This document shows, piece by piece, positions 1-64,000 of a stretch of 64,000 nt of DNA. The notes under the pieces were generated by a model, which saw nothing but the letters and a program-made list of their open reading frames with translations, was not told the origin of the DNA and did no database searches. Source of the stretch: Flavobacteriales bacterium. GTDB lineage: Bacteria > Bacteroidota > Bacteroidia > Flavobacteriales_F > PHOS-HE28. Positions within the stretch are counted from its first letter, which is position 1. Each line of letters opens with the position of its first letter. The translations under genes and the position numbers were made by a program. Where the stretch lies: the NCBI GenBank assembly GCA_017987115.1, contig JAGNUG010000005.1, positions 669 through 64,668 on the forward strand, read 5' to 3'.

Positions 1-2
1 TG

Positions 3-104
3 CTACAACAGTACGTTCGAAAAGAATTTCAAAGTGATCAAAATGGATGGTATCCGCTGATCATCTAATTGGGGCCTAAGGGCTGCCAACTACGTGTTTA
101 GCGC
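3..104 (+). repeat. Short attC-like site at the left edge (tentative)
   Basis: CTACAAC at 3-9 and GTTTAGC at 96-102. The flanking arms AAC-A(gt)ACGT and ACGT-GTT can pair. The upstream cassette is outside the window. Confidence 0.35.
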
Positions 105-456
105 ATAGCCGACCATCGGGCAAGGCAACGCGTCCTAGAAAGACCGTGGACGTGTTCATTGAGCTCACCCTGGTGTTGCGGCCCTTCAACTTCAGCACGC
201 TCAGCACCAAAGCCTATGGATATGCTGCGTGATCCCACGTTCCCGGCGTTGCTGATCGTGCTCTATGGGCTATTGCCGGTGTATGTTCTGGACCGGATGA
301 TGGAGCGGAAGGCGCGACCCCGTGCGTTGATACCCAGTTAGCGCTGCTTGAACCAACGGCTCTGTGCTATCTTCAGTTTCTTAACCACCGATAACTATAC
401 ACATGTTAGTACCAAAGCCTTGGGCAAGATCCGCAGCCCATGGGAAGCCTTGGACC

Positions 457-566
457 TGTAAAACGCTATTGGGCTTTACATGCCCCAATAGTGAACTAGA
501 AACCACTCCAAGCACAAACCAAGTCCGGAAATAAACCCTACTGTTGTTACAACCGACTAGTTGTAG
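457..566 (+). repeat. attC-like module equal to the right arm of the class B repeat, standing alone
   Basis: Near-identical to the last ~110 nt of every B copy (aaaacgctattgggctttacatgcccc...ctgttgttacaaccgactaG|TTGTAG). AAC(gc)TATTGGG can pair with CCGACTA-GTT. It lacks the FN3 fragment and the B left arm. Confidence 0.5.
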
Positions 567-589
567 GTAATACAATCGCATAACGACCC

Positions 590-1111
590 ATGAGTTTTCG
601 ATTCGACGAAGACATGCTCACAGTAATGAAGCTTGCGAAGGAACAATCACAAGCAGGAAAGAATTCATACATCGAGAATGAGCACATCCTTTCTGGCATA
701 CTAGGTCTACAAGATTCAAGTGCTAAAACCATCCTGGTTAAGTATGGCTATGCGACTGCTAGCACCGACATCATTAGCTCCGATTCTGCAACAAGGGAGC
801 ACGAAGACCTGGTAATTTTGAGGCATGAAGGAGAGCTAACGCTGCGGGATAGTGCTCTTGAAGCACTGGTATGGGGTGCGGACATAATTTCACCTATTCA
901 TGTATTACTAAGTATACTTCGTCGCCGCCAAAAGAAAGATACTGCATTTCTAAATCTCACCTCTGCAAACCTTTCCTACGAAATAGTAGAGCTTGAATTA
1001 TTATCAGGTATATACTCAACTTCAAAAATCCGCTTTCGCCTGAGTAAATTGTTCCATCATCCTTATTTGCGTACCAGCAAGATTAAAAGGTGTATTGCTC
1101 CATTAGCCTGA
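590..1111 (+). CDS. Clp N-terminal (Clp_N/Clp R) domain-only protein
   Basis: 173-aa ATG ORF starting 29 nt after the cassette junction. 'AGKNSYIENEHILSGILGL' and a second 'ALEALVWGADIISPIHVLLSIL' resemble the two Clp_N repeats. No AAA+ module. Confidence 0.55.
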   Translation: MSFRFDEDMLTVMKLAKEQSQAGKNSYIENEHILSGILGLQDSSAKTILVKYGYATASTDIISSDSATREHEDLVILRHEGELTLRDSALEALVWGADIISPIHVLLSILRRRQKKDTAFLNLTSANLSYEIVELELLSGIYSTSKIRFRLSKLFHHPYLRTSKIKRCIAPLA

Positions 1112-1128
1112 CGAAAAGAAATGAAAAC

Positions 1129-1214
1129 TACCTACAACAACACCTATCAAACAAAGCCGCACAAAGCCACTCGCAAGGCCTTGCTTCGTTTTATAGCTGT
1201 GGCCCGTTGTAGCC
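1129..1214 (+). repeat. Short attC-like site
   Basis: R'' TACCTACAAC (1129-1138) and R' GTTGTAG (1206-1212) are exact complements. R'' also matches the cassette start at 561-569. Confidence 0.7.
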
Positions 1215-1221
1215 AATTAGA

Positions 1222-1665
1222 ATGAAATACCTGTCCGTCTTACTTGTGCTCGTCATGATCACTTCTTGCTGCAACTGTGAGGATAAGAAGTACAATCCAA
1301 CCGGTATTGATCCATCCTCCATGTCTGAGAAAGAACTTTATTTGACCTATGGGCTTGAAGTTCCTGATGATTTTTACCTTATGCTCCAATCCCAGATTGA
1401 GAAGAAGGAAATTGGTATTGAGCTATACTGCGCACAACTTCAAATTGAAAATCAAGTCTCTCATCTGGTTAATGTTGCCATCCAAGTGGACTCTCTTGAA
1501 ATATTAACTGCATCCGTAACACGAAGTGATTACTCGAATAAGGTGAACAAATTGATTGAAAATATAGTTATCGGGCGTGAATGGACTTATGAGACCGAGA
1601 AACACAGTTCAGGAGATTTCGATTTTCGTTTGGACTTGCAGAAACTTTGCGTAATGAAAAGATAA
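1222..1665 (+). CDS. Hypothetical lipoprotein
   Basis: 147 aa with signal peptide and lipobox-like 'LVLVMITSCC'. AT-rich cassette ORF. Confidence 0.6.
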   Translation: MKYLSVLLVLVMITSCCNCEDKKYNPTGIDPSSMSEKELYLTYGLEVPDDFYLMLQSQIEKKEIGIELYCAQLQIENQVSHLVNVAIQVDSLEILTASVTRSDYSNKVNKLIENIVIGREWTYETEKHSSGDFDFRLDLQKLCVMKR

Positions 1666-1666
1666 C

Positions 1667-1792
1667 TGGTTACAACATGCTCTTGCCGCAAACAGCCCTC
1701 GTCCCGGTGCCAACTCCCGTTGAAGCATGATAACTTCGTCCAGGAACAAGATCACGAAAGGCGGCCTGCGGCAAGCGCAGGCCCGCTAGGGG
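1667..1792 (+). repeat. Class A attC-like site, copy 1 (~125 bp)
   Basis: TGGTTACAAC...GCCGCAAACAGCCC...GGCGGCCTGCGGCAAGCGCAGGCCC-GCTAGGG. R' is degenerate (GCT instead of GTT). R'' is complementary to the cassette start at 1207-1215 in 8 of 9 positions. Confidence 0.7.
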
Positions 1793-1810
1793 CAATTAAA
1801 AAAGACACAC

Positions 1811-2884
1811 ATGAGAAGAATAACAATTATACTACTGACCATGCTGACTATGACAGCATACGGACAGACCAACAAAGAAAAAGCCTACGACCTTGGCATG
1901 AAAGCCATAAAAGAAATGGATGCTGGCAAAATCAGGGACGCAATAAAATTATTGGAGCAATCCAAAGAACTCGACCCTGACAATATTGACTACCCATACG
2001 AAATAGCCTATGCCCACTACCTTGACAAAAGCTACACAGACGCTATCAAAATCCTAAAAGGATTGACTAAGCACGATAAAGTAAATGATCGAATCTACCA
2101 AATGCTTGGAAACTGTTACGACATGGAAAAAAATCCGGACAAGGCCATAGAGACTTATGAAACTGGACTAAAATTCTATCCAAATTCTGGCATACTCTAC
2201 TTGGAAAGGGGAAACATGGAGTTTGTCAAAGAGGACTATAACAAAGCCCTTGGTTATTACGAGCAAGGCATTGAAGTGCAGCCAAAATTTTCTTCCAACT
2301 ACTATTGGGCAGCCAAAATCTTCATGAGTTCAACAGAGGAAGTTTGGGGACTATTATATGGAGAAATTTTCATGAACCTTGAACGTAACAGCAACAGGAC
2401 TGCAGAAATCAGCGAGCTACTATACAACACCTATAAAAGCCAAATAACTTTTACATCGGATACTTCAATGACCGTTAGTTTTTGCCAGCAAATGACAATG
2501 AACATTAACGAAATCTCGGAGGACAGGGAAATGAAACTTCCCTTCTGCATGATTTACGAGCCTACTTTACTATTGTCTGTAGCTTTTGCCAAATCAATTG
2601 ACATCAAATCGTTAGACGATATTAGAACAAGTTTTGTAGAGAACTATTACAAGATGGGGCACAACAAAACTCATCCAAACGCTCTATTTGATTATCAAAA
2701 GCAAATCATGGACAATGGACATTTAGAAGCATATAATCACTGGATTCTGATGAAAGGAGACGAAGACGCTTTTTCTACTTGGAATGACAGTAACAAGGAC
2801 AAATGGGACAGCTTTGTAGCTTGGTTTTCTGAAAATCCCATTGAAATATCCGACACTAACAGATTTTACAGTGGACAGTATTAA
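1811..2884 (+). CDS. Secreted TPR-repeat protein
   Basis: 357 aa with N-terminal signal peptide 'ILLTMLTMTAYGQ'. Several 34-aa TPR-like units in the first ~170 aa (e.g. 'AIKLLEQSKELDPDN', 'AIETYETGLKFYPNS', 'ALGYYEQGIEVQPKF'). Confidence 0.75.
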   Translation: MRRITIILLTMLTMTAYGQTNKEKAYDLGMKAIKEMDAGKIRDAIKLLEQSKELDPDNIDYPYEIAYAHYLDKSYTDAIKILKGLTKHDKVNDRIYQMLGNCYDMEKNPDKAIETYETGLKFYPNSGILYLERGNMEFVKEDYNKALGYYEQGIEVQPKFSSNYYWAAKIFMSSTEEVWGLLYGEIFMNLERNSNRTAEISELLYNTYKSQITFTSDTSMTVSFCQQMTMNINEISEDREMKLPFCMIYEPTLLLSVAFAKSIDIKSLDDIRTSFVENYYKMGHNKTHPNALFDYQKQIMDNGHLEAYNHWILMKGDEDAFSTWNDSNKDKWDSFVAWFSENPIEISDTNRFYSGQY

Positions 2885-2900
2885 AAGAATGAAAAAACTG

Positions 2901-2963
2901 GCGCTAACAAAACCTATACGCAATACCCTTCGGGACACTGCTCTTAGCCAAATCGTTAGCAGC
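2901..2963 (+). repeat. Short attC-like site (~63 bp)
   Basis: GCGCTAAC (2901-2908) ... GTTAGCA (2955-2961). The same right arm recurs in the hybrid site at 9657-9710. Confidence 0.65.
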
Positions 2964-3011
2964 AATGTAAAACGAGAGGATTTTTGTACCTAGGAGATAA
3001 CACGAACTAAA

Positions 3012-3338
3012 TTGAACGAAAAGGAAAACACAAACTGGTTTGACGAACTGACTGAGATTTTCGGTTGGATTCAAATCATGTTTTCCCCTACTCTAGTTGG
3101 ACTTGCCCTCGGTGGACTTTACTACTTGTACTCGCCAGACACTATCGGCAAGATCTTAGGGTCTACGATTGCCATTATCGGACTTATCATTGGAATAATT
3201 TGGGCGACTAAAGTCAAGAAGAAATACGGTACAATTTGGTTCATTTCAAGAAACATGGCGACACCAGAATTAGACACCAGAAACGACTCTACCGAAAACA
3301 AGAAAGCAACTAAAAACACTGCTGCCAACAAAGGCTAA
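3012..3338 (+). CDS. Small membrane protein (2 predicted TM helices)
   Basis: 108 aa from a TTG start. An ATG at 3078 would cut into the first hydrophobic helix. Helices 'FSPTLVGLALGGLYYLY' and 'STIAIIGLIIGIIWA'. Confidence 0.5.
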   Translation: MNEKENTNWFDELTEIFGWIQIMFSPTLVGLALGGLYYLYSPDTIGKILGSTIAIIGLIIGIIWATKVKKKYGTIWFISRNMATPELDTRNDSTENKKATKNTAANKG

Positions 3339-3388
3339 ACCACATGCCTCCAACCGTTGCGCGTTGCTTTAGCCAGACCGTTGTATCC
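3333..3388 (+). repeat. Short attC-like site
   Basis: GGCTAAAC (3333-3340) overlaps the stop codon. Internal inverted repeat GGCTAAA/TTTAGCC. R' GTTGTAT at 3380-3386. Confidence 0.5.
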
Positions 3389-3431
3389 AATAACATCAAG
3401 CGGCCCCCCACCCCCTACTCCACCACCACCA

Positions 3432-4103
3432 TCACTGCCCCATTGCAGAGCGTAGCGTGTAAATGTTCATCGGGTACGGGCCACCAATTGCCGGTGGCAA
3501 AAGGCCGGTGGCGTCGGGTACGGGGGCAGTAGTGCGGTTCGCAGAGGTATACGGCCACTTTATCCAAGAGACGTAAGCACGGCGTAACGGGCCAAATGAC
3601 ACGAGCCTTACGTGGCAAGCAGTTAAGTGCGCAGCACTGGCCAGTGGCTGTTCGGTTGGTGGTTGAGGCTTCTTGGTTCTTGGCTTTTTGGCTTGTGGTA
3701 GTAGGGCCAAGGGTTCTGGGTAGCATTGGCGCAAGAGCTGGCAGCGCAGTGCATTGGGCAATGCAAAGGCCTGGAACTGTTCGGTAGGCAATAGGCGCAG
3801 GTAATGAGGTGTCAGGTAGTTGTCCTCCACATGCTTTTTCCAGCTTTTGAACGCTTTCACCAATTCATCCGCACGGGATTGCTGCCCCTTAGGCAAGGCG
3901 GTTAGTTGTGTACGCACCTTAGTTTCTTCCTGCAAGAGGATACGCCGCAATGCCTTGGCCAATGCACGGGGTGGCACCAGCCGGCCGGCGCGGGGTTCGC
4001 AATAGCACAGGAATACTTCGTTGAGGGTGACCGTGACCTGCACAGTTGCAACAGCTCGCTTGCGGCATGGCACTTCAATGCCTATGCTCGCGCTCCTACT
4101 CAT
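3432..4103 (-). CDS. Hypothetical protein (candidate iteron-binding initiator or regulator)
   Basis: 223-aa ORF in the high-GC cassette, divergent from the FN3 gene, with the iteron array immediately upstream. The first ~130 aa look protein-like. The C-terminal part is Pro/Lys-rich, so the true 3' extent is uncertain. No family recognised. Confidence 0.45.
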   Translation of the reverse strand: MSRSASIGIEVPCRKRAVATVQVTVTLNEVFLCYCEPRAGRLVPPRALAKALRRILLQEETKVRTQLTALPKGQQSRADELVKAFKSWKKHVEDNYLTPHYLRLLPTEQFQAFALPNALRCQLLRQCYPEPLALLPQAKKPRTKKPQPPTEQPLASAAHLTACHVRLVSFGPLRRAYVSWIKWPYTSANRTTAPVPDATGLLPPAIGGPYPMNIYTLRSAMGQ

Positions 4104-4269
4104 GGGTAGGGTCGTATTTGTTCAGGTATGTGCCTAAACCCAGTACCATGGGCAGATGCGCTCTACCGGTTGCTTCTGCTTCCTTGCGCGTGCGTACCAT
4201 ACACGCTCTGTTGTGCGTGGTATGGAACACACATTCGAAGATCTGGCTGCTATCTGGATCGGGTCTGCT

Positions 4270-4540
4270 TGGAACATGCGCGTGTTACCGGTCATCGTGC
4301 GCATGTTGCATCCTATCACGGGCATTTCTCCCGCTATCATGCGCATGTTAGCACCTAACACGGGCATTTCTCCGCCTATCATGCGCATGTTACATCTTGT
4401 CACGAGCAGTTCTCGGGCTATCATGCGCATGTTGGATCCTAACTCGGGCATTTCTCCGCCTATCACGCGCATGTTAGCGGCTATAACGGGCATATCTTGG
4501 GCTATTATGCGCATGATGGAATGTATAACGCGCATGTATT
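4270..4540. repeat. Iteron-like tandem array: about 6.5 units of 42 bp
   Basis: The palindrome ATGCGCAT (or ACGCGCAT/GTGCGCAT) sits at 4298, 4339, 4381, 4423, 4465 and 4507, exactly 42 bp apart, with half-period copies near 4276 and 4528. Each unit also carries CACGGGCATTTCTCC, and a further copy of that motif lies at 4604-4618. Confidence 0.85.
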
Positions 4541-4660
4541 GATATTTCTTGTGGGTGCCATTTGTTAAGACTTTGGTAGAACCCGAAAAAATAAACGTCC
4601 TGTTCACGGGCATTTCATGGGTTTATTAACAATATTCGTTTTTTTCACATGTCACGGCCA
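4541..4660. promoter_or_regulatory. AT-rich tract next to the iterons (candidate unwinding element or promoter region)
   Basis: gatatttcttg...gaaaaaataaacg...gtttattaacaatattcgtttttttcac is clearly AT-rich inside an otherwise ~58% GC cassette. Confidence 0.3.
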
Positions 4661-4757
4661 TACTCTTTGCGGTTAAAGTCCTTGGCCAGCAACACAGCCG
4701 AGGCCAGAGACAAACGGACGCACTCGAAGTCGAACGGAACCTAAACAACGAACAACC

Positions 4758-5375
4758 ATGAAACTGATCAAAGCAGGAACAAGCGGCTTAAATGCCGTGA
4801 GCCTCATCGCAAAGGCGGAGTACGTGGAAGGCAAGATGAAGACCAATCTGAACTTCGCCACCCCGAACCCGGCTATCACTGAGGTTACCGCTGCACGGGA
4901 AGCATTGGTAACGGCCGTAGCGCAAGCTGAAAGCCGTTCCTTCGCCGACCTCGCAGTACGCAACGCCCAGACCGTGGTCCTTCGCACCTTACTGGTGAAC
5001 CTTGCACGCTATGTGAATAACGTAGCCCTGGGTGATGTGGACAAGGCCGTGAGTAGCGGTTTTGAGCCGGCCAAAAAGCCGGAGCCCAGCACCCACTTGG
5101 ACCCACCGGTAAAACTAGAGGCGCGCGTAAGCGACTTCGAGGGTAGCGTGGACCTCTTGTGGAAGCGCGTGGAGGATGCCCGCATGTACCAGGTGTACAT
5201 CAACGACGGCGACCCATCGGATGCCACCAAGTGGTCGATGGTAGCTGTTAGCAGTCGCACGCGTACCCGCATTACGGATCTGGTACCGGGTAAGTTCTAC
5301 TCGTTCCGCGTAACCGCCCTCGGTCGTATCGGGGAAGGTCCCGCGAGCGATGTGGTAAGTGGCCGCGCCGCGTAA
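4758..5375 (+). CDS. Fibronectin type III domain protein (helical N-terminal half + C-terminal FN3)
   Basis: 205 aa. The C-terminus 'LLWKRVEDARMYQVYIND...TRITDLVPGKFYSFRVTALGRIGEGPAS' matches the FN3 pattern (W, Y-x-V, L-x-PG-x-Y-x-F-R-V-x-A). High GC. Its last ~110 nt and the 230 nt downstream are the master copy of the class B repeat core. Confidence 0.7.
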   Translation: MKLIKAGTSGLNAVSLIAKAEYVEGKMKTNLNFATPNPAITEVTAAREALVTAVAQAESRSFADLAVRNAQTVVLRTLLVNLARYVNNVALGDVDKAVSSGFEPAKKPEPSTHLDPPVKLEARVSDFEGSVDLLWKRVEDARMYQVYINDGDPSDATKWSMVAVSSRTRTRITDLVPGKFYSFRVTALGRIGEGPASDVVSGRAA

Positions 5376-5603
5376 GCGACCCCACAACTTCTTCTTCACT
5401 AGCATCCGCCCCGGTCCCGCAAAGGCCGGGGCGGGGTGCGTTAAGGGGTGCGTATGAACCGGTGAAGTATCTATCTTGGTGGGCCGGTTGTAATAAAACG
5501 CTATTGGGCTTTACATGCCCCACTAGTGAACTAGTAACCACTCCAAGCACGAACCAAGTCGGGAGATGAACGCTGCTGTTGTTACAACCGACTAGTTAGA
5601 ACA
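5262..5603 (+). repeat. Master copy of the class B repeat core (FN3 3' end + terminator + attC-like right arm)
   Basis: Near-identical to the right-hand ~340 bp of the full-length B copies (B3 shares only the first ~220 bp). Ends ...caaccgactaG|TTAGAAC (R' at 5595-5601). Confidence 0.85.
5406..5434 (+). terminator. GC-rich hairpin downstream of the FN3 gene (also present in every B copy)
   Basis: CCGCCCCGG (5406-5414) pairs with CCGGGGCGG (5426-5434): a perfect 9-bp stem with an 11-nt loop. No U-tract, so intrinsic-terminator function is inferred only. Confidence 0.5.
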
Positions 5604-5612
5604 AATTTTACA

Positions 5613-6263
5613 ATGGAGCAGAAAGTGAAAGAAGCAGTCGAGCTATTGCTGAATCCAAAATCAGCGAAACGTGAGTCGGGAGCAAAAAGACTTAGGAAGC
5701 TTGAATCGATTGAATCAGGTCCTTACCTGGTTCAAGCATTAGAAAAAGAGATTGCGGATGTTCGAACTTGGTCTACCCAATATCATCTTATCCTTGCTAT
5801 TGGTCATTCACAGTATGAAGCAGCTCTGCCATTTCTCATGAAACTTGCCAAAGAGAATTTTGAAGCAACAATTTTGTATTCTGGACTGGGTGATTCAATT
5901 TTTCGACTTCTAAGTATTAGTCATACTGTAGATGATTCGTTAGAACAAGTCTATGCCTTTGATAATTATATTTTGACGAAGGGGGCTTTTAGAGCCCTTG
6001 CTCTTCTACATATTGTCCCTGATGATAGTACTATTTCGGAACTATTAAACAAAGCTAGTGACCCAAGAGCTATTGAGGCTGTAAAAGGTTATCCCAATGA
6101 CCAAACTGGATTGAGGCTCTGGGTAGCGGCGGCAAGTGCTGGCTGGAGAGAGGAGTTAAAATCGAAATTCTTGGATGACTGCAGTACGATTCAGGACGGT
6201 CGATTGACGTTAGCCGTAGAAAATTCCAGAAAAGGAAAATATGTAAAGTGGGGACCATATTAA
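5613..6263 (+). CDS. HEAT/ARM-like repeat protein
   Basis: 216 aa. 'NPKSAKRESGAKRLRKLESIESGPYLVQALE' and later helical pairs resemble HEAT_2-type repeats. AT-rich cassette ORF. Confidence 0.55.
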   Translation: MEQKVKEAVELLLNPKSAKRESGAKRLRKLESIESGPYLVQALEKEIADVRTWSTQYHLILAIGHSQYEAALPFLMKLAKENFEATILYSGLGDSIFRLLSISHTVDDSLEQVYAFDNYILTKGAFRALALLHIVPDDSTISELLNKASDPRAIEAVKGYPNDQTGLRLWVAAASAGWREELKSKFLDDCSTIQDGRLTLAVENSRKGKYVKWGPY

Positions 6264-6270
6264 ATGTAAC

Positions 6271-6398
6271 TTGCTCTAACATACGTTTGCCACAAGCCAC
6301 CCTCGTCCCGGTGACAACTCCCGTTGAAGCGTTGAACACTTCGTTCAGGAACAAGATCACGAAAGGCGGCCTGCGGCAAGCGCAGGCCCGTTAGCGGC
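6271..6398 (+). repeat. Class A attC-like site, copy 2
   Basis: TTGCTCTAAC...GCCACAAGCCACCC...GGCGGCCTGCGGCAAGCGCAGGCCC-GTTAGCG. R'' is complementary to the cassette start at 5596-5604 in 8 of 9 positions. Confidence 0.8.
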
Positions 6399-6423
6399 AC
6401 GCTAAAAACGACAACATACAATC

Positions 6424-6870
6424 ATGGAACTATTTGAATTTCCACAAAAAACAACTTGGGAAAAAAGAAATGCTTGGATTGAAAATGAAATCGAACAGAG
6501 TATGACAGGTGGAAGTTATTTGGTAAGTGACCATTCAACGGCATTATTTGCAGACTTACAAGCTTGCTATTGCATAGGCGCTTGGATTTCAGTAATTGTC
6601 CTTTCAATATCAATTATTGATTCGCATTTACGCGAAACTGAAGCTTTAAATGTGAAAGTCGGAACAGCCAAATTATTGGATGATTATTACTTCGGTAAGG
6701 ATGATATTAATTGGCTCAGGAAACTCAGAAATCGGTATGTTCATGTTGACATTGATAATCCAGCTCTAGAAATGAACCACCAATACTTAAATAGAAAACA
6801 GTTAGAAAGTGATGCGACTAGAGCTGTGAAAATGATAATTCAAGCTTTCTTTCAAAGCCCAGGAACATAA
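6424..6870 (+). CDS. Hypothetical protein with a HEPN-like Rx4H motif
   Basis: 148 aa. 'NWLRKLRNRYVHVD' contains R-N-x-x-x-H, the signature of several HEPN families, in a predicted helical context. Motif-level evidence only. Confidence 0.5.
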   Translation: MELFEFPQKTTWEKRNAWIENEIEQSMTGGSYLVSDHSTALFADLQACYCIGAWISVIVLSISIIDSHLRETEALNVKVGTAKLLDDYYFGKDDINWLRKLRNRYVHVDIDNPALEMNHQYLNRKQLESDATRAVKMIIQAFFQSPGT

Positions 6871-6881
6871 AACATTAAAAA

Positions 6882-7094
6882 ATGAAATATAGAATTGACG
6901 AGATAAATATTGGAGATGAAGTGATTTTTGAATCGACCTCTATCCAGAGCAATTATGACTTATATTGGAAAGTTATCGGAAAGAATAAAACTCAATTGAT
7001 GATAGAACTTAAAGAAATGGGACACGATGAAAATTGGACAATCGAAATATTTGAAGTCAAAGGAGTTCTACCGACAGGAAGAAGTGAAAAATGA
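6882..7094 (+). CDS. Small hypothetical protein (second gene of a two-gene cassette)
   Basis: 70 aa. Starts 11 nt after the preceding stop and lies in the same cassette. Confidence 0.45.
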   Translation: MKYRIDEINIGDEVIFESTSIQSNYDLYWKVIGKNKTQLMIELKEMGHDENWTIEIFEVKGVLPTGRSEK

Positions 7095-7100
7095 AAGCCA

Positions 7101-7600
7101 GCCGCTAATCGAGTAGGCGGCCCCGCCGCTGAATAGCGACGGGGTGCGCCTCGCACACCACTGTACCCTTCGGCTTCGCTCTGGGTAAACCAAGCGGGTT
7201 TCGCAGACAGTGGTTCGTTGAGGTCTGGAGCTACGTTCTGGCAGTGATCTTACATGGCTTCGTACCCGCATTACGGATCTGGTACCGGGCAAGTTCTACT
7301 CGTTCCGCGTAACCGCCCTCGGCCGTATCGGGGAAGGTCCCGCGAGCGATGTGGTAAGTGGCCGCGCCGCGTAAGCGACCCCGCAACTTCTTCTTCACTA
7401 GCATCCGCCCCGGTCCCGCAAAGGCCGGGGCGGGGTGCGTTCAGGGGGTGCGTATGAACCGGTGAAGTATCTATCTTGGTGGGCCGGTTGTTATAAAGTG
7501 CTATTGGGCTTTACATGCCCCACTAGTGAAATACAAACAACCCCAAGCACGAATCAAGTCCGGAAATAAACCCTACTGTTGTTACAACTGACTACCTTTG
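7101..7600 (+). repeat. Class B composite attC-like repeat, copy B1 (~500 bp)
   Basis: Starts GCCGCTAAT-CGAGTAGG, with R'' complementary to the cassette start at 6391-6398. Hairpins at 7116-7150 and 7164-7187, FN3 fragment at 7222-7374, hairpin at 7405-7433, then the right arm. R' is degenerate (actaCCTTTGG). Confidence 0.85.
7222..7374 (+). pseudogene. Start-less FN3 C-terminal gene fragment inside B1
   Basis: 50 sense codons plus TAA, directly after a conserved in-frame TGA. The last 36 codons differ from the FN3 gene (5265-5375) only by two synonymous GGT>GGC changes. Confidence 0.7.
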
Positions 7601-7668
7601 GGACTAATATCACTGATAAAAAAATGAAAGAACAAAATCAATAACATCTTACCTAAACAGTAAACATT

Positions 7669-7839
7669 ATGAACAAAAGAAAAATATTATTGATAATTTT
7701 AATTATCCTAAATTCATTAGTGCTAATGGGACAAATTTATCCCGAAGGAGCTCCTCCATTTGCAAGAATTGTGAACATAGTTTTCCTAGTTTCAAGTTTG
7801 GCGTTTTTTATTGCAATGACAATACAAAAACGTACTTAG
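7669..7839 (+). CDS. Small membrane protein (56 aa, below the ORF-track cutoff)
   Basis: ATG at 7669, MNKRKILLIILIILNSLVLMGQ...VNIVFLVSSLAFFIAMTIQKRT, with two hydrophobic helices. It is the only plausible ORF in the cassette between B1 and B2. Confidence 0.35.
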   Translation: MNKRKILLIILIILNSLVLMGQIYPEGAPPFARIVNIVFLVSSLAFFIAMTIQKRT

Positions 7840-7854
7840 ACAACAAGCCAGAAA

Positions 7855-8358
7855 TGCCAATCGAGTAGGCGGCCCCGCCGCTGAATAGCGAAGGGGTGCG
7901 CCTTTCACACCACTGTACCCTTCGGCTTCGCTCTGGGTAAACCAAGCGGGTCTCGTATACAGCGGTTCGTTAAGGTGTGGAGCTATTTTCTGGTAGTGAT
8001 CGAGCATGGCTTCGTAGCTGCATAACGGATCTGGTACCGGGCAAGTTCTACTCGTTCCGCGTAACCGCCCTCGGTCGTATCGGGGAAGCTTACACTGCGA
8101 GCGATGTGGTAAGTGGCCGCGCCGCGTAAGCGACCCCACAACTTCTTCTTCACTAGCATCCGCCCCGGTCCCGCAAAGGCCGGGGCGGGGTGCGTTAAGG
8201 GGCTGCGTGCGAACCAGTGAAGTATCTATCTTGGTGGGCCGGTTGTAATAAAGTGCTATTGGGCTTTACATACCCCAATAGTGAAATAGTAACCACTCCA
8301 AGCACACACCAAGTCCGGAAATAAACCCTACTGTTGTTACAACCGACTAGTTAGCGGC
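7855..8358 (+). repeat. Class B composite repeat, copy B2
   Basis: Starts TGCCAAT-CGAGTAGG and ends actaG|TTAGCGG (8350-8356). Variant with a TAA stop and a 3-nt in-frame insertion in the FN3 fragment. Confidence 0.85.
7974..8129 (+). pseudogene. Start-less FN3 C-terminal fragment inside B2
   Basis: 51 codons plus TAA. GP>AYT in-frame insertion, T>S, R>C, and synonymous changes. Confidence 0.65.
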
Positions 8359-8359
8359 A

Positions 8360-9268
8360 ATGCAAATGAGGACAAGCGTAGCCATATTGATACAGTTCCT
8401 GACGGTAGGCCTCGCCACTTCGCAGAACGACAAGACCAGTGAGCGAGAAACGCAGATCTTGAAAGACAATCGAGTAGCCATTAAGAGGACGTGGTCAACG
8501 ATCTACCAAGACAACGACAACGAGATTCAGATAGATAGAAATCTCCAGTTGTATGAACAGTTCGATAGGAATGGAAACATCATTCTTCGACTTCGATTCA
8601 ATAACGTCGGCGACACTTTAGAAAAGAACACGTTTGTCCGTAATGACAAAGGACAAGTATTCCGTGAGTATCGAGACTGCCTTGACACTTGCCTAGTTTG
8701 GTATTGGGAAAGCTCGTATGATCAAGGTAAACTTGACAATGCGACTGCATTCTCGAGAGACAGTTCTGTTGTCGCTTCTTCAAAATATTTCTACAATGAA
8801 CAGGGCCTTGTTTCGAAATATTACTCGAGCAGACGAGAGGAGACTGTGGTTTCGACTAGCCTTGACGATGGCCGTAGCGGAGATCCAATCACAAATTATC
8901 ACACCATATACGAGACAGATTACGATACTACAATTGTTGAATATTCAGGAGACACAATACGACACTCGTCAAATCATGAGTCACAATCTTCGCTTTATAC
9001 TGAGAAGTACAACGAGGATGGCTTCATGTTGGAAGAGTCAGCGCTGTATAATTCGAAACTTTTGAATTATACGGAACGTTATGAGTATGATAGCTTTGGG
9101 AACAGGGTAATTAGGCTTATAACCAGTAGCAATATGAATGAGCCATACTTAATGGAAAAGTATATCTACGATGCGCGTCATCTTATGGTGAAAATGGAAT
9201 ACTATCACACCAAATTGGATATACCTCAGGTGATTTCAGAATTCGAATATGAACTTTTGGACGAATAG
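8360..9268 (+). CDS. Secreted protein with YD/MORN-like short repeats
   Basis: 302 aa with signal peptide 'AILIQFLTVGLATSQ'. Recurrent 'Y-x-Y-D/N-x-x-G' units ('YFYNEQGLV', 'YEYDSFGNRV', 'EKYNEDGFM'). Confidence 0.6.
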   Translation: MQMRTSVAILIQFLTVGLATSQNDKTSERETQILKDNRVAIKRTWSTIYQDNDNEIQIDRNLQLYEQFDRNGNIILRLRFNNVGDTLEKNTFVRNDKGQVFREYRDCLDTCLVWYWESSYDQGKLDNATAFSRDSSVVASSKYFYNEQGLVSKYYSSRREETVVSTSLDDGRSGDPITNYHTIYETDYDTTIVEYSGDTIRHSSNHESQSSLYTEKYNEDGFMLEESALYNSKLLNYTERYEYDSFGNRVIRLITSSNMNEPYLMEKYIYDARHLMVKMEYYHTKLDIPQVISEFEYELLDE

Positions 9269-9276
9269 AACGCACT

Positions 9277-9710
9277 GCCGCTAATCGAGTAGGCGGCCCC
9301 GCCACTGAATAGCGACGGGGTGCGCCTCTCACACCACTGTACCCTTCGGCTTCGCTCTGGGTAAACCAAGCGGGTCTCTTATACAGCGGTTCGTTGAGGT
9401 GTTGAGCTGCTTTTAGGTAGTGATCGAGCATGGCTTCGTACCCGCGTCACGGATCTGGTACCGGGCAAGTTCTACTCGTTCCGCGTAACCGCCCTCGGTC
9501 GTATCGGGGAAGGTCCCGCGAGCGATGTGGTAAGTGGCCGTGCCGCGTAAGCGACCACGCAACTTCTTCTTCACTAGCATCCGCCCCGGCCCCCCAAAGG
9601 CCGGGGCGGGGTGCGTTTAGGGGCTGCGTGTGAACCGCTGAAGTATCTATCTTGGTGAACCTATACGCAATGCCCTTGGGGACACTGCGCATAGCCGAAA
9701 CGTTAGCGTG
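9277..9710 (+). repeat. Hybrid site B3: class B left part joined to the right arm of a short attC
   Basis: B-type sequence up to ...gaagtatctatcttggtg (9656), then aacctatacgcaatgcccttggggacactgcgc...cGTTAGCG, which is homologous to 2910-2961. R'' GCCGCTAA (9277-9284) is complementary to the cassette start at 8351-8358. Confidence 0.8.
9398..9550 (+). pseudogene. Start-less FN3 C-terminal fragment inside B3
   Basis: 50 codons plus TAA. I>V plus two synonymous changes in the conserved part. Confidence 0.65.
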
Positions 9711-9719
9711 CATGGCAAA

Positions 9720-10250
9720 ATGACGACAAGTGATTACAATATGTCTGACACCGACAACCAATTAGTCCTGACAATCAAGAGAAAACCAAACTGGCTCATT
9801 CTCTCTATTACTGGTTTGTGGACACTTGGCTGGCTCGGTATTACTGGGACAATTATTTACGGACTTGCGACCGACCCTGACAAACTTGACGGTGAAATTG
9901 CTCTTTTTATGACTTTCTTTTTTCTCGCTGGACTATTTGTACTCAAAATTTTCCTTTGGCATTTAAGAGGACAAGAAAAAATTACAATTGACGACAAAGA
10001 ATTTCGCATAGACAAAGTTGGGACTATCCTGACAATTCCGAGAAAATATGAAGTTGACCAAATCGACTACATTTCAAATACAGAAAGACCAACAACACCG
10101 AAATGGATAAAATTTTGGGGGCTTGGAGGCGGACAAATTGAATTTGTATACCTAGGACAGACTAAGTATTTCGGACAGACATTAAAAGTTAAGGAGGCGA
10201 CTAAAATAATTGATGAAATGAAAGAAAAATTAAAAGCCACGACACGCTGA
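9720..10250 (+). CDS. Membrane protein (2 TM helices)
   Basis: 176 aa from the first ATG (the ORF opens at GTG 9708). Helices 'WLILSITGLWTLGWLGITGTIIYGL' and 'IALFMTFFFLAGLFVLKIFLW'. Confidence 0.55.
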   Translation: MTTSDYNMSDTDNQLVLTIKRKPNWLILSITGLWTLGWLGITGTIIYGLATDPDKLDGEIALFMTFFFLAGLFVLKIFLWHLRGQEKITIDDKEFRIDKVGTILTIPRKYEVDQIDYISNTERPTTPKWIKFWGLGGGQIEFVYLGQTKYFGQTLKVKEATKIIDEMKEKLKATTR

Positions 10251-10745
10251 TCGAGTAGGCGGCCCCGCCGCTGAATAGCGACGGGGTGCGCCTCTCACAC
10301 CACTGTACCCTTCGGCTTCGCTCTGGGTAAACCAAGCGGGTCCCGCATACAACGGTTCGTTGAGGTCTGGAGCTACTTTCTGGTAGTGAATGCACACGGC
10401 TTCGTACCCGCATTACGGATCTGGTACCGGGCAAGTTCTACTCGTTCCGCGTAACCGCCCTCGGCCGTATCGGGGAAGGTCCCGCGAGTGATGTGGTGAG
10501 TGGCCGCGCCGCGTAAGCGACCACGCAACTTCTTCTTCACCAGCATCCGACCCGGTCCCACAAAGGCCGGGGCGGGGTGTGTTCAGGGGCTGCGTATGAA
10601 CCGGTGAAGTTTCTATCTTGGTGAGCCGGTTGATATAAAACGCTATTGGGCTTTACATGCCCCATTAGTGAACTAGAAACCACCCCAAGCACCAACCAAG
10701 TCCGGAAATAAACTCTACTGTTGTTACAACCGACTAGTTAGTGGT
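10243..10745 (+). repeat. Class B composite repeat, copy B4
   Basis: Starts CACGCTGAT-CGAGTAGG, complementary to the cassette start 9703-9710 (TTAGCGTG) in 7 of 8 positions. R'' overlaps the stop codon. Ends actaG|TTAGTGG. Confidence 0.85.
10364..10516 (+). pseudogene. Start-less FN3 C-terminal fragment inside B4
   Basis: 50 codons plus TAA. All four differences in the conserved 36 codons are synonymous (GGC, GGC, AGT, GTG). Confidence 0.65.
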
Positions 10746-10763
10746 AAGCGGATAACGAGCTAA

Positions 10764-11204
10764 ATGAAAAGACTATTCGAAATACTTCTATTTACTGTTA
10801 CCCTAGTTTCTTGTTCGGACAATGGAAAGGAAAATGGAGAATCAGGTACTTCTAAATATTACATGGACGATCCTGTAGAAATGATTAAAATCAGTGAACA
10901 TAAAGACCTTATTGGGTCAGAAGTTAGAATGGTCGGTGATATGTCGTCAGATAACGTAGAGCAGCTTCAGGACTCGTGTTCTAAAATTTTCATTAGTAGA
11001 AAGACAAGCGACGAAGTATTGAGTATCATAAGCTACTTCGGCCGAAGTGGTTGCACTAACTATCAAGCAAATATTGACATTCGTGGAGATTCGTTAGTTC
11101 TTCTCTTAGAAAACACAACTAACCTTGTATGCGCAGAGCGAGAATACTATAGGGTCACCTACCATGTAAATACGTCTGGTAAGAATTATATAATAACAAA
11201 ATAA
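10764..11204 (+). CDS. Hypothetical lipoprotein
   Basis: 146 aa with lipobox 'FTVTLVSCSDNG'. Confidence 0.6.
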   Translation: MKRLFEILLFTVTLVSCSDNGKENGESGTSKYYMDDPVEMIKISEHKDLIGSEVRMVGDMSSDNVEQLQDSCSKIFISRKTSDEVLSIISYFGRSGCTNYQANIDIRGDSLVLLLENTTNLVCAEREYYRVTYHVNTSGKNYIITK

Positions 11205-11209
11205 AGCCT

Positions 11210-11336
11210 ACCACTAACATGCTCCTGCCGCAAGCCGCCCTCGTCCCATTGACAACTCCCGTTGAAGCGATGAACACTTCGTCCAGGAACAAGATCACGA
11301 AAGGCGGCTTGCGGCAAGCGCAGGCCCGTTGTAGCG
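11210..11336 (+). repeat. Class A attC-like site, copy 3
   Basis: ACCACTAAC-atgctcct-GCCGCAAGCCGCC...GGCGGCTTGCGGC-aagcgcaggccc-GTTGTAG, with a 13-bp perfect inner stem. R'' is exactly complementary to the cassette start at 10738-10745. Confidence 0.85.
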
Positions 11337-11368
11337 CATGCAAACACTTATAGATCCGCTCCGAAGGA

Positions 11369-11629
11369 ATGTTCTTGATTGAAGATAATTTTCACGCTGC
11401 CCCACAGGGCAAGTTCTCGAGCTTTGAAGAAGCGCTGAAAGAACTAAGTATCAGAGCAAAAATTCCATTTGGAGAAGGTGTCAACAAATGCCCATGCACG
11501 AACTGGAGAAACTGCCAGCGAGAATATCACATTATTGAGTATGATGACTCAAAGCTCCCGTGGAAAGAGCTTACCCGCCAAGCGATTCTGACCATTACAC
11601 AAGACGGAGTAGAATGGAAAATGAATTAA
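11369..11629 (+). CDS. Hypothetical protein
   Basis: 86-aa ATG ORF, sole ORF of its cassette. Confidence 0.5.
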   Translation: MFLIEDNFHAAPQGKFSSFEEALKELSIRAKIPFGEGVNKCPCTNWRNCQREYHIIEYDDSKLPWKELTRQAILTITQDGVEWKMN

Positions 11630-11634
11630 GCACG

Positions 11635-11722
11635 TGCTATAACAACGGCTACACGCAACGGCCTCCCCTCACACCAAGACCAGCGCACAATAGGCGCTGC
11701 GCGTAGCCCAACCGTTAGCGGC
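11635..11722 (+). repeat. Short attC-like site
   Basis: TGCTATAAC (11635-11643) ... GTTAGCG (11714-11720). Only partial complementarity to the cassette start at 11329-11338. Confidence 0.55.
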
Positions 11723-11735
11723 AATTGAATAAATT

Positions 11736-12062
11736 ATGAGACATACCATATTCACATTTCTAATTACACTGATCCCACTATCAGTAACTGCCCAGTCTGG
11801 AAAAAGCATTGATTGGAAAATGGTTCAAGTCTATGAATTCACGGCCCGTGAATCATACCCTGATTCATTGAAAACATGTGGTGGTGAATGGCTTGTAAAG
11901 GGAAGCGCCAATAGCCTCAGCGAACTAGGCACAATTGAATTGAGAAGAATAAAGAAGAAGGTTGCTAAGTATGGGTGTAAGATAGTTTATGTTGACACAA
12001 GGAAGGTTTACCCACTTAGAAATGGAAAACTATATATTCTTGGGTTAAAGGCAAAGGATTAA
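11736..12062 (+). CDS. Secreted hypothetical protein
   Basis: 108 aa with signal peptide 'IFTFLITLIPLSVTAQ'. Confidence 0.55.
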   Translation: MRHTIFTFLITLIPLSVTAQSGKSIDWKMVQVYEFTARESYPDSLKTCGGEWLVKGSANSLSELGTIELRRIKKKVAKYGCKIVYVDTRKVYPLRNGKLYILGLKAKD

Positions 12063-12083
12063 ACATTGAGACGGTTTACAACT

Positions 12084-12210
12084 ACCGCCAACATGCTCTT
12101 GCCGCAAGCCGCACTCGGCCCATTGCCAACTCCCGTTGAAGCGATGATAACTTCGTCCAGGAACAAGGTCAAGAAAGGCGGACTGCGGCACGCGCAGGAC
12201 CGTTCTAAGC
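12084..12210 (+). repeat. Class A attC-like site, copy 4
   Basis: ACCGCCAAC-atgctctt-GCCGCAAGCCGCAC...GGCGGACTGCGGCACGCGCAGGACC-GTTCTAA. Confidence 0.75.
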
Positions 12211-12217
12211 AAGCAAA

Positions 12218-12841
12218 ATGAACCAAGTCGTAATAAAATTCATTTCCGAAATAGTAAAACCTTGGGAGACGTTGAACCAAGAATTGAGCAGACCTTTTTC
12301 AATGAATCCAGAGGTAAATGATTATGTGACTAAGGCAATTGCTATTGCGGTTGCACTTAAGCATTTTCCCGAGTCAACAAAAAAAATAAAACCAGAGACT
12401 TTAGTTCCCGATTCTTTGGACTATTCAATTATTTCTGACTTAGCTGATTCCGCGAAACATGGTGAATTAAGAAAACCTGAAAGAGAATGCAAACTGACAG
12501 TATCATGTATGTTTGAAAAAAATCAGGATCCGAAAGTGCGATTTCTAAGAAGTAGAATATCAATAACGCATAACACTCACGGGAAAATAGACTTTATGCA
12601 ATGTGCAATGAATAGCGCACTTTTTGTAATGCAAAAAACTGATATAAGAACTGATTGGTCACCCAAATTAATAAACAACCAAGGCGAGTTCTCAGATGAA
12701 ATTAAAGTACATGCGAGTAAAAGCAACCAAATAGTTTGGACTGGAATGTCACTTGAAATTGTGCAACTGAACGACAAGAATGAATACGAGAATGTTGACT
12801 TAAACGGGACTGTGAGGTTTACTTTGACATCGGAATTCTAA
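12218..12841 (+). CDS. Hypothetical protein
   Basis: 207-aa ATG ORF. No recognisable motif and no signal peptide. Confidence 0.55.
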   Translation: MNQVVIKFISEIVKPWETLNQELSRPFSMNPEVNDYVTKAIAIAVALKHFPESTKKIKPETLVPDSLDYSIISDLADSAKHGELRKPERECKLTVSCMFEKNQDPKVRFLRSRISITHNTHGKIDFMQCAMNSALFVMQKTDIRTDWSPKLINNQGEFSDEIKVHASKSNQIVWTGMSLEIVQLNDKNEYENVDLNGTVRFTLTSEF

Positions 12842-12846
12842 TGCCT

Positions 12847-13350
12847 GCTTATAATCGAGTAGGCGGCCCCACCGCTAAAATTTCAACGGGGTGCGCCTCG
12901 CACACCACTGTACCCCGCGTCTTCGCTCGGGGCAGGCCAAGCGGGTCCCGCAGACAGCGGTTCGTTGATGTGTGGAGCTACGTTCTGGTAGTGATCGTGC
13001 CTGGCTTCACACCCGCATTACGGATCTGGTACCGGGCAAGTTCTACTCGTTCCGCGTAACCGCCCTCGGTCGTATCGGGGAAGGTCCCGCGAGCGATGTG
13101 GTAAGTGGCCGTGCCGCGTAAGCGACCACGCAACTTCTTCTTCACTAGCATCCGCCCCGGTCCCATAAAGGCCGGGGCGGGGTGCGTTAAGGGGGTGCGT
13201 GTGAACCAGTGAAGTATCTATCTTGGTGGGCCGGTTGTAATAAAACGCTATTGGGCTTTACATGCCCCACTAGTGAACTAGTAACCACTCCAAGCACGAA
13301 CCAAGTCGGGAGATGAATGCTACTGTTGTTACAACCGACTGGTTGGCGCT
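12847..13350 (+). repeat. Class B composite repeat, copy B5
   Basis: Starts GCTTATAAT-CGAGTAGG, complementary to the cassette start 12203-12210 (TTCTAAGC) in 7 of 8 positions. Hairpin-2 variant TACCCCG...CGGGGCA (12911-12934). Ends actgG|TTGGCGC. Confidence 0.85.
12969..13121 (+). pseudogene. Start-less FN3 C-terminal fragment inside B5
   Basis: 50 codons plus TAA. The conserved part differs only by synonymous GGC and CGT. Confidence 0.65.
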
Positions 13351-13363
13351 AATTTGAAATAAT

Positions 13364-14197
13364 ATGAAAGCATTTGTGATAATGCCCTTCTCTGAAGAAT
13401 TCGATGACGTATTTCGAATTGGAATAAAAGAGACTGCGGAAAAAGAAGATGTTAAAGCCTATCGACTTGATGAAGAACTATTTGACGAAGGAATGCTCGA
13501 CAAAATTTATTCTGAAATTGAATCAGCGGACTTTATCATAGCAGATCTATCAAACCGAAACTCAAATGTTTTTTATGAACTCGGCTATGCACATGCAATG
13601 GGTAAACTTTGCATACTAATTACTGAATCTGCAGAGAATATTCCTTTTGACCTTAAGCACAGACGGCACATAGTTTATGGAGGTAAACTCACATATTTAC
13701 AGGAACAACTCCAATCAAACATTAAATGGGCAAAAAATGAAATTGAAGCTCAAAAGCACAATCCGTTTCAAATCGAATTGAAATCTGACGGCAACCTAGA
13801 ATCAACTGATGAATATGCACAAGCAAACATTGATTTCCTGATTGATATTGAGAATAAATCCAATCGAGTCTCACCGGAGATTCAAGGAATCTACATTCAT
13901 TCAGCGAAGCAGTGGAAAATCAAGCAACATGGGAAAAACGTTCCTTCAAAAAAATCTGATTTGAAACCATATAGCTATAAGTACAGTCTTTCATTTGAGA
14001 CGGCAAAAATTCCCAGAAAAGGTTTTACCCAACTAGAATTGACAACTTCTCGAGTTTTAGCATATGCCTTTGATGGGGGTGAAATAAAGGATAGTTATAC
14101 AATACAAGGCAGTCTCTTTATCGAAGTAGTTACTGATAAAGGATCGTATTCAAATAAATTTCCAATTTCAGTATATATGGATACACTTCCATTCTAA
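13364..14197 (+). CDS. TIR-like / nucleoside 2-deoxyribosyltransferase-like Rossmannoid domain protein with an unknown C-terminal domain
   Basis: 277 aa. The N-terminal ~110 aa read 'FVIMPFSEEFDDVF...SADFIIADLSNRNSNVFYELGYAHAMGKLCILI...IPFDLKHRRHIVY', a pattern I recognise from bacterial TIR-like/NDT-like domains with a conserved Glu in YELG. The C-terminal ~150 aa are unassigned. Confidence 0.55.
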   Translation: MKAFVIMPFSEEFDDVFRIGIKETAEKEDVKAYRLDEELFDEGMLDKIYSEIESADFIIADLSNRNSNVFYELGYAHAMGKLCILITESAENIPFDLKHRRHIVYGGKLTYLQEQLQSNIKWAKNEIEAQKHNPFQIELKSDGNLESTDEYAQANIDFLIDIENKSNRVSPEIQGIYIHSAKQWKIKQHGKNVPSKKSDLKPYSYKYSLSFETAKIPRKGFTQLELTTSRVLAYAFDGGEIKDSYTIQGSLFIEVVTDKGSYSNKFPISVYMDTLPF

Positions 14198-14208
14198 AAT
14201 AAAAAACT

Positions 14209-14710
14209 AGCGCTAATCGAGTAGGCGGCCCCGCCGCTGAATAGCGACGGGGTGCGCCTCTCACACCACTGTACCCCGCGTCTCCGCTCGGGGCAGGCCA
14301 AGCGGGTGGCGCATACAACGGTTCGTTGAGGTCTGGAGCTACGTTCTGGTAGTGAATGCATTCGGCTTCACACCCGCATTACGGATCTGGTACCGGGCAA
14401 GTTCTACTCGTTCCGCGTAACCGCCCTCGGCCGTATCGGGGAAGGTCCCGCGAGCGATGTGGTAAGTGGCCGCGCCGCGTAAGCGAAGACGCAACTTCTT
14501 CTTCACTAGCATTCGCCCCGGTCCCACAAAGGCCGGGGCGGGGTGCGTTAAGGGGGTGCGTGCGAACCACTGAAGTTTCTATCTTGGTGGGCCGGTTGTT
14601 ATAAAACGCTATTGGGCTTTACATGCCCCACTAGTGAACTAGAAACCACTCCAAGCACACACCAAGTCCGGAAATAAACCCTACTGTTGTTACAACCGAC
14701 TATTTATGCA
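14209..14710 (+). repeat. Class B composite repeat, copy B6
   Basis: Starts AGCGCTAAT-CGAGTAGG, complementary to the cassette start 13343-13350 in 7 of 8 positions. Shares the hairpin-2 variant with B5. R' reads t|TTATGCA (14703-14710). Confidence 0.85.
14330..14482 (+). pseudogene. Start-less FN3 C-terminal fragment inside B6
   Basis: 50 codons plus TAA. Two synonymous GGC changes in the conserved part. Confidence 0.65.
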
Positions 14711-14731
14711 CCACCTAAAAGACAACCCACT

Positions 14732-15355
14732 ATGACACTTAAGCAAACTGTCCTATCCCTTGCGTTTGGCTTAATTACGGTGCATGTGAGTGGGCAAGCG
14801 CTAATGGACTACTTTCTGCCAGACTCGACAAAAAATAAGGCCAGCTTTTATACACCGGATAAAAATGGTTTGCGGTCAAGCATTACTAGAACAATTTATT
14901 ACATAAACAAAGGCGGAGAATACGAAATAATAGACTCTCAATCGCTTAAGGGGCAGCCTTCTGCAATTCAAACCACCACTGTTAAGTTTGTAGATAACGA
15001 AGTACGAATGATTAAGGCCGTTTCTACAACTATGCTTGAAAAGAATAAGAAGTCGGACTTTAATCCACATCGGGTGATTTTTAAAATGCCGCCTTCAGGT
15101 AAGACGGTTTCTTGGACTTTCGTGAACGTCTCGGGGGACAACATTACATGCACTGCCAGTTGGACTACGGTGTCGATAGACGGCTCGCCGCAACCTGCAA
15201 TTCAAGTGGTAAAGCAATACGAAGGATTTTCATCAAAAATCATTGAGTACTACGTAAAAGGTTTTGGACTTTGGAAAACTGACATGGAAGAAGCCGCAGG
15301 CCGGGCACAACCGTCAGAAATATTTGACGGCTTGAGCTACGAAGCAGATAGATAA
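14732..15355 (+). CDS. Secreted hypothetical protein
   Basis: 207 aa from ATG 14732. The track ORF starts inside the repeat at 14687. Signal peptide 'LSLAFGLITVHVSGQA'. Confidence 0.55.
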   Translation: MTLKQTVLSLAFGLITVHVSGQALMDYFLPDSTKNKASFYTPDKNGLRSSITRTIYYINKGGEYEIIDSQSLKGQPSAIQTTTVKFVDNEVRMIKAVSTTMLEKNKKSDFNPHRVIFKMPPSGKTVSWTFVNVSGDNITCTASWTTVSIDGSPQPAIQVVKQYEGFSSKIIEYYVKGFGLWKTDMEEAAGRAQPSEIFDGLSYEADR

Positions 15356-15366
15356 ATTGCCCCCTC

Positions 15367-15594
15367 ATGAAACGGACGAAGAGTGAAATTATTAAGGAGC
15401 TGAATCAGACCCAAAACGTCTTGGACAGATTGACTATGGAAATCGGTCAGAGCTATGCAAGAGCCTCCTTGTCCCATAGCAACGAGCAGATTGCAGCTAT
15501 CAATCAGAAAGTCGCCACCTTTAAGAAAGCAGAAGCGCAACTTAGAGTTCTTGAAGAGGAACTAGCCAATACTTTGGATGACGGCGGTGCATAA
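15367..15594 (+). CDS. Small coiled-coil protein (second gene of a two-gene cassette)
   Basis: 75 aa with heptad-like helical sequence. Starts 11 nt after the preceding stop. Its own stop lies inside the R'' of the next site. Confidence 0.45.
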   Translation: MKRTKSEIIKELNQTQNVLDRLTMEIGQSYARASLSHSNEQIAAINQKVATFKKAEAQLRVLEEELANTLDDGGA

Positions 15595-15712
15595 CATGCA
15601 CTTGCCGGAAACCGCCCTCGTCCCTGTGCCAACTCCCGTTGAAGCATGATAACTTCTTCCAGGAACAAGATCACGAACGGCTGCCTGCGGCAAGCGCAGG
15701 CCCGTTTTGTGT
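15588..15712 (+). repeat. Class A attC-like site, copy 5
   Basis: TGCATAAC-atgcactt-GCCGGAAACCGCC...CGGCTGCCTGCGGCAAGCGCAGGCCC-GTTTTGT. R'' TGCATAA is exactly complementary to the cassette start at 14704-14710. Confidence 0.8.
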
Positions 15713-15721
15713 AATTGAAAA

Positions 15722-16237
15722 ATGCAAGAGCTGAGCAAATTGACATATAAGATTGCAGGTTTTCCAGAACTTCACATGCTCAACTCAGATGAGTTCGTGG
15801 ACTGGGCGCTTGAGATGCTTGAACTTGGCTATGAGTCCGAATCATTATACATGCTTGCAGGAGTGTCAAAGCCAACAGATTATTACGAATCAAGCCCGTT
15901 GGTCAGAAGTGCGTTTGACGAACTCGGACTAAAAACTCGTAGTGGTCGAGATGCAATATTGAGTTATTGCTATGTCTCTGTCAGCGAATTGGCAAATGAA
16001 ATAGAGACGAAGAAAAATTTAAGTTTCTTAACTAAGTTCTGTATTGCAATGAACTATCAACAGGACATCTATCCTTTCTATCTCTTGCACTTTGAACTCG
16101 AAAACATCGATGAAGGAATCGTAAGCGGTTGTTACTGGGAAACAGCGACACCCGAAAATATTAAGGAAACGATAAAGAAGGTCGCTTCTGAGTGGTTAGT
16201 AACGAATAAGGAACACTACACGCAACAAAGTATATAG
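15722..16237 (+). CDS. Hypothetical protein
   Basis: 171-aa ATG ORF, cytoplasmic by composition. Confidence 0.55.
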   Translation: MQELSKLTYKIAGFPELHMLNSDEFVDWALEMLELGYESESLYMLAGVSKPTDYYESSPLVRSAFDELGLKTRSGRDAILSYCYVSVSELANEIETKKNLSFLTKFCIAMNYQQDIYPFYLLHFELENIDEGIVSGCYWETATPENIKETIKKVASEWLVTNKEHYTQQSI

Positions 16238-16272
16238 CGCATGAAAAGCGCCATACACAGACCGTTAGCGGT
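16221..16272 (+). repeat. Very short attC-like site overlapping the CDS 3' end
   Basis: CGCAAC (16221-16226) ... small hairpin gcgc-atgaaaa-gcgc ... GTTAGCG (16264-16270). Confidence 0.45.
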
Positions 16273-16280
16273 CATTGACA

Positions 16281-16793
16281 ATGCGATTACCCTACGCCAT
16301 AATGATGATAGCCTTGATATATGGCTATTCATGTACAACACATGATGGTGCGAACATCACGGATCAGTTGACCGATATGAGTGGCATGGATACAGCTGTC
16401 ACGATGATAAGAAAGGCGGATACATTGACCGACTCCGACCTGATCAGAAAATGGACATGGAATGATCCGCCAATGAATGTTCCCGAAAAGAGCTCGATTT
16501 CAAATGAGAACTTTTCAAAGGACTTGCTCTTCCGAACTTGGACTTGGAGCGATAGACATTTGAATGAAGCGGTTTTGACTTTCACAATCGATTCGCTTGA
16601 GATACACAACGAAGCGAAGTATGTTTATTCTATCAACTTTGATTCTCTACGCGTCTTTACCTCATATGACAAGCCAGGGGATAGCTACTCGAGAGGTATG
16701 ATCAAGAAGCTAACGGAAGATACTCTGGTGATTAAATGGAGCACCGATGACGTGAATGGGTATGTACCACTGAAAAAAGTAGACGACCATTAA
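16281..16793 (+). CDS. Hypothetical lipoprotein
   Basis: 170 aa from ATG 16281 with lipobox-like 'ALIYGYSCTT'. Confidence 0.55.
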   Translation: MRLPYAIMMIALIYGYSCTTHDGANITDQLTDMSGMDTAVTMIRKADTLTDSDLIRKWTWNDPPMNVPEKSSISNENFSKDLLFRTWTWSDRHLNEAVLTFTIDSLEIHNEAKYVYSINFDSLRVFTSYDKPGDSYSRGMIKKLTEDTLVIKWSTDDVNGYVPLKKVDDH

Positions 16794-16904
16794 CATGCGC
16801 AAGCCGCCCTCGTCCCGGTGCCAACTCCCGTTGAAGCGATGATAACTTCGTCCAAGAACAAGATCACGAAATCGGCCTGCGGCAAGAGCAGGCCCGTTGT
16901 GCGC
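16785..16904 (+). repeat. Class A attC-like site, copy 6 (shortened left arm)
   Basis: GACCATTAAC-atgc-GCAAGCCGCC...CGGCCTGCGGCAAGAGCAGGCCC-GTTGTGC. R'' is complementary to the cassette start at 16265-16273 in 7 of 9 positions. Confidence 0.75.
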
Positions 16905-16907
16905 AAT

Positions 16908-18296
16908 ATGAAAAAAATGAAACTGACACTTTGGACACTGACAATTATCGGACTGACCAATATTCTGATAACAAGCTGTGGGACTGACCAAGGAGACACA
17001 GAAAGAACTCCCGAAAAAATTGAATTCCCGACTGTTGACTACGCGATCAGTCCAACGGCTGACACGACATTATTCGGTCCCCAAGGGACGAGAATATTTA
17101 TCGGTTCTGGGTCATTCCGATTTGCTGACGGCAGTTCCGCAACGGACTCAATCAAAATTGAATTAAAAGAGTTTTACAATAAGTCCGACATTATCCTATC
17201 AAACCTTTCGACAAGCTCAGGGGACAGACTACTTGAAACAGCAGGCATGATTCAGATAGACGCATCGTCCAGTGGACAAAAACTCGAAATCCAAGAGGAT
17301 AAGAGAATTGTTATCCACTTCCCAAAGAAGAGAAACGACTACAGAAAAATGAACCTCTTCCATGCGGACGATAACGCAACAGATTCATCAGTAACAAGTT
17401 GGGAAGTGGACACTACAAAACTTACCAAGAAAACGCTTGAATTAGGTTCTTACGGATGGTATTGGCCTTCCCAAGATGATTCAACGGATTATTCCTTCAT
17501 ACCTAAAAACTACGTTGATACAGGCTACTACTGGAATCCCATTGACTTGTATGTAAATGCATACGATTTCTCGGAACAAGCGAAAAGGGAAATTGAATCG
17601 AATGTGTATCAGGAGGGTGTTGAGGTTCAAACTGATAACAATAGAATCGGTGTAGAATGCCTAATGCACATTACGAAAAACGGCAGGATCACCAAAGCAA
17701 CGGTTAATTCAAATGTTTCAAATAATGTCAAGGAGGAATTGCTCAGTTTTCTTAAAAACCTTCCCCTCTTGGAGCCCGGCAAAAACAAACATGGTGACAT
17801 CATTGAAAGGAGAGGATTTCTTCACATCACCGGAGGGAATGTGGTCCCTCTTTACAATACAGATGCAGAGTATATTCAATCATTTGACAGCAAATACTCG
17901 CAATTTGAGAGAACCCCAATTAGAAACATGGATGACGCAGAACTCAATTATTATATTTTCAGCGTTTCCAAACTCGGTTGGATAAATTGTGACCGATTCA
18001 TTGACACAGAAGAAAATATTAACATGTTGGTCCAAACACCCGTTGATGCTAACACCAAAATAAAAATGGCATTCAGCGACATTGACGGTGTACTCATGGC
18101 TGACATAATTGATGGCAAGTATGTTTTTTCCAATGTTCCCAAAGGACGAGAAGTGACAATCATAGGTATCAGAAACGACAACGGTCTGTTCTCGACCGCT
18201 TTCAAAGAAACAACTATAACAGACAGACCTCTGGACTACCTGTCATTTACCGAGATAACTTTAGCGCACTTAAGAGAAAAACTTGAAAAAATATAA
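16908..18296 (+). CDS. Large hypothetical lipoprotein
   Basis: 462 aa from ATG 16908. The upstream part of the track ORF runs through the attC site. Lipobox 'GLTNILITSCG'. Confidence 0.65.
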   Translation: MKKMKLTLWTLTIIGLTNILITSCGTDQGDTERTPEKIEFPTVDYAISPTADTTLFGPQGTRIFIGSGSFRFADGSSATDSIKIELKEFYNKSDIILSNLSTSSGDRLLETAGMIQIDASSSGQKLEIQEDKRIVIHFPKKRNDYRKMNLFHADDNATDSSVTSWEVDTTKLTKKTLELGSYGWYWPSQDDSTDYSFIPKNYVDTGYYWNPIDLYVNAYDFSEQAKREIESNVYQEGVEVQTDNNRIGVECLMHITKNGRITKATVNSNVSNNVKEELLSFLKNLPLLEPGKNKHGDIIERRGFLHITGGNVVPLYNTDAEYIQSFDSKYSQFERTPIRNMDDAELNYYIFSVSKLGWINCDRFIDTEENINMLVQTPVDANTKIKMAFSDIDGVLMADIIDGKYVFSNVPKGREVTIIGIRNDNGLFSTAFKETTITDRPLDYLSFTEITLAHLREKLEKI

Positions 18297-18306
18297 TTAG
18301 AAATAC

Positions 18307-18813
18307 TGCGCACGATCGAGTAGGCGGCCCCGCCGCTAATTAGCGACGGGGTGCGCCGCTCACACCACTGTACCCTTCGGCTTCGCTCTGGGTAAACCAA
18401 GCGGGTCTCGTATACAGCGGTTCGTTAAGGTGTGGAGCTTCGATGTGGTAGTGAATGCACACGGCTTCGTAGCCGCATAACGGATCTGGTACCGGGCAAG
18501 TTCTACTCGTTCCGCGTAACCGCCCTCGGTCGTATCGGGGAAGCTTACACTGCGAGCGATGTGGTAAGTGGCCGTGCCGCGTAAGCGACCACGCAACTTC
18601 TTCTTCACTAGCATCCGCCCCGGTCCCGCAAAGGCCGGGGCGGGGTGCGTTAAGGGGGTGCGTATGAACCGGTGAAGTTTCTATCTTGGTGGGCCGGTTG
18701 TTATCAAACGCTATTGGGCTTTACATGCCCCACTAGTGAACTAGAAACCACCCCAAGCACGAATCAAGTCCGGAAATGAATGCTACCGTTGTTACAACCG
18801 ACTAGTTGTCAGT
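18307..18813 (+). repeat. Class B composite repeat, copy B7
   Basis: Starts TGCGCACGAT-CGAGTAGG, complementary to the cassette start at 16897-16905 in 8 of 9 positions. Mosaic of B2-like features (TAA stop, AYT insertion) and a B4-like patch (gaatgcacacgg). Ends actaG|TTGTCAG. Confidence 0.85.
18429..18584 (+). pseudogene. Start-less FN3 C-terminal fragment inside B7
   Basis: 51 codons plus TAA. Same GP>AYT in-frame insertion as B2. Confidence 0.65.
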
Positions 18814-18819
18814 AATTAA

Positions 18820-19320
18820 ATGAGATTAATATTTAAAATATTAAAGCGGGTGTTGTTTGTAATAACCTTACAAGTGGTGACATTTAATTTAATTGGCAAA
18901 AATGTTCTTAACTATCTTGATTTGGAGATAAACCAAAATGCAATTGATCGAGATAGGACTATACAAATAAGAGATGGGCATTATTCGGCATGGCACTGTC
19001 TTGGTACAGATCCATTTCAATACACAAAGCTAGGTTTAGAGAGATTTAAATTAGCTCAAATATTGCAAGCTGATACAAGTAAAATCCAACTTTTCACATG
19101 TGACTCATCTTGCTTCATTGATGACATACCAAGACCGGATGGTAACTTACTTGATTACAACGTGCATGTTGGATCGTGGGAGGACTATTATAATTGTTTC
19201 ACAATATCAATATTCAAGATGCAAATAAGTCCAAATTATACCCATTGCAAAAGTACAAAGTACGTATGGCTCCTTTTTGGATGGATTAAATATAAGACAA
19301 TTGATTATACAGATAAATAA
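18820..19320 (+). CDS. Hypothetical protein with an N-terminal hydrophobic segment
   Basis: 166 aa. 'VLFVITLQVVTFNLIG' is a signal-anchor-like helix. Confidence 0.5.
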   Translation: MRLIFKILKRVLFVITLQVVTFNLIGKNVLNYLDLEINQNAIDRDRTIQIRDGHYSAWHCLGTDPFQYTKLGLERFKLAQILQADTSKIQLFTCDSSCFIDDIPRPDGNLLDYNVHVGSWEDYYNCFTISIFKMQISPNYTHCKSTKYVWLLFGWIKYKTIDYTDK

Positions 19321-19325
19321 ATAAC

Positions 19326-19399
19326 TACTGACAACGTGATGTATACATCAAATGACCGCGAAGCGGAATCATTCGCTGCATACATGCAGCGTTACCTGC
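19326..19399 (+). repeat. Short attC-like site (~74 bp)
   Basis: TACTGACAAC-gtgATGTATaCA ... tgcATGTATgCAgc-GTTACCT. R'' is exactly complementary to the cassette start at 18806-18814. Confidence 0.75.
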
Positions 19400-19416
19400 A
19401 AGCTCAAACAACGAGA

Positions 19417-19872
19417 ATGAAACAAACCAAGACGATAACACTAATAGCTTTATTATGGGGTTGTGAATACCAACCAAAGCCAGTTGAGAAAAGTGATAAT
19501 GGGCCATTAGTAGACCACACAAACAAAGGACAAACTGATAAGTTCAAAACACACGAAAAACTTATTGAGTGCAACACGCAATACGTTATGGAGGACGGAG
19601 AGGAAGCCTCTGGGTATCACGAAGACTATGAAAATTTTATCAAAGACTATTTTCAAGAAAGACAAAAGGGTGACACTCTAATTATTTCAACTTTAATTGA
19701 AGTCAATGCATGTGGTGAGACAATTGGAGATATTGAGTATTTGGGAGACACTTTGTATTTAAAATCAAGACAGATAGCAGACGAGGTTTGCGCCTCGACA
19801 ATGTTTGAAACATTTACTTACAAAATTCATAATCCAGACAAGAAAAAGTATGAAATACAAAGCGAGAGATAG
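19417..19872 (+). CDS. Hypothetical lipoprotein
   Basis: 151 aa from ATG 19417. The track ORF start at 19336 lies inside the attC site. Lipobox 'LIALLWGCEY'. Confidence 0.55.
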   Translation: MKQTKTITLIALLWGCEYQPKPVEKSDNGPLVDHTNKGQTDKFKTHEKLIECNTQYVMEDGEEASGYHEDYENFIKDYFQERQKGDTLIISTLIEVNACGETIGDIEYLGDTLYLKSRQIADEVCASTMFETFTYKIHNPDKKKYEIQSER

Positions 19873-19879
19873 AAAGCCA

Positions 19880-20003
19880 GCAGGTAACTTGCGTTTCGCA
19901 AACTGCCCTCGTCCCGCTGACAACTCCCGTTGAAGTGATGAACACTTCGTCCAAGAACAAGATCACGAAATCGGCCTGCGGCACGCGCAGGCCCGTTAGC
20001 AGC
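19880..20003 (+). repeat. Class A attC-like site, copy 7
   Basis: GCAGGTAAC-ttgcgtttcgcaaactgccc...CGGCCTGCGGCACGCGCAGGCCC-GTTAGCA. R'' is exactly complementary to the cassette start at 19392-19399. Confidence 0.8.
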
Positions 20004-20019
20004 AATCAAATTTTAACCC

Positions 20020-21303
20020 ATGACACGAGTATTTTTCTTTTTGATATTTCTTGGACTACTAACCCAATGCAAGACAAAGGAGGAAGCCATGACTATGCCT
20101 GCCGAGTGGGAAAAACAAGACGCCGTTCTGCTAACATATACAGAAGACCCAAACGACTCACTTACGTCCTTTGGAGTTCGCTCGACCTGCGACGAATTAA
20201 TTGATGTAATTGCGAAAAGAATGAAAATCTACGTATTGATCAACGAAGACTGGAATTCAGACTCTTTAACCAGCATTTTTAATGATCGAGGCTTTAACAC
20301 TAATAATATTGAGTTGATCAAAGTAAATGAATTGTTCTCAATGGGGGTAGCTCGTGACTATGGGCCACTCGTGATTAGAAATCAAAGTGGACAAAGAAAG
20401 CTTCTTAAATTCAACTGGGACTACGTCGGGGCGGATATGCTTGATCCTGATACAAGCTGGACAAATTGGAAAAACGAAGTCCGCAGAAAATATTTTGAGC
20501 AGATAAGTAAACTACTTAAAATGGACATTGTTGAGTCGGAGTTAACTATTGAAGGAGGAGAGATTGAACTCAATGGACAAGGCACAGCGCTTTTGGTAGA
20601 ATCATTTACAAAACCAAGACATCCAAAAATGGACATTGGTAAGTTTGGAAGTTCATTAGAACTTTCACTAGGAGTGTCAAACATTATCTGGCTAAAAGAA
20701 GGCATTGCTGAAGACCCTTCTAGTCTTCAATCATACGTCATAAGCAAAAACATCTATGGTTTTGGCGTAGGCGGCCATGTTGACGAGTTCGCAAGATTTG
20801 CCGACTCAAACACGATTTTACTGACTGTTCCCGACTCTGTCGAAGCTACCATGGATCCGGTAAAAAAAATCAACTATGAGAGAATGAATAGAAACTTTGA
20901 TATTCTTTCAAACTCAAAAGATCAAAATGGAGATACCTTCAAGATAATCAAAGTCCCAATGCCTGACATCTTAGCGGATACATTCGTTATTGACACTACA
21001 AGAAATCAAAGACTGCAAATTAGGAGTATAATGAGAAAGAACCCACACTTGGAACAAGGGGACACCATACATTTTCTTCCCGCAGTTAGTTATTTGAACT
21101 ATATCGTTCTGAATGACATAGTAATCATTCCAAAATACTGGGTACAAGGGTTTCCGGAAAGTACAAAAAGGAAAGATGATGAAGTTAAAGAACTGTTTCA
21201 AAGTCTTTATCCCAAAAAAGATATTGTGCAACTTAATCCTTTAGGACTTAACTATGCAGGAGGTGGATTTCATTGTTGGACACAGCAGATATCATATAAC
21301 TAA
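20020..21303 (+). CDS. Agmatine deiminase / Porphyromonas-type peptidyl-arginine deiminase family lipoprotein
   Basis: 427 aa. N-terminal 'PAEWEKQDAVLLTY' and C-terminal 'GGGFHCWTQQ' (catalytic Cys) match the family signature. Lipobox 'LGLLTQCK'. Last cassette of the array. Confidence 0.8.
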   Translation: MTRVFFFLIFLGLLTQCKTKEEAMTMPAEWEKQDAVLLTYTEDPNDSLTSFGVRSTCDELIDVIAKRMKIYVLINEDWNSDSLTSIFNDRGFNTNNIELIKVNELFSMGVARDYGPLVIRNQSGQRKLLKFNWDYVGADMLDPDTSWTNWKNEVRRKYFEQISKLLKMDIVESELTIEGGEIELNGQGTALLVESFTKPRHPKMDIGKFGSSLELSLGVSNIIWLKEGIAEDPSSLQSYVISKNIYGFGVGGHVDEFARFADSNTILLTVPDSVEATMDPVKKINYERMNRNFDILSNSKDQNGDTFKIIKVPMPDILADTFVIDTTRNQRLQIRSIMRKNPHLEQGDTIHFLPAVSYLNYIVLNDIVIIPKYWVQGFPESTKRKDDEVKELFQSLYPKKDIVQLNPLGLNYAGGGFHCWTQQISYN

Positions 21304-21305
21304 CT

Positions 21306-21328
21306 GCCGCTAACATTATGTTGTAGTA
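21306..21328 (+). repeat. Minimal R''-R' junction closing the array
   Basis: GCCGCTAAC-attat-GTTGTAG: both boxes are only 5 nt apart, with no L boxes or stem. R'' is complementary to the cassette start at 19996-20003 in 7 of 8 positions. Core genes follow immediately. Confidence 0.6.
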
Positions 21329-21340
21329 AGTCCATTTGCG

Positions 21341-21652
21341 TTAAACGTCCTCGAAGAGTATAAGCTCTACCGCGCCATCAGACCCTACGGTCACTTTATG
21401 CGCTTCGCCCTTTTCTATCCAGAGCCCATCGCCTTGCCGATAATCTTTCAGCTCGCCATTGAAATCGATGTGCATCTTACCACTGACCACAAAGCCAACA
21501 TGCCCCTTGGTGCACCAAACATGCTCGGTGAAACCGGCGGAGAACCGGATCAGGCGTAATCTTCTTTGACCGTTGCTATGGATCTTTTGAGCAACACCCT
21601 CCATGGGGTGCTCCCAGTCCATTTGGTGGAAATGTATCAGGTGGTTCTTCAT
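21341..21652 (-). CDS. Cupin domain protein
   Basis: 103 aa. 'HVWCTKGHVGFVVSGKMHIDF...GDGLWIEKGEAHKV' fits the two cupin motifs. Confidence 0.7.
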   Translation of the reverse strand: MKNHLIHFHQMDWEHPMEGVAQKIHSNGQRRLRLIRFSAGFTEHVWCTKGHVGFVVSGKMHIDFNGELKDYRQGDGLWIEKGEAHKVTVGSDGAVELILFEDV

Positions 21653-21662
21653 AGTACAGTGT

Positions 21663-22550
21663 TCACTCCTTCGCAGCTTTCAGCGTATTCAACAGCAAAC
21701 TGGTGATGGTCATGGGCCCAACACCACCCGGTACCGGACTGATCCATGAACATTTGGGAGCGACTTCATCGAACTTAACGTCGCCCACCAGGCGGAACCC
21801 GCTTTTGCGGGAGCTATCGGGGATCCGGTGTATGCCCACATCAACCACCACAGCGCCTTCCTTGACCATATCGGCCGTAATGAATTCCGGACGACCGATC
21901 GCAGGTATCAGGATGTCTGCTTCGCGCGTTAGTGCTGCTAGGTCCTTGGTACGACTATGTGTAAGCGTTACCGTGCAATTCCCGGGATAGGCGTTGCGGC
22001 TCATTAAAATGCTCATCGGTGTGCCCACGATATTGCTACGACCGACCACCACGCAATGCTTGCCAGCGGTCTCGATGCGGTAGTGCTTCAGTAGTTCCAA
22101 TATGCCGCTGGGTGTAGCGGGCAGGAACCCAGGCAACCCCAATGTCATGTTCCCCACATTCTGCGGGTGGAACCCGTCCACATCCTTACGCGGGTCTATC
22201 GCCATGATCACATGATCAGGGTCAATGTGTGCAGGCAAGGGCAGCTGAACTATGAAACCGTCGAGCTGTTTGTCCTTATTGAGTTCTTTGATCCGCGCCA
22301 ACAATTCATACTCGTTGGTGCTGGCCGGCAGCCGGATCAAGGAACTCCGGAATCCAACACTTTCACAGGCCTTTACTTTTGCATTTACGTAAGTGGCACT
22401 GGCTCCATCATTGCCAACAAGTACGGCTGCCAAATGTGGCGCTCTCCCCCGCTTTTCATTCACTGCTCTCGCTTCTTTGGCGATCTCCTCTCGTATGGCT
22501 TTGGATGCGCGTTTTCCATCCAACAGCTGGTATGTGGCCACTTCCATCAT
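21663..22550 (-). CDS. folD: Bifunctional methylenetetrahydrofolate dehydrogenase/cyclohydrolase
   Basis: 295 aa. '[29 protein letters not shown]', '[13 protein letters not shown]' and '[11 protein letters not shown]' are hallmark FolD segments. Confidence 0.95.
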
Positions 22551-22622
22551 CTGGGGATGAAGATAAGAATGAAGGCCACAGTGTTAGGTGACGCATGAAA
22601 AGACCGCTGAGCTCAAGATCAA

Positions 22623-23168
22623 CTACCACCCGGACCGTTCCTTTAGCCCGGTAATGTGTGCCAAATGATGGTTGCTATGCCACACGTATAGCTCCAAAGC
22701 CTCGCTCAACGCGATCTCGCGGTGCTGTTCCGGGTGCACAAAGACGTTATTGAACTCTGAAGGGGTCATGTGCTCCAGCAATACGACCCAACGCGCATGC
22801 GTGCCGGCAATGATCTGCAATGACGGTTCAACTGGCATCGTGCGCGCATCGATGTGCTCTGCCCACAAGGCTTCCAGGTATGGCTTTATCACTGGCTTTT
22901 CTTCGGTCAATGCCAATTTGAACCGGTGCATGCTCTGTCCATGGCTATCCGCGATATGGTGCACGAGTTGGCGTACGGTCCAGCCTTCAGGACGGTAGCG
23001 CGTGTCCAGTTGTGCATTGGTCAACTGACCGACTTCATCTCGCAGCAATTCCGGAAAGGTTCTTATCACCTCAATGCAAGCGGCTTTGCGTTCTGCCGAT
23101 TCCGCTTTGGTGCCACGGATGAATTTGCCGATCGGGTATTTTAAAAGTTCGAGTTGGTCGGTGGTCAT
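22623..23168 (-). CDS. DinB/YfiT-family metal-dependent protein
   Basis: 181 aa four-helix DinB_2-like protein with conserved His residues ('LVHHIADSH', 'WHSNHHLAHI'). Confidence 0.75.
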   Translation of the reverse strand: MTTDQLELLKYPIGKFIRGTKAESAERKAACIEVIRTFPELLRDEVGQLTNAQLDTRYRPEGWTVRQLVHHIADSHGQSMHRFKLALTEEKPVIKPYLEALWAEHIDARTMPVEPSLQIIAGTHARWVVLLEHMTPSEFNNVFVHPEQHREIALSEALELYVWHSNHHLAHITGLKERSGW

Positions 23169-23345
23169 GTTATCCCAAAGCTACACCCAACTTTTCTACT
23201 TCTTCACCACATGCTGCAACAGGAACTGCTCAGCATCCAACACTTCGATCTCCGAAAAATGATAGTCGTTGCGGTCGTATGTAATAATGCATTTGCACTT
23301 GGCATCCAGTGCGGAGTAATACTCCAAGCCGCATCAGCTGATCAC

Positions 23346-23582
23346 CACATCAGCAAATCAGCTAATCCTCTCTCCCCCTACCACTGCATCCCCTGATCTT
23401 GTTGCATACGCTGCATCATCGCTTGCATCTTACCCTTGTCGCCCATCCACATCAGCTGATCAACACATCAGCTAATCAACACATCAGCAAATCAGCTAAT
23501 CCACTCTCCCCCTACCGCCGCATCCCCTGCGCCTGCTGCATACGCTGCATCATCGCTTGCATCTTGCTCTTATCACCCATCA
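23346..23582. repeat. Tandem duplication (~103 bp x2, period 134 bp) of the ffh 3' end plus downstream sequence
   Basis: 23346-23448 and 23480-23582 align (cacatcagcaaatcagctaatcc.ctctccccctacc.c.gcatcccctg...ctgcatacgctgcatcatcgcttgcatctt...). Copy 2 is the real ffh stop region. Copy 1 would encode ...MQAMMQRMQQDQGMQW*. Confidence 0.8.
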
Positions 23583-24852
23583 TCTTCATCATCTTGCGGG
23601 TCTCTTCGAACTGCTTCATGAGCTTGTTCACCTCGGGTACGTTGGTACCACTGCCGGTCGCGATCCGTTGCCTGCGAGAGCCATTAATGATCGATGGATT
23701 CTTGCGCTCGTCCGGCGTCATGCTGTTGATGATCGCTTCGATCCCTTTGAACGCATCGTCGGGTATGTCCATGTTCTTCATGGCCTTGCCCACACCGGGG
23801 ATCATGCCCATCAGGTCCTTCATGTTACCCATCTTCTTGATCTGCCCGATCTGGTCCAGGAAGTCATCGAAACCGAACTGATCCTTTGCGATCTTCTTGT
23901 TCAGTTCACGGGCTGCCTTTTCATCGAACTGGTCCTGCGCACGCTCTACCAAGGATACCACGTCGCCCATGCCCAGGATCCTGCCGGCCATACGGTCCGG
24001 GTGGAACTCGTCGATGGCTTCCATCTTTTCACCGGTACCGATGAATTTGATCGGTTTATCCACCACACTGCGTATGCTCAAAGCGGCACCACCGCGCGCA
24101 TCGCCATCCAATTTGGTGAGCACCACGCCGTCGATGTTCAAGCGCTCGTTAAAGGCTTTTGCTGTGTTCACCGCGTCCTGCCCGGTCATGGCATCCACCA
24201 CGAACAAGGTTTCTTGTGGATTGATGGCTTTTTTCACACGCGCGATCTCATCCATCATGGCCTCATCGATCGCCAAACGACCGGCGGTATCAATGATCAC
24301 CAAGGTGTGCCCGTGTGTTTTGGCGTAGGCAATACCCTTCTCCGCAATGCTTACTGGGTTCTTGTTCTCGCGATCGCTGAATACTTCGATCTCCAGTTGC
24401 TTGCCCAGCGTTTCCAACTGGTCAATAGCCGCAGGACGGTAAACGTCGCACGCCACCATCAACGGCTTGCGACCTTTTTTCTTCAGGTGGTTCGCAAGCT
24501 TACCGGTAAAGGTGGTCTTACCCGATCCTTGCAGACCGCTCATAAGTATCACCGTTGGGTTACCGCTCAGGTTGATGCCAGCGCTTTGGCCGCCCATCAA
24601 CTCAGCCAATTCATCCTGTGCCAGTTTTATCAGTAGCTGTCCAGGGCTAATACTGGTCAACACATTCTGGCCCAAAGCCCTTTCCTTTAGTCGATCGGAA
24701 AATTCCTTGGCGGTCTTGAAGTTCACGTCGGCATCCAGAAGCGCACGTCGCACTTCCTTCATGGTCTCGGCAACGTTGATCTCCGTTACTTTCCCTTGGC
24801 CTTTTAATACTTTGAACGCTCTTTCGAGCTTGTCACTGAGGTTATCGAACAT
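23512..24852 (-). CDS. ffh: Signal recognition particle protein
   Basis: 446 aa. SRP54 GTPase motifs 'GLQGSGKTT', 'DTAGR' and 'TKLDG', with a Met-rich M-domain tail. Confidence 0.95.
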   Translation of the reverse strand: MFDNLSDKLERAFKVLKGQGKVTEINVAETMKEVRRALLDADVNFKTAKEFSDRLKERALGQNVLTSISPGQLLIKLAQDELAELMGGQSAGINLSGNPTVILMSGLQGSGKTTFTGKLANHLKKKGRKPLMVACDVYRPAAIDQLETLGKQLEIEVFSDRENKNPVSIAEKGIAYAKTHGHTLVIIDTAGRLAIDEAMMDEIARVKKAINPQETLFVVDAMTGQDAVNTAKAFNERLNIDGVVLTKLDGDARGGAALSIRSVVDKPIKFIGTGEKMEAIDEFHPDRMAGRILGMGDVVSLVERAQDQFDEKAARELNKKIAKDQFGFDDFLDQIGQIKKMGNMKDLMGMIPGVGKAMKNMDIPDDAFKGIEAIINSMTPDERKNPSIINGSRRQRIATGSGTNVPEVNKLMKQFEETRKMMKMMGDKSKMQAMMQRMQQAQGMRR

Positions 24853-24939
24853 GTGCTTGCTGTGCTGAAGATCGCGAAGGTACGGAGCGGAATAGGTGTT
24901 GACCCATACGTTCGATACGAGATTGAACGTTCTACCTAC

Positions 24940-25062
24940 ATGAAACGCCTCGCGATCCTATTCACCCTTTTACTCTTCTTGGCTTCGTGCGCATCTACCC
25001 GGACCACTGCGCGCAAATGCAATGGCAAACGTGGTGTACGCACTCCGATGGGGTTGATGTGA
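24940..25062 (+). CDS. Small lipoprotein (40 aa)
   Basis: MKRLAILFTLLLFLASC... lipobox. Its last 72 nt are repeated perfectly at 26522-26593. Confidence 0.4.
   Translation: MKRLAILFTLLLFLASCASTRTTARKCNGKRGVRTPMGLM
24991..25062 (+). repeat. 72-bp perfect direct repeat, copy 1
   Basis: gcatctacccggaccactgcgcgcaaatgcaatggcaaacgtggtgtacgcactccgatggggttgatgtga is identical to 26522-26593. Confidence 0.9.
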
Positions 25063-25102
25063 GCATGCTTGTCTATCCGGAACATCCCTATATATTTGAT
25101 GC

Positions 25103-26515
25103 ATGGCTAGGGTATATATCCTCTTTGTTGTTTTCTTCGGTTCGGCTTTTTTATTGAACGGTCAGATAATGTTCGAACGCACCTACGGCGGACCTTCTGC
25201 CGATATAGGGTTTTGCGTTCAACAAACTCTGGATGACGGTTACGCGCTTTTCGGTATAACTCAAAATAACACAAGTGGTTTCCAGGATATGTACTTGATC
25301 AAGACGGACGAATACGGTGACACCTTATGGTCGCATACATACGGCACTGTGAACATGGATATGGGATATAGCGCCGATGAAACAAGCGACGGTGGATTCA
25401 TCCTGGCCGGCATGTTCGGTGGATTCGGTACCGACACGCTTACTTTGATACGTGTGGACCAGAACGGTGATCCTATTTGGACGGGTCAATTCCCGGGTAC
25501 GCTTGGCCGTGATATTGGTTTTTCCGTACTGGAGACAAGTGACGGTGGTTTTGCGGTTTGCGGTTTTACACAAGGCATTTCAGGTGAAGATGTCTATTTG
25601 GTTCGTACAGATGCCAATGGGAACGAACTTTGGAGCCACACCGTTGATCTGGGGGGTAGTGAAGTTGGCTGGGCAATGGAACAGACCCAAGATGATGGAT
25701 TCATTGTGTTGGCGAACAGTTATCTCTTCGCAGACTCGACAGGTGATGTGCATCTGATCCGGTTCGCAGCCAATGGTGACAGCCTTTGGACGAAGACATT
25801 TTTTGTACCCGGACCAGATGAATCGCATGGTCTTACAATGACCGCTGATGGTGGATTTGTCATTGTTGGCGGTAACGGATACCCATCTCGTGACCTGTTG
25901 ATCATAAAGGCCGATCAGGACGGAAACGAGCTTTGGCGCCATGTGGATGCAACGCAAGAAGACGATCTCGGTATGGATGTGAAGGAAATGGTAAATGGAG
26001 ACCTGATCATTGCTGGTAGGAGGGAGAATATCACCACTACAGCAATAGAAACGTATTTGGTGTGTACTGATGGGACCGGTGCTGGGCTTTGGAACCGATC
26101 CTATTCGCATGGTATTTTTAGTGAGTGTAACTCTTTGGATGTTACTAGCGACGGTGGGTTTGTACTATTTGGATCTACATCTGATACGCTGAACGGATCG
26201 TTACTGATCGACATGTTACTTATAAAAACGGATGGGGCAGGATACACGTATGTTGAACGGATCGCAGATGCTGCAGAGCCGATCGTTTTGTATCCCAATC
26301 CGGCTAATAGCACGGTGTGGATCGAACCGGGAACATTGCACCCCGGGCAGGTTTCAGTAGTTGATGCCAGTGGTAAACAATTACTACATCAATATCTGAA
26401 CGGTGTTTCACCTTCGTCATTGGATCTGGGCTCGTTGACGAGCGGCAGTTATTGGGCTGTATTCACATTGGAGAATGGAGGTTCTATTGGCCAGGCTTTC
26501 GTGATCGCGAAATAA
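25103..26515 (+). CDS. T9SS-sorted secreted protein with beta-propeller-like 'DGGF' repeats
   Basis: 470 aa with a signal peptide. About 7 repeats of 'T.DGGF...G......D..L.k.D..G...W'. The C-terminal 'LYPNPANSTVWIE...' is a type A T9SS sorting domain. Confidence 0.75.
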   Translation: MARVYILFVVFFGSAFLLNGQIMFERTYGGPSADIGFCVQQTLDDGYALFGITQNNTSGFQDMYLIKTDEYGDTLWSHTYGTVNMDMGYSADETSDGGFILAGMFGGFGTDTLTLIRVDQNGDPIWTGQFPGTLGRDIGFSVLETSDGGFAVCGFTQGISGEDVYLVRTDANGNELWSHTVDLGGSEVGWAMEQTQDDGFIVLANSYLFADSTGDVHLIRFAANGDSLWTKTFFVPGPDESHGLTMTADGGFVIVGGNGYPSRDLLIIKADQDGNELWRHVDATQEDDLGMDVKEMVNGDLIIAGRRENITTTAIETYLVCTDGTGAGLWNRSYSHGIFSECNSLDVTSDGGFVLFGSTSDTLNGSLLIDMLLIKTDGAGYTYVERIADAAEPIVLYPNPANSTVWIEPGTLHPGQVSVVDASGKQLLHQYLNGVSPSSLDLGSLTSGSYWAVFTLENGGSIGQAFVIAK

Positions 26516-26521
26516 CGGATC

Positions 26522-26593
26522 GCATCTACCCGGACCACTGCGCGCAAATGCAATGGCAAACGTGGTGTACGCACTCCGATGGGGTTGATGTGA
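26522..26593 (+). repeat. 72-bp perfect direct repeat, copy 2
   Basis: Identical to 24991-25062. Starts 6 nt after the stop of the 470-aa gene and lies in its reading frame. Confidence 0.9.
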
Positions 26594-26654
26594 TAGTGTG
26601 TGCGGATCAAGTTCCCATTCGAGAGATCTATGTTTGTGGTTAATTCAAGCATGG

Positions 26655-27902
26655 ATGAAACGTCTACTTTTCTTTGTTCTGGTTGCTCTGGTCGGCTCCG
26701 TTCAGGCCCAACAGACCCGGGTTCTCTTTCTAGGCAACAGCTATACCGCATTCAACAGCTTGCCGAGCCTAACACGTCTATTGGCGCTCTCATTAGGCGA
26801 TACAATGGTGGTAAGTAGTAGCATGCCGGGTGGTTACACCTTCAATGATCACACTACGAATGCCGTTTCGATGGCAGCGATCCAGGAAGGGAACTGGGAT
26901 TTTGTGGTGCTACAGGAGCAAAGCCAGCTCCCCTCCTTTCCTCCTTCCCAAGTTGATGTGGAATCACGGCCATATGCGCAAGCACTGGTCGATAGCATAC
27001 GCGCCTATTCACCATGTGCTGAACCTGTTTTTTACATGACCTGGGGGCGGCAGAATGGTGATGCTGCCAATTGTGCGTCCTGGCCTCCTGTCTGCACGTA
27101 TGAGGGTATGCAGGATAGATTGCGCCAAACGTATTTGAGCTATGCAGAGGAGAACCAAGCTTGGTGCGCACCAGTTGGGGCTGCTTGGGCACAGGTCAGA
27201 GAGCAGTATCCGTTGATCAATTTATATAACGCCGATGGCAGTCACCCGAGTGTCGAGGGATCATACCTCGCTGCCTGCACCATATACAGCACGATATACG
27301 GAGCGTCTTCACTTGGCGCCTCTTATTATGTGTCGGTGGATACGAATACAGCTGGCATTTTACAAGAGATCGCAAGCACATTAGTACTTGATAGCGCAGC
27401 TACGTGGAATATTGGAGCAAGTGACCCAACAGCGATCGGGTCGGCCATGACCAACAATGGGCTGGATGTACAGTTCTCAAATGCTTCGACGAACGCGGAC
27501 AGTCATTTTTGGGATCTAGGCGATGGTTCAACTTCCACCGAAAGTGCGTTCACACATTCCTACGCTGCAACTGGGCCCTATTCGGTGGTCTATACGGTCA
27601 TGGATCCCTGCGGCCGCACCGATACGGATACATTGCAGGTGAACGTGGTCGTTTCTGCGATCGAGGAGAACCTTGCCGGTCAACTGTCCATTACCTCGAA
27701 TGGATCGGCGCTGATCGTAAAGAGCAATGGAGAAGCAGGTATTTTCCAGGTCTTCGATACCTCCGGTAAGCTGATGAATTCGATCAACGTATTAGCTGGT
27801 GGAACGATGACCGTTCCATTGAGGAATTCCGGGAATTATTTGTGGAAGTTCACGTCTATGAATGGCGATTGCTCCGGAGGGAAAGTGGCGTCGTCTCACT
27901 AG
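26655..27902 (+). CDS. Secreted SGNH/GDSL-like hydrolase-fold protein with PKD domain and T9SS C-terminal domain
   Basis: 415 aa from ATG 26655. Signal peptide, then 'RVLFLGNSYT' (GDS-like block), 'DGSHPS', a PKD-like 'FWDLGDGSTS...YTVMDPCG', and a C-terminal sorting-like domain. Confidence 0.7.
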   Translation: MKRLLFFVLVALVGSVQAQQTRVLFLGNSYTAFNSLPSLTRLLALSLGDTMVVSSSMPGGYTFNDHTTNAVSMAAIQEGNWDFVVLQEQSQLPSFPPSQVDVESRPYAQALVDSIRAYSPCAEPVFYMTWGRQNGDAANCASWPPVCTYEGMQDRLRQTYLSYAEENQAWCAPVGAAWAQVREQYPLINLYNADGSHPSVEGSYLAACTIYSTIYGASSLGASYYVSVDTNTAGILQEIASTLVLDSAATWNIGASDPTAIGSAMTNNGLDVQFSNASTNADSHFWDLGDGSTSTESAFTHSYAATGPYSVVYTVMDPCGRTDTDTLQVNVVVSAIEENLAGQLSITSNGSALIVKSNGEAGIFQVFDTSGKLMNSINVLAGGTMTVPLRNSGNYLWKFTSMNGDCSGGKVASSH

Positions 27903-27986
27903 TGGTCCGCGTCGAATACTATACCCCCATTCACATAAGTGCGGCACAGGTGCACGTCATTGACCAGTTACGATAATGTTACGTGA

Positions 27987-28778
27987 TCACTTCACGTCGT
28001 TCAGCTTCCAATCATAGTCCAAATACGTCACCTTGGCATTTTGATCGATCTTGGTGGTGCTGTATTTATTCAGATATTGAACAAGCGTCCCTTCCTTCGT
28101 AAAGTCTCCACCGAACCAATCGAAGATGGCACTTAGGTCAGCAGCGGAGGCTGTGATCTTATTGTACCGATCGGAATTGATGAAGGTCTTGGCCTGGTCG
28201 GCAAGCTGCTGCTCAAGCTTGTCAGCAGTATAGGCTTCATTCCTCAAAGGTGGGCAAGAAATGCTGGCACAATTGATGGCAAAATGGATGCGCGGGTCAC
28301 CCATTTTACGCAAGATCTCATGCTCAACATCATTCAAGCTTAGCTCCTTATCGCCTACCATGAATTTTGTAGCATGCCATACCGAATTTACTCCGGGGAT
28401 GCTGACCTTAGGTTCTAGGTCGCGGATGCTTTCGACCGGGTAGTTATCCACGATCAATTTTACTGTTTGGGCATTGTACAGATTGATGTAATACGCCAGC
28501 TTCTCTTGTTTGGTCCATTCGTCCCTAGGGGCCATATTCTTGAGCAACACACAATAAAGATCGATCTTGGCCTTGTCCTTCAACATACCCTTGTAATCGA
28601 CCACCGGCCCTTTAACATGGGCTCTTAACAACAGGTCCCATGTCTCATGCACACCAGCCGGAGCTGATGCTGCGGATACGATCGTTCCTTGCTCGTCCGT
28701 ATAGTTCGTGGTTGATGTGGCAGGTTGTTGGCAGCTCAATAACCCTGCTGTAAGTAAAGCTGAAACTAGGTAGATCAT
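27987..28778 (-). CDS. DUF547 domain lipoprotein
   Basis: 263 aa. 'YINLYNAQTV', 'HFAINCASISCPPL' and 'FDWFGGDF' are typical DUF547 blocks. Lipobox 'TAGLLSC'. Confidence 0.8.
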   Translation of the reverse strand: MIYLVSALLTAGLLSCQQPATSTTNYTDEQGTIVSAASAPAGVHETWDLLLRAHVKGPVVDYKGMLKDKAKIDLYCVLLKNMAPRDEWTKQEKLAYYINLYNAQTVKLIVDNYPVESIRDLEPKVSIPGVNSVWHATKFMVGDKELSLNDVEHEILRKMGDPRIHFAINCASISCPPLRNEAYTADKLEQQLADQAKTFINSDRYNKITASAADLSAIFDWFGGDFTKEGTLVQYLNKYSTTKIDQNAKVTYLDYDWKLNDVK

Positions 28779-28919
28779 TTTATGATTTTGACGAGTCTGA
28801 TGGAACTTTTGTGTTCAAGTATGGACATTGCAAAGGTCGTTCCGTTGTCATAACCTGACGTTCATTGCAGTGATCCATGGTGCTTATGTTCAATTCGAAC
28901 AGTTCAATATTTTCCGTTG

Positions 28920-29258
28920 ATGCTTACCTTTATGGTCATGGGCCGAACACATACGTATGACACGCTGGTCGGAGCTGTAAATGACCTACAAAGGCGAGGG
29001 TATTCCGATGATATTCAACCTGTTGAGAACTGTCTCTTTTGTGCTCCTAAAGATGTAAGGATGGATCTGAAGGACCTTCGGATCGATGAATTCCATCGGT
29101 TCGAGGGCGAAACAAACCCGAGTGATGAAAGCATTGTTTATGCCATCAGTTCAGCAAAGCACGGGGTCAAAGGGATCCTGATCAGTGCTTTCGGGCCCGA
29201 TGCGTCTGCAGCAGTGCAGAAATTGGTCGCTAAGTTGGATACGCATCCTGACCAATAA
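28920..29258 (+). CDS. Conserved hypothetical protein
   Basis: 112 aa. '...LQRRGYSDDI...EFHRFEGETNPSDESIVYAI' resembles a small family common in Bacteroidota. Confidence 0.6.
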   Translation: MLTFMVMGRTHTYDTLVGAVNDLQRRGYSDDIQPVENCLFCAPKDVRMDLKDLRIDEFHRFEGETNPSDESIVYAISSAKHGVKGILISAFGPDASAAVQKLVAKLDTHPDQ

Positions 29259-29542
29259 CGAAAGTATACCTCGGAGGAACTTTGCCATGATCCATGGGCA
29301 AATTGATTTCAACTACCTTTGCGCCGTTCTAGAATACTAGGACATACCCCAAGCGCCCTGCTTTCATTGTTGGCAAAACCAACTACAGATCTGTCCAAGG
29401 CGCCATCCCCAGCGGATCATTGCACGCCGGACAAGAAGTAAAAGGGGCATTTATCAACCACACTTTCAACGGTGTTGAACAGGGACAATGACCTGTAAAC
29501 ACCAATTTATTCCCGCGCTGGGATTCCTTTGCGCATGTACAT

Positions 29543-31300
29543 ATGGAACGTACTTCGTTCAACGACCTTGGGCTTATAGAGCCCATCCTCAAAGCTCTTC
29601 AAGAAGAAGGCTACACACACCCTACTCCGATCCAGGAACAAGCAATACCGCACCTAACGAAAGGTCGTGATCTGCTGGGTTGTGCCCAAACAGGCACTGG
29701 GAAAACGGCTGCTTTTGCTATTCCCATCCTGCAAGAGATGCATGAGAAAGGCACCTCTGACAACAAGCGGCATATCCGCACGCTTATCCTAACACCTACA
29801 CGCGAGCTGGCCATTCAGATCGGGGAAAGCTTCTCAGCTTACGGTAGACACTTGAAACTGAAACACACTGTGATCTTCGGTGGTGTAGGCCAAAAGCCAC
29901 AGACCGATGCTCTGCACCGTGGTGTGGATACGGTGATTGCCACTCCAGGACGATTGCTCGATCTGATGACCCAAGGCTTTATCCATCTGGAGAAGCTGGA
30001 AATATTCGTACTCGATGAAGCAGATCGCATGTTGGACATGGGCTTTATTCATGATGTGAAGAAGGTTATCGCCAAATTGCCGAAGAAGCGCCAAACCTTG
30101 TTCTTCAGTGCCACAATGCCCACCGAGATCGCCAAACTGGCGAACAGTATTCTCACCGATCCGATCAAAGTTGAAGTCGCTCCTGTAAGTAGCACTGCGG
30201 AGACCATTGATCAATCACTTTTCTATGTTGACCGCACGGACAAGAACAAATTGCTTGTTCACTTATTGGAGGGTGATACGATCAAAGAGGCATTGATCTT
30301 TACACGTACAAAGCATGGTGCGAACAAGGTGGCAAAGGTCCTGATCGCCGCCGGGCACGGAGCCGAGGCCATTCACGGTAATAAGAGCCAGACCGCAAGA
30401 CAGAATGCGCTGAAGAATTTCAAAGAAGGGAAGATCCGAGCGTTGGTAGCAACTGATATTGCGGCGCGCGGGATCGATATAGATGGATTAAGCCATGTGA
30501 TCAATTTCGACATTCCGAACATTCCAGAGACATACGTACACCGAATTGGACGTACCGGACGTGCCGGAGCATCGGGCAAGGCACTCTCCTTCTGTGATCA
30601 TGAAGAAAAGGCGTATCTCCGCGATATTACCCGTTTGATCAAACGGGATATTCCTGAAGCCAAGGAGCATCCATTTCCGATGATCGGCGGACCGAAGAAG
30701 GCGGAGAAAGAAGTGCGTGAACCTCGCCAACCACGTGGACCGGGCAGATCCGGAGGGCCTAAGCCTCAAGGCCAGCGGAATGACCGCAATGAGCGCAACC
30801 CGAGACCCGAGCGACCTGCAACTGGCGAAAGCAGACCAGCACGCAACCCTCGCGGTCGTAGACCAGAGCGAAATGGACAAGATCGACCACAGGGTGAACG
30901 TTCAATTGAGCGCGCATCACGGCCAGAAGGCAAACGCAGGCCGCAACACCAGCGCGGACCTCGCCCGGAACGTGCCCCGCATAACGAAGGCGAGCGCGAC
31001 AAGCGTCCGGAACATGCACCACGCAACGCAGGTGACCGACCCGAAAGAGCAGCGATAGCGCGTCCTGGAAGAAACGACCGAGGACCCCAAAGAGATGGGG
31101 GTCGCGGACCGCGACCAGAGCGTAATGATAACAGCAACGCTCCTGTGAAGGAGCAAAATGCACCTGTGGCTCCTATCCTGACTAAACCGGATTACGGTCA
31201 ACTTAGCAAGGATCTGTTCGGTGAGGACATTACCAAACCCATGAAAAAGAGGGATGATAAGAAAGGCGGACTGCGCAGTTGGTTCGGTAAGAAGAAGTAA
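29543..31300 (+). CDS. rhlE: DEAD-box ATP-dependent RNA helicase with a ~200-aa Arg/Pro/Glu-rich tail
   Basis: 585 aa. Motifs 'AQTGTGKT', 'PTRELA', 'DEAD', 'SAT' and 'HRIGRTGR'. Low-complexity C-terminus. 284-nt upstream untranslated region. Confidence 0.9.
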
Positions 31301-31324
31301 GGGAATTTAGGCTTTATTGAGCTT

Positions 31325-31349
31325 GAAAGCCCGGTAGACCCGGGCTTTC
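31325..31349. terminator. Bidirectional hairpin between convergent genes
   Basis: GAAAGCCCGG-tagac-CCGGGCTTTC: a perfect 10-bp stem. Confidence 0.7.
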
Positions 31350-31375
31350 AAGTTATTCAATGCTGATCCTATACA

Positions 31376-32356
31376 CTAGGCCGCAACTGGTTGCGCCTTC
31401 ACTGCAGCTTCGCGCTCAGCCTTCAACTCTGCTTGTAATTGTTTACTCGTCTTGCCTGTGCCATCATGCCTCCATCCCGGTGGGCCGAAGATGTACATGA
31501 AACGCGCTTTCCATGTAGGGGCTTGTTTCACATCCCGCCATATCTCCTGGAACTCGAACAGATTGTGCGTTAATGCGCTGTAGCTGTCCGGGTCATGACT
31601 GATTCCGAATTTGGCTTTTACTCCCTTGATCGGTTCCTGCCAAGTTCCATAAAGCTTATCCCAGATCACCAGCATGCCACCGTGGTTGCGATCCAGGTAT
31701 TCCGTATTGCTGCTATGGTGCACTACGTGTACGTATGGAGTGTTGAATATCTTCTCATACCAGCCCAAGCTTGGTACCAATTGGGAGTGTAGGAAGAACT
31801 GGTAGAATGAATTGATGATCAATGCCGTAGCGATCATGATCGGCTCGAAGCCGACCAATGGCATCCACATCCAATAGATCGGCTTTACGAAGGTGATGAA
31901 CCACCCGTTCCGGATGCTTATCGTAAGGTTGAACTGACGACCGCTATGATGTGGCAAGTGCGCTGCCCATAATACGCGAACGTTATGCGCAAGCCGATGG
32001 TGCCAATAGAAATTATGGTCATCAGCTACCATGCATGCTATCCAAGCCAGCGCACCGAACCCAAGTGTGGTGTATCCCAAATATTCTTCGCGCAGCGGAG
32101 CAGCCCACCAGAACAAGAACATGTATATTGTTATCTCGAACACATTCGTGATCAAACGAATGATCGTGGCGATCACGCCCATTACGAAACCCGCCCAGCT
32201 CTCGCGTAGGTCGAACAGGTCCTTCGCTCGAAAATACTCGATCAATATCAACGCAATAAAGATCGGATATACATAATACGCACCGATATGTTCGATATCC
32301 AGCACAGGTAGCTGCGCCTTCATATCCATCCACGCTTGTATTGGATTGAATGTCAT
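31376..32356 (-). CDS. Sterol desaturase / fatty-acid hydroxylase family membrane protein
   Basis: 326 aa, multi-TM. His boxes 'HHRLAH', 'HLPHH' and 'HVVHH'. Confidence 0.85.
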   Translation of the reverse strand: MTFNPIQAWMDMKAQLPVLDIEHIGAYYVYPIFIALILIEYFRAKDLFDLRESWAGFVMGVIATIIRLITNVFEITIYMFLFWWAAPLREEYLGYTTLGFGALAWIACMVADDHNFYWHHRLAHNVRVLWAAHLPHHSGRQFNLTISIRNGWFITFVKPIYWMWMPLVGFEPIMIATALIINSFYQFFLHSQLVPSLGWYEKIFNTPYVHVVHHSSNTEYLDRNHGGMLVIWDKLYGTWQEPIKGVKAKFGISHDPDSYSALTHNLFEFQEIWRDVKQAPTWKARFMYIFGPPGWRHDGTGKTSKQLQAELKAEREAAVKAQPVAA

Positions 32357-32471
32357 GTCTTTCTTTTGGGATACGGATATTTTCCGGTCGGCAAAGGTAC
32401 TTTCTATTGAGAAATGAATTGGTCAGGAATATTTTGACCGGGATCACATGTAAACTTCAGAGATTTGCGTC

Positions 32472-33770
32472 ATGCGTAAGTTCATCATCTCCTATGCACT
32501 TCTTGCTTCTCCGCTGGTCGCCCAAGTACCGATCAATGGCCCTATGCCCGGCTATTCGGACATGTTCGAGGTCACGATCTGGATGCAATGCCACGGACCG
32601 TGCAATGCACGTTTGGAGTATTGGAAATTGGAACGGCCTGACAGCATCCTTACAACGGACGAACAAGGCTCACTCTCGTCAAACGCGCATTCCATCGACT
32701 TTGTGGTGGGCCCACTCCTACCCGGTACAACGTATGGCTACAGGGTGCTCTTGGAAGGCAAGCCGATCGATGTAGGGCAGCCGCTTACCTTCAAGACCCA
32801 GCCGCTATGGAAGTTCAGGACCGGCCCACCGGACGTTTCCATCGCTTTGGGGAGCTGCGTGTATATCAATGAACCGATGTATGATAGGCCAGGAAAGCCC
32901 TACGGAAGCGGCTACGAGATCTTCGATGCAATAGCCGCAATGAAACCCGACATGATGCTCTGGCTTGGTGATAACATTTACCTAAGGGAACCTGATTGGG
33001 GCACTCGCACCGGATACTTGCACCGCTACACACATACGCGAAGTACTCCCGAAATGCAGCGTCTACTGCGAAGCACGCAGCACTATGCCATTTGGGATGA
33101 CCATGACTTCGGACCAAATGATGCGGATGGAAGTTTCGTGAACAGTGCACTGGCCAGGGATATGTTCGACCTCTTCTGGCCTAACCCGACCTGTGGTGTT
33201 CCAGGTGTGGAGGGGACGACAACGATGTTCACCTATGCCGATGTGGATCTATTCCTAATGGATGATCGAACATTCCGCCTACCTGGCGATCTGAAGACCT
33301 CTACCCCGGCGATGCTCGGCCGAGCACAGTTGGATTGGCTTATCCATGCTTTGAAATACAGCGATGCCACATTCAAATTAGTGGCCGTTGGTAGCTCGGT
33401 CCTGAATCCGATCACTATGTATGAGAATTACGCTACCATCGCTGAGGAACGCACGGAATTGTTGCGAAGAATAGAGGTCGAAGGGATCAAAGGCGTCATA
33501 TTCCTAACAGGTGATCATCACTTTACGGATCTATCCGAACTAGATCTTTCTAATGGTCGTAAGATCTATGATCTTACCTGCTCGCCGCTTACATCCGGAG
33601 TCTATACACCTGCTGCTAAAAATGATCTGCAAGTTGAAGGAACCTTGTTCACGGAACGCAACTTTGCGACGATCTCGGTTACCGGAAAAACGAAGGAACG
33701 GATATTGACCATGCGCGTATTTGATGCGACAGGCAAAGAACAGTGGACCTACCCTATCCCGCAGGAATAA
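32472..33770 (+). CDS. phoD: PhoD-like alkaline phosphatase (metallophosphatase)
   Basis: 432 aa with a signal peptide. 'MLWLGDNIY', 'AIWDDHDFGPND' and 'VIFLTGDHHF' are metallophosphatase/PhoD blocks. Confidence 0.8.
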   Translation: MRKFIISYALLASPLVAQVPINGPMPGYSDMFEVTIWMQCHGPCNARLEYWKLERPDSILTTDEQGSLSSNAHSIDFVVGPLLPGTTYGYRVLLEGKPIDVGQPLTFKTQPLWKFRTGPPDVSIALGSCVYINEPMYDRPGKPYGSGYEIFDAIAAMKPDMMLWLGDNIYLREPDWGTRTGYLHRYTHTRSTPEMQRLLRSTQHYAIWDDHDFGPNDADGSFVNSALARDMFDLFWPNPTCGVPGVEGTTTMFTYADVDLFLMDDRTFRLPGDLKTSTPAMLGRAQLDWLIHALKYSDATFKLVAVGSSVLNPITMYENYATIAEERTELLRRIEVEGIKGVIFLTGDHHFTDLSELDLSNGRKIYDLTCSPLTSGVYTPAAKNDLQVEGTLFTERNFATISVTGKTKERILTMRVFDATGKEQWTYPIPQE

Positions 33771-33783
33771 CCTGCAATTTGAA

Positions 33784-34395
33784 CTATTTGTAACGGCCCA
33801 TAAAGACCAATTCGCTCAGTGGCCTCCTCTGGCTTCGCTTCAATTCTCGTCCCCGATAAGGTTCCTCCAGCACGTCTGCATTTCCAGGGAAACCAAGCGC
33901 CAATACACTTACAACATCCAAGGCTTCGGGTATTTGAAATGCCTGACGTGCTTGATCCGCATGGAACCCGGCAAGTTGATGCAGACCCATACCCATTGAC
34001 GTGGCCTGTGCGGTAAGTTGCGCTAAAGCACCTCCCAGATCATGTCGCGCGAAGTAGTTCTCCTCGTTATTGTACGCGAAGTTGCGCTGTACCATATTCA
34101 GTATCAAGATCGGTGCTTTATCCGCCCAAGATCGGTTCATGCTCCACAATGAATCCAACATGGCCGCGTGACCATCTTGATCTTTTCGAGTGACCAGAAA
34201 ACGCCATGGTTGTTCATTGTGGCTGCTGCTGGCCCAGCGTGCAGCCTCGAGAACCAGTTCAAGCTCTGCATCCGTAACGTCGCGATCGCTGAAAGCACGT
34301 GGACTGTAACGAGCATTCAGCAGTTGATGGATCCCCAGGTCACTTCGACCGTTGAACTTCATATCCACATCCTTCTTGTCCATCAACCTCTCCAT
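33784..34395 (-). CDS. Nitroreductase family protein
   Basis: 203 aa. 'RYSPRAF' and 'ARWASSSHNEQPWRF' are typical nitroreductase N-terminal motifs. Confidence 0.8.
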   Translation of the reverse strand: MERLMDKKDVDMKFNGRSDLGIHQLLNARYSPRAFSDRDVTDAELELVLEAARWASSSHNEQPWRFLVTRKDQDGHAAMLDSLWSMNRSWADKAPILILNMVQRNFAYNNEENYFARHDLGGALAQLTAQATSMGMGLHQLAGFHADQARQAFQIPEALDVVSVLALGFPGNADVLEEPYRGRELKRSQRRPLSELVFMGRYK

Positions 34396-34862
34396 TTATC
34401 AAGAATACCATTCAACAGCACTGCTTCTTTGTTGCTCAATCGTTCCTGCTCGGATCGAGCATCCGCTTTCATGACAAGATCTATCTCTTCCAACAATTCA
34501 AGCCCGACCTTCGTGATCTTCACAAAAACTACACGACGATCAGTCTCACAACGCTCCCGATGAACTAAGCTCTTGATCACCAACTTGTCCGTTAACCGAG
34601 TAGTATTCGGAGCTCTATCGATCATACGGTCCCGAACGTCGTGCATCTTCATTTGCCCTTTGGAACCGCGCAGGATCCTAAGTATGTTGTACTGCTCCGG
34701 ACTTAGACCGAACGACCTGAAACGTTCTACCGCTTTGCTTCGGAGCCAATTCGCCGTGAACATTGTGTTGAGCATCGCTTTTTGCTGCTCACTATCAAAT
34801 TTGCTTCTTAATTCGTCTGCGATCTTGGGCATGGCAATTGTTTCCGACGCGCTGTGTTTCAA
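34383..34862 (-). CDS. MarR family transcriptional regulator
   Basis: 159 aa with a winged-HTH core ('LSPEQYNILRIL...MKMHDVRDRMIDRAPNTTRLTDKLVIKSLVHRERCETDRRVV'). Overlaps the nitroreductase start by 13 nt. Confidence 0.85.
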   Translation of the reverse strand: MKHSASETIAMPKIADELRSKFDSEQQKAMLNTMFTANWLRSKAVERFRSFGLSPEQYNILRILRGSKGQMKMHDVRDRMIDRAPNTTRLTDKLVIKSLVHRERCETDRRVVFVKITKVGLELLEEIDLVMKADARSEQERLSNKEAVLLNGILDKWRG

Positions 34863-35009
34863 TGTGACAAAGATACGTTTACATTAAATTCCATGGAATG
34901 CAAATTTTCGCAGATCACAGATCTACATGAGGCACCCGGCAACTGACTATTCAAGCCAATTTGAAGGTTCGCCTTACCTTGCCGATCGTAAGAAAACCTA
35001 TTCCAGTAA

Positions 35010-35720
35010 ATGAAATTGAATGCCATTATCAGCTTAAGTTCAGCTGTAGCTATTCTGTTCTCGGGGTGCAATGCGCCTTCGGATAATTCCAAGGATGATG
35101 TGTCCGCGCGAACGGAACGTTCGGTGCAGGATGCGGAGCCTCCAGTTCCAGTGCAACGATCTGCTTCAACTCCATTGGATCGCGACGAATGGCAACGGCC
35201 GGAAGTCATTATCGGAATGGCGAATAGCGACCTCACCGGTATGGTCTTCGGCGACCTTTTTGCCGGTGATGGCTATTTCACATGGAAACTGATCGATGCT
35301 GGCGCAAATGTGATCTCAGTCGATAATGACCCTAAGAATATTGAAGCCCTGCAAGCCGAGAAAAAGGCACGTGGTCTAAGTGATGAACGACTTAAGATCC
35401 GAGCTGTTCCTGTAGGTGACCCAGGACTCAATTCAGATGAAGTGGATGTGGCATTGCTCGTTCACAAATACTATGGCATTCTGGATAAACCAGCATACTT
35501 CGAACGACTGCGTAAGGGTATGCGCTACCCCAAATACCTAATGGTCGTTGATTGGCAGTATCGTGAAACTCCCATTGGGCCTGCGATGAGTGAACGGACC
35601 CCTACGAATGACCTGATGGAGGCATTGTTGAAATATGGATGGTCCGATGTTGGCGCCCATTCCGACAAGATCCCGTTCCAAGTGGTGTTCTTCGCGAACG
35701 ATCCGATGGATGATATGTGA
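35010..35720 (+). CDS. Class I SAM-dependent methyltransferase-like lipoprotein
   Basis: 236 aa. Lipobox 'ILFSGC' and motif-I-like 'VFGDLFAGDGYFTWKL'. Confidence 0.6.
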   Translation: MKLNAIISLSSAVAILFSGCNAPSDNSKDDVSARTERSVQDAEPPVPVQRSASTPLDRDEWQRPEVIIGMANSDLTGMVFGDLFAGDGYFTWKLIDAGANVISVDNDPKNIEALQAEKKARGLSDERLKIRAVPVGDPGLNSDEVDVALLVHKYYGILDKPAYFERLRKGMRYPKYLMVVDWQYRETPIGPAMSERTPTNDLMEALLKYGWSDVGAHSDKIPFQVVFFANDPMDDM

Positions 35721-35728
35721 TCTTCCGT

Positions 35729-36157
35729 TCAAGCCTGAACGTGTGCTCTCCGCTCTTGCTCAGCAAGTTCCTTCTTTGTTGGTTCAACCCCAACATAATC
35801 CATGAACATCGTTGCCCATAGGATCTTTGACAAAGCGTACATGATCGGGCCGCACAGGAATAATGTTGAAAGTATCGCGACGATCCTGGTCCATATTGCA
35901 GCATTCGGAAAAAGGACGATACAAGCGACATAGACTGTAACACAAAGCGCTACGGCCAAGGCATAAGAGACGTACATGGCACCGTAATAGAACCCTGGCT
36001 CTCGCTCGAATTTTCTTCCACATACCGAGCATTCCTTATGAAGGTCTCCAGCTTTTGTCAGATCATACGGATTGCTTGAGATGAAAAAATTGCCTTCGTG
36101 GCAATATGGGCATTTGAAATTGACTATGCTGTACAGCTTAGTTCCTTTCGAAAACAT
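35729..36157 (-). CDS. DUF983-like zinc-ribbon membrane protein
   Basis: 142 aa. 'CPYCHEG...CSVCG' followed by two TM helices. Confidence 0.65.
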   Translation of the reverse strand: MFSKGTKLYSIVNFKCPYCHEGNFFISSNPYDLTKAGDLHKECSVCGRKFEREPGFYYGAMYVSYALAVALCVTVYVACIVLFPNAAIWTRIVAILSTLFLCGPIMYALSKILWATMFMDYVGVEPTKKELAEQERRAHVQA

Positions 36158-36262
36158 TTTGATGATCTATTAGCTGTTGTACGAGCCACGAAGGTAGGTT
36201 CAAGTGTTGCTGGTCGTAAGCGATAAATGTCACGTGGTGATCCTTCTCGTTGATCAAAAAGA

Positions 36263-36293
36263 AACGGCCGCCCTGTATGATCGAGCGGCCGTT
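36263..36293 (-). terminator. Rho-independent terminator of the ompA-like gene
   Basis: AACGGCCGC/GCGGCCGTT 9-bp stem. On the - strand it is followed by TTTTT (36257-36261). Confidence 0.7.
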
Positions 36294-36315
36294 GCCAAAA
36301 AAGGATCGATGGTGA

Positions 36316-37680
36316 TCACTCCCAGAACATCACTTTGAATTCAACGCGACGGTTCTGCGCGCGACCAGCGGACGTCTTGTTATCACCAACTGGCTCGGTT
36401 TCACCGTGGCCAAAAGACTTTAAACGAGCAGCACTTACTGCTTTACCCTCCAAATAGCTCTTCACGGAAGCGGCACGCTGCTCGCTAAGGGTGAAATTCT
36501 TGGCATCATCGCCTTGATCATCGGTATGGCCATGGATCTCCAAGTTATAGGACGGATTATCGCTCATGACTTCAACGACCTGGTCGAGTATGCTATAGCT
36601 CGTCTTCTTGATCATGGCCTTTCCTGTTTCGAATTGTATACCAGTAAGTGCCTTTGCGAATAGCTTCTTCACATCCTCATTGATCTCAGGGCAGCCCTTC
36701 ATGCTTGCAACACCTGCTACTGTCGGGCACTTATCCTGATGATCCGCAATACCGTCTCCATCGCTGTCCGGGCAACCTTGCTTGTCCGCAGGGCCTGCCT
36801 TATCCGGACATGCATCCATTTTGTCCGCAACACCATCGCCATCCTTATCCGGGCAGCCATTGGTTGCTACAACTCCAGCTTCGTCCGGGCAAGCATCTTC
36901 TTTATCGATAATGCCATCTTTGTCCCGGTCGTCTTCAGGATGAAGATTGATACTTATCCCATCGATGTAATAATACGCACGCTGATTATCGGGCCCCTCG
37001 ATCATTTTGGTCTTTTCCATTCCGGAAGCAGGGAATGCTCCGATCACCAGGAACTTCTCGTCACCATCAGCAACAAAAGTTCCCTTAACATCCACCCAAT
37101 TCGCTTTGTCACCCAACACCGTGGCGCTGGAAACGTCTGCTGCTTCGGTCAGGAAATGACGATGGTTGTATTTCAGTTCAGTAGGTGATGCAAATGCTCC
37201 GATACCGCTAACTGCGCGATCGCTATTTCCTGCCAATTTTACTTTGAATGCGATATCGTATTTCTGACCTGCAGCCAACGGACCAGCAAGTGCTGTCTCC
37301 AAATACTCACTGTACTGGTTCCATGCAGGTTTCAATGGATCTTCATCACGACCATTCAACATGCGCTTCCAATTCGGGCGCATATCATCTTTCCATGCAA
37401 CGAAACCAGCATAGTATTCACCTTCTTGAGCAGCAGTGCTACCCAATTCGTTGTCAGGGATGCCTGTAGTGGTCTTGCAACTTTCCTTGCTGAAAATGTC
37501 CACGGAGCCAAGATTCGCGTTGGACCATCCTGTAGCGCGATCCAATTGATCCCAAGCAGTAACATTGGAACTGAGACCTTCAAAACCACCATTGCTGATC
37601 AGGTTGGGGCCTTTGTCTTGGGCCATAAGGCCTACCGAGCATAACATCCCGGTCATTGTAAGCGTAATTATTCTGTTCAT
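36316..37680 (-). CDS. OmpA-family protein with thrombospondin type 3 repeats
   Basis: 454 aa from the second ATG. Signal peptide, Asp-rich 'DKDGIIDKEDACPDEAG', 'DKDGDGVADKMDACPD' and 'DSDGDGIADHQDKCP' repeats, and a C-terminal OmpA domain ('NRRVEF'). Confidence 0.85.
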   Translation of the reverse strand: MNRIITLTMTGMLCSVGLMAQDKGPNLISNGGFEGLSSNVTAWDQLDRATGWSNANLGSVDIFSKESCKTTTGIPDNELGSTAAQEGEYYAGFVAWKDDMRPNWKRMLNGRDEDPLKPAWNQYSEYLETALAGPLAAGQKYDIAFKVKLAGNSDRAVSGIGAFASPTELKYNHRHFLTEAADVSSATVLGDKANWVDVKGTFVADGDEKFLVIGAFPASGMEKTKMIEGPDNQRAYYYIDGISINLHPEDDRDKDGIIDKEDACPDEAGVVATNGCPDKDGDGVADKMDACPDKAGPADKQGCPDSDGDGIADHQDKCPTVAGVASMKGCPEINEDVKKLFAKALTGIQFETGKAMIKKTSYSILDQVVEVMSDNPSYNLEIHGHTDDQGDDAKNFTLSEQRAASVKSYLEGKAVSAARLKSFGHGETEPVGDNKTSAGRAQNRRVEFKVMFWE

Positions 37681-37790
37681 CGGAATTTGTAATTGAGGGT
37701 TGATCACAATACCTGAGACGACCGCTTCTACGGTCCGTCACTTCTCAATTCCGAAATTTCTCGAGAACTACCTATTTCCGCCAACACGAA

Positions 37791-38546
37791 CTATTCGGTT
37801 CCGACTTTCTCACGTACCGAAATGGCATCCAAATAAAAGAACGCGTACCGATTATCGTAGCCTTCTATCAAATTCACGGATTCACCACCAACGTAAGGAT
37901 ACGTGCCAATTACAAGAAACGATTCCCCACCATCAGCGACGAATTCACCACGGATCTCCTTCCACGCCCCTTTTTCTTTGATGATCTCCTCCATATAGAC
38001 CTGCGGAACGACCTCAACGAATTTCCGATGTTGATGATCCATGCGCTCGACACAGAAATGTGCCCCGATCCCCATGATGCTTCTATCGCTATTACCAGCC
38101 AAAGCCACATGAAACACCACTTCGTAGGTCACATTCTCCTTGAGCGGCTGGTTCAGTTGGCACTGTAGGTATTCGGAATATTCATTCCAGCCAGGCACGA
38201 AGACATCGTCAGGATCATTCGCATCAAAATTGCGGCGAACATCATCCTTCCAAGCAAAGAAGCCCGCATAATTAGCTCCATCCACGGACTTTATGGACCC
38301 GTAGTCGTTTTCAGGCACACCAACCGTCTTCGCCTGAGCATCGGGAACGAAAACATCACACAACCCAAGCGTTGCATTTGACCAGCCCTCGGCATTAGGC
38401 AACTGATCGAATGTTTTCACTGGCTTTTCAAGCTGTTCAAAGGATCCGTTAGGAACCAGCTCAACGGGGGATTGAGCGCTCGCTGCCGAAAACGATAAGA
38501 TCGAAACGTAACAGATGATGGTATTCTTGGTTATCATGCTTCTCAA
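37791..38546 (-). CDS. Secreted protein paralogous to the N-terminal domain of the adjacent OmpA-like protein
   Basis: 251 aa. 'PNGSFEQL...EGWSNATLG..DVF...YAGFFAWKDD' aligns with 'SNGGFEGL...TGWSNANLGSVDIF...YAGFVAWKDD' of 36316-37680. Confidence 0.7.
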   Translation of the reverse strand: MRSMITKNTIICYVSILSFSAASAQSPVELVPNGSFEQLEKPVKTFDQLPNAEGWSNATLGLCDVFVPDAQAKTVGVPENDYGSIKSVDGANYAGFFAWKDDVRRNFDANDPDDVFVPGWNEYSEYLQCQLNQPLKENVTYEVVFHVALAGNSDRSIMGIGAHFCVERMDHQHRKFVEVVPQVYMEEIIKEKGAWKEIRGEFVADGGESFLVIGTYPYVGGESVNLIEGYDNRYAFFYLDAISVREKVGTE

Positions 38547-38558
38547 TTTCTTGTGTCT

Positions 38559-39092
38559 TTACTTGATCCGATCAGCGAAAACTTTGCGGAACTTATCCAT
38601 TTTGGGTCGGATCACCATTTGGCAATATCCCTGCTCACCATTCAATTCAAAGTAGTCCTTATGATAGTTTTCGGCAGCATAGAACTCAGCAACAGGAGCG
38701 ATCTCTGTTACTAACGGTTCCGCATAGGCACCACTTTCATCCAATTTCTTCATATATGCGTCTGCGGTCCGTTGTTGTTCATCCGTGTGATAAAAAATAA
38801 CACTGCGGTACTGCGAACCCACATCCGCCCCTTGGCGGTCTTTGGTCGTCGGATCATGGGTTCCCCAGAACACTTCCAACAATTGGTCCAAAGACAGGAT
38901 CGTTGGATCGTACACCACTTGTGCGACCTCGGCATGACCTGTATTTCCTGTACACACTTCCTTGTACGTTGGGTTAATTGTTCGGCCGCCCATGTATCCC
39001 GAAGTAACTGAGATCACTCCTTTGAGTTCCTTCAATACCGCCTCGACACACCAGAAGCAACCTGCACCCAGCGTAATGGTATCACGTAACAT
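38559..39092 (-). CDS. msrA: Peptide-methionine (S)-S-oxide reductase
   Basis: 177 aa. 'GAGCFWCVEA' catalytic motif and 'GHAEVAQVVYDP'. Confidence 0.9.
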   Translation of the reverse strand: MLRDTITLGAGCFWCVEAVLKELKGVISVTSGYMGGRTINPTYKEVCTGNTGHAEVAQVVYDPTILSLDQLLEVFWGTHDPTTKDRQGADVGSQYRSVIFYHTDEQQRTADAYMKKLDESGAYAEPLVTEIAPVAEFYAAENYHKDYFELNGEQGYCQMVIRPKMDKFRKVFADRIK

Positions 39093-39259
39093 ATTGATCT
39101 GTGGTTGACTTTAACAAAAACTCGAATGTATCCATGTCCGAATTCAATGGAATTGAATAACTCGCGCAAAAGTAACCGTTCGGGATATGTAATTCGCTCA
39201 GTCACCACCGGCCCGTGTTGGATCTAAAAGGCGCGTTCGTGAACAAGGATGTCCAGGAG

Positions 39260-40525
39260 TTAAGATCTATTGATCTTCTTCAATAGTGCTTTTCCGATCC
39301 GTTCAACGACACCAACAACAAGTGCATTCCCCATGAAGAATGCTCTCCATGCAGCACTCGGCCCTTCCGTATGGTTGTCCGGGAACATGTTGATGCGTTC
39401 CAATTCGATCGGCGTAAGGCGGCGATAACGCTTGCCGTCTTGGCAGACCACATGCTTGAAACGCGAAGCAGCATTGCCGCCCTCGCCGGTTATGATGGTA
39501 CGTGCGGGTTTATCCAATGGATCTGGAAATGCCATTGCCCCTTCCGAATATGTGTACTCGTGCCCATTTATCGCCGAGATACGCGCTGCACTTTTGGCCC
39601 CTTTTTGATATTTCCATGCTTTCAGGTCCTTTCGAGCTATGTAGAAATTGGCAGGCACTTCCTTTTCTGGTTGAAGAAGATCTCCCAGAACCATAGGTTC
39701 ATCATTGCTCAAACTGGAAACCTTGCACGTGTAAACCTTGGCTCCGATCATCACGCCAGCATTCTTGAATGGCGATAATCCTTTGAATGCACCGAAATCA
39801 TTGGATAGAAGCAATAGACTTTGATCAATGTCCAGTGTATCTACTTTGCTTTCTTCTTTGCATGGAAACGCTTCCGCGAGAACGCCCTTTTTCCGCAGCC
39901 AAACAGCAGGATCCGAATGCTTAAGTGTTTCGAAGAGTGGTGTACTGCGGTGATAACCGACAAGGAATACCCTTCGCCGGCGTTGCGGCATCCCATAATC
40001 CGCTGCATTGATCACTCGCCACTCGATGGCATAACCCAGAAGGTCCAATGAACGCAACATGATGGCGAGATCCCTACCCCGCTGCCCTGTAGGTGATCCC
40101 AATAGGCGATCCACGTTCTCAAGGATCAAATAGGCCGGTGGTGTTTTCTTATCGCTGAGAATTCTATGGATCTGCCACCAAAGCACACCTTTCTTGCCTA
40201 CCAATCCTTTGGAGCGATGTAACGTACTTGCAACCGAGTAGTCCTGGCAAGGAAATCCACCTACAAGCACATCATGATCCGGAATATCCTCAATACCGAT
40301 CTCACCGATGTCCTTATTCGTATGATGCTCTTCACCAAAACGAGCGGCATATACCTCAGAGGCGTGTTGCTTACGCTTACCTGGTTCCCATTGATTGCTG
40401 AAGATCACGCTGAAACCATACGTGTTGCTGCTCGCACGCTCCAGCCCAAGCCGGAATCCACCAACACCGGCGAAGAGCTCTGCTACGCGTAAATACTGTT
40501 TCGAAGAATTTTTTTTTCGGGCCAC
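39260..40525 (-). CDS. dcm: DNA (cytosine-5)-methyltransferase
   Basis: 421 aa. Motif I 'ELFAGVGGF', IV 'GGFPCQDYS', VI 'LILENV', VIII 'QRRRRVFLVG', IX 'RLTPIELERINMFPD', X 'GNALVV'. No endonuclease or vsr next to it. Confidence 0.9.
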   Translation of the reverse strand: MARKKNSSKQYLRVAELFAGVGGFRLGLERASSNTYGFSVIFSNQWEPGKRKQHASEVYAARFGEEHHTNKDIGEIGIEDIPDHDVLVGGFPCQDYSVASTLHRSKGLVGKKGVLWWQIHRILSDKKTPPAYLILENVDRLLGSPTGQRGRDLAIMLRSLDLLGYAIEWRVINAADYGMPQRRRRVFLVGYHRSTPLFETLKHSDPAVWLRKKGVLAEAFPCKEESKVDTLDIDQSLLLLSNDFGAFKGLSPFKNAGVMIGAKVYTCKVSSLSNDEPMVLGDLLQPEKEVPANFYIARKDLKAWKYQKGAKSAARISAINGHEYTYSEGAMAFPDPLDKPARTIITGEGGNAASRFKHVVCQDGKRYRRLTPIELERINMFPDNHTEGPSAAWRAFFMGNALVVGVVERIGKALLKKINRS

Positions 40526-40787
40526 GGCGGGCCGAACTTAGCAATATGTGGCCCTTTCGATCAAGTTTTTATTCCGGGTTACATTAACGTAACCTTGTGA
40601 ATACTATCCACTGATCCAGCACCGGATCCATGTTCGGCTATGATAATTGTGCACTTATTGAGATCAGATCCGACCGAACCTGGATGACTGCTTAACATAC
40701 ATTTGACGCGGGTTTAACAGTGGTACGAAATGACTTGCCGACCTTTGCCGTGTTATTGTACTTTATGGTTCCGAAATAATTGAAGAT

Positions 40788-41465
40788 ATGGCCCAGAAGG
40801 TTTTATTAGTGGATGATGAGGCAGACGTCTTGGAACTGCTGAAATACAACCTGGAGCGGGAAGGGTTTCAGGTGTTGACGGCGTTGAACGGTAAGGATGC
40901 GATCAAAGCAGCTAAAGCGGAGAAGCCGGATCTTATAGTCTTGGACATTATGATGCCTGGCATGGACGGCGTTGAGGTATGCACCCTGCTCAGACAACTT
41001 CCGGAATTCAAGCATACGGTGATCACCTTCCTGACTGCCCGTGGAGAGGATTACTCTCAAATAGCTGGTTTTGAGGCAGGTGCGGACGACTATATAACCA
41101 AACCTGTGCGACCAAAACTTTTCGTAAGTAAGGTGAAAGCCTTGTTGAAACGCACTGGTTCCAGTGAGGTCCTGGATCATGAAATGCTGGAAAGCAACGG
41201 AGTGCGCGTTGATCTGGAAAAAGTGATGGTCTACACGGATGGAAAGGAGCTTCAATTGCCAAAAAAGGAATTCGAACTGCTCATATTATTGATGAGCAAG
41301 CCCGGCAAGGTTTTTAAGCGGGATGAGATCTACAATAGGATATGGGGAAATGAACTCTTTGTTGGGGACCGAACGATCGATGTCCATATCCGCAAATTGC
41401 GGGAAAAATTAGGCGATGACCGGATCGGTACCGTAAAAGGTGTGGGCTACAAATTCGACGCTTAG
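40788..41465 (+). CDS. OmpR/PhoB-family response regulator
   Basis: 225 aa. Receiver domain 'VLLVDDE...DLIVLDIMMPGMDG' plus a winged-helix C-terminus 'VHIRKLREKL...VKGVGYKF'. No adjacent histidine kinase. Confidence 0.9.
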   Translation: MAQKVLLVDDEADVLELLKYNLEREGFQVLTALNGKDAIKAAKAEKPDLIVLDIMMPGMDGVEVCTLLRQLPEFKHTVITFLTARGEDYSQIAGFEAGADDYITKPVRPKLFVSKVKALLKRTGSSEVLDHEMLESNGVRVDLEKVMVYTDGKELQLPKKEFELLILLMSKPGKVFKRDEIYNRIWGNELFVGDRTIDVHIRKLREKLGDDRIGTVKGVGYKFDA

Positions 41466-41596
41466 TGGATCTTAGGCGCTTTATCTGGATTTAAGTGCCG
41501 TTCGCACTACGATTTCGACCTTTCCTCTAGTTCAGCTATTTTTTTGTCCCTTAGAGGCATCCTTCTGTATGGTACACGCGTCTACTATACGATACA

Positions 41597-41788
41597 ATGT
41601 CACGCTCCTACAAAATATCGCTGATACTCAAAAGCAAGAGTAGCCTACCCGTATACCGGGATCTGGAGAAATTGAGCGACCGTGAATTGGATGAACATGT
41701 GCTTGAAATGGTCCGTAGAATGAAGGCCAATGAAAGTGCGGTAATAGCCCGGATGGTGCTTCGCCAACCAACGTTCAGCCTTAACTGA
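41597..41788 (+). CDS. Hypothetical small protein
   Basis: 63-aa ATG ORF in an intergenic stretch. No motif. Confidence 0.3.
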   Translation: MSRSYKISLILKSKSSLPVYRDLEKLSDRELDEHVLEMVRRMKANESAVIARMVLRQPTFSLN

Positions 41789-41889
41789 GATCAGGATCAC
41801 AAGATCCCGGATCTTTGTTGCTCAATTCTTTTCTTCCAGAATTTGGATCGTATGGGTTCACGGTTATATTTGTCGCAGAACCCTTCCTC

Positions 41890-42015
41890 ATGAGCGACCA
41901 ACATTTCGACGACCATTTCCCAGCTGAAGCTGAACAAAATGAGATCGGTGGGCCTGTATTGCTGGCCCTGATGACCTTGGGTATGATCGTGCTGCTTATT
42001 TGGGCACTCGGATAA
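41890..42015 (+). CDS. Hypothetical small membrane-anchored protein
   Basis: 41 aa from an internal ATG with C-terminal TM 'GGPVLLALMTLGMIVLLIWAL'. Confidence 0.25.
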   Translation: MSDQHFDDHFPAEAEQNEIGGPVLLALMTLGMIVLLIWALG

Positions 42016-42127
42016 GCCAAAGGATCGATCGCCCTTCTTCGTGGTGAATTTGTTTTGCTGAATGGCGTTCTAAAAATAACCGCGCGCCGTTCCTATTTGC
42101 TTTTGTAGCCAAATAGCTGGTAGAGCG

Positions 42128-42535
42128 TTATTTGGAATTCTTTTGAGGGTCGCCAGCCCTATCCAGGTACTCATCCCTGCGCACGAGCATGAACCAATTC
42201 TCGGTCAGTTCCAAATAGCCTTGCTCAAAACAGAATACATAATTGTTCCCTGCTTTGGTTACGTGGGTATTGGTATGGTACATGAAACTGAACCCATGCT
42301 CCAACAACTTCTCTCTGTGCACCTTCGTTTTTCCTTCAAGACCTGTATTCAATTCAGATAGGATCCTGCGGTTCCGTTTCAATGTATTGACTACGTTGCG
42401 CACATAATTTATGCTGCTATTGTTCGCGTGATAGTGGAAGAGATTTCGGCACGCATCTGAACAAAATCGTTTGTCGGTGCGACCAACGATCTTCTCACCA
42501 CACTCTAAACAGACCTTTTCGGTAACGGCTGGCAT
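42128..42535 (-). CDS. Zinc-ribbon hypothetical protein
   Basis: 135 aa. 'CLECGEKIVGRTDKRFCSDACRN' N-terminal Cys4 motif. Confidence 0.6.
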   Translation of the reverse strand: MPAVTEKVCLECGEKIVGRTDKRFCSDACRNLFHYHANNSSINYVRNVVNTLKRNRRILSELNTGLEGKTKVHREKLLEHGFSFMYHTNTHVTKAGNNYVFCFEQGYLELTENWFMLVRRDEYLDRAGDPQKNSK

Positions 42536-42682
42536 GATCCGAATGTAATAGGATCTTTATGAATTGATCTTCTCGAACGACCAATAAGATCCGTGACACA
42601 TGAAAACATTGTTCCGGACGTCTCTCAAAAAGGAACCCCATCGATGCAACGCACCAATGGGGTTCCAAGATCGATCGGTTCA

Positions 42683-42886
42683 CTATTTCTTTGCTGCTGC
42701 TTTCTTTTTTGGCGCTGCCTTCTTTGCTGTAGCTGCCGGTTTCGCCGCGGCTTTCAATTGTACTGCAGCCGCAGTCAATTTTCGTGCAGTTTCGGCTTTC
42801 CGCTTGGCGCGTGTATCGCTTCTCTTGGCAACCGTCTTTCCGGTGCCGCTGTTCCCCTTGCGGAGTTTGGCTCTTTTTGTAGTCAT
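42683..42886 (-). CDS. Histone H1-like Lys/Ala-rich DNA-binding protein
   Basis: 67 aa from ATG 42886, ending ...KAAAKPAATAKKAAPKKKAAAKK. Confidence 0.55.
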   Translation of the reverse strand: MTTKRAKLRKGNSGTGKTVAKRSDTRAKRKAETARKLTAAAVQLKAAAKPAATAKKAAPKKKAAAKK

Positions 42887-43120
42887 TTTCTTCCTTGTAG
42901 GGCGGAAAGTTAGGGATAACGGAACTTGCCATGGGCCTTGTTCCGATTTTGGTATTATTTGATGGTTGTGGAACATTGGAGATGATCATGATAAATACAG
43001 AAACCAACGTTATTCCATTGAAATCGGAAGACAGACAAGGGCTTATCGAATTTTCCCAACCTTTGTGGTGGATCTTCCGTTCAATGCTTCCTCAATAAAT
43101 CATACTCTTGAGCACATACC

Positions 43121-45598
43121 ATGTCCAAAGAACCTTACTTGAAGTGGCTACACGAAGTTGAACTAAGTGATATCGAAACCGTTGGAGGCAAGAATGCCAG
43201 CCTCGGTGAGATGATCCAGAACCTTGGGCCACTCGGTGTGGAAGTGCCAGGAGGATACGTAGTTACGGTAGCTGCGTACAAGGCATTCATAGAACATAAC
43301 GTCCTGGACCAAAAGATCCGGGACATCGTTGCAGGCTTGGATGTGGATGATGTTGAGAACATACGTCGCACTGGCCTCGCTGTACGGACCTTGGTGAAGA
43401 ATGGGAAATTCCCCGAAGAGGTGTGGAAGGGGATCATGCAGCGGTACGATGAAATGTCCCAGAAATATGGGCAGGAAGCAACCGATGTAGCAGTGCGCAG
43501 TAGCGCGACGGCAGAGGATCTACCCGATGCATCCTTCGCCGGACAACAGGAGACATTCTTGAACATTCGTGGGCATCAGGACTTGATAAGCGCAGTGCGT
43601 AACTGCTTTGCATCGTTGTTCACCGATCGCGCTATCGTATACCGGGAGAGTTTGGGCTACGATCATTTCCAAGTTGGACTTTCCGTTGGTATCCAGAAAA
43701 TGGTACGCTCTGATCTTGGTGCGAGCGGTGTTGCCTTCAGCCTAGATACCGAAAGCGGTTTCAAGGATGTTGTACTGATAAATGGCAGTTACGGTCTTGG
43801 TGAAATGGTAGTACAAGGTGCCGTTAGCCCCGATGAATGGCTTGTATTCAAACCCACATTGGCCGAGGGATACACGAGCATCATCGAAAAGAAATTGGGC
43901 AGCAAAGACCGCAAAATGGTCTACGGAGTTGAGCCGGGTAAGCCTACGTCGACCATCCCGATCGAGCGCGCTCAACGGAACCGTTTCTGCGTGACCGACG
44001 ATCAAGCACTGGAGATCGCACGTAGTGTTGCGGCCATTGAAAAATATTACAGTGATAAAAAAGGCCATTGGTGTCCGATGGATGTGGAATGGGCGATCGA
44101 TGGATTGACCGGACACCTGTTCATCGTACAGGCCCGCCCGGAGACCATCCACAGTCGCAAGTCCACGGACCGGGTAGTTGAGTATAAATTGATCAATCCT
44201 GATAATGAAACACCATATGCCGATAAGAAACACCCTGTGATCACGACGGGTATAGCGATCGGGGATCGCGCAGGTGCCGGCAAAGTGCGCATTCTCTTCA
44301 GTTTGGATGGACGCGGTGGCGGTGGCGATGGAAAAGACTTTCAGCAAGGAGATGTGCTCGTTACCGATATGACCGATCCAGACTGGGAGCCGATCATGAA
44401 AAAGGCCAGTGCGATCATTACCAATAAAGGAGGACGCACCTGCCATGCAGCCATTGTTGCCCGTGAAATGGGCGTACCGGCCATTGTGGGATGTGGAAAC
44501 GTTACGGACCTCCTCGATACAGGTATGGAGGTTACTGCAAGCTGCTGCGAGGGAGATACTGGCATCATCTACAGTGGCATTATTCCGTTCCACAAAGAAG
44601 AGACCATGCTGGCCGATATGCCAGAGACCAAGACCCCGATCATGCTCAATGTAGCAAGTCCGGATCTGGCCTTTAAATTCAGCAGTTTACCGAATGCCGG
44701 CGTTGGTCTGGCTCGTGAAGAATTCATCATCAACAACTACATACAAGCGCATCCGCTGGCGTTGTTGCAGCACAAGGAATTGGGTGATGTGGCCTTGAGC
44801 GGAAAGATCAGCTACCTGATCCACGGATATGAAGATGAAGAGACCTTCTTCGTGAAAAAGCTGAGCTATGGTATTGCCAAGATCGCGAGTGCTTTCTATC
44901 CGAACAAAGTGATCGTGCGTTTCAGCGATTTCAAGAGCAATGAGTACAAGAACCTCCTAGGCGGCGAGCATTTCGAGCCGGATGAGGAGAACCCGATGAT
45001 CGGTTGGCGTGGTGCAAGTCGCTACTACAGCGAAGTATACAAGGAGGCCTTTGGTCTTGAATGCAAAGCCATTCGGCGCGTGCGCGAGAAAATGGGTTTG
45101 AAGAATGTGGTGGTGATGGTTCCTTTCTGCCGTACGGTCGAAGAACTCATATTGGTGAAAGGCGTGATGAAGGAATATGGTCTGGAACGTGGCAAAGAAG
45201 GGTTGGAACTGTTCTTAATGGCCGAGCTACCGAGCAACATCATCATGGCCGAGGAATTCAGCCAGTACATTGATGGTTTCTCGATCGGCAGCAATGACCT
45301 AACGCAGTTGACCCTTGGTCTGGACCGTGATAGTGCTTTGGTGAGCCATATCTACGATGAACGCAATCCAGCCGTAAAGCGCATGTTGAAGATGCTCATC
45401 GAAACCGCCAAACGAACTGGCACCAAAGTGGGCATTTGTGGCCAAGGCCCTTCTGACTTCCCGGATTTCGCACAGTTCCTGGTTGAGCTGGGTATCGATT
45501 CCATCAGCGTTACTCCGGATTCGTTGTTGAAGACGAAGCGTGCAATTGCTGAGGTGGAGAAGAAGATCGGGGCAAATGGGGTAAAGGTCGGAGTTTAA
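43121..45598 (+). CDS. ppsA: Phosphoenolpyruvate synthase
   Basis: 825 aa. ATP-grasp N-terminus, phosphohistidine swivel 'GGRTCHAAIVAREMGVPAIVG', and a PEP-utilising C-terminal TIM domain. Confidence 0.95.
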   Translation: MSKEPYLKWLHEVELSDIETVGGKNASLGEMIQNLGPLGVEVPGGYVVTVAAYKAFIEHNVLDQKIRDIVAGLDVDDVENIRRTGLAVRTLVKNGKFPEEVWKGIMQRYDEMSQKYGQEATDVAVRSSATAEDLPDASFAGQQETFLNIRGHQDLISAVRNCFASLFTDRAIVYRESLGYDHFQVGLSVGIQKMVRSDLGASGVAFSLDTESGFKDVVLINGSYGLGEMVVQGAVSPDEWLVFKPTLAEGYTSIIEKKLGSKDRKMVYGVEPGKPTSTIPIERAQRNRFCVTDDQALEIARSVAAIEKYYSDKKGHWCPMDVEWAIDGLTGHLFIVQARPETIHSRKSTDRVVEYKLINPDNETPYADKKHPVITTGIAIGDRAGAGKVRILFSLDGRGGGGDGKDFQQGDVLVTDMTDPDWEPIMKKASAIITNKGGRTCHAAIVAREMGVPAIVGCGNVTDLLDTGMEVTASCCEGDTGIIYSGIIPFHKEETMLADMPETKTPIMLNVASPDLAFKFSSLPNAGVGLAREEFIINNYIQAHPLALLQHKELGDVALSGKISYLIHGYEDEETFFVKKLSYGIAKIASAFYPNKVIVRFSDFKSNEYKNLLGGEHFEPDEENPMIGWRGASRYYSEVYKEAFGLECKAIRRVREKMGLKNVVVMVPFCRTVEELILVKGVMKEYGLERGKEGLELFLMAELPSNIIMAEEFSQYIDGFSIGSNDLTQLTLGLDRDSALVSHIYDERNPAVKRMLKMLIETAKRTGTKVGICGQGPSDFPDFAQFLVELGIDSISVTPDSLLKTKRAIAEVEKKIGANGVKVGV

Positions 45599-47269
45599 CT
45601 ATCCAACCACCCCAGCACGACTCCGTTTCAATTCCATCTTACGCTTGATCGTTTCAGGTAAGCCGCTCGGATCTTCCGCATCGTAGGTTCGCACCTTCTG
45701 GGTACCATCGGCTTTCAGTAACTCCTCCGGACGACATTCAAGGATAGCTGCTGCAGTGTTTACGCCGGAATATCCAGCACCGGCAACACCGTGTGACAAG
45801 ATGCTAGCACCACATAGGTAGAGGTTCTCAATCTCGCTTTTTGCTTTGTATGCAAAGGGACCGATCTGCTTGAAGATCTTCTCCGTTCCGTACACCGAAC
45901 CGTTCGTGGAGTTGATGTAATATGAGTTGGTCAACGGTGTGCCGAGTTCTTTGTGGACCACGTGCTCGCTAATGCCGGGAATTGCACGCTCCAAGGTCAT
46001 CATCATTTTCTTCATCAATGTTTCCTTGAATCGGATGTACTCCGCGGAACGTTCGATGTTTTCCCCTTTGAAATACTCGAACGATCGATGATCAATGAAG
46101 GTGATGGCCTCTATACAATGATGTTTCCCATCGAAACTGGAAGGGTCTTTCAGCGTGGTACAACTAATGAACATACCGGGAAACTCATTGCCTGTTGATA
46201 TATCCGGGCGCATCAGTTCATCATATAATTCATCCGCGTCCCTTTCATCCGTAGCGAACCAAATATTTCCTGAATCTAGGCCTGCCTTGCGCACGTCCAT
46301 ATCCACCGTTAGAAAGAGCATTAGCGACGTACATGAGTAGGTGGTCTTATCCAGCTTCTTGATCATTTTCGAGCTTAGGTTCTCGGCTCCTATCAATTTG
46401 CGGTACGTTATATCCGGATCTGCATTGCTGATCACACGTTCAGAGAACAGTTGCTCACCGGACTCCAACTCCACCCCCACCGCACGTTTCTGCTTGTCAC
46501 CTTCCAACATGATCCGCTTTACTCGTTGGCTTGTGCGCACCTCACCTCCATTGCGCTTAAGGGCATTGGTCATGGCCTTCACGATAGCACCTCCACCGCC
46601 CATAGGATAATAACCACCCCTGAAATAATGTGACATAACAGCAGCATGCAACGGAAAACTAGCTCGACCGGGAGGTAACCCATGATCACCGCATTGCACG
46701 TTCAACACATTCTTCAGCAAAGGGTCCTTGATGGATCGATCAATAACTGACTTCAGCGTGAATAGACCGTATTTTCCCAAATACCTAGTGCGCCATGGGA
46801 TGGTGATATGATCCCAGAAGCCGTTCATTTTCGGGATCAACATCAGTTGCGCGCTTACATCCCGCACGGTGTTAAGGTATTTCTTGATGTTCTTCCGCTC
46901 CTTCGGGAATCGTATCGAAAGTGACTCGACCAATTCGTCAAAACCTGCGGGAAAGTCGATGCGCTCTTTTCCTACCCAGCAATGCTCATACCCCTTCGGG
47001 TTCATGCGAAAAAAGGTCAGTTCGTTAGCAATACCCAGTCCTTCATACAATTCACTGGTCGACTCCCCTTCTCCTAGCAATCCTACATAATGCACACCAG
47101 GTGTGAACCGATGCCCGTTCAAATAGAAACTGTGGCACCAACCTCCAGGAACGTCATGCTGTTCCAACACCAATACACGTTGGCCTGCTCTGGACAAGCA
47201 AATAGCCGCTGACAACCCACCAGCACCGGAGCCGACAATTATCGTATCAAATTCAGATCGTTGTTGCAT
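45599..47269 (-). CDS. Phytoene desaturase-family NAD(P)/FAD-dependent oxidoreductase
   Basis: 556 aa from ATG 47269. 'DTIIVGSGAGGLSAA' dinucleotide-binding motif and CrtI-like length. Its stop abuts the ppsA stop. Confidence 0.8.
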   Translation of the reverse strand: MQQRSEFDTIIVGSGAGGLSAAICLSRAGQRVLVLEQHDVPGGWCHSFYLNGHRFTPGVHYVGLLGEGESTSELYEGLGIANELTFFRMNPKGYEHCWVGKERIDFPAGFDELVESLSIRFPKERKNIKKYLNTVRDVSAQLMLIPKMNGFWDHITIPWRTRYLGKYGLFTLKSVIDRSIKDPLLKNVLNVQCGDHGLPPGRASFPLHAAVMSHYFRGGYYPMGGGGAIVKAMTNALKRNGGEVRTSQRVKRIMLEGDKQKRAVGVELESGEQLFSERVISNADPDITYRKLIGAENLSSKMIKKLDKTTYSCTSLMLFLTVDMDVRKAGLDSGNIWFATDERDADELYDELMRPDISTGNEFPGMFISCTTLKDPSSFDGKHHCIEAITFIDHRSFEYFKGENIERSAEYIRFKETLMKKMMMTLERAIPGISEHVVHKELGTPLTNSYYINSTNGSVYGTEKIFKQIGPFAYKAKSEIENLYLCGASILSHGVAGAGYSGVNTAAAILECRPEELLKADGTQKVRTYDAEDPSGLPETIKRKMELKRSRAGVVG

Positions 47270-47425
47270 TCTTCGAAGCCACAAAAGACCTCGTAATGCA
47301 ACAAATGTTGCGATGCCTTTATTGGGTTATGGGTAAAGATCGGGGTTATTGACCAAATTGGGCAATTCTTGTTGCTACGTGCTGAACAGGTCAAACCTTT
47401 TCTTTGTAGCATTCCATTCGCACTT

Positions 47426-47953
47426 ATGATCAAGCTCCCCGTCCCATCCCTGAACAAACTAACCACTGAACGGTTGGTATTCCGAACTCCTACAATGGAG
47501 GATCGTTCATGGTGGATGGAATTCATCAATAGCAAGAAGGCGCTGCAGTTCCTGGGTTTGAAGGTCGGTGACCCTGCATCATGCACATTCTTTATTCAAA
47601 AGAGCCTGGATCGTATACCACGCGATGGTACGTGCTTGAATGCTGTGATCGAACACGCCACAGGAAAGCCTGTTGGTATGGTCGGGTTACTCACACAAGA
47701 AGTAGAGGGAGTATTGGAATTGGAGATCGGGTACCACATGCTACCATCCGCTTGGGGAATGGGCTACGCGAAGGAAGCGGCTGTGGCTTGTAAAGTTTTT
47801 GCTGCTGAGAACAAGCTGGCTTCATCTGTCATCTCACTGATCGATCCAACCAATTTCGCAAGCCAAGCTGTGGCCAAGCACAATGGGATGGTGTACGAAC
47901 GCAAGGTGATCTTTCGGAATGAAGAACTGTTCCTTTTCAGAACGAAGATCTAA
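47426..47953 (+). CDS. GNAT family N-acetyltransferase (RimJ/RimL-like)
   Basis: 175 aa from ATG 47426. 'LTTERLVFR' start and 'WGMGYAKEA' motif A region. Confidence 0.7.
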   Translation: MIKLPVPSLNKLTTERLVFRTPTMEDRSWWMEFINSKKALQFLGLKVGDPASCTFFIQKSLDRIPRDGTCLNAVIEHATGKPVGMVGLLTQEVEGVLELEIGYHMLPSAWGMGYAKEAAVACKVFAAENKLASSVISLIDPTNFASQAVAKHNGMVYERKVIFRNEELFLFRTKI

Positions 47954-48048
47954 GTCTTAGGCTGCCGACCTTACTAAAAAGCATGTAGTCAGGCATGCAC
48001 CGATAATCCGACCACGTACTGATCAACTTAACTTGTGCCTCTTGAACC

Positions 48049-48387
48049 ATGAGCAAAACCTATTACGACCCAGCCGATCTCAAGAAGTTCGGCAATATCA
48101 CGGAGTTCCAGAAGGAGCTTGGTGAGAAGTTCTTCGACTATTACGGCGATGTGTTCAAGGAAGGAGCACTTACAGCGCGCGAGAAATCGTTGATCGCATT
48201 GGCTGTATCCCATACCGTTCAATGTCCGTATTGTATCGATGCATACACGACCGATACCATAGAAAAGGGATGTAGTGAAGCCCAAATGATGGAGGCCGTA
48301 CACGTGGCAGCTGCCATTCGTGGAGGAGCGTCTTTGGTACACGGTGTTCAAATGATGAACAAAGCAAAAGCCATGGTAGGTGGATGA
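48049..48387 (+). CDS. AhpD-like / carboxymuconolactone decarboxylase family protein (rSAM/selenodomain- or arsenosugar-associated type)
   Basis: 112 aa. 'ALAVSHTVQCPYCIDAY' CxxC motif of the AhpD fold. Overlaps the next gene by 4 nt. Confidence 0.8.
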   Translation: MSKTYYDPADLKKFGNITEFQKELGEKFFDYYGDVFKEGALTAREKSLIALAVSHTVQCPYCIDAYTTDTIEKGCSEAQMMEAVHVAAAIRGGASLVHGVQMMNKAKAMVGG

Positions 48388-49424
48388 AGAGCCTATTGGC
48401 AACACATCATCCGCTTAGTGCGACGGTACAGCAACGAAAGGTCTTGGAGGACGGCTCTCTGGGTCTTCCCTATTTCGCTCCTAACCTGAAAGATGCTGGG
48501 CTTCCTGTTCTGGATGCCAATGGGCTGGATGTGCTCCAAGTGAATCTTGGGCGTATGTGCAACCAAACATGCACGCATTGCCATGTGGATGCTGGACCGG
48601 ACAGAAAGGAGAAGATCTCTCGTGCGATCCTGGAAGATTGTCTAACGGCTATCAAAGCACATAACATCAGCACGGTTGACCTTACCGGTGGTGCGCCGGA
48701 AATGCATCCTGATTTCCGATGGTTCGTTGAGCAATGTTCGGAGCTTGGCAAACATGTTATGGTCCGGTGTAATCTTACGATCATCCTGGCCAACAAGAAA
48801 TATCACGACCTTCCGGAATTCTACAAGAAACATAAGGTTGAAGTGGTAAGTTCCCTACCCTTTTTCACAGCGGATCGCACCGATCGCCAACGTGGAAAAG
48901 GGGTCTTCGAGCATTCCATTGAGGCATTGAAGATGCTGAACTCCGTAGGCTACGGCATGGAAAGGAGTGGACTGAAACTGGACCTTGTGTACAATCCAGC
49001 TGGTGCATTCCTACCGGGATCACAAACCGAATTGAAGGCTCAATTCAAACGCTCATTGATGAACGATCATGGCATTGTTTTCAATGATCTGTTCGCGATC
49101 ACCAACTTGCCGATCAGTCGTTTCTTGGAGCACTTGGTGCGAACGGATCAGTATCAGGAATACATGGAAAAACTGGTGAATGCCTTCAACCCACAAGCGG
49201 TAGACGGGGTGATGTGCCGGAACATGATCTCTGTCAGTCATGATGGAAATATCTACGACTGTGACTTCAATCAGATGTTGGACCTACCCTTAACAGCCGG
49301 AATGCCGAAGCACATTTCGGATCTGGCTTCTGCCAACGTGATCGGTCGACAGATCGCTACAGGTCGGCATTGTTTCGGATGCACTGCTGGCGCGGGCAGT
49401 AGCTGCGGCGGTGCCACTGTGTGA
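48384..49424 (+). CDS. arsS: Radical SAM/Cys-rich domain protein (ArsS-type)
   Basis: 346 aa. 'CNQTCTHCH' CxxxCxxC cluster and a C-terminal Cys-rich 'HCFGCTAGAGSSCGG' tail. Confidence 0.8.
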   Translation: MKSLLATHHPLSATVQQRKVLEDGSLGLPYFAPNLKDAGLPVLDANGLDVLQVNLGRMCNQTCTHCHVDAGPDRKEKISRAILEDCLTAIKAHNISTVDLTGGAPEMHPDFRWFVEQCSELGKHVMVRCNLTIILANKKYHDLPEFYKKHKVEVVSSLPFFTADRTDRQRGKGVFEHSIEALKMLNSVGYGMERSGLKLDLVYNPAGAFLPGSQTELKAQFKRSLMNDHGIVFNDLFAITNLPISRFLEHLVRTDQYQEYMEKLVNAFNPQAVDGVMCRNMISVSHDGNIYDCDFNQMLDLPLTAGMPKHISDLASANVIGRQIATGRHCFGCTAGAGSSCGGATV

Positions 49425-50032
49425 TGGGACCGTTATTGATCGTATTCTTTCGGAAACCTGAGCTTGGGAAGGTCAAAACCCGTCTGGCTGCTACCGTGGG
49501 TGCAGGAAAAGCGTTGGAAGTTTACGATAGTCTTCTTAGCCATACTCTTGGTGTCACAGGATCATTGCGCTGTATAAAGCAAGCATGGTATACCGGTGAA
49601 GACACGGTTGACGATATCGTTGCGCCTTATGGATTTACGACTCACATGCAACGCGGTGTCGATCTTGGTGAGCGTATGTTGAACGCATTTGCAAACGGAT
49701 TCAGGGCTGGCCATTCTCCTGTGGTTATCATTGGTACGGACTGCCCTGGAATATCAACGGAGATCATCTCTGAAGCATTTGATTCGTTGACCACGAACGA
49801 CGCGGTAATAGGTCCCGCTCGCGATGGTGGCTACTATTTGTTCGGTCTGAACGCACAATTGGACCAGGTCTTCCAGACCAAGACATGGAGTACAGCCTGT
49901 GTTGCTCGTGAAACGCTGGATGACCTTGAGCACCACAACAAGCGTGTACACTTACTTCAAGAGCTGATCGATGTGGATACAGAAAAGGACTTGATCGACA
50001 CAAATTGGGACTGCAGGACCGATATCAAATGA
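49421..50032 (+). CDS. DUF2064-type transferase (rSAM/selenodomain-associated transferase 1-like)
   Basis: 203 aa. 'FFRKPELGKVKTRLA', 'VIIGTDCPG' and 'GPARDGGYYLFG' blocks. 4-nt overlap with the upstream gene. Confidence 0.75.
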   Translation: MMGPLLIVFFRKPELGKVKTRLAATVGAGKALEVYDSLLSHTLGVTGSLRCIKQAWYTGEDTVDDIVAPYGFTTHMQRGVDLGERMLNAFANGFRAGHSPVVIIGTDCPGISTEIISEAFDSLTTNDAVIGPARDGGYYLFGLNAQLDQVFQTKTWSTACVARETLDDLEHHNKRVHLLQELIDVDTEKDLIDTNWDCRTDIK

Positions 50033-50136
50033 CCAGGTCATCCTGACCGTAAGAAACGTTTATCCAAAATGCACGTATTTTGTTAAGACGATGGTTGCGT
50101 TATGATCGCGTGGACATCGGTGATATCGAACTATTC

Positions 50137-51609
50137 ATGCATAGACTTGGCCTACTGATATGCGCATTGTGTTTGGCGACAAGTGCATCTGCACAGGACT
50201 ATACAACACCTGAGCAATACCAATTCAGCGTAGATAGCAACTTGGTATATGGTATCGCGACCAATTATACCGGTGTCTTGGACACGCTGGAACTTGACCT
50301 GTACAAACCCTTAGGTAATACCGACAATGAGCGTCCTCTTCTTGTTCTTGTGCATGGAGGCGCTTGGGTAGGTGGTTGTAAGAATGCACCAGGATCCGGT
50401 GTAGTTGCGCTTGCGCGCGAATTTGTAGGACGGGGATATGTAGTTGCGAGCGTCAATTATCGGTTGGGCTGGCACAAGGATGACTTTGTTCAGAACCCGG
50501 CGGGACCTCCTACTTGGCCTGTTGAATATGGTGCACTCTATGCCCCGGATTCGTTGGAGCTGAAGCGCGCGTTATACCGCGGGCAACAAGATGTAAAAGG
50601 CGCCATCCGGTGGTTAAAGCAACGTGCATCGCTGGACAGCGTTTGTGTGGACAAGGTATTCCTGGGGGGTGAAAGCGCTGGCGGATTTACTGCGTTGGCA
50701 GCGGCATTCATGGATCGGGATGAAGAAAAACCAATTAGCTGTTACGCCATTCCAGATGCCCCTGATCCAGATCCGAACTTGTTGAACGGCACTACTTTTC
50801 AGTGCATCCTTCGTACGTATGCCACTCCCCCGTCCGCTTTGCTACGACCAGATCTTGGCCCAGTGCAAGGAACCTTGAATCAGAATGGCTACGATGCACG
50901 TGTGTGTGGTGTTGCGAATTTGTTCGGAGGTGTTCCATATGATGCTTTCGATCTCGATTGGTGGCAAGGTGTCGATACCCCTATCGTTTATATGTATCAT
51001 CAGACCTGCGATGGAATTGTGCTCTTCAACAAAGGGCGGCCGTTCCAGACCATTTCCAGTCAATGCAACTTGGGTAATACGCCATGGCATTCCAACCAAC
51101 CCATCATGTACGGTAGCAACGCGATCAAGAATGCCTTCGACGCCATGGATGATCCACCGGAACACATCACCGAATTCGCTTTTTGCGATCCATTCTTGAC
51201 CGACCTTGCGTTGTTCGAGTGTATTCGATATGGGAACAATGGTTCTTATCACTTTTTAGGCAACCCTGCATTACGAGCTGTGAATATTGCGTCTTATTTC
51301 GATCCGGTCGCAAGTGGGCCGACGTCGTGTGTGAATACAAGTAATAACGAAATCGTTTCCCAAATTGGACCAATTATCTATCCACAACCTGCCCAAGATC
51401 ATCTCCACGTTCAACATCCGGATCTAGTCGGGAATGTTACCATCAGATTGATCACGTTGGACGGGCGTACCGTTCTTGTAACGGATCCAAAAACAGCTAT
51501 AGGGAGCATTGATCTGGAGCTTCCGGAGCAGATCATGAACGGAAACTACATCCTACTCCTTAGCTCCACAGTAACTACACAAGTTTTACGTGTTCTGATC
51601 GCACGGTAA
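50137..51609 (+). CDS. Secreted alpha/beta-hydrolase (esterase) with T9SS C-terminal domain
   Basis: 490 aa from ATG 50137. Signal peptide, 'LVLVHGGAW' oxyanion block, 'GGESAGG' nucleophile elbow, and a C-terminal sorting domain. Confidence 0.75.
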   Translation: MHRLGLLICALCLATSASAQDYTTPEQYQFSVDSNLVYGIATNYTGVLDTLELDLYKPLGNTDNERPLLVLVHGGAWVGGCKNAPGSGVVALAREFVGRGYVVASVNYRLGWHKDDFVQNPAGPPTWPVEYGALYAPDSLELKRALYRGQQDVKGAIRWLKQRASLDSVCVDKVFLGGESAGGFTALAAAFMDRDEEKPISCYAIPDAPDPDPNLLNGTTFQCILRTYATPPSALLRPDLGPVQGTLNQNGYDARVCGVANLFGGVPYDAFDLDWWQGVDTPIVYMYHQTCDGIVLFNKGRPFQTISSQCNLGNTPWHSNQPIMYGSNAIKNAFDAMDDPPEHITEFAFCDPFLTDLALFECIRYGNNGSYHFLGNPALRAVNIASYFDPVASGPTSCVNTSNNEIVSQIGPIIYPQPAQDHLHVQHPDLVGNVTIRLITLDGRTVLVTDPKTAIGSIDLELPEQIMNGNYILLLSSTVTTQVLRVLIAR

Positions 51610-52275
51610 GAACATAGCTCATCATTCGGCATTCATCCCGATCCAATGCTCACGAACACTTACCTATCGTGGTGAAGGAGATCGCAGACTGCTTTACGCC
51701 GATACCATTATCGCCTCCATCAACGGATCAGCTGCGTTCGGCTCTTACAGCCACTCGAATATAAAATTCGCTCCACTTACACCCTATTATCGATAAACCT
51801 GTTGTGTTTCCATCGGTCGAATAAGAACCGTTCTAGAGAATTAAGTTCGGATAAGTACCCCTTCAGTATTGTAATAATTGGCCGTCATCAGGTACATCGA
51901 TCGTCAACATTGGGGTTATGGCTACTGGCTGTTGCGGTGAAGGAACGAACCTCCGCCTAATGACACACATGGATCTCTGAATGGATGAAAAGAAATGGTT
52001 GGCCCTTTTCAATGCGGCTTCTATCGATCTGCGGAACAGTATGACCCTTCCATATTTCTGGGTCGATCGAAATCATTTTCCGATAGGGACGGCAAGAATT
52101 GGCTAGTTCTGCAATGCTGCAAACCAACAATATTCCGTAAAGGACGTGTTTTGAACTCCTGCCTAACAGATGCTTTTCGGATCAGTTCTAAGGGTATTCA
52201 GCACGATATATGGAGATGGTAAAAGTTGATCGTACCAATCGCCCAAGCAATTAGGCAAAAATCGGCGTAATACCT

Positions 52276-53313
52276 TTGCATGTGCCCGAAAAGCTATCCA
52301 TAAAGGATTTCATTGCGACCAAGTCGCGGATCATCGATGTTCGATCCCCTGCTGAATTTTCACAAGGACATATTCCAGGTGCGCACAATATGCCCCTTTT
52401 CTCCAATGAAGAACGCGCAATAATTGGTACACTCTACAAACAGAAAAGTCGGGATGCGGCCATGCTGGAAGGATTGCGGATCGTTGGTCCGAAAATGGCA
52501 CCTATGGTTGAAGAGGCCCGTGATCTTGCGATCGATGGACGTGTTGCCGTGCATTGTTGGCGCGGTGGAGAGCGGAGCGCTAGTGTAGCATGGCTCATGG
52601 AAAAAGCTGGGTTTGCGGATGTGGTGACACTTACCGGAGGCTATAAAGCTTTCAGGAACCATGTACTCAGGTCGTTCGAGAACAGATATGACCTGCGCAT
52701 TCTAAGTGGATACACCGGCACTGGAAAAACCGAACTGCTCGGACACTTGAAAGAACTTGGTCAACAAATAGTGGATCTTGAAGACTTGGCTAATCACAAG
52801 GGCAGCAGCTACGGTGCAATTGGAGAAGATCCGCAGCCAAGTACTGAGCAATTCGAGAATTTACTTTGGTCCGCGTTGCAGGAGGTCGACATGAAAAGAC
52901 CGCTCTGGGTAGAGGATGAAAGCCAAATGATCGGAACGGTTAAGATCCCGGATCCATTCTTCGCACAGGTCCGCAACGCATTCTGCTACTTTGCCGATAT
53001 GCCGCGCGAAGAACGTGCAGCTAGATTGGTCGGATCATATGGCAAGTACCCTAAGGCAGAATTGGCAGCTGCGACCAAGCGGATCGAAAAAAGGCTTGGT
53101 CCACAACATTGCAGGACGGCTTTGGAAGCTCTGGAAAATGGCGATCTACATAGCGTTGCCATGATCACACTGACATACTATGACAAGACCTATCTCCACG
53201 GATTACGTAAACGAGATGCATCCCGAATTGTGCGAGAAACAGCCTCATTCGTGAACATGAAGGCAATAGCTGAGCAAGCCATAAAAGCACATGGAGAACC
53301 GATCAATAACTGA
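52276..53313 (+). CDS. selU: tRNA 2-selenouridine synthase
   Basis: 345 aa (TTG start; GTG at 52282 is an alternative). Rhodanese 'IIDVRSPAEFSQGHIPGAHNMPL', 'HCWRGGERS' and P-loop 'GYTGTGKT'. Confidence 0.85.
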   Translation: MHVPEKLSIKDFIATKSRIIDVRSPAEFSQGHIPGAHNMPLFSNEERAIIGTLYKQKSRDAAMLEGLRIVGPKMAPMVEEARDLAIDGRVAVHCWRGGERSASVAWLMEKAGFADVVTLTGGYKAFRNHVLRSFENRYDLRILSGYTGTGKTELLGHLKELGQQIVDLEDLANHKGSSYGAIGEDPQPSTEQFENLLWSALQEVDMKRPLWVEDESQMIGTVKIPDPFFAQVRNAFCYFADMPREERAARLVGSYGKYPKAELAAATKRIEKRLGPQHCRTALEALENGDLHSVAMITLTYYDKTYLHGLRKRDASRIVRETASFVNMKAIAEQAIKAHGEPINN

Positions 53314-54343
53314 ACCAGTTCGTCTGACGCAATACAGTCATGGCGCGGGATGTGGCTGTAAGATCGCTCCTGCGGTCCTGGAGACCATCCTTAAAAGCGA
53401 ACTGGGCACATTGAATGAACCGAGGCTGCTTGTAGGGTACGGAAGCCGAGATGATGCAGCAGTTTATGACATTGGAAATGGCCGGGCGATCATCAGTACA
53501 ACTGACTTCTTTTCACCTATTGTCGATGATGCGTTCGACTTTGGTCGTATCGCAGCCACCAATGCATTGAGCGACATTTATGCAATGGGCGGCAAACCTC
53601 TGTTGGCAGTCGCGATCCTAGGTTGGCCTATTGAAAAACTTGGACCAGAGCTAGCGCAACGTGTGGTGGAGGGCGGGCGTAAGGCTTGTCATGATGCTGG
53701 GATCCCACTGGCCGGTGGGCATAGCATTGATGCGCCGGAACCTTTCTTTGGACTAGCGGTTACCGGTGAAGTTGAGATAGCGAACATTAAACGTAACGAT
53801 ACAGCGAAAGAAGGCGATGTGATCTATTTGACCAAGCCACTCGGTGTTGGCATTCTCAGCACTGCGCAGAAACGAGGGAAGCTTCGAACTGAACACGAAC
53901 GTATTGGACCTGACCTTATGTCTCAATTGAATCGGGTCGGCTATGAACTGGGTCAGAACAAGGTTATTTCGGCCATGACGGACGTTACCGGGTTCGGACT
54001 GGGAGGGCATTTACTGGAGATCTGTAACGGAAGTGGACTCAGCGCAGAGATCCAATTCGAAAAGCTCCCAGTGATACCTGAAGCATTGACCTATATTGCT
54101 GAAGGGTGCTATCCGGACGGAGCATTCAGGAATTGGAAAAGCTATGGTGAGCATATCAGTGGTGCCAGTGAAATGAAAAGAATGCTGCTGTTAAGTGATC
54201 CTCAAACAAGCGGAGGGTTGATGTTCACTATGGCCTCGGATCAGAACCTATCAGATCTTTCAAGCACATCAGGTGATCTTGCTTCCATTGTGCAGATCGG
54301 CAAAATGGTATCAAAAGCAGCGAAAACCATTTTTGTTACTTGA
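53291..54343 (+). CDS. selD: Selenide, water dikinase (selenophosphate synthetase)
   Basis: 350 aa. N-terminal 'SHGAGCGCKI' (Cys-type) and PurM-like AIRS domains. Overlaps selU by 23 nt. Confidence 0.9.
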   Translation: MENRSITEPVRLTQYSHGAGCGCKIAPAVLETILKSELGTLNEPRLLVGYGSRDDAAVYDIGNGRAIISTTDFFSPIVDDAFDFGRIAATNALSDIYAMGGKPLLAVAILGWPIEKLGPELAQRVVEGGRKACHDAGIPLAGGHSIDAPEPFFGLAVTGEVEIANIKRNDTAKEGDVIYLTKPLGVGILSTAQKRGKLRTEHERIGPDLMSQLNRVGYELGQNKVISAMTDVTGFGLGGHLLEICNGSGLSAEIQFEKLPVIPEALTYIAEGCYPDGAFRNWKSYGEHISGASEMKRMLLLSDPQTSGGLMFTMASDQNLSDLSSTSGDLASIVQIGKMVSKAAKTIFVT

Positions 54344-54582
54344 ATTCCATACGTCCGGAATGATCGATGTTATATGCCTAAGACTAACGATCGAGTTTAG
54401 TATCCAAGCCAATGACCGATCGATCGAACAGATCCACCGGAGGTTCGCAGTTAGTTGTCTGCAGTGACATTGTCCGTCGTGCCAATTCCAACTGTCTTTA
54501 AGGTTCGTATATTTACGGATCCGTACGAACAATGAACATTTGATAGTTCAGATAGGGATAACTCAATACGAATTTTATTACC

Positions 54583-55170
54583 ATGGCAACCAGAAGACTG
54601 ACCCCGAAGGACGCAGAGCAACTTCTCGCCCAATATAGAAGCGAACGTCGAAGATTGAATTTTCAACTGGAAAAGGTACGCGCTGCAATAGCAGAGATCA
54701 AGGGCTCCGTTGTTCCCGTTGAGCCCGGAGATGGTGTTGTCCGCTTGAAACGCGGCCCGGGTAGACCAAGAAAAGATCCGTCCCAATTGAAATCGGCAAA
54801 ACGTATTTCGGGAAAGCGGAAGAAACGCGAAATAAAGGATGGCGGATACCGCTTGAGTTCTTGGGACCAATTGGTAATAGATACAATTACCAAGGCTGAC
54901 CAGCTCATAACAAAAGGGCGACTCTTAAAAGCTGCCATCGTTTGGGCAAAGAAGAACGAGCCGAGCATGACAGCAAAAGACGTTGAAGACAAGCTTACTC
55001 GGGTGCTTCAGAAACTCAGTGGAAAGCGTCAGATCCTTGGTACGCACCGCACTGGCATGATCCGTGGATACCACTATGGTATCATGAAATGGTTCTTCGC
55101 AAGTAGCGGAAAATTGCGGAAACAGCATTTTGAGCGCATCGACTACAAGTTGGACCCTAACGAATCGTAG
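54583..55170 (+). CDS. Basic hypothetical protein with an AT-hook-like motif
   Basis: 195 aa. N-terminal coiled coil and 'KRGPGRPRK'. Confidence 0.5.
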   Translation: MATRRLTPKDAEQLLAQYRSERRRLNFQLEKVRAAIAEIKGSVVPVEPGDGVVRLKRGPGRPRKDPSQLKSAKRISGKRKKREIKDGGYRLSSWDQLVIDTITKADQLITKGRLLKAAIVWAKKNEPSMTAKDVEDKLTRVLQKLSGKRQILGTHRTGMIRGYHYGIMKWFFASSGKLRKQHFERIDYKLDPNES

Positions 55171-55258
55171 CTATTGCCTTGAAGGAATAAGATGGGTGAT
55201 CATAGGGTCACCCATTTTTTTTACACCATACCTTAGTGGGATAAATCACTATGCAGAA

Positions 55259-55696
55259 ATGAAGAATATTCTTGTACCGTTGGATCTTTCGGCGATCAGT
55301 GGTCGTGTGTTGGATGTGGCGACAGAGCTTGCTCAACGTATGAACGTAAAGCTCTGGCTCGTGCATGTCGCAGCTCCTGAACCGGATTTCGTTGGGTTTG
55401 ATGTTGGCCCTGGTTCCGTTCGCGAAATGCGTGCTAATGAATTGCGCAAAGAGCACGTCGACCTCCAACGTTTAGCAGCGGACCTCATGGACAGATCGAT
55501 CCAATGTGAGGCATTGTTGGTCCAAGGACCTACTTCTGACACACTGCTATCAATGGTCACCAGGCTTAAAGCAGATATGGTGGTAATGGGGTCTCACGGA
55601 CACGGTGCGTTGTTCAAGACCTTTGTCGGCAGCATCAGCGAACAAGTGCTTGCCAAAAGCCCTGTTCCGGTCGTGATCGTCCCCAAGGTGATGTGA
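55259..55696 (+). CDS. Universal stress protein
   Basis: 145 aa from ATG 55259. 'ILVPLDLS' and 'VVMGSHGHGALFKTFVGSISEQV'. Confidence 0.8.
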   Translation: MKNILVPLDLSAISGRVLDVATELAQRMNVKLWLVHVAAPEPDFVGFDVGPGSVREMRANELRKEHVDLQRLAADLMDRSIQCEALLVQGPTSDTLLSMVTRLKADMVVMGSHGHGALFKTFVGSISEQVLAKSPVPVVIVPKVM

Positions 55697-55697
55697 A

Positions 55698-56828
55698 TTG
55701 ATGTCATCTTCATTCAAGTATTTGTTAATTGTATTGGTGGCATTCTCGCTATCAGGTTCTGTCTGTGTCCCTACCATGGTAGGTGGCAAACCCAAACTGA
55801 ACGATATCCAGCTTCCGCTGGGATTCGAATTGAGCATATTTGCGGAGAACATTACAAATGCGCGCGCAATGTGTTGGGGAGATAATGGGACCTTGTTCGT
55901 TGGATCCCGAAGCGCCGGAAATGTCTATGCCTTGCGAGATAAGGATGGCGATGGACAAGCTGAGGTGATGTATACCATCGCCAGCGGATTGTCCATGCCG
56001 GTCGGTGTGGCGTTCAAGGATGGTGATCTGTACATCAGTGTAGTGAATGGTGTAGTGAAACTCATCGATATAGAAGAACATCTGGATGATCCACCAGCTC
56101 CAGTCGTTGTTACGGATGCCTACCCTTCCGAAAAACATCATGGCTGGAAATTCATTGCTTTCGGACCCGATGGAAAATTGTATATCCCCGTTGGCGCTCC
56201 ATGCAATATTTGCGAGAGTCCGGACTCGATATTCGCTTCAATAACGAGGATCAATAGCGATGGTTCGGGTCGTGAGATAATTGCGCATGGTGTTCGGAAT
56301 TCGGTTGGATTCGATTGGGATCCAAATACGGGTAAGCTTTGGTTCACGGAGAATGGCCGGGACAATATGGGTGACGATGTTCCGAATTGCGAATTGAACG
56401 TCCTCAACACTGAAGGAGAACATTTCGGTTACCCGTATTGCCATGAAGGATCCATACCCGACCCGGAATTCGGAGAAATACTGTCATGCCATGAGTTCGT
56501 ACCACCGGCTGCGAAACTAGGACCCCATGTTGCACCCCTTGGCATGCGGTTCTACCGAGGCGATCAATTTCCAGCAAAGTACAAGCACGCGATCTTTATT
56601 GCAGAACATGGTTCGTGGAACCGGACCACACCGATCGGATATCGCGTAGCGGTTGCCTTTCCGCAAGCTGATGGATCAGTTAATACCGAAATATTCGCCG
56701 AAGGTTGGTTGAAAGGATCCAGTGCGACCGGTCGGCCTGTAGATGTATTGGAAGCGCCTGATGGCAGCTTATTGGTCAGTGACGACGATGCAGACATGAT
56801 CTATCGCATCACTTACACAGCACCTTGA
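55698..56828 (+). CDS. PQQ-dependent sugar (sorbosone/aldose) dehydrogenase family protein
   Basis: 376 aa with a signal peptide. 'WFTENGRDNMGDDVP.CELN' and 'GEHFGYPYCH' blocks. Confidence 0.8.
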   Translation: MMSSSFKYLLIVLVAFSLSGSVCVPTMVGGKPKLNDIQLPLGFELSIFAENITNARAMCWGDNGTLFVGSRSAGNVYALRDKDGDGQAEVMYTIASGLSMPVGVAFKDGDLYISVVNGVVKLIDIEEHLDDPPAPVVVTDAYPSEKHHGWKFIAFGPDGKLYIPVGAPCNICESPDSIFASITRINSDGSGREIIAHGVRNSVGFDWDPNTGKLWFTENGRDNMGDDVPNCELNVLNTEGEHFGYPYCHEGSIPDPEFGEILSCHEFVPPAAKLGPHVAPLGMRFYRGDQFPAKYKHAIFIAEHGSWNRTTPIGYRVAVAFPQADGSVNTEIFAEGWLKGSSATGRPVDVLEAPDGSLLVSDDDADMIYRITYTAP

Positions 56829-56853
56829 ATCGATCTTTCGACCTGGCTCTCAA

Positions 56854-57510
56854 CTATCTCGGACCTTTTCGCATAAGGCCTCGGTCGAGCCCCTCCCGAT
56901 GAGCCCATTTGCCTCTGTACAACGCGTAGTAAACGATCAAGCTCGATACGATACCTACAATAGCACCAGCAAATACATCCTGTGTGAAATGTTGGGACAA
57001 ATAGACGCGTGAAAAGCCAAGAACAACTGCGACCATGGCCAGTATCGCAGCCCATCCTTGTTTGCCAACGATCACAGCTAATGCTAGGCACATACTGAAA
57101 GCCGCTGTGGAATGGCCGCTTGGAAAGCTGAAATGTGAATGGAGTACTACGCCTTGCACCCAATGAATATCGGGCCATTGATCCCTGAACATACTTGGTC
57201 TGTCATTCTCAGGAAAAACCGACCGTTTCAGGAACTGTGTGATCGTTGCGCTTAGTATGGTGCTGATCGCCAACATGAGAAATGATCGCCACGTGTGGAT
57301 CATAAGCACAATAATGCAGACGATCACAACGGTCCATCCATCAGCAATGTGAGTGGAATACTTGAAAAAAACATCGGCCCACGGCCAATTGTATTCATTC
57401 ACCGCTGCATGCAGCGCAATTCTACCAAGCCGCAAATGAGCCCAGAAAGCAGGAATGGCAACCACTAGGGAAACAAAAAGAAATACCGCGACCGCACGGA
57501 TCCGTTGCAT
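56854..57510 (-). CDS. PAP2-family phosphatase
   Basis: 218 aa membrane protein with 'KR...P', 'SFPSGHS' and 'SRVYLSQHFTQD' acid-phosphatase motifs. Confidence 0.85.
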   Translation of the reverse strand: MQRIRAVAVFLFVSLVVAIPAFWAHLRLGRIALHAAVNEYNWPWADVFFKYSTHIADGWTVVIVCIIVLMIHTWRSFLMLAISTILSATITQFLKRSVFPENDRPSMFRDQWPDIHWVQGVVLHSHFSFPSGHSTAAFSMCLALAVIVGKQGWAAILAMVAVVLGFSRVYLSQHFTQDVFAGAIVGIVSSLIVYYALYRGKWAHREGLDRGLMRKGPR

Positions 57511-57550
57511 ACGGCGAAACTAATCCACAGGACAGCGATATATTAGAGCC

Positions 57551-58717
57551 ATGAAAAGGTTCAATGGATATACGATCCGTATCGCCTTCTGTGCTGCTTT
57601 CATTTGTTTTTTCTGGCGCGCGTCAATAGGTCAATCATTTACTGTGGTTTATGGTGGGATCTTAGCGGAGCATGGCACAGGAGTAGTGTTGAATGACACT
57701 GCATTCCTAATTGGTACCCGAACGTTCGGATCCGGAAAATACCGTGCAAGGCTTGATCTGCGCGACCAGGATGGATCTGCGCTTGCTGAATCTGAACTGG
57801 ACCTTGTGGGAACGCTTTTTCTCCAAGGTATGACGCCGATACCGGGTGGAGGTGCGTTTCTCGTAGGTAGTCATATCGAACCCGATGCACATGAACATGA
57901 TGGCCTCTTGATCAGAGTGGGTTCCGATAATTCAATTTCCTGGATAACTCATTTGGATGTTCCCGGCGATCAACAGTATTACGGTGTTACTGCTTTGGAA
58001 GATGGTGGTGCTGTGGTTTGCGGCGTTACTGATATCGGTAATGGTCATGATATTCTTGTTGCAAGGTTCGATCTGACAGGAGCGTTACAATGGAGTATGT
58101 CCGAAGACGGAGGGTTGGATGATGAAGCCTATGCCATCGCTAGTGATGCCACTGGCGTTGTTATAACAGGTAGACAATTGAACTTCGGTGGAACTTCCGA
58201 TGTTGTATTCATGCGTTTTGGATTGGACGGCTCGTTGGAATGGGCTTCGGGATGGGGTGGCGCGGGTAATGAAATAGGTAGAGCACTTGTGCGCACTTCG
58301 AACGGAAATTTCCTCATGGCAGGCACCACAGAGAGCTACGGCACGTTCGATCAAACTGAACAACGATTCAAGAAACATGTCTATTTGCATGCGTTCAACC
58401 CCGCTGGTGATACGCTCTGGACCCGTGATATAGGTGACACCTTGTTTGAACGCAACGTTTACTGCATGGATCTCGCGATGAACGGAGATCTACTTATTGG
58501 AGGAGAACGCCATGTCACTACTGGAACAAGCGACGCTATGATCCAACGGCTTTCCAGCCAAGGTGCTCTGATCTGGGAACACGCGATCGATGAAGGCAAG
58601 GAAGAGAAACTGCTTGGTATCCATGCGTTGATGAACGGTCTTGTAGCAACCGGTTGGTCTTTCGATGATGGTGGTTGTAAAGTGCTCCTCCTAAGGCGAG
58701 ACGAACAGGGTCAGTAG
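57551..58717 (+). CDS. Secreted beta-propeller-like repeat protein (paralog type of 25103-26515, no T9SS domain)
   Basis: 388 aa with a signal peptide and repeats 'DGG..V.G......D.L..R.D..G...W'. Confidence 0.65.
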   Translation: MKRFNGYTIRIAFCAAFICFFWRASIGQSFTVVYGGILAEHGTGVVLNDTAFLIGTRTFGSGKYRARLDLRDQDGSALAESELDLVGTLFLQGMTPIPGGGAFLVGSHIEPDAHEHDGLLIRVGSDNSISWITHLDVPGDQQYYGVTALEDGGAVVCGVTDIGNGHDILVARFDLTGALQWSMSEDGGLDDEAYAIASDATGVVITGRQLNFGGTSDVVFMRFGLDGSLEWASGWGGAGNEIGRALVRTSNGNFLMAGTTESYGTFDQTEQRFKKHVYLHAFNPAGDTLWTRDIGDTLFERNVYCMDLAMNGDLLIGGERHVTTGTSDAMIQRLSSQGALIWEHAIDEGKEEKLLGIHALMNGLVATGWSFDDGGCKVLLLRRDEQGQ

Positions 58718-59033
58718 ATCCATTGCACAACGATCAACGTTGGATCGTTGATCATTTGCTTGTCGGATACTATGATCATGGTATTGCCAAGTGCTTTGTT
58801 GAAATGGACTTTTACCGTCACGTTAAACGAACAAAGCCATGACCATAGGTAAGAAATATGCCAAGCGCACCAAGGATACCAAAGCAGAACGCATTATCGA
58901 TGAACGCACACGCAGCCTCTTGAATGCGATCCTTACAACACCCAAGGGAAACGCTTTAAGTGCCTACCTAAGAACAAGATCGAGATCCTGAAAAAAGCAG
59001 TCTGACAAGGATCAGCTAAAACAACACCTTGGC

Positions 59034-62000
59034 TCAAGGCAGTTGCTCCAACTTGACCGATGTTGGTACAATACCGCCAATGTTCAAAAGGATCAGATCT
59101 CGATCATTATTACTGCCCGTGTAACGGACACTACCGTTCATGTTGACATCCTCCCGATAATAGCCAGATACGGTGCTGGTAGGAATAACCCCGCCGATAG
59201 CGGAAAGGATCAGATCCCTATCATTCAAACTCCCAGTATACATTACCCGGTTATCGCTGTTCACATTGCCGCACCACAGTCCGCGCTTTCCGTTGGTAAA
59301 GATCTTTTGCGGGTCCGTACCATATGTGGCTTGCGAAGTAGAGGTCATATCGATCACAGCCAGCGCATTGTTCAAAGAGACGGAAGCACCTGTCATTACA
59401 CTCAAATGATTCCTATGCCTGACTGCTACGTAATAGTTGTTGGGCGTCACATTAAAGATCAAACGGGTATATCCATCTGTGCCGACCACATCTCCGTCGC
59501 GCTGTAACAATGCCGTTCGTGTGCTTAAAATGACCGAAGGATCTGCTGCACTTCTCAGTTCGACAAGCACCCAATCCACAACAGCATTTATTCCTGTAAC
59601 AGCCAATGTTGCAGGGGAAACCGTGTTCCCACTACCCCCGTTCATTTGATATCCAAGCGCGGTATATGGCTCAAGCGCTGGAATGGATCCAGCGGAGCGC
59701 AGATCATCCTTCATCAGACCTGTATTTCCGTCGTACGGTCCTTGTAGCACCATCCGTACACGTACGCTAGGACCACAATCCTGATACCGCACTAAAGCAC
59801 TTCCTGGCACAACTGCCCGCGTAGAGTTGCTCGGTGTTTGCCAATGCAATGCCATATGATCTCCTCCACCACCCTCTTTTTGCAGCATCTCCACATAGTA
59901 GTATCTACCCGCTACAAGCTGGATCGGTGTGCTGGTCTGGGAAGCGTATTTCGTATATTCCGTTTCACCGGTATAGCCAAGAATTGAACATATGGTTTGC
60001 TTGAATTGTGGATCTGCATTCGGGCTCAGGTAAACCACTGACTGGTCATCACTTGTGCTTGTGAACGTATACATGCCCGATACGGGCGGCACGATATAAC
60101 CACGCAGTCGAGTACCGAAATTGCTCTGGGTTGATGGTGATACCTTGAAACTCGTCGGATAGCTTACCGTCGTTGGATCTGCAGGATAATTCGGACTATT
60201 CACGAGATCACTGATGTTATTACCGGCAATATTCGCATAATACTCACGCATAATGCTTCCCGCAGCGCCAACGCATTGTGGTGGTAGGGATGAGATAACA
60301 CTAATGACTTTGGTCGCTTGTCCGGTCAAACCATCATCATCCGTAACCGTAAGGGTTACAACGTAGTCTCCTTCCTCAGTGAAGGTCTTCGTCGGCGCAT
60401 CGGATGTCGAAAACGTTCCGTCACCAAAAGCCCAAGAATAGCCTACTATCGTCCCAGGATCAAAGGACATTGTCCCATCCAATTGCACCTGCAGAGGCCC
60501 AGGACCAAAGCTGGTTGAGGCAGAGATCATTGCAGTAGGTGCGATCGCATAACAGCGCGGTTGAATCTGTCTGGTCTGTGTTGTAGCAAGACCACCCGCA
60601 TCGGTAACAGTAAGACTTACCTCGTAATAGAACGTTTCCACCTGCCCGCAACCCACACCGGAGATCAATGTAGAGGAAACGATCGCTGGATCCGTAGGTT
60701 CCACGTGATCATGCGTATTGTGATGCAGCGTTGTGACCCAGCCATATGTCAATTGAGCAGGTCCATGTTCTGTATCTGAAACATCTGCCTCTAGTGTCCA
60801 GGTCGAATCAATACCAACCGGATAGAACGCATTCACAGGTATGCTTGTAATGTTCACTGTCGGCGGCGTATTGTTCACGGATACGATCAATTGAACACTT
60901 GTACTTTGGTTAATATTATCAGTAACTGTCAGCGTAACGGTCCTAGTGGTCACAACCCCAGCAGGTGATGTAAAGACGTGAGAAGGATCCGCAGCGCTAC
61001 TTGTCTGGCCATCACCGAAGTTCCAGAGGTACGTTAGAACACCATTCTCTGGATCACTACTACCACTGCCGTTGAATTGAACGGTAAGCGGACCTGGACC
61101 ATAGGAGATGTTCTGTGTGGCGACAGCAACTGGTGGCAGATTTACCGCTAACGTGTAACAGATCCTGCGTAATTCGTTCTGATCGTACTTGATGTACCAA
61201 ACACAACCATCCGTACCGGCACCGATCCAGGTTATGCCCCCAAGTCCGGATGCAAAGTTGTGAACGCTTAGCAATTCATCATTCTCATCGAACATGAACC
61301 GACGGATCCAGCCTCCAGGAAAATCGCCATGGAACGTGCTGTTCTGATACCCCGTTGGCATATTCAGGCCAGACATGAAAGGTCCTGCCAGTGCAGCATT
61401 ACCACCAAATCTTGGGCCTGGCACAGGACTTTGAGGATCATCCAGATCATACGCTACGGATGTGTTACCGACGTAACCCGGAACACGGGATCGATCGCCA
61501 TGTATCCAATCAACCGCTGGCCGTGAATGAAAATAATGCGGCACGGTAGCAGGGATCTGCAAGGCAGGATTGCACGGGTCCGGATGACCACCTACGTGTT
61601 GTTGCGTCGCTTGTTTTATCAGATCCTGAAATGAATAGAATTCCTCCGTACACGTTACACCATCGTAATTCGGGTTCGGTGCATCCAAATTGCGTGTTAC
61701 CGCATCCGTATAAGGCACATTCGCATCAATTCCTTCGAATAACGGCCATCCGAAATTCATTCCGGGCTCATTGCACACATTCAGGTCCTCCCAGGTATAC
61801 CAACCAACATCACCTATGTACAATGTACCAGGATCCCCATCGGCAGGGTCGGTACTTCCGCTGTTCGGCTTAATTGTCATTCTGTAAGGATTGCGGAGAC
61901 CCAGTGCCCATACTCGGGATTGTGCTGCACGTGGCTGGCCGGGCAAATACCAGGGATTGCTTGGTACGCCATCACCGGTATTCGGGTCCAGGCGCAAGAC

Positions 62001-62762
62001 CTTACCATTAAGAGATGTAACCATCTGCGCACGCATTGCGCCAACGTTCTCCTGTGGACGTAGGATCGAATCCACCAGGCATTGAGCGTAGTAGGTGCCT
62101 TCGTCACTACCAACATCCACATTATTGTAACTGGCAGCATCACCGACCGTGGCGATCAAAGTGCCATCACTTCCAAAAACCAACGAGCCGGTACTATGCG
62201 ATTCGTGCGTTAGCGCAATTCCGGTCTTGCGCGTTTCGCCAACGAGAACTAAACGACTATTGTAGTTGACCGTGTTGAACGTAGGACCGGTAGCCGTATA
62301 CCGCGTGATCCGCATGATCGAAGCAGCATAGTACTCATTGGTTGCAGCATTATAGGCTGGTGTACCAAAATTCATCAAGTGATGGCGGTCCACCAAGTAC
62401 ATCAAATAAATGTGACCGTTTGTGAGGAAATCAGGATCCAGAACAAAACCCAAACATCCATGATCACGCCAATTTCCTACTTCCTCACTAATGTCGATCA
62501 ATGGTGTTGCCAATCGTACGCCGTTCTGCACTATCCAGACTTTCCCGCTCTTCTCCCACAGATACAAGCGACCATTCGCATCGAAGGTAGCGCCGACCGG
62601 CTGGTTCCAGCTACCCATTACAAGAACATCACTGAAGTTCGGTTCAAGTGTCTGAGCTCGGCTTGTGAAGTTCAATGCAAAGAATGCGCTCAAAACCAAT
62701 AATGCGCATTTCAAACCAATGGATGAACTTATCTTTTTTGGACGGGAGGATCCGATGAACAT
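59034..62762 (-). CDS. Giant secreted multidomain protein (PQQ-dehydrogenase-like propeller, PKD domains, PA14-like domain, dockerin-like C-terminal pair)
   Basis: 1242 aa from ATG 62762. Signal peptide, then a propeller similar to 55698-56828. PKD-like 'YLWNFGDGQTS' and 'YSWAFGDGTFS'. PA14-like 'REYYANI...GYIVPPVSGMYTFTSTSDD'. C-terminal duplicated 'D/NVN..N.V.YTGS.NDRDLIL..IGG'. Confidence 0.85.
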   Translation of the reverse strand: MFIGSSRPKKISSSIGLKCALLVLSAFFALNFTSRAQTLEPNFSDVLVMGSWNQPVGATFDANGRLYLWEKSGKVWIVQNGVRLATPLIDISEEVGNWRDHGCLGFVLDPDFLTNGHIYLMYLVDRHHLMNFGTPAYNAATNEYYAASIMRITRYTATGPTFNTVNYNSRLVLVGETRKTGIALTHESHSTGSLVFGSDGTLIATVGDAASYNNVDVGSDEGTYYAQCLVDSILRPQENVGAMRAQMVTSLNGKVLRLDPNTGDGVPSNPWYLPGQPRAAQSRVWALGLRNPYRMTIKPNSGSTDPADGDPGTLYIGDVGWYTWEDLNVCNEPGMNFGWPLFEGIDANVPYTDAVTRNLDAPNPNYDGVTCTEEFYSFQDLIKQATQQHVGGHPDPCNPALQIPATVPHYFHSRPAVDWIHGDRSRVPGYVGNTSVAYDLDDPQSPVPGPRFGGNAALAGPFMSGLNMPTGYQNSTFHGDFPGGWIRRFMFDENDELLSVHNFASGLGGITWIGAGTDGCVWYIKYDQNELRRICYTLAVNLPPVAVATQNISYGPGPLTVQFNGSGSSDPENGVLTYLWNFGDGQTSSAADPSHVFTSPAGVVTTRTVTLTVTDNINQSTSVQLIVSVNNTPPTVNITSIPVNAFYPVGIDSTWTLEADVSDTEHGPAQLTYGWVTTLHHNTHDHVEPTDPAIVSSTLISGVGCGQVETFYYEVSLTVTDAGGLATTQTRQIQPRCYAIAPTAMISASTSFGPGPLQVQLDGTMSFDPGTIVGYSWAFGDGTFSTSDAPTKTFTEEGDYVVTLTVTDDDGLTGQATKVISVISSLPPQCVGAAGSIMREYYANIAGNNISDLVNSPNYPADPTTVSYPTSFKVSPSTQSNFGTRLRGYIVPPVSGMYTFTSTSDDQSVVYLSPNADPQFKQTICSILGYTGETEYTKYASQTSTPIQLVAGRYYYVEMLQKEGGGGDHMALHWQTPSNSTRAVVPGSALVRYQDCGPSVRVRMVLQGPYDGNTGLMKDDLRSAGSIPALEPYTALGYQMNGGSGNTVSPATLAVTGINAVVDWVLVELRSAADPSVILSTRTALLQRDGDVVGTDGYTRLIFNVTPNNYYVAVRHRNHLSVMTGASVSLNNALAVIDMTSTSQATYGTDPQKIFTNGKRGLWCGNVNSDNRVMYTGSLNDRDLILSAIGGVIPTSTVSGYYREDVNMNGSVRYTGSNNDRDLILLNIGGIVPTSVKLEQLP

Positions 62763-62862
62763 GACACTTTCTTCGATAGATGGATCAAGAGCAACGACGA
62801 ATGTAGCCATTCCATAATACAGAGTCAAATTCGACTTTTGCACTACTACCTTCGGTGCCCCA

Positions 62863-63135
62863 ATGAAAAAGCATCTTACGATAATTGTAACAGGAAAGGT
62901 TCAAGGTGTTGGTTTCAGACGCTCTGCGATGTCGCAAGCTGCGACAATGAAAGTCAACGGTACCGTGAGGAATACCTCAGGAGGTGCAGTAGTAATGGAG
63001 GTTGAGGGAACAGAAAAAGCTCTGGATCGCTTCGTGGAATGGTGTAGGAATGGTCCTGTAATGGCGAAGGTGGATAACGTACAAGTGACGGATGGCGTGA
63101 TAATAGGCCATACAGGCTTTAATGTTACGGAATGA
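62863..63135 (+). CDS. acyP: Acylphosphatase
   Basis: 90 aa with the 'VTGKVQGVGFR' signature. Confidence 0.85.
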   Translation: MKKHLTIIVTGKVQGVGFRRSAMSQAATMKVNGTVRNTSGGAVVMEVEGTEKALDRFVEWCRNGPVMAKVDNVQVTDGVIIGHTGFNVTE

Positions 63136-63667
63136 GCGCTTGAGACTTTTCGTTGGTACTGCGTTACCAGCGGAGCTAGCACATGATCTTCGCGAACGCA
63201 TTTCCAATTTGTTACCTGATTCTTCCGACTGTCGAATAGCTCCGACTGAACAATTGCACGTTACAGCAATGTTCATTGGTAACCGGGATGCTACCCTACT
63301 CCCCTCGATACAGGAACGCATAGCTCGCGTTGCATCTATCACAGATCCTATCACCATTACACACGGAAGGATCGTTAGCATGCCAAAAAGAGGTCCCTAT
63401 ATGGCTTGGGTCCGTTTCCGGCCGAACAAAGCACTCACTTCATTGCATCATGCATTAGCGACTGCATTGGGGGCGCCGCCTTCCGTCTATGTGCCCTATT
63501 GGCCCCACATTACGCTGGTACGTTGCAAAGGAGCATTTGCGCTCACTTCATCAAACGAGGTGATCGTAGAACAATTCCATATTGATCATCTTACACTTTT
63601 CCGATCAGATCTTGGTCCAACAGGCTCACAACATAGCGTTATTGAACAATGGACATTAACTGAATAG
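63122..63667 (+). CDS. thpR: RNA 2',3'-cyclic phosphodiesterase / 2'-5' RNA ligase family
   Basis: 181 aa with two HxT motifs ('LHVTAMF', 'PHITLVR'). Confidence 0.8.
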   Translation: MLRNERLRLFVGTALPAELAHDLRERISNLLPDSSDCRIAPTEQLHVTAMFIGNRDATLLPSIQERIARVASITDPITITHGRIVSMPKRGPYMAWVRFRPNKALTSLHHALATALGAPPSVYVPYWPHITLVRCKGAFALTSSNEVIVEQFHIDHLTLFRSDLGPTGSQHSVIEQWTLTE

Positions 63668-64000
63668 ATCCAACTGTCCATTAGCTGGGACCTTGAACAG
63701 GCTTCTATCATGAACCGGCATTGTATTGTCTCCAAAATAACGCTTACGCATTACATTGAAGACAGAACGAATGTTCTCAGATAATGGACCTTCTCCGCGC
63801 ATGCGTCTACCCAACTTGCTATCGTTCATTCCACCACCATGCAATTCGGAGATCTGTGCGATCACTTTGGCTGCACGGTCCGGAAAGTGATGCTCCAACC
63901 AGTTTCGGAATACATCTTCTACCGGCCCATTGGTACGTACGACCGTATAACTCGCAGTGCGTGCGCCAGCATCAGCAGCAGACCGCAACAGATCCGGTAC
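63656..64000 (-). CDS. C-terminal part of a radical SAM/DNA-photolyase-like (SplB-type) protein, truncated by the window edge
   Basis: The ORF is open to the window end. The assignment is tentative, from the tail 'NWLEHHFPDRAAKVIAQISELHGG...'. Confidence 0.45.
   Translation of the reverse strand, partial: VPDLLRSAADAGARTASYTVVRTNGPVEDVFRNWLEHHFPDRAAKVIAQISELHGGGMNDSKLGRRMRGEGPLSENIRSVFNVMRKRYFGDNTMPVHDRSLFKVPANGQLDLFS

Follow-up and report, generated by a model that had tools for sequence, protein, structure and literature searches.

A probable chromosomal integron-type cassette array with attI-containing composite sites in a Flavobacteriales bacterium

Sedentary chromosomal integrons carry cassettes bounded by imperfect palindromic attC sites with AAC...GTT boxes and a crossover at G|TT; their chromosomal location is conserved within a lineage, while the cassettes vary between strains. 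In the Vibrio cholerae superintegron (VCR-type attC), ORFs that are AT-richer and mostly orphan form a long array in a single direction, in which one host-typical attC family of ~120 nt is mixed with diverse short sites. attC sites measure about 57-141 nt. The dif/pdif modules of Acinetobacter plasmids (XerC-XerD) are discrete gene modules bounded by 28-bp dif-like sites in alternating orientation. Inverted-integrase integrons of the Treponema denticola type have an integrase that is transcribed in the cassette direction and carries the IntI additional domain, defined by intI_Cterm (PMC4889954). Delta-attI-type cassettes of class 1 and 2 integrons, which end in a recombination site made up of, or including, a copy of attI rather than a normal attC, have been shown to be functional (Gonzales Machuca et al. 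2026, PMC12901181).

The locus described here, in a 64-kb window of a Flavobacteriales bacterium chromosome (the window being the whole 64,000-nt stretch that was analyzed), shares the listed features of the superintegron and of sedentary integrons. The original prediction of a chromosomal integron-type array with a G|TT crossover in a member of the Bacteroidota is supported by permutation, by bottom-strand folds, and by cassette turnover in relatives. We consider it about 80% probable that this is a genuine sedentary array with cassette circles, a platform attI, and the recombinase of its relatives as integrase, although no activity data support this. The array belongs to an apparently undescribed variant.

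The platform spans positions 354-21327. In each unit an imperfect palindromic site follows one ORF or a pair of ORFs, and the unit boundary is the G|TT within the 3' box (R') of that site. The platform and its flanks are as follows:

1-67 (+): 3' end of a SprB/Por_Secre_tail (T9SS-sorted) gene, left flank
354-458 (+): tyrosine recombinase gene remnant, last 35 codons and stop; rest of the gene absent
459-560 (+): attI equivalent ("D3" copy 1), ~100 nt, from the recombinase stop codon to ...CCGACTAG|TT
21341-24852 (-): right-flank core genes, namely cupin 21341-21652, folD 21663-22550, DinB 22623-23168, and ffh 23512-24852

An intI gene and attI had been expected left of position 1. Only 668 nt of contig remain on that side, and they encode the end of the SprB/Por_Secre_tail gene; attI and the recombinase remnant lie within the window. 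The contig is MAG-derived, so a chimeric join at 68-353 remains possible.

The array holds 21 ORF cassettes and one atypical fn3 segment (3381-5595), rather than the roughly 25 cassettes first counted:

561-1206 (+): cassette 1; ORF 590-1111 (173 aa, Clp_N-like); short attC 1129-1206
1207-1785 (+): cassette 2; ORF 1222-1665; class A attC 1667-1785; degenerate R' (G|CT)
1786-2955 (+): cassette 3; ORF 1811-2884 (TPR, 357 aa); short attC 2899-2955
2956-3380 (+): cassette 4; ORF 3012-3338 (membrane, 108 aa); short attC 3320-3380
5596-6390 (+): cassette 6; ORF 5613-6263; class A attC 6271-6390
6391-7595 (+): cassette 7; ORFs 6424-6870 and 6882-7094; class B site 7100-7595; attI copy 7494-7595; junction A|CC
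7596-8350 (+): cassette 8; ORF 7669-7839 (56 aa); class B site 7852-8350; attI copy 8249-8350
8351-9702 (+): cassette 9; ORF 8360-9268; hybrid class B site 9276-9702
9703-10737 (+): cassette 10; ORF 9708-10250; class B site 10242-10737; attI copy 10636-10737
10738-11328 (+): cassette 11; ORF 10764-11204; class A attC 11209-11328
11329-11714 (+): cassette 12; ORF 11369-11629; short attC 11634-11714
11715-12202 (+): cassette 13; ORF 11736-12062; class A attC 12083-12202
12203-13342 (+): cassette 14; ORF 12218-12841; class B site 12846-13342; attI copy 13241-13342
13343-14703 (+): cassette 15; ORF 13364-14197 (277 aa); class B site 14208-14703; attI copy 14602-14703; junction T|TT
14704-15704 (+): cassette 16; ORFs 14729-15355 and 15367-15594; class A attC 15586-15704
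15705-16264 (+): cassette 17; ORF 15722-16237; short attC 16217-16264, overlapping the ORF end
16265-16896 (+): cassette 18; ORF 16275-16793; class A attC 16785-16896
16897-18805 (+): cassette 19; ORF 16908-18296 (462 aa); class B site 18307-18805; attI copy 18704-18805
18806-19391 (+): cassette 20; ORF 18820-19320; short attC 19326-19391
19392-19995 (+): cassette 21; ORF 19417-19872; class A attC 19879-19995
19996-21327 (+): cassette 22, the last; ORF 20020-21303 (PAD_porph family, 427 aa); terminal mini-site 21305-21327

Most cassette ORFs have no Pfam match, and that of cassette 15 gives a weak match (TIR/nucleoside deoxyribosyltransferase-like). Their GC content averages 38.5%, while that of the remaining window is 49% and that of the sites 57-60%, in line with the description of AT-rich orphans beside a core of about 50% GC. 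The sites comprise seven of ~120 nt (class A; found in 18 loci, nearly all Flavobacteriales MAGs), seven short and diverse sites, and seven composites of ~490 nt (class B); contrary to the original assumption, these seven are not ordinary attC sites. The claim that every site runs from AAC to G|TT also needs correcting: seven begin AA|T (TCGAG...), and G|TT is degenerate at three junctions (G|CT at 1786, A|CC at 7596, T|TT at 14704). The mini-site of cassette 22 reads GCCGCTAAC-ATTAT-GTTGTAG, and a similar terminus of R'', short spacer, and R' is found at the array ends of three related loci (L037, L039, and L041).

The 15 pairs of cassette start and downstream R'' reported originally are all present, with exactly the match counts given. 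For a stricter comparison across the 21 cassettes, the R'' anchors were redefined from family-conserved sequence only, and the seven variable positions after the TT were scored. Cassette starts match the reverse complement of their own R'' at a mean of 5.76/7 positions, compared with 2.90/7 for non-cognate pairings; the observed sum was reached in 0/100,000 permutations for all cassettes, 0/100,000 for classes A and B combined, 21/100,000 for class A alone, and 42/100,000 for class B alone. The advantage of own over shuffled pairings, on which the original prediction rested, is thereby upheld. The start of the next cassette, which lies in the same site, shows no such match to R'' (2.65/7), as expected from integron geometry. 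Cassette 8 is the only one without complementarity (0/7). This complementarity between R'' and the 8-9 nt that open its own cassette is the signature of circles closed at G|TT; judged from sequence, each unit was therefore once such a circle. Exchange is limited to one end of the palindrome.

The sites are imperfect palindromes of 57-130 nt in one orientation, with differing sequences and a common architecture; they carry canonical AAC...GTT boxes, and R' fits GTTRRRY. Of 13 circularized sites, 12 are predicted to fold better on the bottom strand than on the top strand, through G.T pairs, consistent with the bottom-strand folding envisaged at the outset. The re-closed bottom-strand hairpin is predicted to have, recurrently, a 9-11-bp R box, a small (4-nt) bulge, and a long stem. 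All of these are minimum free energy (MFE) predictions, and for the ~490-nt sites only two of six MFE folds show end-to-end pairing beyond the R box.

The statement that the window has no tyrosine recombinase holds for IntI-like genes and fails for the 35-codon stub at 354-458, which is 63-69% identical to the intact recombinase C termini of L032, L033, L037, L038, and L039 (E 1e-7 to 9e-7). With only 35 codons left, the array is therefore frozen in cis (CALIN-like) and now lacks its integrase, the remaining MAG contigs being outside the search. In six related Flavobacteriales lineages an intact, co-oriented recombinase of ~390 aa lies directly upstream of the arrays, and a D3-like site directly follows its stop codon (L032, L033-36, L037, L038, L039-41, and L030). 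In L039-L041 the attI behind the intact recombinase and the window attI are, by eye, ~95% identical. Such arrays are also carried by complete genomes (e.g., CP129489.1).

Strains with identical recombinases diverge exactly after ...AG|TT. In each of three such groups (P0095, four strains; P0092, three strains; P0182, four assemblies) the flanks are conserved but enclose different sets of downstream ORFs; new cassettes in relatives are found at the attI-proximal end, and the start/R'' rule holds for every relative cassette read by eye. The relatives' recombinase scores 226 bits against NF040815 ("tyrosine recombinase/integron integrase"; cutoff 220) and 206.8 bits against TIGR02249 (integron integrase), under the cutoff of 265 and in two stretches. 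Residues 182-243 of VchIntIA (2A3V) are represented by only 19 residues, and alignment to IntI1 reveals that 16 and 26 residues are absent and that an extra N-terminal domain is conserved. The best Foldseek matches of its AF2 model (mean pLDDT 78.8) are XerA and VchIntIA. The enzyme is thus IntI/XerA-like, without the ~42-residue IntI-specific insertion and with an extra N-terminal domain, and is not the intI with an integron-specific extra domain that had been anticipated.

From its conserved adjacency and the strain comparison, we infer that this recombinase is the cassette integrase, no activity having been shown. As IntI does, it would use attI x folded-attC recombination to take up circular cassettes, and either attC x attC or attI x attC recombination to release them, presumably with its extra N-terminal β/α domain in place of the IntI-specific I2 insertion.

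The class B sites share a layout of a 155-nt left arm (BL), the 3' end of an fn3 gene, a spacer, and attI. All end in a full attI copy except the hybrid at 9276-9702, in which the 3' part of a short attC resembling that at 2911-2960 takes the place of attI. A complete fn3 gene with its own attI copy lies in the atypical segment:

3381-5595 (no strand assigned): atypical GC-rich segment (55% GC), with G|TT at both ends
3432-4103 (-): ORF, 223 aa
4294-4521: 21/42-nt tandem repeats
4758-5375 (+): fn3 gene
5494-5595: attI copy 2, separated from the fn3 gene by a 119-nt spacer

This fn3 module recurs, conserved but with no attI beside it, in other Flavobacteriales MAGs. We infer a single origin for the ~490-nt sites as one family: in a rearranged platform copy the fn3 3' end, spacer, and attI would have been fused to BL, and seven different cassettes would then have come to use the product as their recombination site. 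This reuse would account for the eight attI copies in the array. The origin remains unexplained, as no legitimate recombination path to the ~490-nt structure was found. Class B could instead be two units, an ordinary attC and, behind it, an invariant cassette without an ORF that consists of fn3 fragment and attI, as the much shorter canonical attC (~57-141 nt) and the local hairpins and GTTGAGG motif of BL (near position 130) might suggest. That division is improbable, since a cassette starting at that GTT has no R''-type partner inside the element, BL is followed by the same fn3 breakpoint in 7/7 copies and never occurs alone in the window or other data, and the cassette-specific R'' abuts BL with its matching R' ~490 nt away.

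Three further explanations concern the array as a whole. An ordinary CALIN or canonical array could be moved by a classical, I2-bearing IntI that is encoded elsewhere in the genome or supplied in trans, the adjacent Xer-like recombinase being a bystander housekeeping or island integrase. The canonical boxes and R' consensus fit this, and an IntI elsewhere in the array genomes cannot be excluded, whole genomes lying outside the scan. We nevertheless regard it as unlikely: attI starts at the recombinase stop codon in six lineages and cassette content changes exactly there, the window keeps this gene-end/attI junction even as a remnant, and no IntI-like gene occurs in the 64-kb window or within 8-10 kb of any array examined. 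Slightly less credible is an Xer-type double-strand mechanism (dif/pdif modules, IMEX), with the palindromes as terminators or binding sites rather than folded single strands. The recombinase scores equally well against XerA and IntI, it lacks the I2 helix, to which single-strand attC recombination is attributed (PMC7790495), and the attI junction of L033 has a 7-nt duplication (TTATGGG), missing from L036, that could be the footprint of a staggered double-strand exchange. Against this stand the length and single orientation of the palindromes, exchange at only one palindrome end, and the predicted bottom-strand preference through G.T pairs, which could be selected only on a single strand. Immobile intergenic repeats (REP/MITE-like palindromes or terminators between small genes) would account for class A as a highly conserved repeat on many contigs of several MAGs. 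They leave the cassette-specific complementarity unexplained, as well as the presence or absence of whole ORF-plus-site units at G|TT between strains, and are refuted as far as sequence comparison allows.

Taken as an integron-type array with the relatives' recombinase as integrase, the locus differs from sedentary chromosomal integrons in that the Flavobacteriales integrase lacks the IntI-specific insertion, has an extra N-terminal domain, and is co-oriented with the cassettes; attI begins at its stop codon, and the gene is deleted in the window. Sedentary integron sites have a symmetric unpaired spacer and extrahelical bases on the R''-L'' arm, whereas the 4-nt bulge here falls, by MFE prediction only, on the R'-L' arm. 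Co-orientation is shared with Treponema denticola-type integrons, from which the Flavobacteriales recombinase is set apart by its lack of the IntI additional domain. The window array resembles a CALIN in having no intact integrase within reach, and IntegronFinder would most likely report one or more CALINs here, but the array retains attI and a recognizable recombinase stub. Since the ~490-nt sites far exceed attC sizes of about 57-141 nt, a search that limits attC length would probably break the array up. Class B sites resemble those of Delta-attI-type cassettes (PMC12901181) in containing attI, but here the copy is complete, lies behind 390 nt (BL, fn3 fragment, and spacer), and is accompanied by a cassette-specific R'' that pairs with R' across the whole element. 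The recombinase core is as close to archaeal XerA as to IntI and, as in XerA and XerC-XerD, lacks the I2 helix, and the discrete, site-bounded gene modules recall the pdif modules of Acinetobacter plasmids. Unlike dif/pdif sites, the array sites are long palindromes that all point the same way, have integron R boxes, and exchange at one end only, and a dedicated attI adjoins the recombinase gene.

The first ~21 kb of the window contain 23 junctions that delimit 22 units, 21 ORF cassettes and one atypical fn3 segment. The original prediction took this region for an integron-type array, a reading borne out by a permutation test on the cassette ends and by cassette turnover in related genomes; we put the probability that the array is real and correctly read at roughly 0.9. 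Long ORFs are found nearly all on the + strand, and the cassette ORFs have a mean GC content of 38.5% compared with 49% for the rest of the window. Most lack a Pfam match, the exceptions being Clp_N, TPR, fn3, PAD_porph, and a weak TIR/deoxyribosyltransferase-like match. No homologue of any of 23 cassette proteins was found in the fetched related loci, and an Rfam scan of the whole window matched no family.

Features of the array and its flanks (window coordinates)
354-458: C-terminal remnant of the platform recombinase gene
459-560: attI-equivalent (D3), directly before a cassette
561-21327: long ORFs, nearly all on the + strand
3381-5595: atypical segment with the fn3 gene (4758..5375, + strand)
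5494-5595: second D3, directly before a cassette
Class A sites: 7 copies, ~120 nt, 86% mean column identity among the window copies
Short diverse sites: 7, 48-80 nt
Class B sites: 7 copies, ~490 nt, 80-94% identical
21305-21327: miniature terminal site
Right flank, minus strand: cupin gene, folD, DinB-family gene, and ffh (core genes)

The spacer between the DinB-family gene and ffh (23332-23581) carries a 134-nt unit present 1.9 times, with 16-nt and 8-nt CATCAGCT-type sub-repeats, and 73-nt direct repeats (100% identical; 24990-25062 and 26521-26593) flank a Por_Secre_tail/PQQ-like gene (25103..26515).

Each cassette site has a 5' box (R'') and a 3' box (R'), with the unit boundary at the G|TT of R'. 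All 15 previously reported pairs of cassette start and R'' are present in the sequence with the match counts given for them. With the R'' anchors for classes A and B (14 sites) set solely by family-conserved sequence after R'', the reverse complement of a cassette's own R'' agrees with the seven variable positions behind its TT at 5.76 of 7 on average (21 cassettes), compared with 2.90 of 7 in non-cognate pairings. The observed total was reached in 0 of 100,000 permutations of the 21 cassettes; the corresponding counts were 0 for classes A and B together, 21 for class A alone, and 42 for class B alone (100,000 each). The array reading would have been refuted had complementarity been no better than in shuffled pairings, and it is far better. 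R'' and the start of the following cassette, physical neighbors within the same site, do not match (2.65 of 7). Such a pattern is expected of units that were once circles and that exchange only at the G|TT of R'; closure at G|TT, with R' formed from the cassette's own attC G and its own 5' TTRRRY, is thus satisfied by the permutation test, which establishes the cassette geometry. The same rule holds at 7-9 of 9 positions in every cassette read in six loci from related genomes (L016, L034, L037, L039, L040, and L041). An automatic cassette chain-finder proved too permissive, going astray even in the window, and was discarded; the junctions in related loci were read by eye instead.

Class A and short sites, 14 in all, have the imperfect palindrome architecture with AAC/GTT boxes; those of class B (seven) start with AAT rather than AAC. 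Re-closing sites on the start of their own cassette gives bottom-strand folds made up of an R box of 9-11 bp, a long stem, and, immediately 3' of AAC-G, a 4-nt bulge. As proposed in the original prediction, the bottom strand was folded with DNA parameters, and minimum free energy (MFE) prediction finds it stabler than the top strand in 12 of 13 circularized sites (mean -22.0 vs. -18.6 kcal/mol). Canonical attC sites have a two-sided unpaired spacer and extrahelical bases on the R'' arm, whereas the array sites are predicted to bulge asymmetrically, by 4 nt on the R' arm, against a facing arm that is almost or fully paired. On the basis of MFE folds only, this asymmetry could go with the missing I2 helix, the additional helix specific to IntI.

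Covariation within class A was uninformative as structural evidence, given 84% column identity and a nearly invariant center. In an alignment of the window and L014-L037 (84%), class A is almost invariant across MAGs of many species over its central ~90 nt, predicted loop included. Such conservation exceeds what a purely structural site needs; it might reflect protein binding, regulation, or recent spread. The array termini are miniature sites in which a short spacer joins the R'' and R' boxes and the long stem is missing (window 21305-21327; L039 ~13310-13355; L041 ~13525-13570; L037 ~12565-12640), those of L039 and L041 being identical.

The original prediction placed intI and attI left of position 1. 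The contig has only 668 nt there, which code for the C terminus of a SprB/Por_Secre_tail (T9SS) protein that ends at ~67 and contain no tyrosine recombinase. Instead, a platform recombinase is represented at window positions 354-458 by its last 35 residues alone (63-69% identity to the C termini of intact recombinases, E about 1e-7), and D3 starts after the stop codon; the attI-equivalent and a wrecked integrase gene thus both lie inside the window. The earlier statement that the window has no tyrosine recombinase stands in that no intact one was found, but it overlooked this 35-codon stub. No other was detected by tblastn with IntI1 against the whole 64 kb or by Pfam analysis of 10 large ORFs right of the array. 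The intI with the IntI-specific domain that a complete integron requires is missing from the window, which has the stub only. An attI beside the integrase gene with insertion at G|TT is observed both here (459-560) and in L030 and L032-L041. Within attI, TACTGTTG is, by eye, no more than a near match to the promoter motif TAnnTTTG. Scans with exact attI/D3 patterns gave no match in genome-collection or metagenome contigs. By inference, the array is frozen here unless a recombinase copy acts in trans.

A pattern derived from class A identified 18 loci in the genome collection, almost all in Flavobacteriales MAGs. One of them (L016, the same locus as L032) has a tyrosine recombinase gene with aroC on one side and the first cassette on the other, in the orientation of the cassettes; its stop codon is followed by a D3 homologue ending ...AACTAG|TTATGCG, and the class A site of the first cassette begins ...CGCATAAC. 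This recombinase is one of a large family of Flavobacteriales MAG proteins with lengths of 385-405 aa, six members of which were examined.

Platform recombinases examined and their loci
P0073: L032
P0095: L033-36
P0103: L037; adjoins ffh, as in the window
P0186: L038; complete genome
P0092: L039-41
P0182: L042-45

A D3-like element directly follows the stop codon in the first five members (L032-L041) and in L030; L042-45 were seen as gene lists only. The L039-41 attI and window 459-560 are nearly the same in sequence. Three recombinases are sequence-identical across three to four assemblies each, with both flanks in common and different sets of + strand ORFs between them. The P0095 and P0092 assemblies are identical through ...CTAG and diverge from TT on; the P0182 assemblies differ at the recombinase-proximal end, where an OLD-family gene or a methylase and NotI-like pair precedes a shared series (gene lists only). 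Cassette mobility at the platform is thus observed in relatives only, as new cassettes next to attI in three assembly groups, and addition at the recombinase-proximal end is how integrons grow.

L033 (11279-11300) and L036 (11279-11293) share the same first cassette, but seven nucleotides at the attI junction are duplicated in L033 (G|TTATGGG TTATGGGCAAC vs. G|TTATGGGCAAC in L036), which may be the footprint of a recombination or resolution step. In L029 (1-2327; labeled Limnohabitans) a class A site lies 124 nt from an IS91-family unit comprising a 298-aa tyrosine recombinase and a Y2 transposase. This recombinase was rejected as a platform integrase, its pairing with the IS91-family transposase marking an insertion sequence; L029 itself has probably been mis-binned and comes from Flavobacteriales, with an insertion sequence beside an array.

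Some cassettes in relatives look like defense or restriction-modification genes. L040 (13384-20663) has defense-like AAA, RNase_T, GmrSD (two), and WYL genes, and L042-L044 (9332-11666) have an OLD-family nuclease (L042/43) or a methylase and NotI-like enzyme (L044). In the window, PADLOC returned a single weak TIR match among the cassette proteins (E 1e-6), to the defense-like ORF at 13364-14197. By analogy, these cassettes look like an echo of reports of anti-phage systems stored in chromosomal integrons.

An IntI with the integron-specific extra domain was expected in the left flank; the recombinase adjacent to the arrays of relatives does not have that domain. The intact recombinase just passes the NF040815 profile ("site-specific tyrosine recombinase/integron integrase"; 226 bits, cutoff 220) and falls below TIGR02249 (integron integrase; 206.8 bits, cutoff 265), with the match split in two. 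Among PDB sequences, XerA is matched in one piece (149 bits) and VchIntIA in two (144 bits). Residues 182-243 of IntI4, which we take to be the region of the IntI-specific insertion (2A3V), face 19 residues of the recombinase query, and a MAFFT alignment with IntI1 opens gaps of 16 and 26 residues (42 in total) in the insertion region. The ...RSPLD C-terminal tail is common to both, and the recombinases share a conserved N-terminal extension, which AlphaFold models confidently as a separate β/α domain (residues 11-81) on a disordered linker. A Foldseek search with this model ranks XerA and VchIntIA first. These comparisons establish the domain architecture; that the adjacent recombinase is the cassette integrase is inferred, as is the reaction of the attC sites as folded bottom strands, for which there are no strand-specific data.

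The class B sites are composites, each consisting of a cassette-specific R'' (...AA|T, not AA|C), a 155-nt left arm (BL), the final 114 nt of the fn3 gene (complete at 4758..5375), the 119 nt downstream of it, and D3, a ~100-nt element ending ...CCGACTAG|TT. D3 occurs without BL at 459-560 and 5494-5595; BL was not found outside class B sites in the window or in the other data searched, including a pattern scan of metagenome contigs. A single breakpoint between BL and the fn3 3' end is common to all seven sites, so class B arose once; the seven ORFs it serves are unrelated, and each has an R''/R' pair to itself. In the copy at 9276-9702 the attI part is exchanged for the 3' part of a short attC resembling 2911-2960. 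MFE folds of whole ~490-nt elements in array context do not bring the ends together; once circularized, two of six pair R'' with R' and AGTAGG (BL) with CCTACT (attI) around a GTTGT/ACAAC mini-hairpin. We attempted to derive the structure from legitimate G|TT exchanges and found no route, and its origin is unexplained. Class B resembles delta-attI-type cassettes, which are functional in mobile integrons, but is far longer and keeps the R'' box (PMC12901181).

BL might have been an intI fossil, since tblastn with IntI1 matched its minus strand over IntI1 residues 182-224 (best E 7e-4, 42% identity). A profile of the seven translated copies found no integrase among PDB sequences (best APE1, E 0.25), and the native recombinases give no match to BL; judged from sequence, the IntI1 match is probably chance. 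The BL minus strand (window 7100-7262 and six other copies) has an open frame ...APDLNEPLY..AWFTQSEAEGYSGVRGAPRRYSAAGPPTRL, and the paired changes ACCCTTCGG...CTCTGGGT vs. ACCCCGCG...CTCGGGGC suggest a conserved hairpin.

The fn3 gene was likewise rejected as part of the platform, its homologues in 12 other loci having no adjacent attI or class A site; to judge from these sequences, it forms a conserved module of its own, located inside arrays by coincidence in the window and L032. The GC-rich module recurs in many Flavobacteriales MAGs (window 3381-5595; L032 17510-20024; L002-L013), and lies inside a cassette array in two genomes. It pairs a 205-aa fn3 protein with a gene of ~200 aa read from the other strand, and its tandem repeats of 21/42 nt (window 4294-4521; in L032, 16 copies of 21 nt at 18090-18440) look iteron-like. 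The neighbors are always variable genes (restriction-modification, toxin-antitoxin, Arr, and beta-lactamase). In another MAG (L024, 7101-7300) a D3/attI copy is preceded not by a recombinase gene but by a sequence like the 119-nt spacer (...TATCTTGGT...), so the spacer-plus-attI unit exists outside this genome.

Beyond what the original prediction described, the window thus contains the platform with a dead integrase gene, the family's integrase lacks the domain that defines IntI, and a third of the sites are giant composites containing attI. The full account, including the assignment of the recombinase, is likely, if less secure than the array itself. By a slim margin over an even chance, we favor a joint reading in which Flavobacteriales have their own vertically inherited integron lineage. 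Its IntI/XerA-like integrase would never have acquired I2, which is regarded as essential for the recombination of folded attC sites, or would have lost it, would carry the N-terminal β/α domain instead, and would be co-oriented with the cassettes, with attI abutting its stop codon. Searches of the IntegronFinder type would miss such a system or call it a CALIN. The definition of a CALIN (at least two clustered attC sites with no integron integrase nearby) is satisfied by the 21 sites in the window, near which no intact recombinase was found. The ~490-nt sites would show that attI and an inverted left arm can become a cassette-borne site; such attI-containing composites bear on where attC sites come from and, if the reading is true, give a glimpse of how they can be born. 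Surveys would then understate integrons in Bacteroidota, which are abundant in water, soil, sludge, and gut. Reviews place Bacteroidota among the phyla with integrons; in complete genomes, Bacteroidetes had only In0 elements and one complete integron, in Salinibacter (PMC9024848). No published description of the Flavobacteriales system was found in the literature searched, which does not prove its absence.

Xer/dif modules (pdif, IMEX) have dif-like sites of ~28 bp, with two recombinase-binding arms around a 6-8-bp spacer, and pdif sites alternate in orientation. The array sites differ in being 48-130 nt (or ~490 nt) long, in a single orientation, and exchanged at one end only. A complete integron has an intI with the I2 helix near patch III, an adjacent attI, attC sites folded on the bottom strand, and a Pc promoter for promoterless cassettes. 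Integron integrases are defined in practice by the intI_Cterm profile (IntegronFinder) and in mechanistic terms by the inserted helix, which reads the extrahelical bases of the folded attC. Recombinases without intI_Cterm near attC sites have been held to be "not IntI" (PMC4889954), and in one classification the insertion is "not fully conserved" in an integron-like subgroup (PMC8138268). Published work regards gain of the I2 helix as the innovation behind integrons, and PMC7790495 credits this helix with turning double-strand into single-strand recombination. Arrays with textbook cassette geometry and strain-level turnover are widespread in Flavobacteriales, yet their recombinase lacks this helix; either single-strand attC recombination is achievable in another way, or a Xer-like ancestor gave rise to integron-like cassette capture on more than one occasion.

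Follow-up and report, generated by a model that had tools for sequence, protein, structure and literature searches.

The window analysed here is a stretch of 64,000 nucleotides from a Flavobacteriales bacterium. It contains an array of gene cassettes in which one unit, 3381-5595, carries two divergent genes, one for a protein of a narrow family on the minus strand and one for a fibronectin type III (FN3) protein on the plus strand (Table 1). As originally predicted, the genes are separated by 654 bp (4104-4757), a gene, a repeat array and an AT-richer tract are all present, and the unit is bounded within the array by two G|TT crossover points, 3380|3381 (G|TTGTATCC, G = 3380) and 5595|5596 (G|TTAGAAC, G = 5595). 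The GC content had been put at about 58%; the computed value for 3381-5595 is 54.9%, with 58.6% in the FN3 gene and 49.5% in the intergenic region, compared with 29-42% in neighbouring cassettes and 49% in the chromosomal flank. To the left, the unit abuts the short attC of a cassette coding for a 108-aa membrane protein. The R″ of this attC (GCTGCCAAC) matches the start of its own cassette (TTAGCAGC) at 2966, and the site can be aligned with other short attCs at 2911 and 9658. No tRNA gene was found in the window, and Rfam gave no match in the window at the gathering threshold and none on 3300-8400 at an E-value threshold.

Table 1 Features of the unit 3381-5595 and of the related B repeats (positions in the window).
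Feature	Position	Strand	Basis or remark
Short attC (~62 bp) of the preceding cassette (108-aa membrane protein)	3319-3380	+	Ends at crossover G(3380)|TT
Junction segment, 30 bp, TTGTATCCAATAACATCAAGCGGCCCCCCA	3381-3410	none	Between crossover point and module
Divergent gene, narrow uncharacterised protein family, 229 aa if intact	3415-4103	-	1-nt deletion near 3599/3600
Repeat array, ~13 units, strict 21-bp register	4273-4540	+	TRF, motif count
Probable FN3 promoter and leader	4541-4757	+	Alignment of 11 loci, AT profile
FN3 gene, 205 aa, intact	4758-5375	+	Pfam fn3, homologues, AlphaFold2
Segment common to unit and B: FN3 codons 169-205, hairpin, flank, attC remainder	5262-5599	+	
GC-rich hairpin CCGCCCCGG / CCGGGGCGG after FN3 stop	5406-5434	+	Read from sequence
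Right weld, module to attC remainder	around 5460-5487		
Remainder (L″...L′-R′, CGGTTGTAA...TTACAACCGACTAG|TT) of an attC of ~115 bp, without R″	5484-5595	+	Internal 9-bp complementarity
B repeat, example copy	7087-7594	+	R″, intron 3′ stump, FN3 tail, attC remainder
B repeat, other copies	7845-8360, 10226-10747, 12852-13352, 14211-14706, 18314-18820		
B repeat, other copy with a different attC remainder	9277-9657		

The minus-strand gene is longer than the 223-aa open reading frame (3432-4103) first assigned to it, which departs from the correct frame past residue 168 or so. A DNA alignment with a 94.7%-identical locus, L001, shows that a single T is missing near 3599/3600, causing a frameshift. 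Relatives matched the gene in two frames by tblastn, the second of which, at 3415-3726, encodes the C-terminus conserved among them (PVTPCLRLLDKVAVYL..PHYCPRT..RPFATGNWWP...VVVE). The frameshift could be an assembly error. The gene is coding, given the excess at third codon positions in its relatives (for example 30/20/70) and the 35-50% amino-acid identity within subfamilies. The family is small, with only 35 representatives among 1.84 billion proteins and relatives of 175-230 aa. The protein had no match in Pfam, NCBIfam, PADLOC, PHROGs or PDB sequences, and members of its family gave nothing meaningful in PADLOC, NCBIfam or Pfam. Its AlphaFold2 model is unreliable (pLDDT 50). With neither a family match nor a confident model, no DNA-binding fold or family can be assigned to it, which counts against the DNA-binding role discussed below.

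The FN3 protein is modelled with confidence (AlphaFold2 pLDDT 92.8) as an N-terminal three-helix domain followed by a C-terminal FN3 domain, the latter detected by PF00041 at residues 117-202 (1.2e-7) and in agreement with Foldseek matches to FN3 domains. The N-terminal half had been singled out for structure prediction. This part gave a three-helix model, but the fold searches retrieved generic FN3 domains only and nothing for the three helices; likewise, no described family was matched outside the FN3 domain. The 72 homologues share 42-85% identity, and nearly all are about 205 aa long. The hairpin after the stop codon, which is found at the equivalent place in other loci, is a probable terminator without a T-run, as judged from its sequence.

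Between the two genes lies the predicted repeat array. TRF reports a period of 42 with 5.3 copies at 4294-4515 (score 251) and a 21-bp sub-period. Two unit types, ATCATGCGCATGTTAGCACCT and ATCACGGGCATTTCTCCGCCT, alternate, and both have a short dyad at their core. At up to three mismatches, the core motif ATCATGCGCATGTTA is present 15 times in the window, 13 of them in the array and 2 elsewhere, against a chance expectation of 2.5. Downstream, the alignment of 11 loci revealed conserved blocks between the array and the FN3 start codon: TTGTTAA, TTTATTAACAA, TTTGCGGTTAAA and a leader of about 70 nt. The TTGTTAA box was also considered as a sigma-54-like signal, an idea dropped because the -24 GG and -12 GC elements are not conserved. 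The AT-richest 40 bp of the whole window (4613-4652, 75% AT) also lie here. The maximum over 40 bp is 0.47-0.68 in 17 related loci versus 0.75 in the unit.

The same layout was found in 27 loci of Flavobacteriales metagenome-assembled genomes, at 59-61% GC: a divergent gene of about 200 aa, 12-17 repeats in strict 21-bp phase, a 205-aa FN3 gene and a hairpin. By this arrangement and its homologies, the unit is a copy of a conserved two-gene module of Flavobacteriales chromosomes. As the layout recurs in so many loci, the module is a conserved chromosomal feature and was not invented by the integron. A literature search for such a two-gene module found nothing. All 27 loci are in chromosomal contigs, some of 0.5-2.4 Mb, and several genomes carry two copies. 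The divergent gene, which falls into two subfamilies, was identified in about 20 of the 27, and the 21-bp register is clear in most loci examined, with a few exceptions (L012, L017 and L018) in which it is weak or degenerate. The sequence of the array varies from locus to locus, even between copies in one genome, while the register and the short palindromic cores are kept. One locus (L006) encodes a subfamily-2 protein, yet its repeats resemble those of the window, which carries subfamily 1; the co-variation of protein and sites is thus not clean. The FN3 protein is the most conserved part, and the flanking genes are not conserved.

The module is sharply bounded: it ends on one side where the divergent gene stops and on the other about 80 nt beyond the stop codon of the FN3 gene. 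Its surroundings are unrelated and often rich in defence genes. Together with the several copies per genome, and with a locus (L004) at which the module lies between 51-nt repeats derived from the tail of an HNH gene, this could suggest a small mobile element, with the divergent protein a novel recombinase or transposase and the repeats its binding sites. We give this idea very little credence. Neither terminal inverted repeats nor target duplications were seen, the repeats being internal rather than terminal, and the divergent protein shows neither a catalytic motif nor similarity to a known family. Moreover, copies in the same genome are diverged paralogues (47-59% FN3 identity) and not products of recent transposition.

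The original prediction saw in this layout an integrated or excisable mini-replicon, in which an initiator would bind iterons, the AT-rich tract would unwind and the excised circle could replicate. The geometry is that of an iteron origin, with a gene, about 13 repeats at 21-bp spacing and then the AT-richest 40 bp. Lambdoid origins have dyad-cored iterons. Like pSC101, F, P1 and the lambda ori, the module places many sites of about 20 bp, phased at two helical turns, beside the gene for their presumed binder, and phased direct repeats of about 17-22 bp next to an initiator gene are also a mark of theta replicons. Sites that differ between co-resident copies are a further likeness to iteron origins and repeat centromeres, and are what incompatibility-type specificity would predict. 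Nevertheless, we regard a replicon as highly improbable. At the sequence level, the divergent protein resembles no known Rep or winged-helix family and no solved structure, and in the window its gene is frameshifted. The intergenic region has no DnaA box (no TTATCCACA-like site in 4104-4757), and its AT tract is not conserved among related loci. The loci are chromosomal in 27 of 27 cases, with two copies in several genomes, and no small circular contig was found among seven module contigs of 1-7.6 kb, which lack terminal overlap and run into unrelated flanking genes. Contigs of 2.0-2.4 kb with the FN3 gene were checked as possible free circles and proved not to be. The most conserved component, the FN3 gene, is irrelevant to replication, and since the unit lacks an R″ it cannot excise as its own circle. 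A self-replicating cassette would have been a striking result; the evidence does not support it.

A centromere-like or chromosome-anchoring element has also been considered. Here the protein would cover the array and build a higher-order complex, much as ParR does at parC and omega at its heptads, and the FN3 protein would be a partner or adaptor. The likeness is to type II and type Ib partition centromeres, given the 12-17 dyad-cored sites that lie on a single face of the helix, upstream of an operon-like gene. We think this very unlikely, since no ParA, ParM or TubZ-type NTPase gene adjoins the module (called genes and Pfam at L001, L002 and L030-L035), the divergent protein is larger than ribbon-helix-helix centromere binders with no such fold in its low-confidence model, and the loci are chromosomal and multi-copy. 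More generally, the module differs from iteron origins, centromeres and operators such as parC/ParR and the omega heptads in having no homology to Rep, O, ParR or omega. It also differs from them in its chromosomal location, in the absence of DnaA boxes and of an NTPase partner, in its longer array (12-17 units) and in having an FN3 protein as its conserved cargo.

The most likely function of the divergent protein would be to cover the phased array and to regulate the FN3 gene. It would be a sequence-specific DNA binder occupying its own array of dyad-cored sites, which lie exactly two helical turns apart. The resulting nucleoprotein structure would control the FN3 promoter just downstream. 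The protein would probably also control its own promoter. As its gene is frameshifted in the window, control of the FN3 gene may be lost there.

How the module came to lie in the array is a separate matter. The unit is not a canonical cassette: it has the two G|TT bounds, and only the L″-to-R′ half of an attC. The remainder at its right end has the crossover point common to all B copies, and its last 104 bp are found again at 459-562. Inside the unit we found neither an R″ complementary to TTGTATCC nor the B left arm, and no GGATACAA-type R″ site in a suitable position. The rule that R″ is complementary to the start of its cassette holds in 6 of 7 B-type cassettes checked and in an A-type cassette. 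The initial doubt that this was a normal cassette, owing to the lack of a convincing R″, was thus justified. The unit shares its two crossover bounds with the cassettes of a CALIN, a cluster of attC sites lacking an integrase, and the other members of the array have genuine attCs with matching R″. Unlike a CALIN cassette, it has two divergent genes, its own regulatory region and half an attC, and its composition and homologues mark it as a chromosomal module of other Flavobacteriales. A scan of the ten ORFs of 326-470 aa in 25103-58717, and of the left end of the array, detected no integrase. On this reading, the module is a self-contained one, native to higher-GC Flavobacteriales chromosomes, that now resides in an attC cluster with no detected integrase, its right side having been welded to the remainder of an attC. 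On the left, homology to L001 begins only at about 3411, past the junction segment, which itself has no significant match to the intron described below. L001 has the chromosomal left flank and the module in common with the window, but differing DNA between them.

The B repeat links the unit to the rest of the array. It had been described as a simple attC-like repeat of 338 bp shed by the unit. That length is the shared segment (92-95% identical between the unit and seven other places), but B is about 500 bp long, and its first 170-186 bp or so are absent from the unit. This left part is the stump of a group II intron. A B repeat consists of a cassette-specific R″, a minus-strand 3′ stump from an intron of the group IIC-attC type (about 7108-7272 in the example copy), FN3 codons 168-205 with the hairpin and flank, and the attC remainder. 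The left arm (positions ~20-186) matches 67 metagenome loci, and the match never reaches the FN3 part. At locus L044 this sequence runs on into an RT/maturase ORF (RVT_1, GIIM) and a group II ribozyme (RF02001, 125 bits), and RT residues 410-434 are detectable on the minus strand at 7 of 7 B copies. Across 56 distinct intron insertion sites the common flank is ...GC...TAA|, and the full-length copies run into classical attC remainders with the ending ...CG|TTAGC. Group IIC-attC introns insert in the bottom strand of attC sites, opposite to cassette transcription and between gene and attC (PMC3001079, PMC7923331). The left part of B shares both their homology to an RT/maturase and ribozyme intron and their bottom-strand position at R″, antisense to the cassettes. 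The window contains no more of the intron than its 3′ stump, with no ribozyme match or further RT sequence, so this is not a complete, potentially mobile intron. As in S.ma.I2-type insertions, the stump directly follows R″ (...TAA|), and its lineage is present full-length in metagenome attC sites with an RT/maturase lacking an endonuclease domain. B differs from these insertions in keeping only the last ~165-186 nt of the intron and in having spread as a composite to seven cassettes.

On these homologies, B is a composite, a hybrid attC with an intron stump and an FN3 tail in the intron slot between R″ and the rest of the site. Folding of the whole bottom strand gave no end-to-end attC fold (z = -1.5), consistent with an interrupted site, and without a contiguous R″-L″ B is probably not a working attC. 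Upstream of codon ~165, the family HMM finds no trace of FN3 in B, and the sequence contains stop codons. The unit holds the only complete FN3 gene, as first claimed, the seven other places in the window having codons ~165/169-205 only. Its copy of the 338 bp differs from the consensus at 10 positions, compared with 16-25 in the B copies. This is consistent with the unit as the source of the shared segment, and for the FN3-derived part of B the proposed derivation stands, with the unit as the best candidate.

The stump and the FN3 tail meet in B at a microhomology, CGTA[G/C]CCGC, of 8 out of 10 nt. B would probably have arisen when an attC occupied by the intron crossed over once, at this microhomology, with the FN3 gene of the unit. 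The composite would then have reached further attCs that held the intron, through recombination in the stump and in the attC remainder common to them, with each cassette keeping its R″, and the sequence left of the stump is indeed complementary to the first bases of its own cassette in 6 of 7 B copies checked. The insert at 9277-9657 is in a different attC type, so recombination through a shared remainder cannot apply there. Alternatively, the FN3 tail, and possibly the whole unit, may have entered the slot as cDNA, if the intron RT, at RT codon ~410, left the intron RNA for another RNA template during retrohoming, again through microhomology. In two different attC types, the position of the insert agrees with the intron slot to about 5 nt, and the stump always begins at the intron 3′ end, where target-primed reverse transcription starts. 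We consider this route unlikely, because it requires an antisense transcript of the FN3 3′ region and one crossover at the DNA level accounts for the same junction. The seven stumps also have one breakpoint in common, which leaves a single event to account for. At the left junction of the unit, the L001 junction and 200-470, intron traces amount to chance 7-10-mers only.

Taken as a whole, the explanation that we favour, and hold to be reasonably probable, is a copy of a Flavobacteriales module with an array-coating regulator, welded to an attC remainder, with B as an intron-stump hybrid attC. How genes acquire attC sites is a long-standing question in integron biology. To our knowledge, group IIC-attC introns are the only concrete proposal, and natural evidence is scant. 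Leon and Roy proposed that these introns join genes to attC sites (as relayed in PMC3001079 and PMC7923331). As far as their proposal is set out there, the unit would be the kind of product it predicts, a non-cassette gene that brings along its own terminator-like hairpin and has become linked, at the intron slot, to an attC. B departs from that route, as outlined in the same sources, in that the intron interior was apparently swapped for a gene tail by microhomology, and not by clean homologous exchange and splicing.

It is tempting to view the unit and the seven B repeats as snapshots of intron-borne attachment of a gene to an attC, and the module as a new protein-coated 21-bp superstructure. 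An attC remainder would have been fused to the FN3 gene and its hairpin at most a few nucleotides from the intron homing slot, and the stump derivative then propagated across the array. We offer this combined reading tentatively, as a possibility still in considerable doubt. The module itself is an unannotated conserved unit of Flavobacteriales, comprising a putative DNA-associated protein, 12-17 phased sites and an FN3 protein. The array would represent a datable series, from the intact foreign module with its attC remainder, through the truncated intron-stump derivative, to the spread of the latter to seven cassettes, and both laboratory work and related genomes could put this series to the test. 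If true, the combined reading would provide field evidence for intron-assisted cassette genesis, and the protein-coated 21-bp superstructure of the module would have a biology of its own.

The original prediction of a small replicon in the high-GC two-gene unit described real features that need correction, and its replicon interpretation is not supported. Both claimed junctions, G|TTGTATCC on the left and G|TTAGAAC on the right, can be read in the sequence. The contrast in GC content to the neighboring cassettes (29–42%) is also real but was overstated, as we found 54.9% instead of about 58% (divergent gene region 56.6%, intergenic region 49.5%, FN3 gene 58.6%, tail 54.5%; the chromosomal flank is at 49%). 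The 654-bp intergenic region does carry a genuine repeat array (TRF period 42, 5.3 copies, score 251), made of about 13 units in a 21-bp register, of two alternating types and each with a short dyad core. Allowing up to three mismatches, chance would give 2.5 matches to the core motif in the window; 15 are present, 13 of them within the array. The FN3 gene is intact and, as claimed, the sole full copy; remnants at seven other places in the window hold only codons ~165/169–205.

Coordinates of the unit, its surroundings, and features of related loci (L001, L004, L035)
Feature	Sequence	Position	Strand	Remark
DNA before array opening	Window	211–458		~250 bp, GC-rich, non-coding; no match to intron, FN3, or related loci
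Array opening	Window	459–562		Only last 104 bp of B-type attC remainder
Short attC	Window	2911–2965
Unit	Window	3381–5595
Module	Window	~3411–3415 to ~5455		Divergent-gene stop codon to about 80 nt beyond FN3 stop
True divergent gene	Window	3415–4103	Minus	229 codons if intact
Conserved C-terminus of its family	Window	3415–3726	Minus	Different frame from 223-aa ORF
Missing T	Window	Near 3599/3600
21-bp array	Window	4273–4540
Leader	Window	4666–4757
FN3 gene	Window	4758–5375	Plus
Stretch right of module	Window	5460–5487
B repeats (two of seven)	Window	7087–7594; 9277–9657
Last plus-strand gene	Window	20020–21303	Plus	After final A-type attC
Region right of array	Window	25103–58717		Ten of larger ORFs scanned
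Genes between left flank and module	L001	1897–9294		7.4 kb
54-bp tandem repeats	L035	8162–8647		About seven or more, just past divergent-gene 3′ end
21-bp array	L035	9477–9742
51-nt sequence, four copies	L004	4689–4739; 6723–6773; 7329–7379; 10168–10218		Imperfect hairpin in each

On sequence comparison, the unit is best described as a conserved chromosomal module. Homologs of the FN3 protein (n = 72, 42–85% identity) are nearly all ~205 aa long, and a scan with one genome per species gave 27 module loci. Every one belongs to a Flavobacteriales MAG (about 59–61% GC), and five genomes have two loci each. Most loci examined share one layout: the divergent gene, 12–17 units in strict 21-bp register, ~220–300 bp with conserved blocks (TTGTTAA, GTTnTCAACAA, TTTnCGGTTnAA, and a ~70-nt leader), the FN3 gene, and a GC-rich hairpin; in a few (L012, L017, and L018) the array is weak or degenerate. 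The repeat sequence varies by locus (ATGCGCAT, TTGCGCAA, TTCCC-N4-GGGAA, and TGTACA cores) while the register is constant, and the flanking genes are unrelated between loci (restriction-modification, STAND-type NTPase, HNH, PemK, GIY-YIG, and T9SS-secreted proteins). A confident model of the FN3 protein (pLDDT 92.8) shows an N-terminal domain of three helices and an FN3 domain; structural neighbors were found for the FN3 domain only.

The leader (GCCGAGGCCAGAG...CACTCGAAG.CGGACGG), with equivalents in 10 loci, exceeds most of the intergenic region in conservation. These ~70–90 nt upstream of the FN3 start codon have no Rfam match and may form a structured leader. Locus L035 has 54-bp repeats besides its 21-bp array. 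In L004, on the same contig as L002, the 51-nt copies derive from the 3′ end of an HNH_2 gene (...EYLEWHR...) and bracket the module and neighboring genes, as if blocks had repeatedly inserted at the HNH_2 tail.

A real gene underlies the predicted 223-aa ORF, which is itself a broken reading of it. A word-based search with this ORF found a single close relative, and about 20 of the 27 related loci have a minus-strand ORF of 175–230 aa at the same position. Their excess at the third codon position (e.g., 30/20/70) indicates a real gene. Compared to the close relative L001 (94.7% identical over the module), the window lacks one T, and its copy either is a pseudogene or carries an assembly error. 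The protein family is narrow (35 representatives among 1.84 billion proteins), and its two subfamilies share a ~57-residue N-terminal region (hhalign probability 78%, E = 1.8e-5). An AlphaFold2 model of the divergent protein was unreliable (pLDDT 50).

The layout of the unit resembles an iteron origin, with the divergent protein as a would-be initiator, but all feasible tests spoke against an iteron-type replicon, which we consider very improbable. No Rep-like protein was found, as the divergent protein matches nothing in Pfam, NCBIfam, PADLOC, PHROGs, or PDB sequences. Its gene is also frameshifted in the window. The intergenic region has no DnaA box, and its AT-rich tract is specific to the window (0.75 AT per 40 bp versus 0.47–0.68 in 17 other loci). 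Module loci sit in chromosomal contigs, some 0.5–2.4 Mb long, and the 1–7.6-kb contigs checked have no terminal overlap and run on into unrelated genes. Finally, the unit has no R″ and therefore could not be excised as its own circle. From the architecture and the conserved promoter- and leader-like blocks, we prefer a regulator, in which the divergent protein would coat the phased array and control the FN3 promoter as well as its own.

B (~500 bp) has seven copies; in six of the seven checked, the sequence left of the left arm is complementary to the first bases of the cassette, so these are real cassette ends. At the 67 metagenome loci that carry the left arm (TCGAGTAGGCGGCCCCGCCGC...), homology never runs into the FN3 part; instead, it continues into a 438-aa reverse transcriptase/maturase (RVT_1, GIIM) and a group II ribozyme (RF02001, 125 bits), both on the minus strand. 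Residues 410–434 of the reverse transcriptase are detectable at all seven B copies. The flank at 56 distinct insertion sites has the form ...GC...TAA|, and full-length copies are followed by a classical attC remainder ending ...CG|TTAGC, which is the insertion into attC described for group IIC-attC introns (PMC3001079, PMC7923331). The matching left arm, the cassette-specific R″, and the sequence that follows give B four parts: the cassette's own R″; the minus-strand intron 3′ stump; FN3 codons 168–205 with the hairpin and a short flank; and the rest of a ~115-bp attC, CGGTTGTAA...TTACAACCGACTAG|TT. As this insert separates R″ from L″, B-type sites probably lack recombination competence.

The intron lineage behind the stump (67 loci, L041–L107) is widely distributed among metagenomes, including those of activated sludge; variants carry 25-nt insertions or deletions in the 3′ region. 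It is nearly always inserted after the ...TAA of an attC R″. In L044, it instead sits outside any recognizable attC, ~150 nt past the terminator hairpin of a gene for acyl-CoA dehydrogenase.

The unit had been predicted as the source of B. This fits the FN3-derived part: the unit and B copies have the right-hand weld in common, and over the common 338 bp the unit is nearest the consensus (10 differences versus 16–25 in B copies). It does not hold for the left arm, the intron stump. The following history is likely as a whole. The module would have come from, or be kin to, higher-GC Flavobacteriales and become joined to an attC remainder. The stump and FN3 parts meet at a microhomology (CGTAGCCGC in the intron, CGTACCCGC in FN3), where an intron-occupied attC would have crossed over once with the FN3 gene to give the first B; template switching by the intron reverse transcriptase is an alternative. 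From such a crossover product, B would have moved into further intron-occupied attCs, recombining within the stump on the left and the shared remainder on the right, so that each copy keeps its own R″. This history does not account for the 30-bp left junction, for where exactly the stretch right of the module came from, or for the attC remainder of the second tabulated B copy. That copy has the usual stump, FN3 tail, and hairpin, but runs on into the remainder of another, short attC type (the one tabulated as short attC); the join is no more than a few nucleotides from the intron slot.

The first ~21 kb of the window is a genuine attC cluster: A repeats (~115 bp) and short attCs each carry an R″ that matches the opening bases of the cassette they belong to. 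The window itself starts within the 3′ end of a gene for a T9SS-sorted protein. No integrase was detected at the left end or among the ORFs scanned to the right, which include folD and ffh and, in 25103–58717, cover ten of the larger ORFs. The last plus-strand gene, encoding a Porphyromonas-type peptidyl-arginine deiminase family protein, could be either the last cassette or the first of the core genes. The left flank of the window also occurs in L001 (93% identity). In place of the window's four cassettes, L001 then carries N6/N4 methylase, HATPase_c_3, and unknown genes, and the start of B homology coincides exactly with the end of its contig.

Two things remain of interest in this region: a conserved module, so far undescribed, whose array is phased at 21 bp, and a family of hybrid attCs in which a group IIC-attC intron is linked to the capture of the tail of a non-cassette gene.

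Follow-up and report, generated by a model that had tools for sequence, protein, structure and literature searches.

Integron cassettes recombine at attC sites, in which R'' (RYYYAAC) and R' (GTTRRRY) are the sole conserved sequences; these sites are imperfect palindromes with an L''/L' box and extrahelical bases beside the R box, and the integrase acts at G|TT on the stable hairpin of the bottom strand. The attC sites of integron cassettes are 57-141 bp long (PMC3053210). Those of sedentary chromosomal integrons, the VCRs of ~120-130 nt, form a homogeneous repeat after unrelated cassettes with cassette-specific outer R-box bases, and VCR-type sites are continuous imperfect palindromes within the same size range (PMC3053210). 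Group IIC-attC introns insert into the bottom strand of attC sites, at TTGT/T inside R'' and antisense to the cassette genes (PMC7923331, PMC3001079); they encode an RT/maturase without endonuclease and leave the gene with an R'' stump parted from the attC remainder, as S.ma.I2 parts aadB from its attC (PMC3001079, PMC7923331). The 5'-truncated intron fragments UHB.F1, H.ha.F1 and H.ha.F2 keep a 3'-terminal piece antisense beside a cassette (PMC7923331). The attI site of the integron platform has the integrase gene on one side and the first cassette on the other. According to the Léon-Roy model, in the form in which it is cited in PMC3053210 and PMC7923331, cassettes formed by homologous recombination between group IIC-attC introns.

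Here, a 64,000-nt stretch of a contig from a Flavobacteriales bacterium (JAGNUG010000005.1; hereafter the window) was analyzed, in which seven repeats of ~495 bp (B1-B7) stand within a cassette array. B resembles the VCRs as a homogeneous repeat with cassette-specific outer R-box bases, but it is not palindromic, is made of four pieces that are unrelated to one another, and has three to four times the size of the known attC maximum (141 bp). Its left part shares with group IIC-attC introns the bottom-strand TTGT/T insertion within R'', the antisense orientation, the parting of the gene and R'' stump from the attC remainder and, in full-length relatives, the RT/maturase without endonuclease; here, however, only the last 165 nt of the intron survive, the attC remainder has been replaced, and a single array has seven stumps within 12 kb, although such introns are described as few in integrons (PMC3001079). 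The fragments UHB.F1, H.ha.F1 and H.ha.F2 are single independent truncations, whereas here seven different cassettes share one FN3 junction, and in a second family the junction, made with an integrase-gene stump, is common to three. The right part of B resembles attI in its native place between an integrase-like gene and the first cassette, in its RYYYAAC-like box, 6-nt spacer and G|TTRRRY, and in a first cassette that starts with TT and matches its own R''. It differs from attI in number, with at least eight copies within a single array, of which most are detached from any integrase gene; in addition, the platform is co-oriented with the cassettes and the associated recombinase has no IntI-specific domain.

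Precedents exist for introns inserted in attC, for 5'-truncated intron fragments within arrays and for attI sites. The amplified chimera, the eight or more attI copies per array and the integrase without an IntI-specific domain are unusual; in the literature searched, there was no single chimeric body amplified seven-fold, no array with at least eight internal attI copies, and no such system with an associated recombinase lacking the IntI-specific domain. We consider it probable that each B is a patchwork of an R'' stump, a group IIC-attC intron stump, an FN3 gene fragment and an attI copy, and not the one giant attC proposed by the first-pass annotation.

Copies of the B repeat in the cassette array

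The cassette array occupies positions 1 to ~21,300 of the window, where small plus-strand ORFs are dense and the G+C content is lower. Housekeeping genes (folD, a DinB-family gene and ffh) and genes for T9SS-tailed proteins lie 3' of it and mark the host as a Bacteroidota; homologues of the FN3 gene point to Flavobacteriales. No tRNA, no intact integrase gene and no full-length intron were found in the window. A BLAST search of the window with B4 recovered the seven repeats with the positions and boundaries that the first-pass annotation had given them (Table 1), and the mutual identity of the copies was 89-93%. The same search returned a partial copy at 5262-5599, which is continuous with an intact FN3 gene, and a lone piece of 104 nt at 459-562. 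In the 43 kb beyond the array the search found no copy at all.

The distance from R'' to the G of the right-hand junction ranges from 426 nt (in B3) to 498 nt. The first-pass annotation was right about the G|TT at the far right; B2, B4 and B7 show the exact end ...CCGACTAG|TT, and mutated forms occur in B1 (C|CT), B5 (GG|TT) and B6 (T|TT). The GTT of R' is kept in B2, B3, B4, B5 and B7 and is absent from B1 (C|CTT) and B6 (T|TTA). B3 derives from a deletion that brought the spacer next to what is left of a shorter attC (T2). The contiguity of the FN3 gene with the right-hand module was reproduced in another assembly (L165), and the B5-x6-B6 junctions in an independent assembly and run (L177), so the B repeats are not an assembly artefact.

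Ordinary attCs of the same array served as internal controls. The ~125-nt T1 family has seven copies, bounded by R'' ...TAAC at the left end and by ...CCCG|TT at the right one, and each R'' is complementary to the opening bases of the cassette it belongs to. The bottom strand of T1 folds better than shuffled sequence (z = -3.3), with 24-29 of 34 end-to-end pairs (29 of 34 for 11209-11328). Shorter T2 attCs are also present, e.g. at 2890-2965, and the T2 family was found in three other loci as well (L122, L172 and L145).

Table 1 Positions of the B repeats, their parts and related features in the window.
Feature	Position	Strand	Description
B1-B7, matches of B4 in BLAST	7103-7594, 7860-8357, 9279-9661 (hybrid), 10243-10745, 12854-13344, 14211-14706, 18314-18807		
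B1 R'' stump of cassette x1 (GCCGCTA)	7101-7107	+	Cut at the intron insertion point; complementary to its own cassette start
Equivalent R'' stumps, B2-B7	7853-7859, 9277-9283, 10243-10249, 12847-12853, 14209-14215, 18308-18314		
B1 intron 3' end, last 165 nt	7108-7272	-	Domains V-VI and last ~25 RT/maturase codons; by homology to full-length introns
Intron stumps, other B copies	7860-8024, 9284-9448, 10250-10414, 12854-13019, 14216-14380, 18315-18479	antisense to cassettes	
B1 FN3-domain gene 3' end	7261-7374	+	TAA at 7372-7374; 97% identical to 5262-5337 of the intact FN3 gene
B1 9-bp GC hairpin 3' of the FN3 stop codon	7405-7433	+	By sequence and alignment; followed by ~60-nt spacer 7434-7493
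B1 attI-like module	7494-7595	+	Small conserved hairpin, GAAATAAACC, then TGTTACAAC-N6-G|TT
attI-like module, other B copies	8249-8350, 10636-10737, 13241-13342, 14602-14703, 18704-18805	+	
B3 hybrid	9277-9702	+	B-like to the spacer (9661), then T2 L''-loop-L'-R' remainder (CCTATACGCAATGCCC...GCGCATAGCCGAAACG|TT) in place of the attI module
Intact FN3 gene with hairpin, spacer and attI-like module	4758-5595	+	Gene (fn3) 4758-5375; module 5494-5595
Lone copy: 3' end of decayed integrase-like gene, module and G|TT	355-560	+	Module 459-560; by translation; native context
T1 attC, ordinary ~125-nt example	11209-11328	+	Internal control; canonical hairpin, R'' ...TAAC
Further T1 attCs	near 1674, 6279, 12091, 15593, 16785, 19884		

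R'' stump and intron stump at the left end

The 7 nt ahead of the constant ATCGAGTAGG were compared with the reverse complement of the start of the same cassette, and 43 of 49 positions matched. Among the 5040 permuted pairings of stumps and cassettes, 2 reached this value, namely the true pairing and the exchange of B1 and B3, whose stumps are identical. The cassette-specific R'' at the far left, as described in the first-pass annotation, is thus real, with B2 as a weak case. In all seven copies this R'' reads ...TAAT, ...CAAT, ...TGAT or ...CGAT, in other words the conserved AAC has become AAT, and the C of AAC is replaced by the terminal base of an intron.

The intron was recognized from a metagenome scan with CGAGTAGGCGGCCCCRCCRCT, the 21-nt left-end motif of B, which yielded 44 loci. 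Their homology to B was confined to B positions ~8-172, and beyond this region most of the 44 loci run into a reverse-strand gene. Upstream sequence could be scored for 43 of the matches, and in 39 of these the motif was preceded by ...YA|AT on the cassette strand, with 33 distinct upstream 12-mers; all seven B copies are likewise preceded by ...YA|AT. In one of the loci (L122), the reverse-strand ORF encodes 438 aa with RVT_1 (E 7e-40) and GIIM and without an endonuclease domain. Ahead of this ORF lies a match to the Rfam family group-II-D1D4-3 (RF02001; 125 bits, and 120-131 bits over full intron copies), and the last 83 nt, up to the terminus ...CCTACTCGAT, match RF00029 (domains V-VI) with 36.9 bits (E 5e-6) against a gathering score of 40. 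Once the exon junction of L122 was restored, the R'' read GCATACAAC, and behind it came the stem of an ordinary attC and ...CCG|TT.

When the intron protein was searched against the window by tblastn, its last ~25 residues, partly decayed, were found on the minus strand in all seven B copies and nowhere else, and by this search only intron positions ~1754-1896 are kept in B. Rfam gave no match on the window at gathering scores, and no match over 6900-10900 at E <= 1, domain I-IV ribozyme sequence included. The intron stump alone is thus below Rfam detection, and it was identified solely via its full-length relatives. These relatives carry the ribozyme domains and the RT/maturase without endonuclease of group IIC-attC introns, and the insertion point and antisense orientation of the B stumps coincide with the published TTGT/T pattern. 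Judged by this homology, the left 165 nt of B come from a group IIC-attC intron, of which they form the 3' end, at the canonical insertion point. Since the 165 nt next to R'' are intron, the reading in which a normal attC directly follows R'' and the rest is a separate cassette is rejected.

Both hairpins noted earlier in this region are present and belong to the intron. Hairpin 1 (7116-7150) falls in the domain V-VI segment, equivalent by position to the 83 nt of L122 covered by RF00029. Hairpin 2 (7164-7187) belongs to the 3' end of the coding sequence for the protein, within an insertion common to an intron subfamily (L129, L132, L139, L142 and others). The coordinated change on both arms of hairpin 2 in B5 and B6, which had been offered as weak support for structural selection, therefore lies in intron sequence. 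No natural intron with either the hairpin variant of B5/B6 or the patch of B4/B7 turned up in a search. Where the stump encodes the C-terminus of the intron protein, it has diverged further (83%) than in the neighbouring segments (90-95%), which our model does not account for.

Given that the intron split a normal attC, the complementarity between R'' and cassette is explained by ancestry, and the left R'' of B is a fossil of the original attC of the upstream cassette, not needed for exchange. Every copy begins at the exact intron 3' terminus beside a different R'' stump, and ORF-less mini-introns of the same family have spread within arrays (L151, L138/L158). Both facts would also suit a SINE-like scheme, in which B is a non-autonomous element sharing the intron 3' end and is copied in trans by the intron RT into attC R'' sites, making the R''-stump junctions directly. 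However, B has no domain I-IV ribozyme with which to reverse-splice, and its right end is a site-specific G|TT instead of an intron 5' end, so we regard this scheme as extremely improbable.

FN3 fragment and attI-type module

The middle ~215 nt of B derive from an FN3 locus and comprise the last ~100 nt of the gene and ~120 nt downstream, in agreement with the FN3 gene fragment and the third hairpin (7405-7433) reported earlier. The intron and FN3 homologies overlap in a 12-nt microhomology at 7261-7272, CGTACCCGCATT (CGTAsCCGCrT), which indicates a single illegitimate fusion. The GC hairpin and spacer are also found 3' of the intact FN3 gene (5405-5493); the hairpin in B1 has no T-tract, and the terminator scan made no call there. 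The intact unit at 4758-5595 is without intron stump and without a matching R'', and the right three-quarters of B likely descend from it. Homology to the FN3 locus ends at the stop codon in other Flavobacteriales MAGs, and the idea that hairpin, spacer and module are native to FN3 genes was therefore rejected. Three further candidates for B-like fusions (P0064, P0071 and P0072) proved to be frameshifted FN3 genes. The 223-aa and 159-aa reverse ORFs beside FN3 had no family in PHROGs or Pfam.

The origin of the right ~100 nt was found in another context. In the lone copy, the reading frame of a decayed integrase-like gene ends ...YTHVSTKALGKIRSPWEALDL with its stop codon near 458-460, and the module starts at this stop codon. 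The same layout occurs in a Flavobacteriales MAG (L172), where an integrase-like C-terminus ...RSPLDDLDL and its stop codon are followed by the homologous ~100 nt ending TGTTACAACCCCATAG|TTATGCCC. The first cassette of L172 starts at ...CCCCATAG|TTATGCCC, the R'' of its attC is GGGCATAAC, and the order is integrase-like gene, module, one cassette and chromosomal genes. L145 has the same arrangement of integrase and module, followed by T2 and T1 attCs resembling those of the window. In all three cases (lone copy, L172 and L145), the module is directly 3' of the stop codon after ...RSPxxxLDL of the integrase-like gene, and conserved blocks common to the module copies are visible in the alignment. 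The right end of the module, with its RYYYAAC-like box, 6 nt and G|TTRRRY, has the form of a double-stranded simple site, and its bottom strand folds no better than shuffled sequence (z = -0.11).

Since the native module extends from the stop codon of an integrase-like gene up to where the first cassette starts, we conclude that the right ~100 nt of B is, as far as sequence can tell, an attI-type site, a name given for its position and behaviour and not for proven IntI binding. Its location, its G|TT crossover and the R'' match of the first cassette agree with attI in L172, L145 and the lone copy. The associated recombinase departs from a bona fide IntI with its extra domain: against a cut-off of 265 bits on TIGR02249 it reached 204 bits, its score on NF040815 was 240 bits, and residues ~208-243 are skipped when it is aligned to VchIntIA (PDB entry 2a3v), so that this integrase-like protein is without the IntI-specific domain. 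The first-pass annotation had taken the ~105-nt module for a complete attC on its own, which does not fit its fold or the lone copy without R''. One of the alternatives in that annotation, a decayed FN3 piece fused to a site and then spread, came close: the FN3 fusion stands, and the site is of the attI type instead of a short attC. The module was also considered as an intron 5' end or as the attC remainder beside full-length introns, and this was rejected, as no similarity was found in the 44 metagenome loci. A scan of a genome collection with the right-end 16-mer GTTGTTACAACYGACT was discarded because the pattern is too short; it gave 118 chance matches, none homologous to B.

No intron stump precedes the two module copies that end at 560 and 5595. 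An R'' matching a cassette start was searched for ahead of the 5595 copy and looked for by inspection ahead of the 560 copy, and none was found. Nevertheless, a distinct cassette follows exactly after the G in both, and the R'' of that cassette matches its start in 9/9 (TACCTACAA at 1129, behind the 560 copy) and 8/9 positions, respectively. As these two copies exchange at G|TT without stump or R'', the distant R'' of B is a dispensable relic.

These results bear directly on the giant-attC reading, in which the ~495-nt bottom strand would fold, R'' would pair with R' across a ~480-nt terminal structure with CGAGT/ACTAG as L box, and an integrase would recombine the whole as one site. The complementarity of R'' to its own cassette start, which such a site would have, is fully accounted for by the intron-split ancestry, and the change of AAC to AAT in all seven copies leaves a C·A mismatch beside the cleavage site. 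With the cassette's own R' restored, a nearest-neighbour model of the fully single-stranded site predicted R-box pairing with a mean probability of 0.97 (B1), 0.94 (B3), 0.49 (B4), 0.48 (B6) and 0.11 (B5) for the five sites scored in register. The whole site folds no better than shuffles (z = -1.7). Past the R box, the end-to-end pairs of B are few and differ between copies, against the 24-29 of 34 in the T1 sites of the same array. C-G, A-T, G-C, T-A, G-C and G-C pairs can be drawn by hand beside the R box between TCGAGTAGG and CCGACTAG, but no L box, CGAGT/ACTAG included, is conserved beside the R box in the predicted folds. In B3 the insert lies exactly between R'' and an intact T2 L''-L' stem, as the giant-attC reading would have it, and sites with long variable terminal structures still recombine as delivered ssDNA (PMC8946536), although under replicative conditions the loss caused by such structures reaches up to 4 logs (PMC8946536). 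Of the features of an attC, B retains the complementarity between R'' and cassette; it has no RYYYAAC in R'', no palindrome with an L box and no length in the known range. Its right end is of the attI type, and the copies without stump or matching R'' exchange identically. The two ends of B thus belong to different sites and not to one ~500-nt attC with arms pairing over 490 nt. Because the equilibrium model allows R-box pairing in a single-stranded 500-mer, we regard the giant attC as quite improbable rather than impossible.

Spread of the composite and its meaning

For the patchwork, we infer the following order of events. An intron would have retrohomed antisense into the bottom strand of an attC, within R'' (top strand ...YA|AC), and split off the R'' stump. 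In one ancestor, a deletion at the 12-nt microhomology would have fused the last 165 nt of the intron to the 3' end of an FN3 gene, which would have sat just upstream of an attI-type site (the ~100 nt natively after the co-oriented integrase-like gene). The resulting constant body would consist of intron stump, FN3 stump with hairpin and spacer, and attI. The right G|TT would be the crossover point of a double-stranded attI-type site that requires no R'' partner, and for this reason the cassette behind each B would be a different one, attached precisely at G|TT.

For the spread, units of cassette and B may move or duplicate via their attI site. In the simplest route, built from known steps, an intron may enter the attC immediately upstream of a body that already bears a stump, and recombination between the direct intron repeats would then delete the interval and place a new cassette-specific R'' stump on the old body. 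A contig of a sister assembly (L174), which carries x7-B-x3, is informative here. Up to alignment column ~87 its B is the same as B7, and from column ~169, i.e., from the middle of the intron stump onward, it is the same as B2, which suggests that B copies recombine homologously within the intron stump; the crossover falls in the longest stretch identical between B7 and B2 (81 nt), and an assembler chimera could give the same path. Look-ups of cassette proteins for other arrangements returned this one variant contig, one confirmation (L177) and one null. In a second composite family, an R'' stump is followed by an intron stump of ~230 nt, the stump of an integrase gene and attI; five metagenome loci carry it, with a single common junction behind three different cassettes. 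Since this family also shares its junction behind different cassettes, the exchange of the upstream cassette with retention of the body appears to be a recurrent process. The multi-step route need not be the sole one, and gene conversion between tandem platform units, for example, is a possibility.

The recombination within the stump suggested by L174 would also fit inert relics, that is, dead scars multiplied or shuffled by homologous recombination, unequal crossing-over or gene conversion, with no site-specific exchange since the chimera formed. The mosaic sharing of variants among copies (B2 with B7, B5 with B6, and B5 with the FN3 parent), the mutated crossover base in B1, B5 and B6, and the window's lack of an integrase gene all point in this direction. 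However, pure homologous exchange or duplication would bring common downstream sequence into some of the copies, whereas all eight module copies lose homology at the same base (G|TT) and are followed by different cassettes with matching R''. The same-base breakpoints before different cassettes favour site-specific exchange at the module over purely homologous spread, and we consider inert relics rather unlikely.

Judged only by these breakpoints, the attI copies of the patchwork may be active. It is possible, and we propose it tentatively, that at least eight working attI-type copies on an amplified chimera capture cassettes internally, that a co-oriented Xer-like recombinase without the IntI-specific domain runs the system, and that the intron stumps act as portable homology re-linking cassettes to attI. 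The joining of separate sequences by recombination between introns is the same step as in the Léon-Roy model as cited, and L174 and the families with a shared body fit it. In contrast to what the citing papers relate of that model, here an existing cassette is joined to an attI-bearing body and not a gene to an attC, and no splicing or reverse-transcription step is implied. This intron-mediated recombination was proposed as part of that model but is rarely seen in genomes.

The analysis removes an apparent record-breaking attC and puts a concrete, testable anatomy in its place. If the internal attI copies are active, the capture and ordering of cassettes would be altered, with many entry points against one, and B would be a natural case of group IIC-attC introns reshaping integrons by homologous recombination. 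If the tentative proposal is true, cassettes would be captured at many internal points and not only at the array head, and such Flavobacteriales arrays would be scored as clusters without an integrase by standard integron finders.

A separate observation may matter more than B itself, namely that canonical attC arrays in Flavobacteriales adjoin an integrase-like gene without the IntI-specific domain. Complete integrons have been reported to be nearly absent from Bacteroidetes (PMC9024848), and this integrase-like gene could account for that near-absence.

Composite repeats and mini-introns in other contigs

In metagenome contigs, a second composite family was found at five loci, which share a single junction lying behind three different cassettes. 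The order of its parts is an R'' stump (the cassette-specific left box), an intron stump of ~230 nt, a decayed integrase 3' end and attI, and the intron stump belongs to the same intron family as that in B, the ~495-bp chimeric repeat of the window. ORF-less members of this intron family retain Rfam D1-D4 matches while the RT ORF is absent; the two copies in L151 occupy two neighbouring attC sites.

On the sister-assembly contig L174, a chimeric B joins a 492-aa cassette to a 302-aa cassette, with its left part corresponding to B7 and its right part to B2. This B may be a genuine product of homologous recombination or a circle junction; otherwise it is a path that the assembler took through an 81-nt stretch of identity.

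Locations of the features described
Feature	Location	Remark
ORF-less mini-introns, B-stump intron family	L151 (two copies), L138, L158	~600-750 nt
Second composite family	L129, L135, L142, L145, L156	e.g. L145 reverse strand, oriented positions 1355-2015
Chimeric B	L174 3919-4436	reference copies: B7 and B2 of the window
GC-rich segment	window 3383-5375	starts exactly at G|TT junction (3382|3383)
FN3 gene	within window 3383-5375	+ strand
223-aa ORF	within window 3383-5375	- strand
21/42-bp tandem repeats	window 4252-4576	inside GC-rich segment
123-nt repeat, two tandem copies	window 23332-23588	87% identical
Candidate second integrase 3' end + attI copy, more decayed	window ~190-337	AGCACCAAAGCCTATGG...
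Recombinase gene natively 5' of attI-like module	window 355-460; L171 9000-10195; L172 1-199	

Further features of the window

The GC-rich segment has no matching R'' despite its G|TT start. Pairing of a ~200-aa reverse ORF with a forward FN3 gene was seen again in other Flavobacteriales MAGs (L167, L168), and a search for a family to which the reverse ORFs belong found none. The tandem 123-nt repeats adjoin and overlap the 3' end of ffh, with no tRNA there.

T1, the ordinary attC family of the array, is common to the window and the unrelated contig L145, as is the unusual cassette start CTAGGGGC (window 1785; L145 oriented ~2930 and ~3565), in which C replaces T after the crossover G.

The recombinase preceding the attI-like module

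The module-associated recombinase gene has the same orientation as the cassettes. Immediately 5' of the lone copy of the integrase 3' end and module lies what looks like a second, more decayed integrase 3' end with attI, ending CCCAG|TTAGCGCTG (337|338). The recombinase has an N-terminal extension of ~120 aa and an IntI-like C-terminal tail, and lacks the IntI-specific extra domain; residues ~208-243 of the reference integrase VchIntIA are skipped in the alignment, and the TIGR02249 profile score is 204 bits against a cut-off of 265.

A protein search with its last 68 residues (E ≤ 1e-8) matched 1936 database proteins. Every one of the top 120 is a fragment, 56-119 aa long, and the source names place them in several phyla; matches this short imply either that contigs often break at a repeated sequence or that genomes hold numerous stumps. 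Arrays carrying this recombinase, which lacks the IntI-specific domain, would be labelled integrase-less (CALIN) by standard tools.
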